Shown: positions 1 through 46,126 of the stretch, one piece after another | Layout: each line of letters starts with the position of its first letter | Position numbering within the stretch: position 1 is the stretch's first letter | Notes under the pieces: generated by a model | What the model was told of the DNA's origin: nothing | What the model saw: the letters and a program-made list of their open reading frames with translations, nothing else | Database searches by the model: none | Program-made: the position numbers and the translations under genes | NCBI GenBank assembly: GCA_001724265.1 | Contig: MEDY01000311.1 | Coordinates: 1-46,126, forward strand | DNA length: 46,126 nucleotides | Direction of reading: 5' to 3' | From: Rhizaria sp. SCN 62-66 | Lineage: Eukaryota

Positions 1-7
1 CGCATAC

Positions 8-89
8 CTTGATTTGTAGGCGCAACCTGCAGATGGGGAGGCTGGGGGTGCCACAGAGGCTGCGGCGGCCGAGAGAACTCAGAGGTCAT
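8..89 (-). CDS. Possible first coding exon of a divergent gene running off the left edge (MTSEFSRPPQPLWHPQPPHLQVAPTNQ...), product unknown
   Basis: On the minus strand, ATG at 89-87 is followed by 27 open Pro/Gln-rich codons plus G, then G|GTATGCG, a donor resembling the other donors in the window. No homology recognised. Confidence 0.4.
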
Positions 90-385
90 GTCTACGAAGC
101 CTCTTCATACAATTTGATTTTAGTATTCACACCAAAATAAAATAAATACGAACGATATTAACTTTTTTTCACATTTAAGGATGGGAACAAACATCAATCC
201 TGGAGATGAGCCAATCCGCCTGTGTCTGGCACACGGAAAGAGTTTACGGACGGGACTGTAATAAGCACACTTAGGCTTATAATAATATTGCGGAATTGCT
301 TCAATAGCGTGCCCATCATCCTGATCCGTAAAGGAAAGTGAGAGAAAATCGAGAATATATTTGTGAATTTCATCTGCACTTCGGC

Positions 386-421
386 AAAATGGCGTGGCGT
401 TTAAAAAATGGCGTGGCGTTT
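386..421. promoter_or_regulatory. Tandem 17-bp direct repeat AAAATGGCGTGGCGTTT (386-402, 405-421) in a probable bidirectional promoter; YY1-like core AAAATGGCG
   Basis: Exact repeat read from the sequence. A related AAAGTGGCGT lies at 561-570 and the reverse complement CGCCATTTTT lies at 45535-45544, upstream of RPS9. The regulatory role is inferred. Confidence 0.5.
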
Positions 422-1011
422 TTAGGCGGCTCTTTGCTTGCGAATTTCGGTGCACAACCCAGTCCCATGCTGTTTGACCTGATACAACTATTTCTACTTC
501 CTGTGCTCACGGTCACCCCGTCATTCTCGAGGAGGGGGCGGGGGGGGCGGCCCCCTTTGTAAAGTGGCGTCAATTCGTACACAAACTCATAATCTCGATA
601 TGCTGATAGATTCAAACTGTATTTCTGACTACTTTCCAGTGCAAAAAATTATTTGTGGCTGTAATCGTGAAGGATTCATCCCGTAAGTGCTCCTTCCTTT
701 TCCCGGTCCGGTCTCACCCCTCACAACTCTTCCTCTTGACTACTAATACCCTTCCCCTACCGTCAACAGCCCCGAGTGGTCTCTCACTAAGCGAGTTTTA
801 CATCAGGCTTTCGGTTCACAACTCTTTGTTGGCCTGATTTGGCTTATTCCGCCTCCCTGGAGCTCTCCTTCAAGCTCTCGCGAACGATTGCTCTTGCTTC
901 AAACCGTCACCAAATTTGTATCTTCACTACAAACCCCAAACAAGCATCTGATTGGCGTCAGATCCGTCCTTCATCCCACCATGTGGTTTAAAAATTCCAT
1001 GGTCTATCGCG

Positions 1012-4000
1012 ATGGCGCTGACCATATTCTTAATCACCCTCCTTTTAAGCACACCTGTCGATTCCACAACTGACAGGGACCACAGAAGTGGCCTCGCCCG
1101 TTCACATCAACTCCCGACTTCCCAGACTACAACAACTGCAGCCCAGTCCGTACGTTATGATGATGTCAATGTTGCTTCAGATACCGTCCCCACCCCGCGC
1201 GCGATTGATTCCACCGGCCTTGCGTCCACTACAGCGCCTCCAGCCGCAAAGTCCGCAGACGCTCGCTCAGCCGGTGGTGAGCCCGTCTCTCCCGCGCGGG
1301 CTCCTCGCGTGCGCCGGCAGTCCCCTTTCGACAAGGCCACGATGGCGCTCTACCTCGCGCAGCGCAACGCGCGCCCGGTTCAGCGGCGGCCGCCGCCGGA
1401 CCCCCGCCATCCGCTTTCCATCAAGTCGCGCACTCAGTCGAAGGCCGCGCTCGAGGTCTACAAAGCTAAGCGTTCCCGCGCCAGTCCTAATGCCAGCGCC
1501 AGCACATCCACCCGCGCTGAGGCGTCATTAGGTCTCGCAACGGTCCCTGCGTCGCCCAGCGGCGCTACACCTGCCCCGGCAGCTGTTAATACAGGTCGCG
1601 GTGCCGGCTTCAAAACGTTAGTAGTGGAGTACCCTGTGGATCCGGGTGACGGGGAGGTCCTTCCAGAGGTTCCGATTGACTGGGAGGAGGAGCCGCTCGA
1701 TCCAGAGGATCCGGGTGGCGGGGAGGTGCCGATCGATCCAGAGGATCCGGGTGACATTGAGCTCGTCGACTATGGTATCACGCAACCTCACGTTCAAGCA
1801 ATTTATTTTATTGGATCTGAACTGTACGTTACCGACGACTTGTGTAGGAATTGATATTTTACGCTCGTACATGTTTTAATTACAGCATCATCATGTGTTT
1901 GCTTAAACGCATGCCATTACTCTAGTATCACTAAATGAATCTTAATTTGCATTTGCTGACGTGATGTTCATTCATCTATCATTCTATGTCTTGGTTGTTC
2001 ACTGGCTTATTAACATCTACTGTTTCTTGTCACATTCACTTCCACAGCGATTACGACGGCTACACAACATACTACTATGGGATGACGGTTTCTTTCTCAT
2101 GCGAACAGACTACATGTACGACTGTGAGCTTAGCGTTCGTTCCTGAAGACGGCGACATGGGCACTTCTGTCCCGTTCACCTCTCGTACCACTGTTTTGCT
2201 CAGCACCGGCGATGGGGTGATCTATGAATGCGGCATTCAAACATACGAGACTAACTTCAATCACCCTAACAATGACGCATTATGGCTCCAGAATTGCGGC
2301 CTACCAAAAGGCAAGTACTTTCTCAACATCCTTGGGGCGAAGATGCTGTCAGATGTTGGCGAACACCACCCGCTTCACATGTATGACTACAACCAACGCC
2401 TTCTCGACTTCATGAACGGCGCATGGGTCATGAACACTTATATAGTCGATTTTGCCTCTGATTTTGTCTCGCATGTGTGGTTTACGTCCTCGCTCGTGTC
2501 AGCTGGCTTCTCAGCAACAAAGCTGCCCGATACTGGCGACATAATGAAGGGTCTGCAACTTGCTATCGGTAACTTTGACATGGCGATGATTAAGTACATG
2601 ACTGACATGCTTGACGCAATTGCCGTCTACGGCACGATGATGGTTATGGTTGGCCTGAAGGGTACTTCATTGCTGCATACCGATAGGCCAATCACGCTTC
2701 AGTCTCAGGAGTCCGATTTCAGTCATTCGTTTTCTGTGACACAGATGCCAATTTCATTTGACGACATGAAGACGGGGCCCGATATCTCCTCAATGGACTC
2801 TGATAAGTATGGGAGCTATGGAGAGTACACGTATCTTGCCTGGAAGTGCGGCTCGCCGATGCAAGACGATGAGTTGCCGTCACGTATGACTTTCCAGCTT
2901 GGTTACGCGCCTGGCGAGGGGGCGGCGAGCAAGAACGCTTTTTCCGCTATTGTTTGCCTTGCCTCAACAGAACGCGAACTCCTCTTGTGGACGTGCGACT
3001 CGCTCACAGATAACAACGCGGCTCCTCACGATTACACTGAGGAGGAAACCACAATCACGACTAGTCTGACGTCGGTAGAGGGCGAGTGTAGTGCCCCCGT
3101 GAATCCTAGTTTTTCATGCTCGCGTATCGAGCTTCTCGCGTTAAAGGGAGGTGATCTTGTGGCTACATCAGGAAGTTTCGGTGCTCTATTCCGCATCGTG
3201 GTCAAGCTCAGCGTTGCAGCCGTTGAGTGGGGCTTTTCATTTTCGTCCAGCTCTCAAATTATAATGGGTTTACAAAACGCCTTTCAATGCCTCCAGATCG
3301 GCGCAAATCCAAATCACATCGAGGTCCAATGCTCACTGAAACAAAATGTGATAATGGACGAACTGAGGTTTGTTGTGACGCATTTTATCCATCCCACAAC
3401 TGCAGGAACTCTTCATCCAGGACACATGTACATTAGTGCGTTTGAAGTATCTGAACCTGTGCCTTTCATTTCGTACGTGATCACAAATAGGAACACGATG
3501 TTTATCACACCCTATGAAGTCGAGAATCCCTAGATAAGTACGTCTAGGGTGTCCCGCTTCACGGCCGAGAAGGTACTGCTCTTCGGCATGGAAGATGGCG
3601 GCTCAGGAATAGGCCACCTTTATGGCGAGCTTTATGCAACGCTTGAGGTGACTGATATCACTTCCATTACCATCTTGAGCAGTATGGAATTATTTTACCG
3701 CGGATCACTGCTTTTATGGACCGTGGTGCCCGTGTCACCGACGACGACAGTGAAGTACATGAACACAAAGACGACGCTCATTGAGAATATTCCAACTGAT
3801 GGCGCACAGATTCAGCTGACGCTCCCCTTTATGATTGCCACCGATATCATTGATGATGTCATTGTACGCTTCGAGAGCGGCTTTGCAGGGCCATTGGACT
3901 TTGATCCCGAGAAAGGCTTTCCGGCTTCGGAGGTTCAGTGTCAGGAAGAGTTTGAAAATGTTATCATTGAGACGCTCAAAGGCTCAATTTTACTCAGTGG

Positions 4001-7000
4001 TACATTTGATGGACCCACACAGTTCACAAATGCGCCTGTCTTAGAGAGTTACGCGACTGCACATTTATTCTTTGCGCATGTCCGCAAGTCACGTCCAGAA
4101 CAACGATTTCTTGCACTGCAAGTCTCTGGCCTCACTAGCACCTTCCTGCGTACAAAGACCCTTGAACATGACGACGATCTCGGCATGGACGTGCTTCGTA
4201 TCTCACAACTTACGGTCCAAGTGGCTTTTAGCAGCGGCGATGTCCCGTGGCTTACTGCTCTTGCCATCGACGAAGCTGTTGAATATGAGGATGATATTTT
4301 GAATTTTGCCAGTACTAACAACGTAGGACCTGTTGGCCGCATTCCAGGGACAGCGACTGTCGGCAAAGCCTATTTGCAGAAGCTTGATGAACCGTATCAT
4401 GGGACCTCGTTTGACACGTTATTGGTTGTGCCGATTCGTGATGTTACGATCTACCCTGACTCGTTTGACGTTACGTCGCGCGCCGCAGTGCTACAGTTTG
4501 TGCTACCTGTAGATGTTAGCGAGGACGTATCCGAAGACTTAAAGTTTCATGTGCGTTTGTGGTCTGACGATTCCTGGGCGCTGCCCTGTCTGCGCCCGTA
4601 CCCATCGTCGGGGGTCTTCCAAGTTCAAGGCCGCGGCATGTCGCCGGAACTGACGACTTACCCACGCGAAGCAATTTCGGTTGTGAGCGCTCCTTCTGAC
4701 GGTTCGGTTTCGGTGTCGGAGTCGGACGGCGAATTCAGGACCACTGTCACCGTGACAGCGTTCCTCATGGGCAACGCTTGGGGTAATACGCTGCCTGAGG
4801 AGGCTAACATGAGGATTGGACTAGATAATGGCGAGACATTTCATCTTGACATCACTGTTACGTTAAGCAGCGCATGCGAAATTTATTTTGGGGCCGATGC
4901 CAAGATGGACAAAGTTGAGGCAATTGCATTAGGTGAAGAGATGACTTTTGAATCGTTTATCAGCGAGCGTAGCATCATGCTGAGGATCCGCGATGCGCAA
5001 TATATGACTGGAACGGATGGCCTTACGTTGACAATTAACGATGTTGGTGTTCCAAGCGACTCCGGCGTCTCCATTTCGGAGAATGATATCACAGTCACCA
5101 TGATTGCGTACAACAACAATCCGCGTTTGCGTGCTATGGTGCTCATGGGTGATAATACGGAGAAACTAACAGTTCTTGAAAGTGCGCAACCCCCGCTTCC
5201 CTCGCCACCGATTCTCACAGCCACGTATCTTTCCGCTACTGCGGGCACCACGGCTATCGGTGAGCTCGGTATGAAGTGGACTGCTTTTGGTACTAAGCTC
5301 TTTACTGCTACTTTCAACCCTACAGGTCCTGGTGTGTGCCAACACATCGCATCAACGTTTGCGCTTGCAGAGAGTCACATTCAAGCATACCCCGTCAGCG
5401 GAGTAGCAGCACTTGCGAAGGAAAACGTGCCCTCCTGCACTCAGACCGCGACAAACCCACCGCAGCTTAGCTGCTCGCTGGCTCGCGATACGGTTATAGG
5501 CGACTTCTCCCACATCCGGTTTCAGATCTTGATGGCTGGCTCTCTTTCATCACCATGCAACCCCTTTTGCTGGAACATTGCGGTCAATATGGATGGCACG
5601 GGTATTCAAAATGTCGTCCCTACAGTCCCTTTGGCCACGCTTACTATGCTGGCGCCACCAACTCTTGTTCTCGAGCACAACGACTGGCTTGACGAAGCAC
5701 TGCGTTTTCGCGCCAAGATCGAGGTGCCGTTTGTGGAGCAACCCATTGCGCCGAGCTATTTCACAATCTCACCCAACGTACTGACGACTGATTCCGGTAT
5801 CAAACCGACTGTGGAGACAGCATCTGGTTCCTGCGTCCACACGGGGACCTCGACAACGATTTCTTCATCTGTCCTTAACCAGCGCACAGTGGGTGTTGCA
5901 CCCGTGACACCTACGAGCTACAGTACAACGACATGTCAAATCACATTCATCATGTCGCATCTCTATTTTTCGCTCCCAAACACGCGCTTCTGGGTCTCAT
6001 TCATCGACCCGACGACAGGAAACTCGCTCTTCGGTGCTGAGATTGACCTCGACTCCTCGACGAAGCTGAAAACACCGGATCTTCGGTACACGGCGGCCGT
6101 GCATCCGATTCAGCGGAACCCGGAGGTTCATGAGCTTTGGGATGTTGACTTTGTCCTCTCGATCTCGAACCCTGGCAGCTTAAACCTAATGGCATTTGAG
6201 AACCTAATTGCAACATCTGGCATTGTCGAAATCGGGCCACTGGAAGGCATTCAGTTTTCACAAGTCAAGCAAGGCGCGCCAAATGAGTATGGATACGCCA
6301 GCAAGCTGATTGAGACGAGTGTCACTCATTACACAATTCTTGACAGCAGTGACGAATCTGTCACAGTTGAGTATAAGCTTTCATCAGCCAAACCAGATCT
6401 GCCACTGCGCGTGCGTTTGGCTGATGTCATTGTCACGAAGCAGAACATGGAATTCGCAACGACGTCACTGAAAATAAGCATCTCCCCGAACAAGCAGTCG
6501 TGGTCAATGCATCGATGTTTGCCATCTCAGTATACGTACACCTTTGTTGACTTCGCCGACTCATCACTTAAACCTTCGTTTATGCTTTTTGCTGTTGGTA
6601 GCGTCATTAACGGCGCGCAACGCGAGGCTATTCTCGACTTGATTGTGACGTTTCCGGCAATGGGCCACCTCACAGAGGACACCCCTGACAGGATGCTCAT
6701 TGCCGAGCCCATCTACTTCATCTTCGATATTGTTCCAGGCTACACAGAGACTGAGTTCACGCTTGAAGCTGTTGATGGCAATGTTTACGAGCTCAACGTA
6801 TTTACCGATGGCGCGTATCAGAATGGCAAATCAGACTACTGCATTTCATCAGACGACGTTCGCCGCTGTGTGAAATTTATGCCAGACGAAAACGGGGTTG
6901 TGTTGGATGAAACCCTCCAGTTATCTGACGGCGGTAGTGAGGTCGATATTCGCGAGGTTCGAATTGCGCGTGCGCTTAAGATCTCGATGCCGGAGGTTAG

Positions 7001-10000
7001 CGAGACACTTGTTTTGCCCGAGTCGATTACGCTCACGGTCATTACCACCCGAGGCACACTGTACTTTCCGTCCATGATTAATCAGAACGAGCCTTGGAAG
7101 TTTCATCTAGCTCCTGTGAACTACCGTAGGTCTGTGTCGTTCCGTACTTTAACGACAGCAACGGTGCCCACGGTGCATACCGTGTCGTTCTCGTTGGCGT
7201 CAATGACCGGCATGATCTGGGGCGACACAGACCTCTTTTTCCGTTCTGCACGTTCAGATCGTTACAGTTGGACCAACGAACTTCCCATGAGCCTACGGCT
7301 TAAAACATCGGTGTACTCGGGTTGGGAGTCTTGCCTAACACAGACCTCTGCCAGTGATAATTGGGGTGACCTAGGAACGACGTTCCTTCTCAACGGTTGC
7401 GCACAAAACTCCCCAACCACTGGTAATGTAACATCTTTATGTAGTAGCAACACCCCTAGCTCTGCGCTATACCTCGAGTCCACCTGCGGCACAGTCACTG
7501 GCGCACCGTGGCCCACAGGCTTTAATATGGGCACAGGAGTGGTCGGTGTCCCCTACCATCCGTGGAATGGCGACAAAATTGAGTTCTCGATGCTTACGGG
7601 TCCTCAAGCGTCATACGATACGACGAAGTACACGTTCACGATGACGACACCGGTGCCAGTGGGTGTTCTCTACACATATTTTAATGCCACAGTGAACTAC
7701 GATGTTACGTTTACCTTTTCACTCAATTCGGCCATTACTGATGCGGCATATCTGCCTTCTAAGCTTTCGAAGCTCCGTATTTCATTATCATCAGATTGTG
7801 CTACCAAGGCTATGATGTTCAGTTTTGAAAACACCACGGTATCGTCTCCGTCCAACACCTGGAGCTGGATGTTTGAAGAATATGTTCCCACCACCATTTT
7901 GGCGACCCCAAATGCTGCTCTCCCGATCTTGAGTACATCACAGCAATTGACACTCCATAACTTTGTCTGGGTCTCCAAATACTCCGATGCGGTTTCATCT
8001 TGGCCACGCACAGCGTCGAGCTGCTTCTCGCTTAGTGTGTACTACCGTGACCCCGCTGACGACTTAATTACGAGTGTGCTTCTCACGGCTCCAACCCAGC
8101 CCAATTTCGTCAATCCTCTAGTCTCTGAAAGCCCCCCGTTTATCAAAATTGCGCCAGCAGGTACTGCGAAGGTTACGGTTCTTAACGAGTATGAGGAAGG
8201 AGGCGTACAGTACTACGACATTAGTGCAACACTTTCGTTTAGTATCACGTCGAGTGCCCCCATTGTTGGCCTTTTCAATTTTGCAATTGTTTCAATGCAA
8301 GATGAATTTACTTTTGGATACTCAAACGAGCCTGCTCCAAGCCTTGTCACAACTCAGCCTGATAACATTTTTGCTTCTGAATGCTCAATTGATATTGAAG
8401 AATTGGGGATTGTGCAGTTCTTGTGCACAAACCACCCAAATGCACCTGCTTTTAATCACCTCATGGAGATTAAGCACTTTGTTCTCAACGGAACCAAGGT
8501 GCGCAACACAACCATCAGTGGGGAGTTTTTCTATCTCGACACCCGGTCGATTTATGATGGTGTCTCTGATGCAATCTTCCAGTCTATTCTATATGTCAAT
8601 GAGCCGAGCACGTCGCCTTATGCGTCCGAAACCAATAACCGGTTCACTATTAGCGTGCTCTCGCGTCGGCTTGCTGCTCAGCCGTCCGACCCCACCGACA
8701 TCTTCGAATACGACGTTGATCTGGAGATCGTCATTCCAGCGCTTCAAGATATTGGTTCTGGGGACCCGCTGAATATGCGTTTTGTTATTGAGGAGGACGC
8801 TAATCTATGCGGGGTTTTCGATTTCTCACTTGTTGCTTCGTTTCCCAATCACTTGACTGCGGCACAGGTACCTACCTGGGTCACGACGGTCGACACAACG
8901 ACGGGCTTCTTGATGGGAACCAGCACGGGCACTCTGCCTGCGGAGGTTTTCATGCCCTCTCCATTCGTAATTACTCTCTCTGGGCTAAAGTGGACTGTGC
9001 CGCCGTCGTTCTTGGCCAGCGGTGCAATGATGACCCTGCCCGCTTCGTGCATCACACTCTACGAAACACATTCGAGTCTGCAATACGTCACTTTCACTCC
9101 CCACGACATGAATGCACCCGCGTCACAGACGGACCAGGTGGGCTTTCTGATCACAATGGCTGGTAATGCAGTGTCTTATGAGTCTGAGCTGCATGGCGTG
9201 TCTCGCGGCGACTCGCTGACATTGGCAATGGAGTTTACTCTTAATCTCGCTTTCTACTCCATTGCTGCGCTGCCGACAGTGATATTTAAACCAGAGGTGC
9301 TTATTAATGTTAACGATACGATGTGTGACAATCTGTACTTGTTCGACTCTTATGAGACACCTGACCGACCGGACGTCACAGCTGATTACAGGTGCGCGCC
9401 TGATGTGGCGGACACTACAGTCAACGATCATCAAGTTAAAGCCTATGTTGCGCCCGGCTGTGGCGCCGTTCTAACAGCACCAATTGTTAAAAAGCTTTAC
9501 ATGAATACGCGCCTTGTTGCGCTTTTCAACCATTTGCCGACGATCGAGTTCACAAACTGTCTTCGTGTGCGCGTAGGTGACTATCTCTTGCCACCGCTCC
9601 GCACTGTGGCACCACAGCTTGGCGAGAACCTGTGGTACCGTGCGGGTGTGAATCAGATTGTGCCTAATTTCTCCACATTTACACCCGACGAGCCGAACCG
9701 TGTGAGCGTGCCTGCGCAGCTGACGTATAAGTTTGCGCTGGTTTTCTGGCCGAGCGTCGCTGCAATGGATTTTACGACACCCGTGACATTCTCTATCCGC
9801 GGTATGTCCTCTACTTGCACTGCCCAGTTTAACTTTTCTGGGGCGTCAATCAACGCACAGATTGAGGGAGCATTTCCTTACGACACGGGCTGCACACACC
9901 AGGCAGTTAATGCGACAGCCGTGTACGCCCAGTGTGGCAACAGCAATCCGCGTATTGGCGTCAACCAAATGCTCACTCCAGTTGGTTTTACACTTTCTCT

Positions 10001-13000
10001 ACCGTTTGTGGGGAAGTGGACAGATCTTGATAACGCCGCCTTTTTTGACACAGATTGCTTCACAATTGAGGCTTTCTCGTCGACTGGCGTTAAGCTTATC
10101 ACGACTAACTCCGCCGTCAAGAAGTTCTCAGTCACACCGTTCCTGCCCCAAGCATATTTCTGGCTCCAACCTCGACTGTTCCGCCCCACGACTGATGGAA
10201 GCATCACACTGTTCTACGATGTGTACACTGTCATGTTCAACGACTGTCCTGTGTCAAATAACTGCACATTTGCGCTTGACATTACCCCGTCACTTAGCAA
10301 GCCTGAATGTTTGTCGATGGCACTTGTGCAGACGAATGGGGACTTTGTACCGATGGGTAACGGCCGGCTTACGGCTGCTCAAATCGCACTGATTGGAGCG
10401 ACATCAACATTGAGCACGGTAACGCACCCCAGCTATCCTAACGTCGAGGCCGTCGCCTTCGCGTTTAACCCGTATGCGGCGACCAACAATATTCCTCTAT
10501 ACCGTATTGAGATGTCACTGGGTCTACGTATCAGCACGAGTGTCTTGATGAGCGCTGGCTTTTCAGTGCCCAACACCTGCTTTAAGATTCATCCCACCGT
10601 GCCGACGCTTTTTCAACATTCTGTCGAAGACTCTGATAAACTTCCTGACTATGACGGTGCGGGCGTGCTGAGCGGCATTTTTGTTGCCTCTGAGGCTGTT
10701 CTTCATTCATCTGTCAGTTTTCACAATGCATCATCAATTGCATACCGCACACGCAGCTCTGTTCTCGAGGCTGTGTTCACAGTGAGTGTGCAACTTGAGC
10801 TTATGGGTATCGTTAATCCGGCTAATACCGTCACAATCAAGGACGCTGGGTTGCGGTTCGATTTCAGTGCCACCACTGTTACAGGTGGCTTCACTGTTGG
10901 CGCAGCAACGAATAAGTCACACTTGGTACTTGTTCCAACAAGCGCTCTTTCCAACGTGCGTGACAGCGTGATTACGCAGCATATTACGCTAACGAACGTG
11001 ATCGTGGATTTGTCCCAGACCTCAGACCGCGTGTCTGCGACCGACCCGCTTGTGGTGCGCCCATCCTTTTACGTCCTCACGACTGGCGACCCCACAGGCA
11101 GCAGCCGCACGACGTCCGAGCTGATGCTGCGCGACGCTAACACAAAACAGTTCTACTGGTGGGCTGGTGTCAACGCTAAGAAGATGCATAATGGAAATTG
11201 GCGCGAACTAAGTAAGGTTCCATACTTCACGTACCTTACTCTGCATATTGTTAACCTTGGCGAGTCCATCGCCCGCAAGGCTGAGTTCTCAGTTACGATC
11301 GAGTGCAGCTTCCTGGTCACCTCCACCGATTATGAGCTCGAGTTCACACCTGCTAGCACCTACATGTCAGCGTCTAGTGAAATTTCAATTTACAATTCGT
11401 TCCTCGACGGCGCCAATCTTATTGACATCGACGCGTCGTGTATTACTCTGGCGTACACTTCATCGAACGTGTCGACGACCATTGACACTGATTTTGTGCC
11501 TGTATTGAGTGCCAACTTTGCCGACCCAGGCGTGCCAAAACTACCAAACGACGGTGTTTCGACTGAAGTGTATGCTATTGTGTATCCGTCCGCGGTTTTT
11601 AGCCATATCTCGACACCGCTGGATCCATCGTTGAACGATGCACGAATTGCCGTAACTCTTGAATTCCTTTTGTTCACCTTTTCCTACCAGAACATGGCTT
11701 CCAAGACAATCACGATTACCCTTCTCGGGAACATGGCTAATTTAGTTGATTCACTTGTACCTAGCATCATCTCCTCTAATCATGTCGTCACAAATCTCCA
11801 TCCTTCGGCAGAGTCGCTCTCCTGTGCCTCGGTAAACGTCTCAGGATCCACGTTGACACTGAGCGACTGTAATAGTTTCGGTAACTCCTCCGAGACCGGT
11901 TACACCTACGTCAAGCCGCAACAACTGCGCGTGGGATACTTTGTGACGCAACATTCGACATACAAGGCTGCAGCGTACGATAGCTCTGGAGAGGATGCCG
12001 CCACTATTGATGTGAATGGTCACATTACGCGGGCTCTCAACGACAAGATCCGTTATCCATTTCTTCACATCGATATTGCGCCGCTCGCTTTCCCGTTTTT
12101 GCAGACCAAGAAGCTCTACAGCGCTATTGGCAGTGAGTTTGTTGCGGACGTTGTGTTTGGATTCCACTTAATGTACTTCCGCCCGCTGACTGCATACACG
12201 CTTGAGGTGACGTCATTACCACTACCCGATGATGCTGCTGGTGTCATTGCATGTGCCACTTGCGGGAGCGGTGTCACCGTAAGTTCTGGCGCCGGCAAAA
12301 CGACAATCAATGTTGTGGGTAAAACCACAGCGTTTGACTTGTGGTCAGACACGGTGACAATCAACTCGCACCGTCCTTATTTGGACAAAACTGATTACGA
12401 CGAGTCCTCTCTCTTGCAGCTCAACATGTTTGGCATGATGGTTGAGGATGGCACGTCGACAAGTTTACAGTCAAGCGATGTGCCTGCGACTGCGTCATTC
12501 ACATTTTACCGACGCGCGCCAGTGTTTAACTCAAGTCACGAATTTGATTTCGCAATTACACTTGCAGATATCTCATGGTCAGGAGGCGAACTTAGCAGTG
12601 CTTTCACTCTGCACCTGTTTATGTACACCGATTTCGGCCGACCGTATTTTTTGAGCAATGATTCAACTGATGAATGTGGTCACCCGAGCTTTAATTTCAA
12701 CGGACTAGTTGCGATGACTGATCTCACGCCGATATATGGTGATTGTGATTACCCCGCGCAAAGTACATTCACGTCGCTTCAGTCAATTGATTCCTGTTCG
12801 GATGGCATAGTTCCGTATTTTTCTCTCGTTTTTGGTGCGAACTCATTCTTGACAAACGCATTCAGGTTTTCAGAGTTAAAGGACGACAGCGAGATTAAGA
12901 GGACTTGCTTTTCTCTTTCTGATGACACGTGGGACTATTCTTCTACGCTTTTGAACAACCTGCAGGTCGGTGAAGTACCTAATGCCTCTTACTTCACTTT

Positions 13001-16000
13001 CAGTGTTGAGTTGCGTCGGGTCGACGACAAGGCCGAGTTTATTGCCGAAGTAACTGTGATTGTCACGAACGCCCTCGCCACACCCGATCCTAACTCCGTT
13101 GAGCTCCGGCTTCAGAGCACTGCGGCATGCTTTGGTGGCACCACGATTCACAACGACGACCCCGTGCAACCCTCGTTCCCTATTGGCAACTGTGCTTTCG
13201 TTTCGTACTCGACGATTTTGGGCGCGAGCTTCACCTGCTCCGGCACGTTCGCGAACGAGACCGTGTACCGCTTTGCGTACAAGGGTCTCCGCGTGCCTGC
13301 GACGACGGCGGACAACCTTGTTGCCGACTGCCTGACGATGAGCGCAATCGGCACCTCAGTTCTAGCCACTGGTGCTATGCTGAATCGCCCCCGCGTGCCG
13401 CGGCGTGCCGAGGCGTGGCTCGAAGCCCGCACCGATGCGGATACTGCTGGCGGCGCACCTGATGCATGCCAGCAGTTTGTGAATGTGCGGATTTACAGCT
13501 ATCAGGTGCAAGTCAGTGACCATAACGCGCTCACGTTCGCTCTTCCATCTGCTGCGCCGCTGTACTTTGACACACGGTGCGCGGCCATCATTGTGGCAGG
13601 ACAGACGCGAACAGTGACAGAGACAACTGTCCATGTTTCATTCACCTCTTTTACGTGCGACGCCAGCGTTGGATGCGTTCTACGCTTTCCCGTCCGCGGC
13701 CGCACCGCGTCACCAGTGTTCGAAGACATTAACATGCAGATTACGATGGATGAGTCCATGAACTTCGGTAACCCTACGGTTGTTTATGCTGTCGTCCCAA
13801 TTTCTCACTGGTCGCCGTATCAGTATGATCTTTCAAACGCGCTGAATAACATTGCGGGCCCTGAGCAGGCAAGCTTCCGCACCTTGTCGATTGAATACTC
13901 CAACGCCACGGTTCCAGGCCCACGGACGCGTGCGCTCAATCTCACTTTCCAAAATGAGTGGTACACCAAGCTGGAACAGCCGTCGGGCTCCGGTGAGAAT
14001 ATCTACATGCTGACGATTCGGCTTCAACCAGGACTATTCACTTGCTCTTCTTTTGACGTGCCACCCGAATTTACATATGAGTCTTCATCCAGTTCATGCA
14101 TTCTTACGATGAGTTACTCAAGGGCTTCTTCCGCGCCTTCAACCGTGGTATGGACCTCCATGATACTAAACTCCGACATTCACGATTTCCCCGCTCGCTT
14201 TGCGGTTGACTACCAGCTCGAGCTCCGGCGCGGTGGTATTGAAGCAAACATTCAACCAACCAATGACATTGTTTACAACTGGTATAATTTGCACTCTTCA
14301 ACCACGACAACGAGCGTGTCATCCGCGTTCCGTTCGTTTGCATTGTCGACGATTACCTTCACACAAGACCCTGCACTGCTATTCTCAAGCCCACCTCGTC
14401 ACACGATCGCGTCATGCACATACCTTAACACGGCACCGCCGCAGCTTAGCTGTTTGGTCACTTGGCGCAGCGTTGGCCCCTGGCTTCAGACGACTAGCTC
14501 GATTGCCATTCACGACCGTGACACAAGCGCTGAACTTGCGCTGAGTGACGCGACGATGGTTTCAGTTGCAACCGCGAGCGGTAACGGCACACCGTGCACT
14601 GGTGCAGGTTCAATTGCTCTATCGACCGGGTGCGCTGAGATCGACTCGGGCACCACATTTACACCGTCATCAATGATCGTGGTATTCGAGCCCCGCGCGG
14701 TGTTCTTATCTGGACTCTATCCTAAGATTGTACTTCGAGAGAGCACGTTAATTCTTGGCGCTGCCGATGTGGTGTTGCCTTCGACACCGCTTCCACTAAC
14801 GCTGACGGCGACTGTCTTTGCTGCTACACCTTCAAAAATCGGCGCACGCATTGTGAAACTCACTGCTAGTGAAACTATCAAGATGAATATTGACAATCAC
14901 GGTGGTTATTTCTTGCGCCTTTACATCGACAACGACGACATGCAGACATTTTTTGCAACGTACGACAACATTGTCCAACAGATAGTTTCACTCGATGGAT
15001 GCTCTGTAACGTGCTCACCACAGGATGATGTTCGACTCAATGCTTCGCGCCACCTGCTCTGCGAGTCAAGCACGTGTGTGTACAATCCTTCCGCGGGCTT
15101 TGAGATTAGCGCCCTCCGCATGCAGCTGCTGCCTCTTGTCGGTCACTATGAGATCCGCGTAGCGCTGCATTTCACCCGCACGGACTCTTCACCGGTGTAC
15201 AGCGGTACTCTGCACCTCGCCCCCGAGACTTCAGAGACTTATGTCGACAGTACAACTATAGTGGCCGGTAGCGCCTTGACGTCAGCTCTTCCTAATCTAC
15301 CATTGAATGTGCCTCATAGGCTGCAGGTTCAGGATCACCACCGTGTTATTGTCCGCCTTTATCCCGAGGCTGGTATGCTGCAAAGGCTTGATGTACTGGA
15401 CGCCGCCGTGCTCAGGGTTACCATGCCTGTTCCGCAGGGTACGGAGACGAGTGGCTCTTTCATAGTGAACTCCTTTACTATGGCTCGGGTCACGCACTCA
15501 GTTCCCCTCGAGCTTGCTTATGAATTTTCCAGTGCTGCTCTGGCCTTGCGTGCGCACATCTGCCACCTCACCAAATATGCTGTTTTCTCCTACGAGTTAT
15601 CAGACGCGCTGCCGAATCTGGGTGGTGGCACTATTTCATTGATTATCGCATCCAATCACGCCATGTTGCCACTTTTCACAGTCACTGGGTCGATCTTAGA
15701 CTACAATGATCCGGCAAACTCCTTCGACTCCACTGTAAGTGTGGAAACCCGTGACTCAGGCGAAGAAGTTGCGACTCTTAAGCTTGACAACCCCTCGATG
15801 CCCGCCCTGGGCTCCCTGCCGGTATCCTTTGAAGAGGTGCATTTTCTCGTCACCCTTAACTCAAGTGAGTGCATGTTTATCGCGGACTATTTGCTTGAGG
15901 AGAGTGTTGCTAAGTCAAATGGCAACCTTCTGCAGATTAGTCTTGGTGATCTGAATAGTGCATCAGCGCCGCCACTCGTATCGAGTTTTAGCATCATGGT

Positions 16001-19000
16001 TTCTGCGTTCCCCATTAACCTTGTTGGTCTGCGCTGTAGTAGTAATGAGACTCACACCATTGAGCTATCTGGTTCTCGGCACTATGAGAACAAACGAATT
16101 GATTTCCCCTCTGTCTCGAGCCCTATGAATGGGCAGCTTGCACTTGATGGCGCAACGATAGTTAATTTCTTGGGCTATTTCGTGCAGAACTCACTCGCAT
16201 TACTTGTGGCGAGCCAACGGAGTGTTGTTCCTGGTCGCCCCGGCGTCGGTGCGGGGAGCAAGCCTATGTGGTACGGCATGCAGATCACCCTCCGCTATGG
16301 TGTGCTGAGGGACATGCAGATGATCTTGTCGCTCGATGATGCTATGAAGATGACTTCATCGTCAGCTCTTGAACTATACGATCAATTTATGGTCCCTGTG
16401 CCTGGCACGGTGATTACGTCACCACTCCACTCAGGATCGAGTGTGATGCTGACTTTCCATCAAGATCTTCCAGCAAACACCATGTTTTATATGTTCATGT
16501 CTGAAGTTAAACACCCTGATTATGACAAGACTGCTGCGATTGTCCAATTATCTATGGATACAACTTCGTGGGGCGATCAGCGTTATTGGGATGAGACCAC
16601 AAAATCATCATTTGATCGTGCCGATAGCGCCGCTCGAGTGGACTCGTTAAATACTATTATCACCACATCTGCGGAGTCGCTGTCTTCCCGCGGTCTGACC
16701 AAGTTAAAGTTTGATTTTTCGATGTCATACCTCAAACGTGACCCTTCTGCGCTGACTGATCAACTTGACTGGGTCGTTTCCTTTCCCTCAGTGGTACGCC
16801 ACAGTGACGTGCGCAAGCACACTCTTGCGCTCAACGGTCTGTTCCGTGAGGAACATCTTGTCGAATTCTCTGTCGGTTCGACGTCGGATCAAATTTCAGT
16901 CGCTGTTCAAGCGTACTTTGATTCACCTGTTTTCGACTCACCCAATGCAACGATGCCGTTGGCAGAAAGTCAACAGGAGTTGTTCCTGTCATTTAAGACG
17001 CCTAATTTTGCTGATGACATCAACCACGTTGTCAAGATGATTAGTCTTTCTATTAGCGGGATTGGCCAAGACGTTGTTGACCCGTATTACCTTGATATGA
17101 TGTGGCGTGACTCTGAGCCTGTGCGTCTATACTTACGAAACCCTGGGTTTGCTTCGGGTATTTTGACTGGCTCTGGTTTTTACGCATTCGACGGCCAAGT
17201 GATTGCCTCTACAGCGCAGCATGACAAACTCCAGGCTTTGAGCGATATAGAGGACGCACATGTTTGGTTAATGCCCCTGCAACAGTACGATGTCCCAGAG
17301 GGCAGCGAGTGGGCATATCTTGGTGCGCCCAACCCTCTTAACTCTCGCGGACCTGTATTTACGGCTGCAACGCCGCAGATTAAGGTTGGATACACGGGAT
17401 ATGGCGACTCCCGGCTTGTGATGATTGCTCGCGTCGCATATGCACCCACATCTAAAATTAATAACAATGACGTTATCTGCTTTGGTACAACTAGCACCAT
17501 TTTCCTTGAGCAATGGACGACTGATACTTTTAAGGTGTCCTCGTTTGACGGTGACGTAACCACGCTTCCGACCCCCGTTGAATCCGTGGCCGAGATAAAG
17601 CTCTGTGATGCGGAATTCTCGCGGAATTACAATAACTGGGCCTACCAATCAAGTTACTTACGGCAGATGCGCCACGTTGGCGACGCGATGACCGAAGCCG
17701 ACGAAAACTTGCAGTCATGCGTTTGCGCCTCCGTGTCATCGACCTTACATGCACCTGGCAAATCAGTCACCATGGTTTTTGGTAGTTTTGCGCGCACCGT
17801 CACAGAATCGAAGACTTCGCTTGTTCAAGACCTGCTTAAGACAATGACCCAGCGGCCTATGTGGGCATACGGCTACCATTCTAGCACTGGTGTGTTCAAT
17901 GACGACGTTGTTGCGCTGGGCATGCAGATGGCGCCGCACAACCGTATGATGATGTCCTTGTACACAGAATATCGCAACTCAGCACCGATCAGCGCGTTTG
18001 AGCCAACTGACAATGAGGTTAATTTTGGCGGCCTCGCTTTTGACTACACGCTACGTTACGCTGTTGCGTATGCAGACGGCGTTTTGCAAGTAATCACGAA
18101 CACGGCGACGTCATTTGTAGCTGACAACTCAGGCAATGACCCGCTTAACTACACCTCTAATGTATTCCCGAGCAAGTCGTGGGTTCTGGGGAGTTACTAC
18201 ATGGAGCCCCCGCGTGAATTCATCACCCTATGCACATATGGTTGTGCTAAAAACGCTCACATCGCGTTTGCGCCTGATGCTGTCTTGTTGCTTGTGCGTG
18301 TTGAGAGTACTCTCTACTCGCTTAAGTTCCGTCATCACACTGCTGGTGTGATTACTGAGGTTCAGCTCCCCACGGGCCATTCTTCCTCGTCTTCTGCGGC
18401 GCCGCAGTTTGCACGTACGTACAGCAGTGGCCGCGTGTTGACACCATTTTTCTTCAACTACTTTCTGCGCAAGAACACCCCTTCAGCCGTCCCAACAGAA
18501 AACCGTGCCATGGCGATTGTGCTTGCAGAGCCCTACGTAGTAAGGCATGACCTCACCGCGCGCGGCGAACTGATGTATCTCGGACAAAACACGCCATTCG
18601 GAACTGCTGGCCGCTTCACTGCAAGCGCTCATGACATCGCCCGTTCGTCGTTTGTAGTCTGTGGCTTCCCAACCGTTGCTGGAACTGATACAACTTCTCA
18701 TGTGGCTACATGTGCCGTTGCGGTTAACACCGGGGATAGCATACTCTCGTTTACCACAGTTACTGTTGACAACCGTGAGGGTGCTGTGGTAACTGCTGTC
18801 GACTTGTGCCCGCTTTCTGCAACTTCCCTAGACGACGTGTCATGCTTTGCAGTTGCAGTGACCTTTCTCGGTGATGTCAATCCAGAGGGAGAGAACATGG
18901 AACCCATCATCGGTGTGGCTGTGCCGCCCGCACGTTCTATTATCTATCACGTCACAGCTTCAACTGTATCAGGCGTTGTCTCATTGTCATCACCTAGGTG

Positions 19001-22000
19001 GATCGCTGTTGTACCGGACCGCACTGTGCTCGAATTTAAGTTTACTCCGTTTGCGCACCAAATGCTTGTCGTGAGTGTTGACGACGTTGCAACGGATTCC
19101 CCTACAACACTTGACTTGTTTTACAAAGTGGATGCGAGTGGCATCTACACAACTGTGAGCGCCACACCGAGCCAAAGTACCAGTTACACTGTCTCGGATA
19201 TGCTTAACGGGCCATTTTCCTCTTTTTTCTTCTCAACTGTAACCCGCGAGGATTTTATGTTTGCTCCGTCACGCTTCTTTAGCTCGTGGATTTTGCTGAG
19301 TACCTTGTTTACCACGCGCTACGCTAGCGATGAATTTAGCAACATCACAGCCACTAATCTGGGCGATGATAGCATTTTTGTCGTGACGCAGCTCGATGAA
19401 CAAATTGCCCTGACCGCTGGTGAAGAATTTTCTGAGCACATGACGCGTATTTATGTCACCCCTGGAACTTCCGCGACTGCTGACATCTTCCAGCTTTCTC
19501 CAGCAACACCCTTAGTGTCTAGTGTGCACGATTCGCAGGATGAGTTCGCTGCTGCCATCGGTTACAGGCACCCTCAGACGGGTGGGCCACGCGTAATCAC
19601 CGCGGGGCAGATGCATGATCTAGGATATTTCTCTAAGAGTGACGTCATCTTTGCGGAGTACAGCGGGTGGCCTTTGCGCTATGTACCTTTAGTCATTACT
19701 GCACGGATCTGGCCACCATATCTTCCTGCGGCGTACGAGGATGTTGAGAACAAGGCCACCATCACAATTGTCTACACAGTTCCTTCTGGGACCCCAGTCA
19801 TCGACGCTGCTTTTTCGTATCGCATCTTCCAAGTAGATGAAATTCAGACCACTGACGTTAAACTTATCTCACTCACGGATGACTTTGAGGCTGAGATGAT
19901 TTGCACGCCTACAGGCGACAATACTGTCGTTTCATGTACGGCCCAGGATGACGGCAGTAATACCTATAATGTCGCTGCGAACCAGGTGTTTTCAGTCACG
20001 TTTACGACCACAATGACGTCGTCTCTGACCCACTATACGCGCCAGGACTTTTCATACTCGTCCCTTTCAGTCTTTCAAACCGGAGACCCAGTTGAGTACG
20101 ACCACATCCCGTACGGTCATGCAACAATCAGGCCGTCTGGCACCTTTGGCGCTGTGTCCCGCGCCGCTATCGAATATCCACCGTCACATGCGAACCAGAT
20201 TAGCTGGTTTAACAGGCACCCCAATGTGATTGGTGCTCAAGGTATTTGTTATACGTTCGCGGAGTTCTCGTACGCGTGCTTCACCCGCGATTTCGATGGC
20301 AGCCGTTCTGCGCTTAAGGGCTCAGTTGACCCTAATGTGCTCCCTGGAAGTCCCCAAGATCCTAGTAGCAACACTCTGCCCTCGGTCTACACACAACATG
20401 GTGCACGTATCACGCTTGCAGCGTACGAAGGTGGTGGTGTCTCTGTGCTGCGCGTAGAGGCCACGCAACAACGCGACAACTACCAAACGCCTTGGAGCAA
20501 TGAGGTTAAGTCTAGCTCTGTCGACATCCACTTTTCCGAAGATCTCTTCCGTCTGCGCATGCGTGGGGGTGTACCTCATATGCACACGGTGTCCTCCGCA
20601 TAGTCTGCAGGAAGCATTGTCATTGTCTACAATGACTTTGCTGAGGTTGTGATGCTAGTGCGTGTCAATCCTCGAACGATGCGCGCCTCGCCGGCTGCGA
20701 ACGCTCTTACGGAAGAGATGCGCAAACGCGTATTGAGTCCTATCAACTTCGCGTCGCCTACTCCCCGCGATCGTATCGTTGCTGTGGTTGATTGGACCTC
20801 GTTGGCACCAGAAGTGGTGCGGACGATGCCCTCAACACGTGTGCTTTTCGTGTTTGCTTCAGGTCATGTCAGTGTATGCAAGGCCAACATCATTGGCAAG
20901 CTTAATGTTGTTGATCGCAGGATTCACGACATTAGCACTGACAGCATCAACATGGAGTGTGATCCCGCCGATAGTGTGACCGTGGCCGATGCTGCTGGCG
21001 TCGCGCTAACACCGACCCACGCCGTTGCAAACCCTGCCCTGGACTTTGTTTACGTCGGTACACGCGAAGGCCTTGTTATCCCGCTTAAGTTTGTTTTGGA
21101 TGATGACAAGATTGTTGTCAAGACAGATGCGGTTGCGCCGCTTCAAGGCCCCTGCCCCGTGCAAGCACTCGCAGCTCACCCAACTGGGCGTGTTCTCTCG
21201 GTTGCCTGTGATTCCACTGCGCAGCTCAGCGGCAAGGTGTACACAGTGCGCGTGGTTTATCCTACAGATGTTGGTGTGGTAAGTACGCGCCTCGATCAGG
21301 ACGTCGGTTCACTGGTGTTTGCAACAAACATGCCGACGGCTGACTACCGCACTCTTGACAGCTATGACGTGAACCAGAATGTTGAGTTCCAGTTCGGTCC
21401 GATCACGGGCAATGTTGAAACAATGCCACGCTATCACGCCGTAGACTTAGATGCGCTCAGCGTAAGCTCCATGGCGTACACTTCTGATGGCCTTCAACTT
21501 GCCGTTTTGTGCACTGTACGTTCAACGCTAATTACAGATGGCGCTCCCATGATTGTATTTTTGCGTGAGATTGAAGAGGTCTCGCCTGACAAGTTTATTC
21601 CAGAGGCTGGGTTCATGCTCAACAGCCTGGGTCATGCTGTTAGCGTTAATTTCAAATTGCCATTTGGGCACTGGGATCCTATTGATGAACTGAACGAGAG
21701 CCCATACTGCTTCTTATACTCTGAAAACAGTGGCACTCGGTTCTTTGAACCGGAATTTTCTGGCGCCAACCAAGAAGGTATGATTATTTCCTCCAAATTC
21801 ATTGACAATCTTTCTGAGGCTGATGGATTCTCGTTCTTCAAGTTCGTGAATGTTTCCTGGGTTGCCACAGTCCCGGAGTATAACGGGTTCGTGGTGAAAG
21901 CGACGATTCAGCTCCCGAGCCAGGTTGTTGCCGGCGCTTCTGGCCCAAGTCTGATGTGCGGCGCAACGCGAAGGCAAGACGATTACACTTCAAGCAACTG

Positions 22001-25000
22001 GTACGCCAACGAATTCTCAACGGATCTCGGCGTGTCGCTACTGGCCTCAACTCATGTTGCAATGATATCGCGTGTATTCCCACGCATTATTGTTCCCTCC
22101 AGTGGCGTCGCACCGTCTCGCATTGCGTTACAGATCTATTCGGTCTCCCCCAGTGCCGTGGTTTCCGCGATCCCGGCCTTTGCAAGTACGTTGATGCTCC
22201 AGTTTCAACTTGACACCCCAAGTAAATTTGTTCAACTCTACTCCGTGCGCGTCGTGGACGCTAGCTCTAGCCTACAGGCCAACTGCAGTGTCAATAGTGT
22301 CAGCAATGAGAGCGCATTTGTGGGCATCACAACTGGCAATGTTCTCTCCACTGAGTTTAACCTTAACTGCAAGATGGGCACCACGATCGCTGCACCTGTC
22401 GTGCTTGAGCTCACTCCCTGGATTGGCGCATCTGCAAATGGGCACGCAACTGAAATGCCATTTTACAGCACGCCCTTCTCGGTTCTGCCAACATTCTCGC
22501 TTCGGCCCGTAGTGCGTGTGGGCACTCTTATAGATGAAAACCCTACGACATTCCCTGCACAGAGCTGGGTTGACATGCAGTTGTTCTTTGACGTCCCGAT
22601 GGTGGAGACCACAGCGATCTCGCTATCAATCAATGTCTCGTTGGCTGGGACGGGCAATCCGACATGCGTGTTTCGTAGTAGCTATTCTGGAGCAGGCCCG
22701 GCGGACACATTGTCGATCAGTATTCCACTGACCGCAAACGTAAAGTCCGGCGACGTTGTTGCGCAGGTCATGTGCTCCAAGGCCTCCACGAAGGTAGTCA
22801 CGGTCGAATACTCAGTGGCACCGGAGGCTGGCTACACGGGGACACCCCACGACGGATGCACTGTGACAGGTTCAATTCACATCAGTCACGACTCTGCCAC
22901 AGGCCTACCGTTTGAACTTGAGATTGGCGGTGCGCAGCCGGTTCAGACTCTGACAATGCTTGCTTCACCTGAACTGCCCAATGCCACGTCAGCAACAATT
23001 TCGCTTCTGCGCAACGGCCTCCCGCTTTCAGTGCCATGTGTCCTGAGTAGCACATCTGATATGAGCAACGCGTCACGTAGTCTCACGCTGAGTGGCTTTG
23101 TGAGCGAACTCTCATTCTACATGAAGTGCACCAATGGCGTTACCATCGAAGACAACACGGTGCTTTCACTCAGTATTGATGCATCAGGGTACAATATTGT
23201 CACAGAGTACACCATGCGCGTTTTCTTCAATGTGGATTGGCAGATGCTACCAGTCACCTACGGTGGGCCCGAGCTAAGCGCTATCACACCGTACACGCCA
23301 TTCTACATTGAGCTTTTGACTGCAGAGTACACTACTGTCCAGACGACGACAGTTGTGTTTGGAAACAACCAAAATTCCGAGAGCTGCGCATACTTGCTTG
23401 CCACAGACTCCAGTTTGGTCGCGCAAGTTGCGCAACTGAAAAATGGCAGCGACTTTGATCAAGCAATCAACAACGGTCTGCTCGTCAAGGAGTTTGAGGC
23501 AACGTTTGCTCTCGGCAGCACGACGCCGCGTCGATTGGTTGTTGGAGTGTGTAGCGAGCGCATAATCACCGGAGCAAGCCTGAAGGGCTCACTGACAGAG
23601 AACATCAACTTTAGCATTCGTCGCACTCGTGGCGCGCTCGTGTACAGTGGCGTTCAAACTAACGTTGAGCTGAAGAAAAAACTGTCTCCATTCATGCGGA
23701 TTCTTGACTTCAACACACCTGTGCGCACTATCGGCATTGATGCTGCGATGCAGCCTGATTCCCCCCGCTATCAGTTTGCGGAGCAGAGCACAATGCAGCT
23801 CTCCGCCGATTGGTGGCTGCCCCAAATTTCGGGCATCACGTACTCCGCTTTGCAGGCATCATTTGTCATTTCTGGGGGTGGGACGTCGTGTTCATTTGTA
23901 TGGGGTGATGGGCAAGGTAATAATGTTTCTTTCAATAGCAGCCAGCTGACTGGCGTGACCCATTACTCGCGTGCTTTCCGCGTCGTGTGCACGAGTCTTG
24001 TGAAGGACATTGCTATTGAAGCACGCATCATTGCAACCATCGGTGGCACCGCTTTTACGCAGTTGATGCAGGGTTTCCATCTTGGTATTGACGGCTTTAT
24101 GGAGCTTGAACTTGTCGGGTACGGCAGCGCTGCTAATGCTAACGCAACTATTACCGTGCTCTCTGGCGTCGAGAATCTGATGTCTGTTTCAGTCACTCCA
24201 GCTCTAATGAGTGATGCCGTTTTGGTAGTCGAGATTATTGACAATAGCGGCGCTGAGTGTTCCGTTACTGGTGGGGATACCTCCGGTGGTAGCGTCAACT
24301 TTTTGGTGGCCAATGGCAAGACCCAGTTTGAGCTTGTATGCCAAAGCCCATCGCCGCTGCCTGCGCAGCTCATTCTCACGGTGAGTTCTACTGAGCAAGT
24401 CGTTAGTTACCAGCCATTGCTGTCATCACGGTTCCAAATCCAGGGTGCAATGAACTTTTTCTTTGACGAAGTTCCTTTCGACTCACTCCCCTCAACAATG
24501 CGCCTGGTATCAGGACATACATATCATGTCACCGGTGGGTTTGTGCAGGAGCCCAAGGAGCCTCAGGTGATCACGGTTACATACGAAACAAATCCCGCGG
24601 ACTGCGTCTTCATTCTTGAGAGTGGATCCACTAGGACAACCACTTACACACGCACGGCAGTTTTCACACAGATCTCTACCGATGAAATGTTTGATGCGAC
24701 CATGACATGCCGTCGGACACACAGCATCGGTTCGATTATTACGTTTGCGAGTGCCGCATATGTCTCGGTCATCCTGCAGCAGATCCCCGTGTATGGTTTG
24801 ATTGCGGTCGACTACCGCCGTGCAGACTCAACTAAGGTCACGTATACCGAAGTCACCGATTTGCCCGCGCGCGACACACTTTCTCTCTCTGCTGCTTCGT
24901 CTGGTGCAGAGCTTTTGCCGTGGCCCGTTCTTCTTTCACCTACGACTAACAACACGGCGCTTATGCGCGTCCGTCTACTGCCGACGGCATCAATGATGAC

Positions 25001-28000
25001 CTCAGTGCGTCTGTCTTTCCTCACGACAGCTGGTATGTGCGGCTTTACCACGTACTCGGCCACTGGTGCGCGTCTCTTCTCCACCACGCTGTCACTAATT
25101 TTCGTGCTCGGCGACACCCAGCAAGAAGTGTTACCGTCATGCCAGTATCCCTCGCGTGACCCCATTGTGATGTATGTCGAGATCGCGTCCGGCAACGTCC
25201 ATTTGCCTGTTGTCACTGTGCCGCTTCTCTCGCAGGGCACTGTTGTGTTTACGACAGAACATGTTGCCAACGCTCTGACTGGTGAAATGACTGCTGGCCG
25301 CGACTGGGCATTTTCACTGCGGCTTGACCCCGTCGCGACTGAGGACACGACGATAACAATTGCCGTTGGCAGAAAGACCAACAATAGCTTCACTCCTGAC
25401 GATTGCTCGATCCGCCTCGCGTCAAGTGAGACGCTATGGGTTGACCTTGTGTATGGCCCCTTTGAGTTCGACTTTACATCCACCACGCTCACTGTTGATT
25501 TTGTGCTCAACTGTCTTACCTGGATTCCATCACTGCCCTCTGTACTGTACGTTACCAACCCATCAAACGGTTGGTATGGCGCCTTCCAATCTGGCCCATT
25601 CCTTGTTCGCGGTGCAATGTGGATTGAAGACTATGCCGCAGAGCCGCTGCCAACGATTCCAAGTCTGACCTCAGCCGCGACGCTTACGCGTGTTCCTGTT
25701 GATGCTAGCTACGTTGCCCGAGTCCGGTTCCAACCCGCAGTGATGGGTGCGGATGGTGGCATGGGCTTCACGTTCTCTGTATCACAAGACTCAACATGTA
25801 ACGTCACTTCGCTGACACATCTAGAGGACGGTACACCTGGGCTGTACGTTGAAAACGGTGTGAGCGAGGTTACGATTGCACTGCTCTGCACAACGTTTCT
25901 TTCTCAGACAACACTTACAATTTCGCCTTTGGACGGTGTTTTCTATAGCCCGTACACAACGCCACCGTTCTCTGTGGAGAACCGCTTTGCAGTCACTGTG
26001 GTCGCGGTGCATGTGTTGGAAGCGTTCAAGATTCCTGTGACATTCTTGCCTCAGAACGCTATTGTGGGTCTTGGCCAGTTTGTGCGTTACCGCGTGTCAG
26101 TCGATTCTAATTACACACAGTGCTTGGGTGCACTTGTCGGTGCTGCTGAGTCTGACCCTGCGCCGGCCGTCACCAATTCGACGGCGTGGAAGTCTCTGAC
26201 TAACGGCGGGTACCTTGAAGTTGCTGCCCTACACACGACCTCGTCTGCTTTCTGGCTTCAGTGCCAGGTCAAGACTCACTCTCAGTCTGGCGAACTTGAC
26301 GACGGCGCTGTTATGCCCCGGTTTGTCATTAATCGCGTGAATGGCACATCATTTATGTCGTTCACCTCGGATCCTTTCTCTGTATCTCTTATTGACTGCG
26401 GCTTCTTCGGTCAGTCAGACAACCGCACTGTTTCCTATCAGGACAACGGGTTTGGTATGACGCACTACAAGGCCACCGCGACCTTCGTCTGTGATGGTGG
26501 TTATGATCTCGTCACAACCGACACGCCTGCGTGCACAACTAACAACGCGATGTCCCCGCCTGTGACAACGTGTGCGCTCACCGCAACGTGCACTGCAGCA
26601 GGATGGTCCGTTCAGGCTCCCACCTGCTCAGTGCATGACTGCGGTACCGTACCTCCGGCGTTTGCAGGTGTTGGCACGAGCCCTGTTCAAGTGCGCAGTG
26701 GTACCACATCTTCTGCTAACAATGGCTCGACCACGTTTGGCGCAGTATACCAGTATGGCTGCTTGTCTGGCTTTGACCTGGCTACGTCGACATCTGAGCT
26801 GTCGTGTACCGCAGGTGGTTGGAGTTCGTTGACTGCGCCTGCTTGTCTGGCTGTCGAGTGTTCCACTCTTGCGCTTGCAAACAACGTTGGTACCATTACT
26901 TACTCGGAACAGCCGTATGGCTTGCGTAAGTATTTGTCCGTTGCAACGCATGAGTGCGCGGCACTGTACGAGCGCACTGATGGTGACTTAAAGCGCCAGT
27001 GCCAGGCCAACCGGACCTGGTCTGGTGTTGCGCCCATCTGCCGCTCCAACACGTGCGTAAGGCTGTACAACGATGCGACAACAATGCAGGCTATTACGTT
27101 TATGCGTGATGGAGTCAAGGTCACTGCAGACGTGTCGGGTACATACTTGACCGGCACCATTGCACAGTATGCATGCGCCGATGGCTACGTATGGGAAAAC
27201 GCGGACGCTGTAACCGCGCGTACGTGTGTCATGGCACAAGGGTGGCTTCCTACTGAGACGCCGCGCTGTGTGCCACGCCCGTGCCCCGCGTTGCAGACCG
27301 TGTCTCTAGGTCTTGTTGTCCAGTCACCCGCCAGTATGCTGAACATGTACGGGACTACGGCAACGTTCAGCTGTGAGTATGGCGCTGTGCTAAGTCACTC
27401 CGACCCGTCTATTATCTGTGAAGCAAGTGGCCAGTGGTCCAGTGATCCGCGCACATGCCAACCGTATTCATGTGGTATTCCGGGTGCTGTCACGTATGCC
27501 ACAATTTCTATCTCCAACGCAGGCCAGCACGGTTTAAAGGGCAACTATCTTAACACGTCTCGTGTCGAGTACCGCTGCAACGTCGGCTACAATCTGCGCT
27601 ATACCGGCTACTCGCTTGGTGACGGTACAGGCTACGTTCAGCAGGCGCTTCAGCAAGGTGTAATGGTGCCTGTCGCGCAGCGCGAATGCACGCCGAATGG
27701 GTGGATTCCATCGACATTGCCGATTTGCGAGGTGAATCAGTGCTCAGTGCTGACTGTGCCGGACAACGGCGCATCTATCAGCTACACTGACGCCCTTAGC
27801 ACGAGCAACAACGGACTCGTCCAGCGTTCGTATGGTACTGTTGCAACGTACTCATGTAACCTCGGCTACGAGCCCCGTGACGCGGCGACTGATGCACGCA
27901 CAAATGGCACGCTTCGTTGCGGTATACTGACGGAGAACTGGATCCCATCAGTCGCCCCCGTCTGTGGCGCAATTGATTGCGGTGCAATCACAACAAACGC

Positions 28001-31000
28001 TCTCTACGCCGCAGATGTGACTTATGAGTTCAACGAGATTACGATGGCGGGTCCTACTCGTTACCAGGCTACTGCTGTTTACCAGTGTCTACCCGGCTTC
28101 GCACTTCCTGGTGGCGCCAATGTCTTTACGCGCACCTGCTCCGCGTCCAGGACGTGGGTTCCAGCGCAACCGGAGTGTGTGGATGTTGATGAATGCGACC
28201 CATCCATCTATGGTGGGCGTTTTTTTGTCGACTGTGCCACTCTTTACGGTCCTAAGTCCCGTTGTACTAACACGTTTGGTTCGTTTGTGTGCTCGCCTGT
28301 TATTACGCTTGATGTTGAACCCAGCTTTGTCACCACGACCTACGGTGAGATCAAGTACAACGACACAAGCCGCGAGATAGTGCCTTCATCGACTGCCGGT
28401 GGTCAGATTATCACATTTAGCGTCAACGCGGGCGCCAATATTGCTCCACCGTACATTACGCGTGTGCAGTACTCGAACCCTGATGTCACGATCTACACTA
28501 ACTCTTTGTTGCTGCTGTACGAGTGCAGGGACGTGCAAGTGACGCCCGTTATAAAGGCCGGTGAAATCAAGACGTTTGCCGTTGAATGCACGCTTAGTGC
28601 CGGCCAAGGTACCGACTTGTATCTCAAGCTACAATACTGTATCCAGTCCAATGCCTATGTCAACAGCAATAATACTGTATCATGCTCAACTTGGAATTGG
28701 GGCTGGACCGGAACATATGACCAGGCTGATGCTGCGCATCGTAATGACAACAACGGCCTCCGGATCTCGTACCCCAAGCATTACTTCGTCCCGTCAACGC
28801 TGCACTCAATCACGGTTGCAGGACCCGGTCAGCGCACAAATGACTACGTTAGTGCGTCCAACATTGGTGAGGATATTGGTCTTGATGTCGAGAACCTTTT
28901 CTTAGAGCGCGAAGAACTCATTAACATCACATACGGCAAGGGAACCACACCTGAAGACTACCCCCATGTGTGCACGTATAATCTTGCGATGTCGTTAGAT
29001 TATAGCAGCTCACGTCGCACTATTGTGTGCCGCACAAAGGACAACGTCGACGATGTTGACCTTAAGTTTAGGCTTATACTTGCAAACCGCGTTGCCTATG
29101 GTACTGACATGTATTCGTACCCGCAGATGCCCACAATCGAGTCGGTCTATGGCTGCCCTCAGGACGACTTGGTTGCGCGCAACACGCACAACTGCCCGAC
29201 TGACAGCGGTGATGTGCGTCTTACAATTGCTGGCACAGGATTCCTGGAGCCTCTCTCTGCGCTTGTTAGTGGCCGCCAATGCACTGACATCAACCGAATT
29301 AGCAACATGCTTTTTGACTGTAAGCTCCCGGTGGGTACTGGCTCTAGTTTGTCCCTTATTGTAAAGGCTGGGTCACAACGTTTCGAGTCGCGCAGCCGCA
29401 TTTCATACGCACTACCAACTATCACTTTAATCCGCGGCTGTGAACGTGTCTCTGACACGGCGATTCGCGAGTGTAATCGTCAAGGCGGCGACCGTATTAT
29501 GCTGATCGGTGATAACTTTGGTCAAACTGGCGCAACGATCTCTATTGGTGGCTTGACATGCACGAATCCCATTCACTCAACTTCAAATCCACACCGCGAA
29601 ATCACGTGCACAACGCCTGGTGATGCCTCTGTGGACCGTCCAGTTACACTGTTGCAGCGTTACGGTGAGCTTTCGCGCAATTCAATCTTACTGTCATACG
29701 TGCAGTGCCCACCCGGTTTTCGCGGCGAGGATGTCACCTGCGTGCCTTGTGAGACAGGCAATTTTAACGATATGTGGTCTCAACTTGCATGTCGCCAGTG
29801 CCAGCCTGGTTACTATACGAACACAACCCAATCAACCACGTGTTCATCGTGCCCCGTCGGCACATACTCGGGACTTGGACAGACGGAGTGCAAGCGCTGC
29901 CCGCGCGGCACCTTCTCTCAGGAGCGTGCCGAGAGCTGCTATCAATGCGCACCCGGCACCTACGCCGCGCAAGAGGGCAGTGCACAGTGCGAGGCATGCC
30001 CTCTCGGCGCTGAGCACACATCGGACTACTCTTATTGTCAGTGTAAGGCTGGATCGTACATGGACGCAACGCGTGTCTGCCGCACCTGCATGCTCGGTGG
30101 TGACTGCTCCCAGCCAGGTACGTCAGTCTACAACGTCAAATCGCTGCCAGGTTACGCGCCATCGGTCACACTGCAGAAGCGGGACGGTGTCGTGCGTATC
30201 GTCGCCCCCGTTGCGGTGGATGACAGCGGCGTAGATGGGGGCAGCGCTAACAACGATGATGGTCGCCGTAGCGCGCAATCAAAGGTCATTAAGATTCTCT
30301 TCGACAATGCTTCGCGTCCCCGCGAGCGCTTCACCTTTATCAGTGTCACGACAAAGCTCATTAGCAGGCACAATAGCAGCGCCGCATTCGTCACGGCGGG
30401 TCTCGACACATCTTCTTACGGCACCGCTGCTGGAAACTCTACCGATGAAGACACGGACCCTGACACTGTTGTTCTGATGCATCTCGTTACCATCGACCTG
30501 ACACCGCCTGCGTTCAGCTCTGAGCCACCCGCGAGTGTTGTGGCAGCAGATGCCTTGGAGGCCCTTAACGCATACACGACGCTTGAGGGTAAGATCAACC
30601 TTGGTGCTGTCACTGCGATGATCCACCCTGAGTACACGCGCTTTGCGACAACGTCTTTCGAGGTTTGCCTTGCTAAGAGCTGTCTTGGTGCGAGCCAGTG
30701 CATTGAAGGCCATGGTGGTCCGCTCTGCACAGTGTGCTTGCCAGGCTACGGCAAGACGTCAACCTTTGTTTGCGCACGATGCAACGAGCCCGCGCTACGG
30801 TGGTTCTATCTTATCCTTGCGGGTCTTGGTGGTATTATTGGTTGCGCGATTCTTGCTTGGAAACAAATCGTTGACGGTCGCCAGTCGATGAACGAGCTGC
30901 CCGCGCCGGCAGTGCCACTTCTGTTTAAGATTGCCATGTCTGGTCTCCAGGTTATGTCCATTGCCACGCGCTACGATCTGCGCTGGCCTGGTTTCTTGTC

Positions 31001-34000
31001 CACCATGTTTGACTCCGCTGACACTGTTTCCGGCGTTGGTACCGCAATTGTTTCGCTCGATTGCTTCCTCGGTGACGAGCCGGCCGTCAATCCGTTCTGG
31101 GTGACGTCTATCGGAATCATGGTACTGCCTATCCTGGGTATTCTTCTCCCTGTATCTTTCTTTGCTCCTCGCTACCTTGTTGCAAAGCGTCAGTACAAAA
31201 AACACGTGCTGGCTGAGTTTTCTGAGCAGCGTCAACTGTTGTCGCAGATGGTCAGTGATTATGAGGAGTATCTTCGCAGTCGTGAGCGTGTAACTGCGGC
31301 TAAGCGCCGCCGCGACGTGCTCGTGGCTGCTGAGCGTGATCACCGCACGCTGATCTGGGAAAATGTCAACGACCGTGACTCGATGGGCCTGATCACGCAG
31401 CTCGCTGACACACATAAGGCTATTGACGATAAGAGGGGTAACGCGGATATTGACATTAACCGAAAGGACGGCTATAACGCAGCAGCCGTGTACGCCAAGC
31501 GCGTGGTTGGCAAACGCCGTATGTTGCGTGTTCGCGCCCAGAAGGAAGCCACTGCTGGCGCAACTGTGAAGCCCCAGCCCAGCACTTCGGCGCGCAGCGT
31601 CAACAATACTGCCACTAACTCCCCTCGTCTCGCACCACTGGCACCACCTGAGAAGCCATACAACCCTGCTGCACCGGCTACATTTGCCGACTTCGCTGGC
31701 GTTCGCTCGTCGTCGGCTGCTTTCACTGCTGGCTCCGCAACAGCGTCGCCCGTATTGAATGCGCATGCCCTGGCGCAAGCTACGCGCCGTCGCAACAGCG
31801 TTGTACAGGCGCGCGAAAGATCCCCGAACGCTAGCCCTCTTCAGCCGTCGGGTTCAAGTGGTAACCTTGGCAACGCGCTGAGCAGTAGCCGCCGTAGCTT
31901 TGGTGGTGGTGATAGCAACGCATTCTTTGGTCCCAGTACTTGCAACTCCGGTCACTTCCCGCTCTCGCTCCGTCAGCATGTGTCTCGGCACAATGCACGT
32001 GCAGCATCACCGAACATTACCCCTGCGACATCGCATGTTGCTTCGAACGCAGTGCAGCGCGGAAGTGTCCGCAGTCTTTCACCGTCGCATGTGAGCAAGC
32101 TCAAGCTCGACTCGCCGAATGCCTCGGCGAAGCATTGCGCGGCAACTGACAGCGATGATGATTGCCATCTCGAGTACTCTATCTCGCACTTCCAGGGCCG
32201 CGTTACTGCTGCACATGATGGTGATGATTCAAGCAGCAGTGGCAACAGCGACAGTAGTCATCTCAGTGCTTCAAGTCATAACAGTCGCCGTGGTGCCGCT
32301 AGCCGCAGTCGGAACAGCTCCCACCGTGACTCCCCCGCTGTTGCCACATTACCCAACGTCCTCACACTTGATGCTAGCACCCGCCGTCGTATGTCGCGCA
32401 AGAGTGCGAGGACGACTGGCGATGCTAACTCGTTTGTGTCACTCTCAACTGCTCGCAAACCTGCCGCTATGTTTGTCGCCACATTTGATAACACCGCTGA
32501 TGACGTCGCTGAAACCTCGCAAGTGCAACACCTCGCGTTCGACCACAACGACCTCCTGGACTCAAGTGACGACAAAGCTGACGATGACCACTCGACAGGA
32601 GGAACCACGCACAGTTACGATGACTCGCGCTCTGCCCGCATGACCTCACACGACATCACATCCTGCGACGGCAAGATGTCGCGCTACCCTTCAAGCCTTG
32701 AATCACATGACGATGACGCTCACTCTTCCGAGCTCGGCACTAGCTCCACCCTTGGTTCTTCCTCCGTCGCGAGTGCAGAGATGCGCGAGGCCACGGCTCT
32801 TTACGACAGCGTAGCGGATGACATTGCCGCATCCATTTACGCTGAGACTAATGGCCATGAGCAAGCAGGGACCGATAAATTAAGGTCCAGCGACAGCGTG
32901 ACGAAGCGCATTGTTGATGACTCGGTGTTTGCGTTCCAGCTTGAGGTGCTCGATTCTGCCACGGTCACTGAAGTTGCCCTGATGCACGCCTTTGCGAGGG
33001 TCCGCGAGGACAAGACAGAGGCATTTGCACGCACAGCGCGCGAGGTCGAGGTGTACTCTCAGATTGTGCGTGAGACGCCAGAATTCTCCGAAGCGCAGCG
33101 CGACAAGCTGATTGCGGCCTCTAAGACAACCGAGGCTATGTCGCGCGTTGTGCAAAGCCAAGAGGATCTAGAGATCATGCGCGTTCTTGCGCAGCAGACG
33201 TTTGAGGCAATGTATGAGGCTGAACAGCTGCGCGAGCGCGTGCTGCGCCGCGAGCGTGAGTTCCAAAAGGAGCGCGCGGAGCAGCAGCTTGCTTGGTACG
33301 TGCTTAACTATGGCGATAAAAAAGGCACGAAGCAGTTTGAGACAGAGCGCGCAAAGAGGCTGAAGGCTGAGCCTCCGCAGCTGACTGCATCCGAAATGCG
33401 CGTGCGCCTCGACGTTGCTGAAACGCAGTACAACCAGGCGTCGTCGGAGTACCTCGGCTACATCATCACCGCCATTACCGTCGTCATGTTCATGATTCAC
33501 CCCAACATCACGCGGCAATTCTTCACCATTCTCTCGTGCAAGAACGTCGGTGGCAGTGACGATCCCAGCGCTCGCGTCGTGCTCGGTGAAATGACTGAGC
33601 GGTGCTTCTCGTCGCAACACATCTTCTTCATCTTCGTGCTCGGCGTACCCATGCTCATCATGTGGGTAATTGGCATTCCGTTCTTCGCCTGGATTGTGCT
33701 GTTCCGCAATCGTGACCTTATCACCATGCCTGCCCAGGGCGCATCAGCCGTGACGCGGAACCAGAAGCGCATCTTCGAGTCACAAATGGCCTTCCTATAC
33801 CGCGGGTACAAGCCCACGCGCTATTACTGGTTCCTGAACGAAATGGTCCGTAAGGCCCTTCTCGTCGCCATCGCAGTCTTCTTCCCGGGCTCGCTGCACA
33901 CACAGCTGCTGATGGCTTCGCTGCTTATCTTCGTGTGTATTTTGATGCAAATTCTTGCGCGGCCGTTCGAAAACAAGATCCCTGAAATTGTCGAGTTCCT

Positions 34001-34955
34001 CTCGCTCTTCTCCTCCTTCATGGTTTTCTTCCTGGCCAACTTCCTCTTCGTCGACACTGTAAGCGAAGAATCCAAGACTGTAGTCACAGTTTTCATCATC
34101 CTTGTTGTGCTGTTATTCTGCGTCTCCGTCGTTGCTGGCTTCTTTTACCTCACCAAGGAAGAGTCCAAGCTCACGTCACTGCGCACTGCGCTCCGCGCCG
34201 CGCACGCGCAGGGTCAGGATACTGCGCCCGTGATTCGTGAGTGGCGCATTAAGCGTGCGCGCGAGCGCCGGTTTAAGCTTGCAGAGCGTGAGGGTTCCGT
34301 TGCTGCAGTCACCAATGCTACGTCCGGGTCTCCGAATGACGACGGTTGCACAACGCTTAAGTCAGTCCAATCTGCTTCAGCCGCTGCCGCAACCGCCCAG
34401 TCTCGCGACATCGAAGATGGCTGGGGCGCTGACGGCGACGCGGCTCGCAACTCTGGCGTGACGTCGCTCTTCACGCTCACACGGTCCTCGCGCAACGAAA
34501 AGCTGCGTGGCGCCTCTGCAGCAATCCGCGACGACGCGCGCGACGCCACGCTCTTCGCCAGCTTCGCACCCGCGCCTGGTGTCGCGGGAGGCGACGCTGT
34601 TATTGGCGACTTAGGTCTCAACGCAGCGCAGCGTGGGTTACAGCTGGTAACGCTGCTTGATGCCGGCAGCGACATCCAGACCTCTGTTTCCACGGATCCC
34701 ATATATGTCAACGCACGCTCACAGCGTATTGGCGCTGATGGAGCTGCGGACAATGTTGCGGGCGATGACGCTGTTAAGCTGTTCACCGAGACGCTCGCTA
34801 ACCACGTCATGGCGCGGTCAATGACCGACAAGCGCCAATTTGCGCTTGATCTGACCCATAGGCATGTAAATTCTGACATTGCGAGACGTGAGACGTTTGA
34901 AGCTCTCGATGACGATGCCACTGACGTCGATGCACCATCGCGGCAAAATATGTGA
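1012..34955 (+). CDS. Giant (~11,239 aa) cell-surface multi-pass membrane protein, join(1012..1823,2048..34955), with two in-frame TAG codons. Order: signal peptide, long beta-rich ectodomain, propeller-like region, Cys-pair repeats, 8 Sushi/CCP, Ca-EGF, IPT/TIG-like, Cys-rich TNFR/GCC2_GCC3-like repeats, ~9 TM module, C-tail
   Basis: ATG 1012 starts a hydrophobic signal (MALTIFLITLLLSTPVDS), with an in-frame TGA upstream at 949-951. A phase-2 intron GTACGT(1824)...TTCCACAG(2047) joins exon 1 to the long frame (GSEL|DYDGY). ORFs 1986, 3549 and 20649 are all in one frame and separated only by single TAGs. The frame ends at TGA 34953-34955. Confidence 0.8.
1638..1753 (+). repeat. Short intragenic repeat encoding an acidic Pro-rich DPEDPG linker
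   Basis: TCGATCCAGAGGATCCGGGTG occurs at 1697-1717 and 1733-1753, with a partial GGATCCGGGTG at 1638. The protein reads PVDPGDGEV...PLDPEDPGGGEVPIDPEDPGD. Confidence 0.85.
1824..2047 (+). other. Spliceosomal GT-AG intron (224 nt, phase 2) of the giant gene
   Basis: Donor GTACGT, AT-rich body with stops, pyrimidine-rich 3' end TGTTTCTTGTCACATTCACTTCCACAG. The phases match (CT+C = Leu). Confidence 0.75.
3531..3533 (+). other. In-frame TAG #1 within the giant CDS (..EVENP-TAG-ISTSRVSRF..)
   Basis: CCC TAG ATA AGT ACG TCT AGG GTG; the same frame then stays open for 17 kb. Confidence 0.7.
20601..20603 (+). other. In-frame TAG #2 within the giant CDS (..HTVSSA-TAG-SAGSIVIVYND..)
   Basis: GCA TAG TCT GCA GGA AGC ATT GTC...; the same frame then stays open for 14.3 kb to TGA. 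Confidence 0.7.
26391..28292 (+). other. Eight tandem Sushi/CCP domains followed by one calcium-binding EGF domain (within the giant CDS)
   Basis: The pattern C...A-x-Y/F-x-C-x-x-G-Y...C-x-x-x-G-x-W...P-x-C recurs 8 times, followed by DVDEC...C..NTFGSFVC. Confidence 0.85.
28300..30790 (+). other. IPT/TIG-like domains, Cys-rich CPxGTY/F repeats and a juxtamembrane CIEGHGGPLCTVC motif (within the giant CDS)
   Basis: PTIESV...LTIAGTGF...SGRQC and PTITLI...LIGDNFG...GGLTC...ITCTTP; repeated C-P/A-x-G-T-Y/F units (about 29700-30100); C-x-x-G-x-x-G-P-L-C-x-x-C just before TM1. Boundaries approximate. Confidence 0.75.
30800..34150 (+). other. Multi-pass transmembrane module (~9 helices) split by a ~760-aa low-complexity loop
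   Basis: Hydrophobic segments at about 30800-31165 (3) and 33450-34150 (6), with motifs FLYRGYK, YYW..E..RK and ARPF. Helix count estimated by eye. Confidence 0.75.
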
Positions 34956-35128
34956 TGTGTTTTTTTGTGTGTTCTCTTGTCCATATATATATTGCCTCTG
35001 TTCTTGCTCCTGTTCTTCTCTTCGAGTAGTTGATTTAGGTAACAGTGTCAAAATCACGCACTGTACTGTGATTTTATCTTGCTAATTATTCGCATCAACA
35101 CCGCCGCACATGTACATTTTTTTTTACA

Positions 35129-35291
35129 AACACGAGTCGTTGCTTCACTGTACTCTCGCTGGTGATTGTGTAAGCGTGCGTGCCAACACGAGAACACTCG
35201 TGTCGACTGTCTGCCAATTACTGCAGACAAGCACTCTAGCTGATCATCAGCACCTTAAGAGCAATCACACTGGTTGATTCGGTGTCGTGTT
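35129..35291 (-). ncRNA. Candidate structured RNA or small element with nested hairpins, function unknown
   Basis: Stems: ACACGAG/CTCGTGT (35186-35203), TGTCTGC/GCAGACA (35208-35229), GCTGA/TCAGC (35239-35251), GTGATTG/CAATCAC (35162/35262) and AACACGA/TCGTGTT (35129/35285). G-U pairs extend the stems on the minus strand. Confidence 0.35.
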
Positions 35292-37046
35292 GACCATTAG
35301 CTTGTACGAATCATTATTGTCTCATGTATACTTTTTTGTTACCTACCTCTCTCACTTTAGTTTTCATTTGTTTATTTTGTGCTTTTAGTGTCGTTATTTT
35401 TCTGTATCAAACTTCAGAGTGAAATGTCCTGTGCAAAATGTGTCAAAACCGTTCTGTCGTTTTGGACTTGCTTTCTCCTGACTTTTGACAAATTCCTTCT
35501 CGTTTATTGCGCATTCATGATTGACATGTATAGAAACACTAAGTTCGAAGTCATCATGATATTGCTCTGTCTAAATCCCTGTTCATTCTGCAGCAACCGC
35601 TTCGTGGTCGGACTGCCTTCGTATAACGACTTTCACTGGGCATGCGTTGCTCATGTCTTGAGCCGGCCCCTCGAGTAAAAAATAATTTGACCATTACTTG
35701 AGGGTTGGCATTCCATTATATAGTACGAGTATGTTCATGTGGAACATCTCAATAATGCTGTTTCTCGTACTTTGTGTACCGCTAGTGACAAGGCACACAG
35801 CATTGTTCCCCTATTTCTGAAAGATTTGAATGCGTGTTTACTATGCACATATTCTCGTTTTGTCAATGATCCTTCTTCGCTATTTGTATCTGGGTTCAGT
35901 CATTACATGCAACAGTTCATACTTGTATGGTTCTTTCTTTCTTAAGTTAACCACGCGAATTCATTTTTAACTGCAGGTGTCCCTCGTGTCCTGCGAGCCC
36001 AATCATAACTTTCTGTTTCATCCGTAATCTTTTTTTCTTAATAGTCCAATACACTTATTTCCTTATTTTAATCTCAATGACAAGCACCCGAATCGAAGCC
36101 ATTGTATCCTGTCGTAAAAGCTTCAGCTTACTGTTACTCCCCAGTCAAGGTTTGTTGGCCTTCGATATTTGGGCGTTCGATATCTTTTATGACCAAACAC
36201 ATCTTACCTAAAATTAGTGTAAAACGTCAGCATTGAAGGCAATATTTAAATAAAAAAACGTGTCGAAAGCATACAATTTAAATTTAGTTCACATTAACAA
36301 AGATCCCATACATGAAATATCATAAAAATAATGATCTGTGAGGCAATTCAGTTAGCTTACGTATTTACAGGGAAATCGCCGGATGAGTTGAACGCTGAAG
36401 TAATCTCGTCGTTCCGTGCGATGCTGCGTTTGCAGGCAGCTGCATCCGCAATATCCGTCGTGCTTAAGCCCGCGCGCGTGTGCTCTCAAGCACATACCCT
36501 CCGCATTCGCAAACTTGGGTGTCTCCGTGTACCCGAACACTTTCAAAAGGTACTACTAGTAGTATCAACCAGATCGACAGAAAAAATAACATCTTATTTT
36601 GGTTCAAGTTCAAACAACACGGAGAAAAAGTTATATGAATCCCCTTTGTCTTTCGACTTCATACAAGCCCCCCCCCCCCCCCCCAATTTCACGAGTTTCG
36701 TGAGTGATTACGATTCACTATGATTTGTATTTATGCATACTTTATGCGTGTCTATGAGTTGATCGCACACATCTACTGCGCGCGTCTCTGTTGCACAAAA
36801 CCTCACTCAAAATAGCACTCTGACACTGCAGCTGCTATGTCACCGATGCGTACATGTAAGGTTTCACTTTCCTCACTCCAATCACGTCTTATCATCATTC
36901 GCTCATCCTTATTGTTCACCCTTCACATCCATTCGATACACTTACGTACGTACATTTTATTTTACATTAACCTTCCTCTCGCACTGAAGCAAGGCATACG
37001 TTCGAGCCACACGGACGTCGTTGCGCACACGTTGTTACGTTCCGCC

Positions 37047-37769
37047 TTAATCGCTGACCTCGTACTCTGACTCTGAGTCGACGTTGTACTTGACCGCGGG
37101 GCGCGCGCGCTGCGTGCGGTCCGACGTCACGGTCGACATGGCCACGTGCTAATCGTCCTCGGAGTCGCCGCCGCCGTAGTCGTCCTCGCTGTTCGAGAGC
37201 GCGCGGGCCTTCTTCCCCCCGCCATTCTTGGGCTCCGCCTTGTCCGCCTTGGCGGCGGGCTTGGCCTTGGCCGCCGCGGCGGGCTTGGCGTCACCCTTGT
37301 CGGCCTTGGGCTTCGCCACGCGGGGCTTCTTGGCCTCCGACGACACCTCGGTCTTGCCGCTGCCGACACGCTTCGCGCCACCAGTAACAGGCGCGGCGGC
37401 CGCATCCTTTTTGGCGGCGGCGGCGGCGGCCATGGCGGCAAGGCGCTCCATCAGCGGCATCGCCTGCAACGCGTCCTCGTCAAGCTCGACGGGCTTGGCG
37501 GCCGCGGGCTTCTTGGCGATCGGGTCATCGAAGTCGTCGTCGTTGCCGTTGCCCGCATCGTCGCTATTGTCATCATCGTCGTCGCCAAGCACGCGGTTGT
37601 TCTTAGCGAGCTTTGACTTGGACTTCGCGGAGGCGGCGGGGGCCGCAGGCTTCTTCTCCTTCGTGGGGGCAGCCTTAGGTTTATCCTTGGGCTTGGACTT
37701 CCCAAACGAGTACACATCGTCATCGTCGTCGTCGTCGTCAATGACCACGTCGCCGCTGTCACTGCCAGA

Positions 37770-37801
<32 letters not shown>

Positions 37802-40800
37802 TGTCCGCCATGACTCGGGCGCGCGCCTTGGCCGCGGTCGCCGCGGCGCGAGGCGCGCGCGCGCTCGCCACGGGCACATATTCGTCGCCGCTGCTGGCGT
37901 CGAAGTCGTCCTCGGAGTCGGAGCCGGCCTTCTTAGCCTTCTTCCCAGCGCCCGCGCCAGAGCTCTTCTTGGCAGCAGTGGGCTTGGCGACAGCCTTGGG
38001 CTTGGCGGGAACCTTGGCCTTGGCCTTGATGGCGCTATCATTGTCGAAGAAGCTGTCGTCGACGTCCCCGCCGAAGTCGCTGCCGCTGCCGTCGTCGTCG
38101 CTGTCGGTGACGATGAAGCCGTCGCTGCTTTCGTCCTCGGCACCAGAGTCCCACTTGTCGCTGTTTTTCGTGCTCTTGCCGCCCTTTCCGGCGGCCGACT
38201 TCTTGTTCTTGGAGTCGTCCTTGTCCTTAGGCGCGCGCGGGGCACGGGGCTTCTTGGCCTCGGCCTTGGCCTTGGCCTTGGCGTCCGCAGCCTCAGCGAC
38301 GCCCGCGACGGACTGAGAGATGGCGGTCGACAGCGCGTCGGCGTCGGCCGTGGGGTCGTCGCTCATGAGCATCGCAATCATAGCCTCGTCCGCCGCCGTG
38401 CGTTCGGCGACCTTCTTCGTCACGCGCTTCGGGCCCGTCTCCTTCTCCTCTTCGAACAGGTTTGTCTGCTCCTTGGGGCGTGCGCGCAGCACGAACTTAG
38501 GGATGTTGCGCGGCTCCTTGCCACTCGCAGTCGCCTTGCCGCCCTTGGCGGGCTTCTTGGCGGCCGCCTTCTTCTTCTTGGCCGGCTTGCCCCAGTCGTC
38601 CTCAGAGTCGTCCCCGTCGAAGTCGTACGCGTCCTCGCTCTCCTCGTCATCGTCGTCGTCATCCTCGTTGTCGTACGTCTTCTTGGGCGCCGTCTTGGTC
38701 TTGGTGTTGCCGCCGCGGCCGGAGCGCGAGTAGTGCGCGTTGTCCGCCGCCTGCAGCTCCTTGTCTTCGCGCGCCTCGTGGGCGTCGAGCGCCGCGCTGA
38801 AGGCATCCAGGTCGCGCATCCACAGCGTCGCGGGCGGCGTGCGCGCCAGCTCGGCCAGCTCGTCCGATTTGGAGGCCTTTTCGCGGAGCAGCGCCTCGAC
38901 CTTCTCGTACGTCAGCGCCCACAGCGGCATCGACAGCAGGTAGTCAAACCCGCCCATGGCTGCCGCGGATGCAGAGTCACCAGCGCCACCATCGGCAGCG
39001 TTCTCATCGTCGTCCTCGCCCGCGTCGGCGCCGGCGGCCTCCTCGGCCTCGGCGGCAACGGCGGCGTCCTTTTTGCCTGCCGCGGCGAGCACAGCGGCCT
39101 TGTCGGATTTGGGCAGCGGCTTAAAACCCATGTCGAGCATCTGCTTCCGAATTACCGCGCGCTTGACGTTGCGGATCTTGAGCTCGTCCTTGATGACTGC
39201 GAGGATGAACCGCACGCGGTTGTCGAGCCGCTCGAGCTCGGAAGTGAGTTTGGAGACGAGGTACTGCTTGCGCTTGTCGTAGTACTCAAGGCGAATGCCG
39301 TAAAACTCCTTCATGATCTCCACGGGCGTGTCGTAGCGCTTGAGCCCGCCGCGGCGGTCGAACAGCACCATGTTCGTGGTCGACAGCGAGGACTCGAGGC
39401 GAAAGTACTTCTCTAGTCCGGTCTCCAGCGCCTTGACCATCGCCGCGGGCGTGAGCTCCACCACAAAGGCGACGGTGTTGTCTTTGTGGTACTCCTTGAA
39501 GTCCTTGACGGCGCCGGCTGTGATCTGCTCCTCGAGGTACTGCTTCACCTCGGCCGTCCACTTGCCGACGGGCAGCTCAGAGATGTAGACCGTGTCCTGC
39601 TCGCCGTCGACGACCTCGACCAAACCACGCACCGAGTAGTTGCCGCGGCGGCCCTTGGCGACCATCTGGCCAATGAAGCCCTTGTAGTACGGATGCATCT
39701 CCTTGGGCTCCTCGCCCGACAGCATGCGGCGCAGGTTGGCGACGATCTCGCGCGGGTTGTAGTTGGGGATGTCGGAGGACCAGCCGGTGCCAATGCCGGA
39801 GCTGCCGTTGATGAGCACCGTGGGCACCACGGGCACATACCACTCGGGCTCGATCGACTGCCCGTCGTCGTTGAGGTAGTTCAGGATCGCGTCGTCGCTG
39901 GCCGAGAAGACCGTGCGCGTAATGGGGGAGAGATAAGTGAAGATGTAACGCGGCGACGCGGAGTCGCGGCCGCCCTGCGCGCGCGTACCGAACTGACCGC
40001 TCGGCCACAGAAAGTTGATGTTGTTCGAGCCGACGTAGTTCTGCGCCAGGTTCACGATGGTGCCGGAGAGCGAGACTTCGCCGTGGTGGTAGGCCGAGTT
40101 CTCGGCAACGTAGCCGCTGAGCTGCGCGACCTTGATCTCGTTAACGAGGTTGCGCTTGAAGCACGCGAAGAGCACCTTGCGCTGACCGGGCTTGAGGCCG
40201 TCGACGAGGGATGGGATCGCGCGCTGGTTGGACGCGATCGAAAACAGAATGAGCTCGCGGTTGATGAAGTCCTCGTAGTAGATGCGCGACACGGCGTGGT
40301 CCAAGAATGTGCCGGGCTCGAAGCGCGCCATCCACTCCTTGCGCGCGTCGGCGGCAGTCTTGGAGAAGGCCATCTCAATCAGCTTGGTGCATTCGTCGGA
40401 CTTGAACGCGAACGGAATCTGGTGCGAGTCGATGTTGGCGAAGTACACCTTGGCCTCGGCCGAGGTGGACGTACCCAGACCCTTGTAGTACTTGACCTTC
40501 CAGCCCTTAGGGACGACGCCGTTGCCGTTGGTTTCGCGCCACGACTCGTACTCGGGCAGCGTGTAAAACGGCACTTCGCGCGCGCCCTTGCTGACCTTGA
40601 CAATAGGCGTGATGAACTCAGTCAGGAAGCCGGGCATCTTGAGCAGCGAGGGCCAGAAGGCCGCGAAGAGGTTGATCAGCAGGCCCTTGATGTGCGAGCC
40701 GTCGTGGTCCTGGTCCGTCATGATCATGATGTGGCCGTAGCGCAGACTCTTGGTGTCGGTGTACACTTTGCCCTGCTGCAGACCGAGGATCTGCTTCAGC

Positions 40801-42516
40801 ATGGAGATCTCGGCGTTCTCCATGATCTGCTTGTGCGCCGCGTCGCGCACGTTGAGCACCTTGCCGCGCAGCGGGAACACGCCGTAGCGGTCGCGCCCGA
40901 TGACCGTGAGCCCCGCCATGGCGAGCGCCTTGGCGGAGTCACCTTCCGTGAGCACCAGCGTGCACTCGGAGGCGAAGCGCCCGCCGGCGAGGTTCGCGTC
41001 CTCGAGCTTCGCGATGCCCGTGATGCGGCCTGCCTTCTTGCCGTCGTTCTTCTTCAGTTCCTTGTCGGCCGAGATCTGTGAAAAGGCCAGCACGGCGTCG
41101 ATGACGGCGGACTTGAGCACCTTCTTGATGAAGCTTTCCGACAGCGTGGGGTCTGAGCCGAACGCGCTGCGCTTGGACGTCAGCGTCACCTTGGTCTGCG
41201 TGTCGAACGTGGGGTTGTCGATCAGGGCGTTGCAAAACACCCAGAGGTGGTTCTTGACGTGCTGCGGCTTGATCGTCAGCTTCTTGTGCTTCTTGCCGAT
41301 TTGTTCGATGATGGCCTTGATGATCTGGTCCGTCACGGCGGCCACGTGCGTGCCGCCCTTGAGCGTGCAGATCGAGTTGACGAACGACACCTGCTGGAAG
41401 TGGCTGTCGGGCGAGGCCGCAACGCCGACCTCCCAGCGTTCGCCCAGCTTCTCGTACACGCACTTGTTCGCCGCGGCCTCGCCGCCGTCGCCGGAGCTCA
41501 TGCCCAGGAGCGCGCTGGGACCCGAGGGCGCGGGCGCCGTGGCGAGGTACATGTCCACGTAGTCCTTGAAGCCGCCGATCTTGACGCGCTCGTTGTTAAG
41601 GTACACCTTGAGCCCCTTAGGGGCCGTGCCAGTGACGTCGAAAACGCGTTTGGTGAAGAGCGCCACACAGTCTGCGTCGAGCCCCGTGGCGCCGAAGCGC
41701 GGGAAGTCGGGCTTGAAGGTGATCTTGGTCCAGGACGCGCCTGTCGCGGGGCCGATCTTGGGCTCCGTCTTGTCCTGCATGTTGTTCGAGAAGACCTGCT
41801 TGTAGCGCAGCCCGCGGGATGAGTCGAGCGTCTCGACCACGAACTGCGTCGAGTAGATGTTGGTGAGCTTGGCACCGTAGCCGTTGCGGCCGCCGACGGT
41901 GCGCTTCTGAGTGTCGTCGTAGTTCGACGAGGTCATCATGTGTCCAAAGATAAGCTCGGGGACGTACATTTGGTGCTCCTTGTGCACCACAACGGGGATG
42001 CCCTGACCGTTGTTGTAGACGGAGATGGTGCCAGACTCCTTGTCGATCACGACGCGCAGCTCAGACATCGACGGGTCGCGCTGCTTGTTGTCTGCCGCGT
42101 TCACGATGATCTCGTCAAAGATCTTGTACAGCGCGGGTGAGTACGTAATGTCGCGGCAATTGAGCTTGTGCGGAGCCTCGTCGGAGCCGTCGCCGTCGAC
42201 GACCCAGATCTTGTCCGTCTCGACCTCGACGCTGCCGATGTACATGTCCGGCCGCGAGAGCACGTGCTCGCGCTGGGTCAGCTTTGTGTACACCTCCTCC
42301 ACCGCGCGGCCCTTAGTGGCCTTGCCCGCTGCGCAGAAAGCAAGTTGTCGGGAGCAAAAAAAAGGGATTGAGTGTGGGGCGATGATAACGAGTGAGGTGA
42401 GTCAAGGGTTGAGCACTGAGGGGGGGGGGGTCAGGGTGAGATCTTAGGGTCATGCTCAGGGTATTTTGTTAAGATAACGTACAGTTGGCAGACGCGGACT
42501 TGTTTTCTTCAGCCAT
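37047..42516 (-). CDS. TOP2: DNA topoisomerase II (type IIA), join(42516..42483,42328..37047), ~1771 aa, with an in-frame TAG at 37151-37149 (ends at 37149 if TAG terminates)
   Basis: GHKL ATPase motifs (FDEIIVNAADN, GGRNGYGAK), TOPRIM motifs (EGDSA, PLRGK, DQDHDG), HHGE, active-site ASPRY and a long charged CTD. Exon 1 is MAEENKSASAN, joined by a phase-1 intron. The post-TAG extension is HVAMSTVTSDRTQRARPAVKYNVDSESEYEVSD-TAA. Confidence 0.97.
42329..42482 (-). other. GT-AG intron (154 nt, phase 1) of TOP2
   Basis: Minus-strand donor GTACGT at 42482 and acceptor CTTTCTGCGCAG ending at 42329. Splicing restores ...ANS-GKATKGRAVEEVY. Confidence 0.85.
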
Positions 42517-44074
42517 GATGCGGTCGCGTTGTAATAAGCACCGACTGTGGCCGCTGTATGGCGTGAGGAGGCGAACGTGGGGAAGACAAGGGTTGGAAGT
42601 GAGGACGTTGCGTGTTCATCAGCCTTGTTTAGCATGACATAGTTTTAGATTCGAAAAGAAAATACAATCATATCATGAAAAAGTACACTTTCACGCTAAG
42701 AGTGTTTTCGATTAACATTGATATCGGATTTTGTTGTTGGTGTAGACCTTCAAAGTTCCACTCTCGAGATCGGCCGTTCTAGCCGTTGTCTGGCCCCAAC
42801 GGCAAACGGATCGATTTCAGAACATGCTTTGAACACGAACATGGCTTCAATATGCAGTGCTGGGGTCGAAATTGCGGTCCATGCTTTAAACCCGCAATCT
42901 AACGAACACGGTTCATTGCTTCACTCACGATGTATGATCTGTCCTATCATACCCTTGATTTGCAAGTCTAGCGTAGCATCATCTGACGAACTTGACAAGC
43001 TAGTCCTGCATCTTGCGGAGAAAGATTGAGATATTATAAGACACAATAGAAATAACTAAAGATCACATACCAATGCGTGCCTTCACGCAATTTTATTATT
43101 GAGAGGTGACCGTTGCCTACGTAAATATCTTGTCAAACGTTAATTGCGTGCTCGTCATTGACACTTCTTGTGTTACGAAACACGCCTTGCAGCACAGACA
43201 AAAAAGACTCCGTCAAAACCAAGCAGTTGGAAGTTCTGGTAATTTACTTCCTATTATATGAATGATATTTTGGCTTGCATCAACAAAGTATTGCACTTAA
43301 GAACTGAGGTCGACTGTGCTTTGCATATAATACCACTTGTCACAAAGCACGTTCTCTGTCGGCCGCGTTCATGCACATAAACCAGCCTTATTAAGACATA
43401 ATATGTACTGACTGACTTATCAAACACGATTCTCTGTGAGGCATGAAAGAGCTTCCATACTGACTAAGTAACTGGCAATGGAAGCACGTCTGGAGATACG
43501 ATGAACAGAAACAGAACCACACACAAGAGCAACGAAGTCTTAGTATTGAAAATAAGTCGCACAAAAGAACTTAAACAGTCTTAAGTCAACCTGTCATCGT
43601 GTTGCAACAAAATTCACCAGTTACCTGGATTCAGTCTGATTCCAGTGATTTTTTTAAAATTATTTTTTTAGGAAAAAAAAAAAAAAAAGGTGACAGCGAC
43701 GACCCAACCAAGCAAACTTGGCCGACCCAGCATTTGGACAAATCTTCCAATATCTAACGAGCTTGACCGTAAGCATCTATGTTGTTGCATTGATAGTAAT
43801 TCCGCGACGTTTGCACATGTGTGATTTAAATAGCATTTCGTAATATATGCTGTGTGAGACCTAATCTGGCTTTCTGGGTTAGCTCGACATAACCGTTTAT
43901 CGAGAGCATCTTTTGGTCCTTTAGCACCGAGATTGAAGACACATCTTTTGTTTCTCTCTATCTCTATGCCCCCATGATGGCGTTATGACTTTTCTACCTA
44001 GATTCATTCCCACACTTCCATCTTGTCGTTTTTTCTCTCCCTGCGTGACCTTTGTATTCACTCTCAATCAGCCA

Positions 44075-44787
44075 ATGGGCCTCCTCGATTACCTCCGCAA
44101 GCTCAAGAAGTCCGAGACCGAGCTCCGCGTCCTTCTCCTGGGCCTCGACAACGCCGGCAAGACCTCCGTTATGCGCCGCTTGTCTGACGAGGAGATCGAG
44201 CAGATCATGCCCACGCAGGGCTTCAACGTCAAGTCGATCAAGTCGGCCGACTTCAAGCTCAACGTGTGGGACATCGGCGGCCAGAAGTCGATCCGCCCCT
44301 ACTGGAAGAACTATTACGACGGCACCGACGCGCTCATCTTTGTCATCGACGCCGCCGACTCGAAGCGCATCGAGGACGCTGGCCGCGAGCTCGCCGCGCT
44401 GCTGGAGGAGGAGAAGCTCGCCAAGATCCCCGTCCTCGTCTTCGCCAACAAGCAGGACCTGCTCACCGCTCTCTCCGCCGAGGAGGTACGCACATCGACT
44501 TATATATTGTAATATCGCGATAGTTTTTTTTTTTTCATTTTTTTTTCTCCAGATGTGTGATATACTACTTTGTGACGTCTGAATCACCGAAGCTCTGTAC
44601 TCATATACTTACTCTCATCAATTGCTCTCACTTTGCGACTGTCCGACTCTTTTAGCTCGCGACCGAGCTGTCTCTGCAGACGCTGCGCGACCGCCAGTGG
44701 CAGATTCAGGCTTGCTCCGCTAAGACTGGCGAGGGCCTCGAGGACGGCCTCGGCTGGCTCATCAAGCAGGCCAACAAAAGCAAGTAA
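44075..44787 (+). CDS. ARL3: ADP-ribosylation factor-like GTPase 3, join(44075..44485,44656..44787), 180 aa
   Basis: [12 protein letters not shown]-terminus, [30 protein letters not shown]; exon 2 reads [18 protein letters not shown]...W. Intron GTACGC...TTTTAG; ends at TAA. Confidence 0.95.
44486..44655 (+). other. GT-AG intron (170 nt, phase 0) of ARL3
   Basis: Donor GTACGC and acceptor CTCTTTTAG. Splicing restores the conserved ARL3 C-terminus. Confidence 0.9.
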
Positions 44788-45608
44788 ATTTGTCGTGGCT
44801 AACCAAGAGCAAGCAAGATGAATCCGCAGATCACATCAGCAAGCTTATGTAAAATCAGTACCAAGCAAGTAGAGAGGTGAACTTGAATCACTATTAAGTG
44901 AAACGAGGCTCCCAAACAGCGACGGATGATGATACAATACGCGCCGAATCTACAAGTGTCGTCAATGTGTTCACTCAGAAGCTCATGAGCTCAGAGTGTA
45001 GTCACTGTCACTGATTGTACACTTTTCTGTGCAACTGTCTGCACTTACCCACAATCTATTGACGTGCCAGCCTTCTGAGCAGCGTATGTATTAATATACT
45101 TATGTGTGACTTCAAGTTGTCAACACATAGTTGAGGACTGAGGCTGGACTTTGGTAGCGTCAGTTGTGACAGAGGCTTGTCGCCTAAGTTACATATCTGT
45201 CTGTTGCGTTGTCCAGGATGGGGTTGATAATTTCCATGCGATACGGAGACGCTCTTTCGTAGATTAGAGAAGAAACTCGTGTCATGTCGTGTGTATTGCA
45301 GTTATAATTTGAATAAAACAAAACATGTATCCACCTCTCTGCACTCTGTTGTTCTAACGACGTGTGGTATCGAGCCCAATAGTTGTTTTCTGAAACGGAA
45401 TCCATAAAAATAAATATGTACACTTTTGTATCACCTGGAAAAGTGTACTTTTGGTGTTTTCAGCTGGCTGATGTCCGAATTTGTCGCCAGCCAATTTGGA
45501 ATTCGACTCACGGTCACTTGGCTCTAATTGGGCTCGCCATTTTTGGGGGAGAGGACCTGCCGCGACGAAAAGTGGTTCTTGTTCGTTAAGTACGATTGTT
45601 TTGCAGCC

Positions 45609-46126
45609 ATGGGCAAGGTACGCCATTACATCTCTCATTGAACTCGCTATGTCTATATTTCATGTGTTCACTCGTGCACGGTGTCTCGTGAAAAAGGCTT
45701 CGCTTTTACCGACGTCGGTGGTGGCGTCCTCTCTGGGCTCACTGCGCTCGTTCCCCGGCACTGTCTGAACTCCCCACGCGGGTCTTTGCGGAAGTAGTCT
45801 CCTGCGCTCTCTTCTTTCCTCTTCTCACCATCTTCTGCATTGCCTTTCTTTCCACGCCGCGTTCCTTTTCCCCCTTTGCGCGATCCCTTTTCTCCACGCA
45901 CTCGGCCCTCTTCTTTTCTCTGTGCCCCCGTTCTCTGCTGCCTTGTCCTTGCTCTTAACTGACATTGGCCCGACCCTTGCCTTGCTTCTCTGCCACTGCA
46001 CGCCATGATGTGTGCTCGTACCCTATATTTAGGACTACCGTAACAAGAGCAAGACCGCTCAGCGCCCCAAGATGCTTTGGGTGCGTGAGCGCCTCGACCG
46101 CGAGCTCCAGCTCGTCGGCAAGTACG
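45609..46126 (+). CDS. RPS9: 40S ribosomal protein uS4 (S9), 5' partial, join(45609..45617,46033..>46126)
   Basis: ATG GGC AAG|GTACGC...TATTTAG|GAC TAC gives MGKDYRNKSKTAQRPKMLWVRERLDRELQLVGKY. This matches the eukaryotic S9 N-terminal pattern YRN..KT...P....ERLD.EL.L.G.YG. Confidence 0.85.
45618..46032 (+). other. GT-AG intron (415 nt, phase 0) of RPS9
   Basis: Donor GTACGC, long C/T-rich tract, acceptor TATATTTAG. Confidence 0.8.

Follow-up and report, generated by a model that had tools for sequence, protein, structure and literature searches.

Does the ribosome of an uncultured wastewater eukaryote pass UAG, and, if so, could this codon have been reassigned on its own, with UAA and UGA still acting as stops? 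The question is raised by a 46,126-nt stretch of DNA (the window, meaning the whole stretch that was analysed), in which two genes carry three in-frame UAG codons that translation apparently passes. An earlier sequence-only reading had proposed UAG as a sense codon on the basis of three isolated in-frame TAGs, and all three were re-found at the same positions and on the same strands (Table 1). The companion claim that internal TAA and TGA are missing was borne out across 12,760 codons (10,989 in a giant gene and 1,771 in the gene for DNA topoisomerase II, TOP2). The terminators assigned to the three complete genes (TGA for the giant gene, TAA for both TOP2 and the Arl2-like gene) were likewise recovered, as were the differing 3′ contexts of the three codons, TAG-ATA, TAG-TCT and TAG-CAC.

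Table 1. Coordinates of the features discussed, in positions of the window.
Feature	Position	Strand	Details
Candidate upstream ORF	952-1854		Ends TGA; ORF call only
Giant gene	1986..34955	+	10,989 codons plus terminal TGA, from first ATG at 1986
Candidate in-frame intron at site 1	3473..3547	+	75 nt, GTACGT...CTAG; would excise TAG no. 1
Palindrome/hairpin at site 1	3528..3549	+	CCCTAGAT-AAGTAC-GTCTAGGG; TAG no. 1 in 5′ arm
TAG no. 1 (site 1)	3531..3533	+	Codon 516 of giant gene; context CCC-TAG-ATA
Candidate in-frame introns (weak) at site 2	20505..20609	+	99 or 105 nt; GTTAAG donor to AG at 20603 or 20609
TAG no. 2 (site 2)	20601..20603	+	Codon 6206 of giant gene; context GCA-TAG-TCT
DNA topoisomerase II (TOP2)	37047..42516	-	1,771 codons including TAG; TAA end
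TOP2 exon 1	42516-42483	-	
TOP2 intron	42482-42329	-	154 nt, GTACGT..GCGCAG
TOP2 exon 2	42328-37047	-	
TAG no. 3 (site 3)	37149..37151	-	Codon 1738 of TOP2; context GAT-TAG-CAC
33 codons after TAG no. 3	37050..37148	-	HVAMSTVTSDRTQRARPAVKYNVDSESEYEVSD; TAA next at 37049-37047
Arl2/Arf-like GTPase	44075..44787	+	181 codons; 170-nt intron 44486-44655 (GTACGC..TTTTAG); ends TAA
Ribosomal protein S9-like gene, 5′ part	45609..46126	+	415-nt intron 45618-46032 (GTACGC..ATTTAG); name presumed from the peptide RERLDRELQLVGKY

Under translation table 11, the frame of the giant gene is split into three ORFs (1965..3533, 3534..20603 and 20604..34955); with TAG taken as a residue it becomes a single ORF (1965..34955) with exactly two odd steps. 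Its in-frame stops amount to two TAGs, no TAA and one TGA, the terminal one, compared with 357 and 721 stops in the two other frames, and the gene runs along 33 kb free of frameshifts. Chance cannot account for ORFs as long as 5,689 and 4,783 codons that start straight after a stop in the same frame. The predicted protein begins with a signal-peptide-like N-terminus (MSWLFTGLLTSTVSC), and Pfam places Sushi, TIG and Ephrin_rec_like domains together with a weak TRP-like membrane region at its C-terminal end, with no family matched in the first ~8,400 residues. An exhaustive search of 1.84 billion representatives with residues 1-1200 returned the protein's own ORF as the sole match, and a 400-residue query around site 2 matched no protein in the 220-700-residue range. 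A check of the giant gene for internal repeats was negative, and the structure predicted for 400 residues around site 1 was unusable (mean pLDDT of 31).

The distal part of the giant gene bears a mark of selection. Specifically, 7 of the 10 single-base differences found past site 2 in other sequencing runs are synonymous, as opposed to the 24.5% expected of random changes (binomial P = 0.003), with several of these 10 variants coming from single low-depth contigs or from positions near contig ends. This synonymous excess argues that the stretch past the two TAGs of the giant gene is kept as protein.

With respect to TOP2, the Pfam domains HATPase_c, DNA_gyraseB, Toprim, TOPRIM_C and DNA_topoisoIV are present in order, with E values from 5e-7 to 8e-119 (the latter for DNA_topoisoIV), and a homologue search gave 7,624 matches at E <= 0.001. 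The key observation concerns the codons between the TAG and the terminal TAA. A basic-Tyr-acidic motif occurs within the last 90 residues of 76 of 119 TOP2 homologues, and an HMM of this C-terminal motif, run against the 1,578 six-frame pieces of the window, gave a single match (E = 4.6e-4, with 1.5 for the next best). This sole match is the set of 33 codons directly behind the TOP2 TAG, in the same frame. A phmmer search with the 33-residue peptide found 1 of the 119 homologues at E<0.01, compared with none in each of 20 shuffles, which is weak when taken alone. Splicing offers little here: no GTAYG, GTAAG or GTGAG donor was found within 1.4 kb upstream of the TAG, the only acceptor is the AG of the TAG itself, preceded by a purine-rich stretch, and the stretch that an intron would excise matches the remaining tail in composition. 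No credible intron is predicted across the TOP2 TAG.

The concern that the TAGs might be assembly errors, also raised in the earlier reading, is largely countered for sites 2 and 3 by contigs of other runs. The comparison covered positions 20000-39999 in four runs, with sites 2 and 3 inside this range and site 1 outside it. The contig of run X4 that spans site 2 (20476-22667) and the contig of run X5 that spans site 3 (36891-37266) carry the same TAGs with 0 differences, and the four runs list no other letter at the two positions. Neither X4 nor X5 comes from the study to which the probable source run belongs. The X5 library is labelled cDNA, and it was judged to be probably DNA.

In terms of expression, the polyA-RNA run X10 provides collinear contigs for TOP2 and for the giant gene (29439-34707), and the depth of this run is zero in two intergenic bins (35341-36674) that are both covered by the DNA run X4. 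This pattern weakly suggests that the two genes are transcribed. None of the listed RNA contigs extends across a TAG, which reflects missing cover, as the depth of X10 is zero at 20000-21333 and no listed piece lies over 37149-37151. The listed joints have non-intron ends or fall in the low-complexity tail of TOP2, and none is near a TAG.

How often UAG is used in frame is a separate matter. The three codons among ~12,760 correspond to ~0.02%, and in the off-frames of the giant ORF TAG makes up 0.5-0.9% of codons, which is 20-40x the in-frame density. In view of this rarity, UAG is not behaving as an ordinary sense codon here, and no use at appreciable frequency was found. TAG is also the rarest stop trinucleotide of the whole window (244 occurrences, against 367 for TAA and 903 for TGA; the GC content of the genome is ~52%), so three random nonsense hits would rarely all be TAG. 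All three verified terminators are TGA or TAA, a sample (n=3) that lends no statistical weight to the missing TAG ends. Within the window, ARAGORN found no tRNA genes, there were no Rfam matches, and no eRF1 gene is present. Conserved columns coincide with none of the three TAGs: the searches with the giant protein gave no homologue, and the TOP2 TAG lies in a non-conserved linker.

Taken together, these observations divide the claim made in the sequence-only reading. Its proposal that UAG is a sense codon is supported as far as passage by the ribosome is concerned, given the TOP2 motif behind the TAG, the lack of a credible intron there, the purifying selection past site 2 and the recurrence of two of the three TAGs in contigs of other runs. 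Reassignment finds no such backing, in view of the low in-frame counts, a tally of just three or four gene ends and the intron candidate at site 1. The TAGs themselves are real, in frame and placed before conserved or selected protein sequence.

Several other explanations have to be weighed against translation of UAG, beginning with one that combines ordinary events. The giant-gene TAGs could lie in short introns of 3n length, and the TOP2 TAG could be a true stop that recently trimmed 33 residues from the enzyme. Spliceosomal introns with the donor GTACG[CT] are indeed present in the wastewater eukaryote, and at site 1 a consensus GTACGT donor lies at 3473, 58 nt upstream of the TAG, with an in-frame AG at 3547, 14 nt downstream of the TAG. 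Between them, both the coding score (2.9th percentile) and the GC content (0.41, 3.7th percentile) are low relative to same-length windows of the giant gene. The three real introns, however, measure 154-415 nt and are pyrimidine-rich (Y of 0.64-0.69), whereas the site 1 candidate is only half as long as the shortest of them, purine-rich (Y=0.45) and devoid of a pyrimidine tract, and its donor motif arises 17 times in the giant gene by chance alone. At site 2, where an in-frame TAG can itself serve as a YAG acceptor, in-frame GT..AG pairs exist, but their donor is non-consensus and they look coding, with a gene-like GC content of 0.53-0.54 and a coding score that sits at the 12-13th percentile relative to coding windows and exceeds that of 97% of the non-coding ones. 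A 33-kb gene with just two introns, both of 3n length and nearly stop-free, would itself be unlikely. For TOP2, the motif kept by those 76 homologues would have to be lost, yet it is intact downstream of the TAG. The combination calls for three separate coincidences, each with TAG alone, and we regard it as unlikely. Decay or artefact, meaning nonsense mutations in dying genes or errors of assembly, is a very improbable reading and has been largely refuted. Metagenome assemblies may be chimeric, and the second-data comparison took in sites 2 and 3; against this, both of these TAGs are shared by contigs of two runs from other studies, the 33 kb hold no frameshift, TAA or internal TGA, synonymous changes are in excess past site 2, and all domains of TOP2, an essential single-copy enzyme, are intact.

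Restorative mRNA editing would leave UAG in the genome and deaminate its middle A (A-to-I) to give UGG (Trp) in the transcript. That UAG alone is affected is as expected for such a system, in which U is preferred before the edited A according to the cited portion of PMC11156358. TAG no. 1 also lies within strong local RNA structure, its hairpin having a folding energy of -21.9 kcal/mol (z=-4.9, with 0/200 shuffles folding as well) and two arms that are both nearly unique within the window. The fungal system favours hairpin loops, however, as far as the same account describes it (PMC11156358), and TAG no. 1 is in the stem, with sites 2 and 3 at z ~0. The known system is stage-specific and limited to filamentous ascomycetes, the TOP2 of the wastewater eukaryote falls outside the fungi in our tree, and the density seen here (2/2 long genes) is far above the ~70 genes per genome that need correction in filamentous ascomycetes. 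The X5 contig would represent an unedited TAG at site 3 if it were cDNA as labelled, rather than DNA as is probable. On this evidence editing appears improbable. Site-specific programmed readthrough would instead retain UAG as the normal stop genome-wide, with signals at the three positions. Fungi and animals are known to extend proteins by readthrough at the ends of genes, and the TOP2 TAG resembles such cases in its gene-end position; a hairpin is present at site 1. None of the differing contexts (ATA-AGT, TCT-GCA and CAC-GTG), however, is of the UAG-CAR-YYA type that forms the readthrough consensus motif, and the 120-nt stretches behind the TAGs show no folding beyond that of shuffled sequence (z of -0.8, -1.4 and +0.6). 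Two low-efficiency events in succession would leave almost no full-length protein from a gene of 10,989 codons, whose distal part is nonetheless under selection. Readthrough of this kind is in our estimation quite improbable.

Translation of UAG in the giant gene and TOP2 is, on the evidence of the DNA, most likely. Its decoding, mechanism and genome-wide scope are what we infer from the three sites, and the balance tips somewhat toward a new lineage that would decode UAG as an amino acid and still use UAA and UGA as stops. A UAG-alone code in the wastewater eukaryote is plausible, and we present it as a credible candidate. Mechanistically, UAG would specify an amino acid in cytoplasmic translation, with termination by UAA and UGA. 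Decoding would fall to a UAG-reading tRNA, whether a dedicated one with anticodon CUA or an efficient near-cognate, acting alongside an eRF1 with weakened UAG recognition. As in-frame UAG is extremely rare, an early or ambiguous stage of the code seems most likely, one at which UAG would be readable yet selected against, with long or lowly expressed genes and the non-conserved linker of TOP2 as the places that tolerate it. More tentatively, the locus may represent a stop reassignment caught midway in a eukaryotic lineage that only metagenomes have revealed, with UAG read independently of UAA and nearly absent from coding sequence. The stage would then possibly be the 'ambiguous intermediate', or else early codon capture, states that have been postulated and hardly ever caught in a nuclear genome.

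Few nuclear lineages are known in which UAG has changed on its own, uncoupled from UAA (PMC5304391, PMC11687900). Every additional, independent case sheds light on how eRF1 and tRNAs can distinguish UAG from UAA, and a lineage with a readable but rare UAG would, if true, reveal the order of events, with decoding first and the spread of the codon later. There is also a practical consequence, in that standard gene callers truncate the genes of the wastewater eukaryote at TAG. In public protein sets the 10,989-codon gene appears as separate pieces (P0121), and the same TOP2 is found without its conserved end (P0001, a protein that stops at TAG no. 3, from a 5,674-base contig with source 'ena' whose assembly is possibly not independent of the window).

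The organism was placed by means of its TOP2, the one gene behind the lineage assignment. In a tree that included no fornicate or ciliate, this TOP2 groups only with metagenome sequences, apart from the sampled chlorarachniophyte rhizarians and outside the fungi. A search with TOP2 for split forms or named close relatives gave a best identity of 60%, with none closer. Scanning metagenome contigs with TOP2 returned one locus (L001) at 43% identity, which is from another organism, and scanning genome contigs returned four genes in 'bacterial' MAGs at 39-47% identity, which are likewise from other organisms.

Compared with known systems, the locus shares with the editing of Fusarium and Neurospora, as covered in the cited portion of PMC11156358, the restriction to genomic in-frame UAG and the continued encoding of full-length proteins. 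It differs in that the lineage is not ascomycete, two of the three sites are without a hairpin, and the third has its TAG in the stem (PMC11156358). Closer parallels are provided by reassignments of UAG only, which in the cited passages comprise Iotanema spirale (UAG=Gln) and the rhizarian exLh (UAG=Leu; PMC5304391) as well as phyllopharyngean ciliates (UAG=Leu or Gln; PMC11687900). As far as these passages extend, the wastewater eukaryote resembles all of them in that UAG is the only stop found in frame, the terminators seen are UAA and UGA (here n=3), and UAG is found inside ordinary conserved genes. The frequencies are very different: the same source counts 384 UAGs in 71 genes of exLh, or ~5 per gene, and 204 UAGs in 126 genes of Iotanema, or ~8% of Gln codons (PMC5304391), whereas UAG here accounts for ~0.02% of the codons of two genes. 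Translation of a stop codon inside genes is likewise a feature of Condylostoma, Parduczia, karyorelict ciliates, Blastocrithidia and Amoebophrya. In the accounts drawn upon, those codes involve UAA and UAG jointly, UGA, or all three stops, in contrast to UAG alone here, and, unlike in ambiguous stop/sense codes as they are described there, no UAG-terminated gene was seen among the three complete ones. Nonetheless, if UAG had kept part of its stop function, as in those ambiguous codes, its strong avoidance in frame in the wastewater eukaryote would be explained.

The window comes from the nuclear genome of an uncultured eukaryote, and its spacers are AT-richer. The ribosomal protein gene listed below is named after the look of its peptide. 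Among public runs, 15 rows belonging to 9 studies contain the stretch; they are metagenomes from bioreactors, wastewater, activated sludge and microbial fuel cells.

Features of the window and its three in-frame TAGs
Feature	Position	Strand	Basis
Giant gene: enormous ORF with Sushi, TIG and ephrin-receptor-like (Ephrin_rec_like) modules close to its end	1986-34955	+	Pfam
TOP2 gene, all five domains	42516-37047	-	Pfam matches
Arf/Arl-type GTPase gene (Arl2-like)	in window		Pfam match
Ribosomal protein gene, presumably S9-like, start only	in window
Verifiable intron starts, all GTACG[CT]	42482, 44486, 45618
Site 1 TAG (giant gene)	3531-3533	+
Site 2 TAG (giant gene)	20601-20603	+
Site 3 TAG (TOP2)	37151-37149	-

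The TOP2 model (exon 1, 42516-42483; a 154-nt intron; exon 2, 42328-37047) has 1,771 codons, with the TAG at codon 1738 followed by 33 codons and a TAA. Among the TOP2 homologues listed, a recurrent C-terminal motif consists of basic residues, a Tyr and an acidic/Ser-rich run, and it falls within the last 90 residues in 76 of 119. When an HMM of this motif, made from the 76 homologues, was searched against every one of the 1,578 stop-to-stop pieces in the window's six frames, the sole significant match was 37148..37050 (E=4.6e-4; runner-up E=1.5), namely the 33 codons immediately after the TAG in the TOP2 frame, and no copy of the motif occurs in the 1,737 codons preceding it. Judged from this arrangement of the sequence, TOP2 translation would have to continue past its TAG. 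Splicing is an implausible route to the motif. Over 1.5 kb of upstream sequence, the GTAYG, GTAAG or GTGAG donor closest to the TAG is 1,478 nt off; between TAG and motif the sole acceptor is the AG of the TAG itself, which follows GAGGACGATT; and the stretch that would be deleted matches the remaining tail in its Lys/Ala/Asp composition. This C-terminal tail (37047-38700, minus strand) is itself unusually long: poly-Asp/Glu runs alternate with Lys/Ala-rich ones over about 550 residues. Depth spikes and many false joints occur at 37400-38700, where numerous contigs from other organisms cross-map.

Under table 11, the giant gene appears as one plus-strand frame split into ORFs 1965..3533, 3534..20603 and 20604..34955. 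Taking TAG as a residue fuses these into one, with exactly two odd steps, and yields 10,989 codons counted from the ATG at 1986, with a signal-peptide-like segment at the N-terminus. The gene's own frame contains 2 TAG, 0 TAA and 1 TGA (terminal), against 357 and 721 stops in the remaining two frames. The sequence-only reading is borne out in several respects: three in-frame TAGs (one of them at TOP2 codon 1738), no internal TAA or TGA, genes ending in TGA (giant gene), TAA (TOP2) and TAA (Arl2-like), and 3' contexts that all differ. The giant gene is intron-poor and a single gene. Its product has no Pfam family in the first ~8,400 residues and, beyond the modules tabulated, a weak TRP-like membrane region at its end. 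For residues 1-1,200 its own ORF was the sole relative among 1.84 billion representatives, and a homologue search around site 2 gave no match; the product looks like a giant surface protein specific to its lineage. Directly upstream lies a 300-codon Pro/Ala/Ser-rich ORF (952-1854, plus strand), a candidate gene with a hydrophobic start, a TGA end and no Pfam match.

Downstream of its TAGs, the giant gene is maintained as protein. Between the window and other runs' contigs, 7 of 10 differences downstream of site 2 are synonymous, where random single-base changes would give 24.5% (binomial P=0.003); several of these differences rest on single contigs of low depth or fall close to the end of a contig. 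Collinear contigs from a polyA-RNA run (X10) cover 29439-34707 in the giant gene as well as TOP2, and X10 depth is zero in two spacer bins (35341-36674) covered by another run, X4; this points weakly to transcription of both genes. Combined with 33 kb free of any frameshift, TAA or internal TGA, the synonymous excess and the X10 contigs argue against a dead gene. The TAGs at sites 2 and 3 recur in other runs. A contig comparison across four runs covered 20000-39999, and hence sites 2 and 3. X4, from a study and year other than those of the probable source, is DNA, as its coverage includes the spacer, and its contig 20476-22667 spans the site 2 TAG with zero differences; contig 36891-37266 of a further run (X5) does the same at site 3. 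No alternative letters were listed at either TAG in the four runs. The same TOP2 on a 5,674-base contig (P0001, source 'ena') likewise stops at the TAG; that assembly may not be independent of the window. Decay or artefact is accordingly an extremely improbable account.

Introns could remove the TAGs of the giant gene. The three introns definable from conserved proteins (154, 170 and 415 nt) start with GTACG[CT], end in YAG and are pyrimidine-rich (Y=0.64-0.69); this donor consensus (n=3) is tighter than that of most eukaryotes and could serve to spot further contigs of the organism. The 75-nt candidate at site 1 runs from a GTACGT at 3473 to the in-frame AG at 3547, and its codon usage and GC lie at the 2.9th and 3.7th percentiles of giant gene windows of equal length. 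However, it is purine-rich (Y=0.45) without a pyrimidine tract and half as long as the shortest real intron, and GTACG[CT] is found 17 times in the giant gene by chance; we regard an intron here as unlikely. One at site 2 is decidedly more so, as in-frame candidates (99 or 105 nt) arise only from a non-consensus GTTAAG donor and are coding-like (12-13th percentile of coding, above 97% of non-coding windows). Introns at both sites combined with a truncated TOP2 are distinctly unlikely. Site-specific readthrough is very unlikely, given the differing contexts and the absence of significant folding over the 120 nt that follow each TAG (z -0.8, -1.4, +0.6). The TAG of site 1 does belong to a perfect 8-bp palindromic hairpin (3528-3549, plus strand; CCCTAGAT-AAGTAC-GTCTAGGG; z=-4.9, 0/200 shuffles as good), where it forms part of the 5' arm. 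The arm sequences occur 2 and 1 times in the whole window, and nothing comparable exists at sites 2 and 3; a recoding signal, the footprint of an insertion and chance are all candidate meanings of the hairpin. Filamentous ascomycetes provide a real precedent for in-frame stops that are UAG alone, there corrected to UGG by A-to-I editing; that system is restricted by stage and lineage and prefers hairpin loops (PMC11156358). Editing seems distinctly improbable here.

UAG translation with UAA and UGA as stops is the single explanation covering all three sites, and on balance we lean towards it. The earlier proposal of a sense UAG gains from the TOP2 motif and the synonymous excess, whereas reassignment proper sits less well with 3 in-frame TAGs per ~12,760 codons, 20-40 times below the off-frame density. 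The window holds only three verified gene ends and no tRNA genes, and none of the three TAGs falls on a conserved column. Because UAG usage is so low, its decoding is probably at an early or ambiguous stage.

In a tree of 55 rows out of the 120 best TOP2 matches, which contained no Amoebozoa, stramenopiles, alveolates or excavates, the window's TOP2 groups with four metagenome proteins (P0003, P0004, P0010 and P0017; SH-aLRT 100), outside fungi, green plants, two chlorarachniophytes and one choanoflagellate. Nowhere does identity rise above about 60%. One of the four sits on a 310-kb contig. Eukaryote-type TOP2 loci 39-47% identical to the window's also occur on contigs named as bacterial MAGs (L002-L005; Opitutaceae, Acidimicrobiaceae, Neomarinimicrobiota and Bacteroidetes), which are probably mis-binned eukaryotic or giant-virus DNA.

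UAG-only codes are already on record in a few lineages (PMC5304391; PMC11687900), so a confirmed case would be a further one of a known kind, its main interest lying in the apparent early stage and in the lineage. The rhizarian exLh (UAG=Leu) has 384 UAG codons in 71 genes and Iotanema spirale (UAG=Gln) 204 in 126 genes, about 8% of its Gln codons (PMC5304391); usage in the window is far lower than in either.

Follow-up and report, generated by a model that had tools for sequence, protein, structure and literature searches.

The window, which is the whole stretch of 46,126 nucleotides that was analysed, carries two long genes on opposite strands, and both of them contain in-frame TAG triplets (Table 1). 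On the minus strand lies a two-exon gene for DNA topoisomerase II (TOP2), in which a single TAG separates the main body of the protein from an extension of 33 codons. The plus strand is dominated by a giant open reading frame (ORF), interrupted twice by TAG and by no other stop triplet. A further gene on the plus strand encodes an ARF-like small GTPase, which may be similar to ARL3; such a likeness would suggest that the organism possesses a cilium or flagellum. Upstream of the giant ORF there is a GC-rich ORF of 280 codons (1012-1854, plus strand), whose product is rich in Pro, Ala and Ser and has no match in Pfam; its TGA lies 130 nt before the giant-ORF start.

Table 1. Positions of the genes, in-frame TAG triplets and introns in the window.
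Feature	Position	Strand	Description
Giant ORF	1986..34955	+	10,989 codons, ends with TGA; in frame no TAA, no TGA, two TAG
Giant ORF, first in-frame TAG	3531..3533	+	codon 516
Giant ORF, second in-frame TAG	20601..20603	+	codon 6206; aligns with Glu in six of six homologues
TOP2 TAA, likely true stop	37047..37049	-	GC drop begins only past the TAA
TOP2 33-codon extension	37050..37148	-	reads HVAMSTVTSDRTQRARPAVKYNVDSESEYEVSD; RTQRARPAVKY, then DSESEYEVSD
TOP2 in-frame TAG	37149..37151	-	directly after ...GGGDSEDD
TOP2 exon 2 to codon before TAG	37152..42328	-	ATPase, Toprim, cleavage core, long acidic/basic tail
TOP2 5' intron	42329..42482	-	154 nt, GTACGT...GCGCAG, GC 0.51
TOP2 exon 1	42483..42516	-	start codon 42516-42514; joined in frame to exon 2, giving the usual TOP2 N-terminal region
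ARF-like small GTPase gene	44075..44787	+	two exons, 180 codons, TAA 44785-44787
GTPase intron	44486..44655	+	170 nt, GTACGC...TTTTAG, GC 0.36

The minus-strand gene encodes a complete topoisomerase core. Its Pfam domains form one chain of HATPase_c, DNA_gyraseB, Toprim, TOPRIM_C and DNA_topoisoIV (E 8e-119), and the ATPase, transducer, Toprim and cleavage core by which eukaryotic type IIA topoisomerases are recognised are all present. In the homology search, 7,997 of 8,000 scored candidates were homologues at E <= 0.001, and identity to eukaryotic TOP2 proteins ranges from 50 to 58%. The original prediction had described a TAG at 37151-37149, followed by 33 codons and a TAA at 37049-37047; both the sequence and its translation reproduce these positions and the peptide exactly. 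Downstream of the gene, a second in-frame TAA occurs at 37037-37035, three codons past the first, so that the stops stand in tandem, and an AATAAA is found at 36961-36956 on the same strand, 85 nt downstream of the first TAA.

That the frame stays open beyond the TOP2 TAG is unremarkable in itself, as at least 33 open codons follow 56 of the 323 stop triplets in the intergenic DNA of the window. The composition of the extension carries more information. GC at its codon positions 1/2/3 is 0.61/0.46/0.91, with G or C at the third position of 30 of the 33 codons, and closely follows the 0.60/0.42/0.89 of the 1,698 TOP2 codons before the TAG; past the TAA, GC is flat at about 0.45 in all three frames. 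Even at the extension's own GC of 0.657, the third-position bias has a binomial p of 9e-4, and the difference between third and second positions was matched by only 5 of 100,000 shuffles. By codon-usage log-likelihood, frame 0 of the extension scores +38 bits, whereas each of the other two frames scores about -30 bits. Frameshifting at the TAG was considered as well and is rejected, since the +1 and +2 frames score so poorly. Measured in 50-nt steps, GC holds at 0.72-0.74 over the TAG; the drop to 0.32-0.44 comes only once the TAA has been passed. The original prediction had claimed that the codon style of the gene continues through the extension and that composition shifts only past the TAA, and both statements stand.

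The same coding signal bears on a further idea, namely that the TOP2 mRNA loses its TAG with a spliceosomal intron; we attach almost no weight to it. Introns do occur in the organism: the one in TOP2 measures 154 nt, the one in the GTPase gene 170 nt. In addition, 132 GT..AG pairs of 20-400 nt overlap the TAG. None of these pairs, however, starts with GTA, as both real introns do (GTACG), and the candidates have a GC content of 0.61-0.73, against 0.36 and 0.51 in the real ones. The closest GT upstream lies at a distance of 143 nt, and splicing from there would delete tail sequence that aligns with relatives, and codon periodicity runs unbroken across the TAG. The 132 pairs are therefore unlike the two real introns of the window, in agreement with the original prediction that no plausible intron covers the TAG.

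A C-terminal tail that combines basic and aromatic residues with an acidic and serine-rich stretch is common in the TOP2 family, though not universal, and the window TOP2 has such a tail only if its TAG is read through. Homology searching supplied 119 other TOP2 proteins, partial sequences among them; in 80 of these the last 80 residues contain a loose form of the pattern (R..R...Y/F, then an acidic/Ser run). A hidden Markov model was built from these 80 tails without the window, and it placed the extension first among 1,578 six-frame window peptides, with an E value of 0.0073 and the next peptide at 0.39; the tails had been picked by the pattern that defines the motif, so that this ranking tests family likeness and is not a blind discovery. 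Among individual proteins, the tail of P0043 has nearly the same core, R-x-Q-R-A-R-x-A-V-K-Y, as the extension, and a similar tail is found at L001, the nearest metagenome locus. Searching the 33 residues with phmmer against the chains of the PDB gave no match at E <= 10. With 80 of 119 homologues and the model score in its favour, the claim that the frame leads into a conserved C-terminal motif of TOP2 is upheld.

The extension can also be set against the best-described tail of this kind. In human topoisomerase II alpha the last 31 residues form the chromatin tether (ChT) domain, on which stable attachment to mitotic chromatin depends (Lane et al., 2013, PMC3824022, in the excerpts available). 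According to the same excerpts, the ChT domain has affinity for DNA as well as for histone H3 tails, it lengthens the stay of the enzyme on mitotic chromosomes, and the human TOP2A tail alters chromatin residence time (PMC3824022). Like the ChT domain as it is described there, the extension forms the extreme C-terminus, is about as long (33 versus 31 residues), and consists of nonpolar residues placed among Arg and Lys and followed by an acidic stretch (PMC3824022). The original prediction had further argued from the essential nature of the gene. This part of its reasoning is weak for a tail of 33 residues: yeast mutants without the TOP2 C-terminal region are viable (Lane et al., 2013, PMC3824022, as far as the excerpted text goes), and for this reason the essentiality of TOP2 says little about the tail. 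A residue-by-residue likeness between the extension and the human TOP2A terminus is our own assumption.

The relatives of the window TOP2 add to this picture. A tree groups it with the metagenome proteins P0004, P0005, P0009 and P0022 and apart from fungi, plants, chlorarachniophytes and a choanoflagellate; the tree comprises 66 of 121 proteins, is midpoint-rooted without support values, and leaves out P0002 and 54 others, mostly from flowering plants. Three of the four grouped proteins end in a basic-hydrophobic-D/S/E tail like the extension. In the MAFFT alignment, P0004, the nearest full-length relative, passes the TAG position with no stop and finishes in the same kind of basic-hydrophobic-acidic/Ser tail; this is low-complexity sequence, where the alignment of the tail is uncertain column by column. 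Judged by these comparisons, the window TOP2 would be the odd one out among its relatives if it lacked the extension. A scan of metagenome contigs with the TOP2 alignment kept 80 loci, none of them closer than 57.5% to the window or 58% to P0004; the contig of P0004 is absent from these 80, and the TOP2 coding sequence of L001 contains no in-frame TAG.

Further upstream in the long tail of the window TOP2, at about 37700-37800 on the minus strand (residues about 1470-1500), there is a weaker internal copy, rich in Arg and Ala and followed by a long poly-Asp run. This copy aligns with an internal RPRRAAAANIKFDEDSEDD of P0004, and the tail may thus hold two tether-like elements.

The giant ORF offers a second view of TAG. 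It is intronless, and stop triplets occur 357 and 721 times in its other two frames; past its first TAG, 10,473 codons stay open. About 9,000 residues of the protein are without a Pfam match and are followed by Sushi domains, ephrin-receptor-like repeats and a C-terminal multi-pass membrane region, the latter with a weak TRP-like match. By these predicted features the product is a giant surface or membrane protein. Among 1.84 billion representatives, only six distant homologue clusters exist. They emerged from exhaustive HMMER searching in which the query was 1,200 residues with the TAG at 20601 in the middle, and which returned eight proteins. Two of the eight, P0122 and P0123, are the window's own segments, as cut by gene calling under the standard code. 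The other six are homologues, 29-34% identical to the window, and all six cross the TAG unbroken. From this continuity it follows that the second and third segments of the giant ORF make up one protein.

In all six homologues the column of this TAG is Glu, and it stands inside the block VSSA-E-xTGAxVIVYND. The six are invariant at 64 other columns, and the window shares their residue at 54 of these; the odds of Glu at 20601 are therefore roughly five in six, a rough guide that concerns one site. Elsewhere the searches were less productive. A word-indexed protein search over the first giant-ORF TAG, at 3531, found no homologues besides the window's own proteins, and the same kind of search around 20601 likewise brought up nothing besides those proteins. 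When the giant protein was compared with itself by BLAST near both TAGs, no internal repeat emerged that could reveal the residue. With P0128, one of the homologues, an atlas search yielded no taxonomy and no more than faint leads to bacterial clusters of beta-propeller type, whose scores of 0.82 and 0.77 fall short of the 0.9 line. Homologues consequently span two of the three TAG sites in the window, that of TOP2 and that at 20601. The original prediction regarded TOP2 as the best single evidence for UAG decoding. This ranking has to be revised: judged by alignment, the TAG at 20601 is the stronger evidence, as it is crossed by six homologues that all have Glu in a conserved block.

Could the three triplets be recent nonsense mutations or assembly errors? 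TOP2 would then end at ...SEDD, and the giant gene would be a young pseudogene or a row of three genes. The TAGs are real DNA and not assembly errors. The window is a contig of an uncultured eukaryote and is found in wastewater and bioreactor metagenomes; a contig of run X5, from another study, covers 36891-37266 without a difference, the TOP2 TAG included, and a contig of run X4, likewise from another study, does so for 20500-22667, with the TAG at 20601. Across four runs, other letters are listed at neither of these two TAGs. A protein from another assembly, P0002, is identical to the window TOP2 at 1697 of 1698 residues and ends exactly at ...GGGDSEDD. Besides one V-to-L exchange, its N-terminus differs upstream of ...QREHVLSRPD (window 42280-42330, minus strand), which suggests a contig end, a gene called differently or 5' variation between strains. 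Between 37250 and 39050, in the repetitive acidic/basic part of the TOP2 tail, contigs of all four runs show many joints, with short sides of 20-25 letters, and loose ends; these are probably low-complexity assembly breaks, repeat artefacts and cross-matches from other organisms.

As to mutation, a single step turns the Glu codon GAG into TAG, and an ordinary nonsense mutation at a conserved Glu would leave the same picture. In addition, an ATG follows the two giant-ORF TAGs after 18 and 16 codons, and gene callers have split the ORF there into P0122 and P0123. Against this, the same TAGs recur in runs of other studies, dated 2016-2025, and in the second assembly. All three premature stops are TAG and none is TAA or TGA, while the 10,473 further codons of the giant frame remain open and its homologues run straight across 20601. 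The TOP2 extension, for its part, keeps the full codon bias and the motif. We therefore hold nonsense mutation or error to be highly improbable as an account of the three sites.

Editing of the RNA, which would turn UAG into UGG, CAG or GAG and leave the code standard, is only slightly easier to entertain and seems very unlikely to us. Stop-removing editing of UAG is known elsewhere, in the A-to-I editing of fungal sexual stages and at the amber/W site of hepatitis delta virus. Among the contigs listed for the runs, no RNA contig spans 37149-37151 or either of the other two TAGs, which leaves room for such a process; the one run that is clearly RNA, the polyA run X8, has contigs listed on 37313-37612 and further into TOP2, and its depth is 0.03 for the bin in which the TAG falls. 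The X5 contig carries the TAG unedited, which speaks against editing if X5 is RNA, as its library label says, although the run is flagged as probably DNA. The residue is a further obstacle. A-to-I editing would give Trp, whereas Glu is invariant at 20601, and Glu would need a change of U to G, an editing type of which, to our knowledge, no case is known.

An alternative of more substance, which we nevertheless consider unlikely, keeps UAG as a stop and explains the three sites by leaky or programmed readthrough. TOP2 would then exist in a short and a long form, without and with the tether-like tail. In-frame UAG is indeed very rare (3 of 12,721 codons), and in TOP2 it is placed exactly before a separable terminal motif, where two isoforms would make biological sense. 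The next letter is C, and a C after the stop makes a weak termination context. The tail would, moreover, be a plausible point of regulation, as it alters chromatin residence in the human protein (PMC3824022, excerpted text). The giant gene is difficult to reconcile with such a scheme: with stops at codons 516 and 6206 of 10,989, almost all of its product would be useless fragments at typical readthrough rates. Programmed readthrough is recognised by a shared context or a downstream RNA structure, and neither was found here. The contexts downstream of the three TAGs differ (CAC GTG, ATA AGT and TCT GCA), and no stimulatory fold follows the TOP2 TAG (z = +1.42), where the folding is equalled or bettered by 189 of 200 shuffles. 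Finally, of the genes and ORFs that end in the window, all four do so with TAA or TGA and none with TAG, four ends being too few to show that TAG is absent as a stop.

We favour, with a probability of about 0.78, the reading that UAG is decoded as an amino acid, probably Glu, that UAA and UGA stay stops, and that TOP2 is translated through its UAG. The core of the original prediction, namely that the frame passes through UAG into a genuine conserved C-terminal motif of TOP2, is supported by the sequence comparisons made here. Under sense decoding of UAG, which would presumably apply throughout the genome, the TOP2 mRNA would be translated past 37151-37149 for 33 more codons up to the UAA, and the last 33 residues of the long protein would form the conserved C-terminal motif, matching the human TOP2A chromatin-tether region in location and composition. 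The three segments of the giant ORF would be fused into one membrane protein of 10,989 codons. The machinery would presumably include a tRNA with anticodon CUA derived from tRNA-Glu, which we infer from the precedent of Oligohymenophorea sp. PL0344 (PMC10553269, available excerpt), and an eRF1 that recognises UAG poorly. A tRNA scan of the window returned no genes, and eRF1 is likewise absent from the window.

The probable Glu meaning rests on one informative site, that at 20601. In TOP2, the TAG closes an acidic run (DSEDD-) that is poorly conserved; the position is compatible with Glu and not informative. UAG is used at about 0.24 per 1,000 codons and makes up 3 of 568 codons when it is counted together with the 384 GAG and 181 GAA codons for Glu. 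This rarity fits an early or inefficient reassignment and fits tolerated leaky stops as well. We tentatively suggest, at somewhat less than even odds, that the window represents an undescribed nuclear code in which UAG means Glu while UAA and UGA are stops, and in which UAG is so rare that the reassignment may be at an early stage. Among the records listed by full-text literature searches, and in the excerpts cited here, no case of such a code turned up, which is not proof of its absence in print.

Nuclear codes in which UAG and UAA differ in meaning are few, and comprise those of a rhizarian, a fornicate and some ciliates in the partly available literature. They bear on how the release-factor and tRNA constraints that normally couple UAG to UAA can be broken. 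If the sense reading of UAG is true, the window would add a non-ciliate case, with UAG probably read as Glu, and a natural early phase of codon capture, a phase otherwise accessible in models only. In practical terms, gene calling under the standard code has already cut the public proteins: the deposited TOP2 (P0002) lacks the terminal motif, and the giant protein is divided between P0122 and P0123. Metagenome pipelines would therefore misannotate the organism throughout.

Among the closest known systems are two non-ciliate nuclear codes in which UAG alone has turned from stop to sense. In Rhizaria sp. exLh UAG means Leu, and in Iotanema spirale it means Gln (Panek et al., 2017, PMC5304391, in the sections available); in the former, 384 in-frame UAGs were counted in 71 genes (PMC5304391). 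The window resembles these two, as portrayed in those sections, in that UAG alone is found in frame, a ciliate origin is judged unlikely and in-frame UAG occurs where homologues span the site; the four UAA or UGA ends in the window would also agree with their gene ends (PMC5304391). It differs from them in that UAG is rare, at 3 of 12,721 codons, whereas it is common there, and in that the evidence points to Glu instead of Leu or Gln.

Among ciliates, phyllopharyngeans read UAG as Leu or Gln and keep UAA as the preferred stop (McGowan et al., 2024, PMC11687900, available excerpt). The window shares with them the uncoupling of UAG from UAA and the retention of UAA as a stop, and some of their cases likewise come from metagenome assemblies (PMC11687900). 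In contrast to the window, with no tRNA genes, theirs are ciliate genomes with widespread UAG and identified tRNA(CUA) genes, as far as the excerpt reports (PMC11687900). The GC-rich genes of the window (third-position GC of 0.89 in TOP2), its intergenic regions of 2 kb and a gene of 33 kb were judged not to be ciliate-like. An origin from a peritrich or another ciliate was rejected by judgement, given that UAA is a stop and the genes are GC-rich.

With regard to the meaning of the codon, UAG is known to stand for Glu only in codes in which UAA has changed too. In Oligohymenophorea sp. PL0344, UAA encodes Lys and UAG encodes Glu, and each of the ten tRNA(CUA) genes has tRNA-Glu as its closest match (PMC10553269, available excerpt). 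In peritrich ciliates and Blastocrithidia nonstop, UAR means Glu, as mentioned in the excerpts of both reports (PMC11687900, PMC10553269). The probable meaning of UAG in the window is likewise Glu. The difference lies in the partner codon: UAA is reassigned in PL0344, the peritrichs and Blastocrithidia nonstop, according to the same excerpts, whereas in the window it serves as the end of TOP2 and of the GTPase gene, with no in-frame occurrence.
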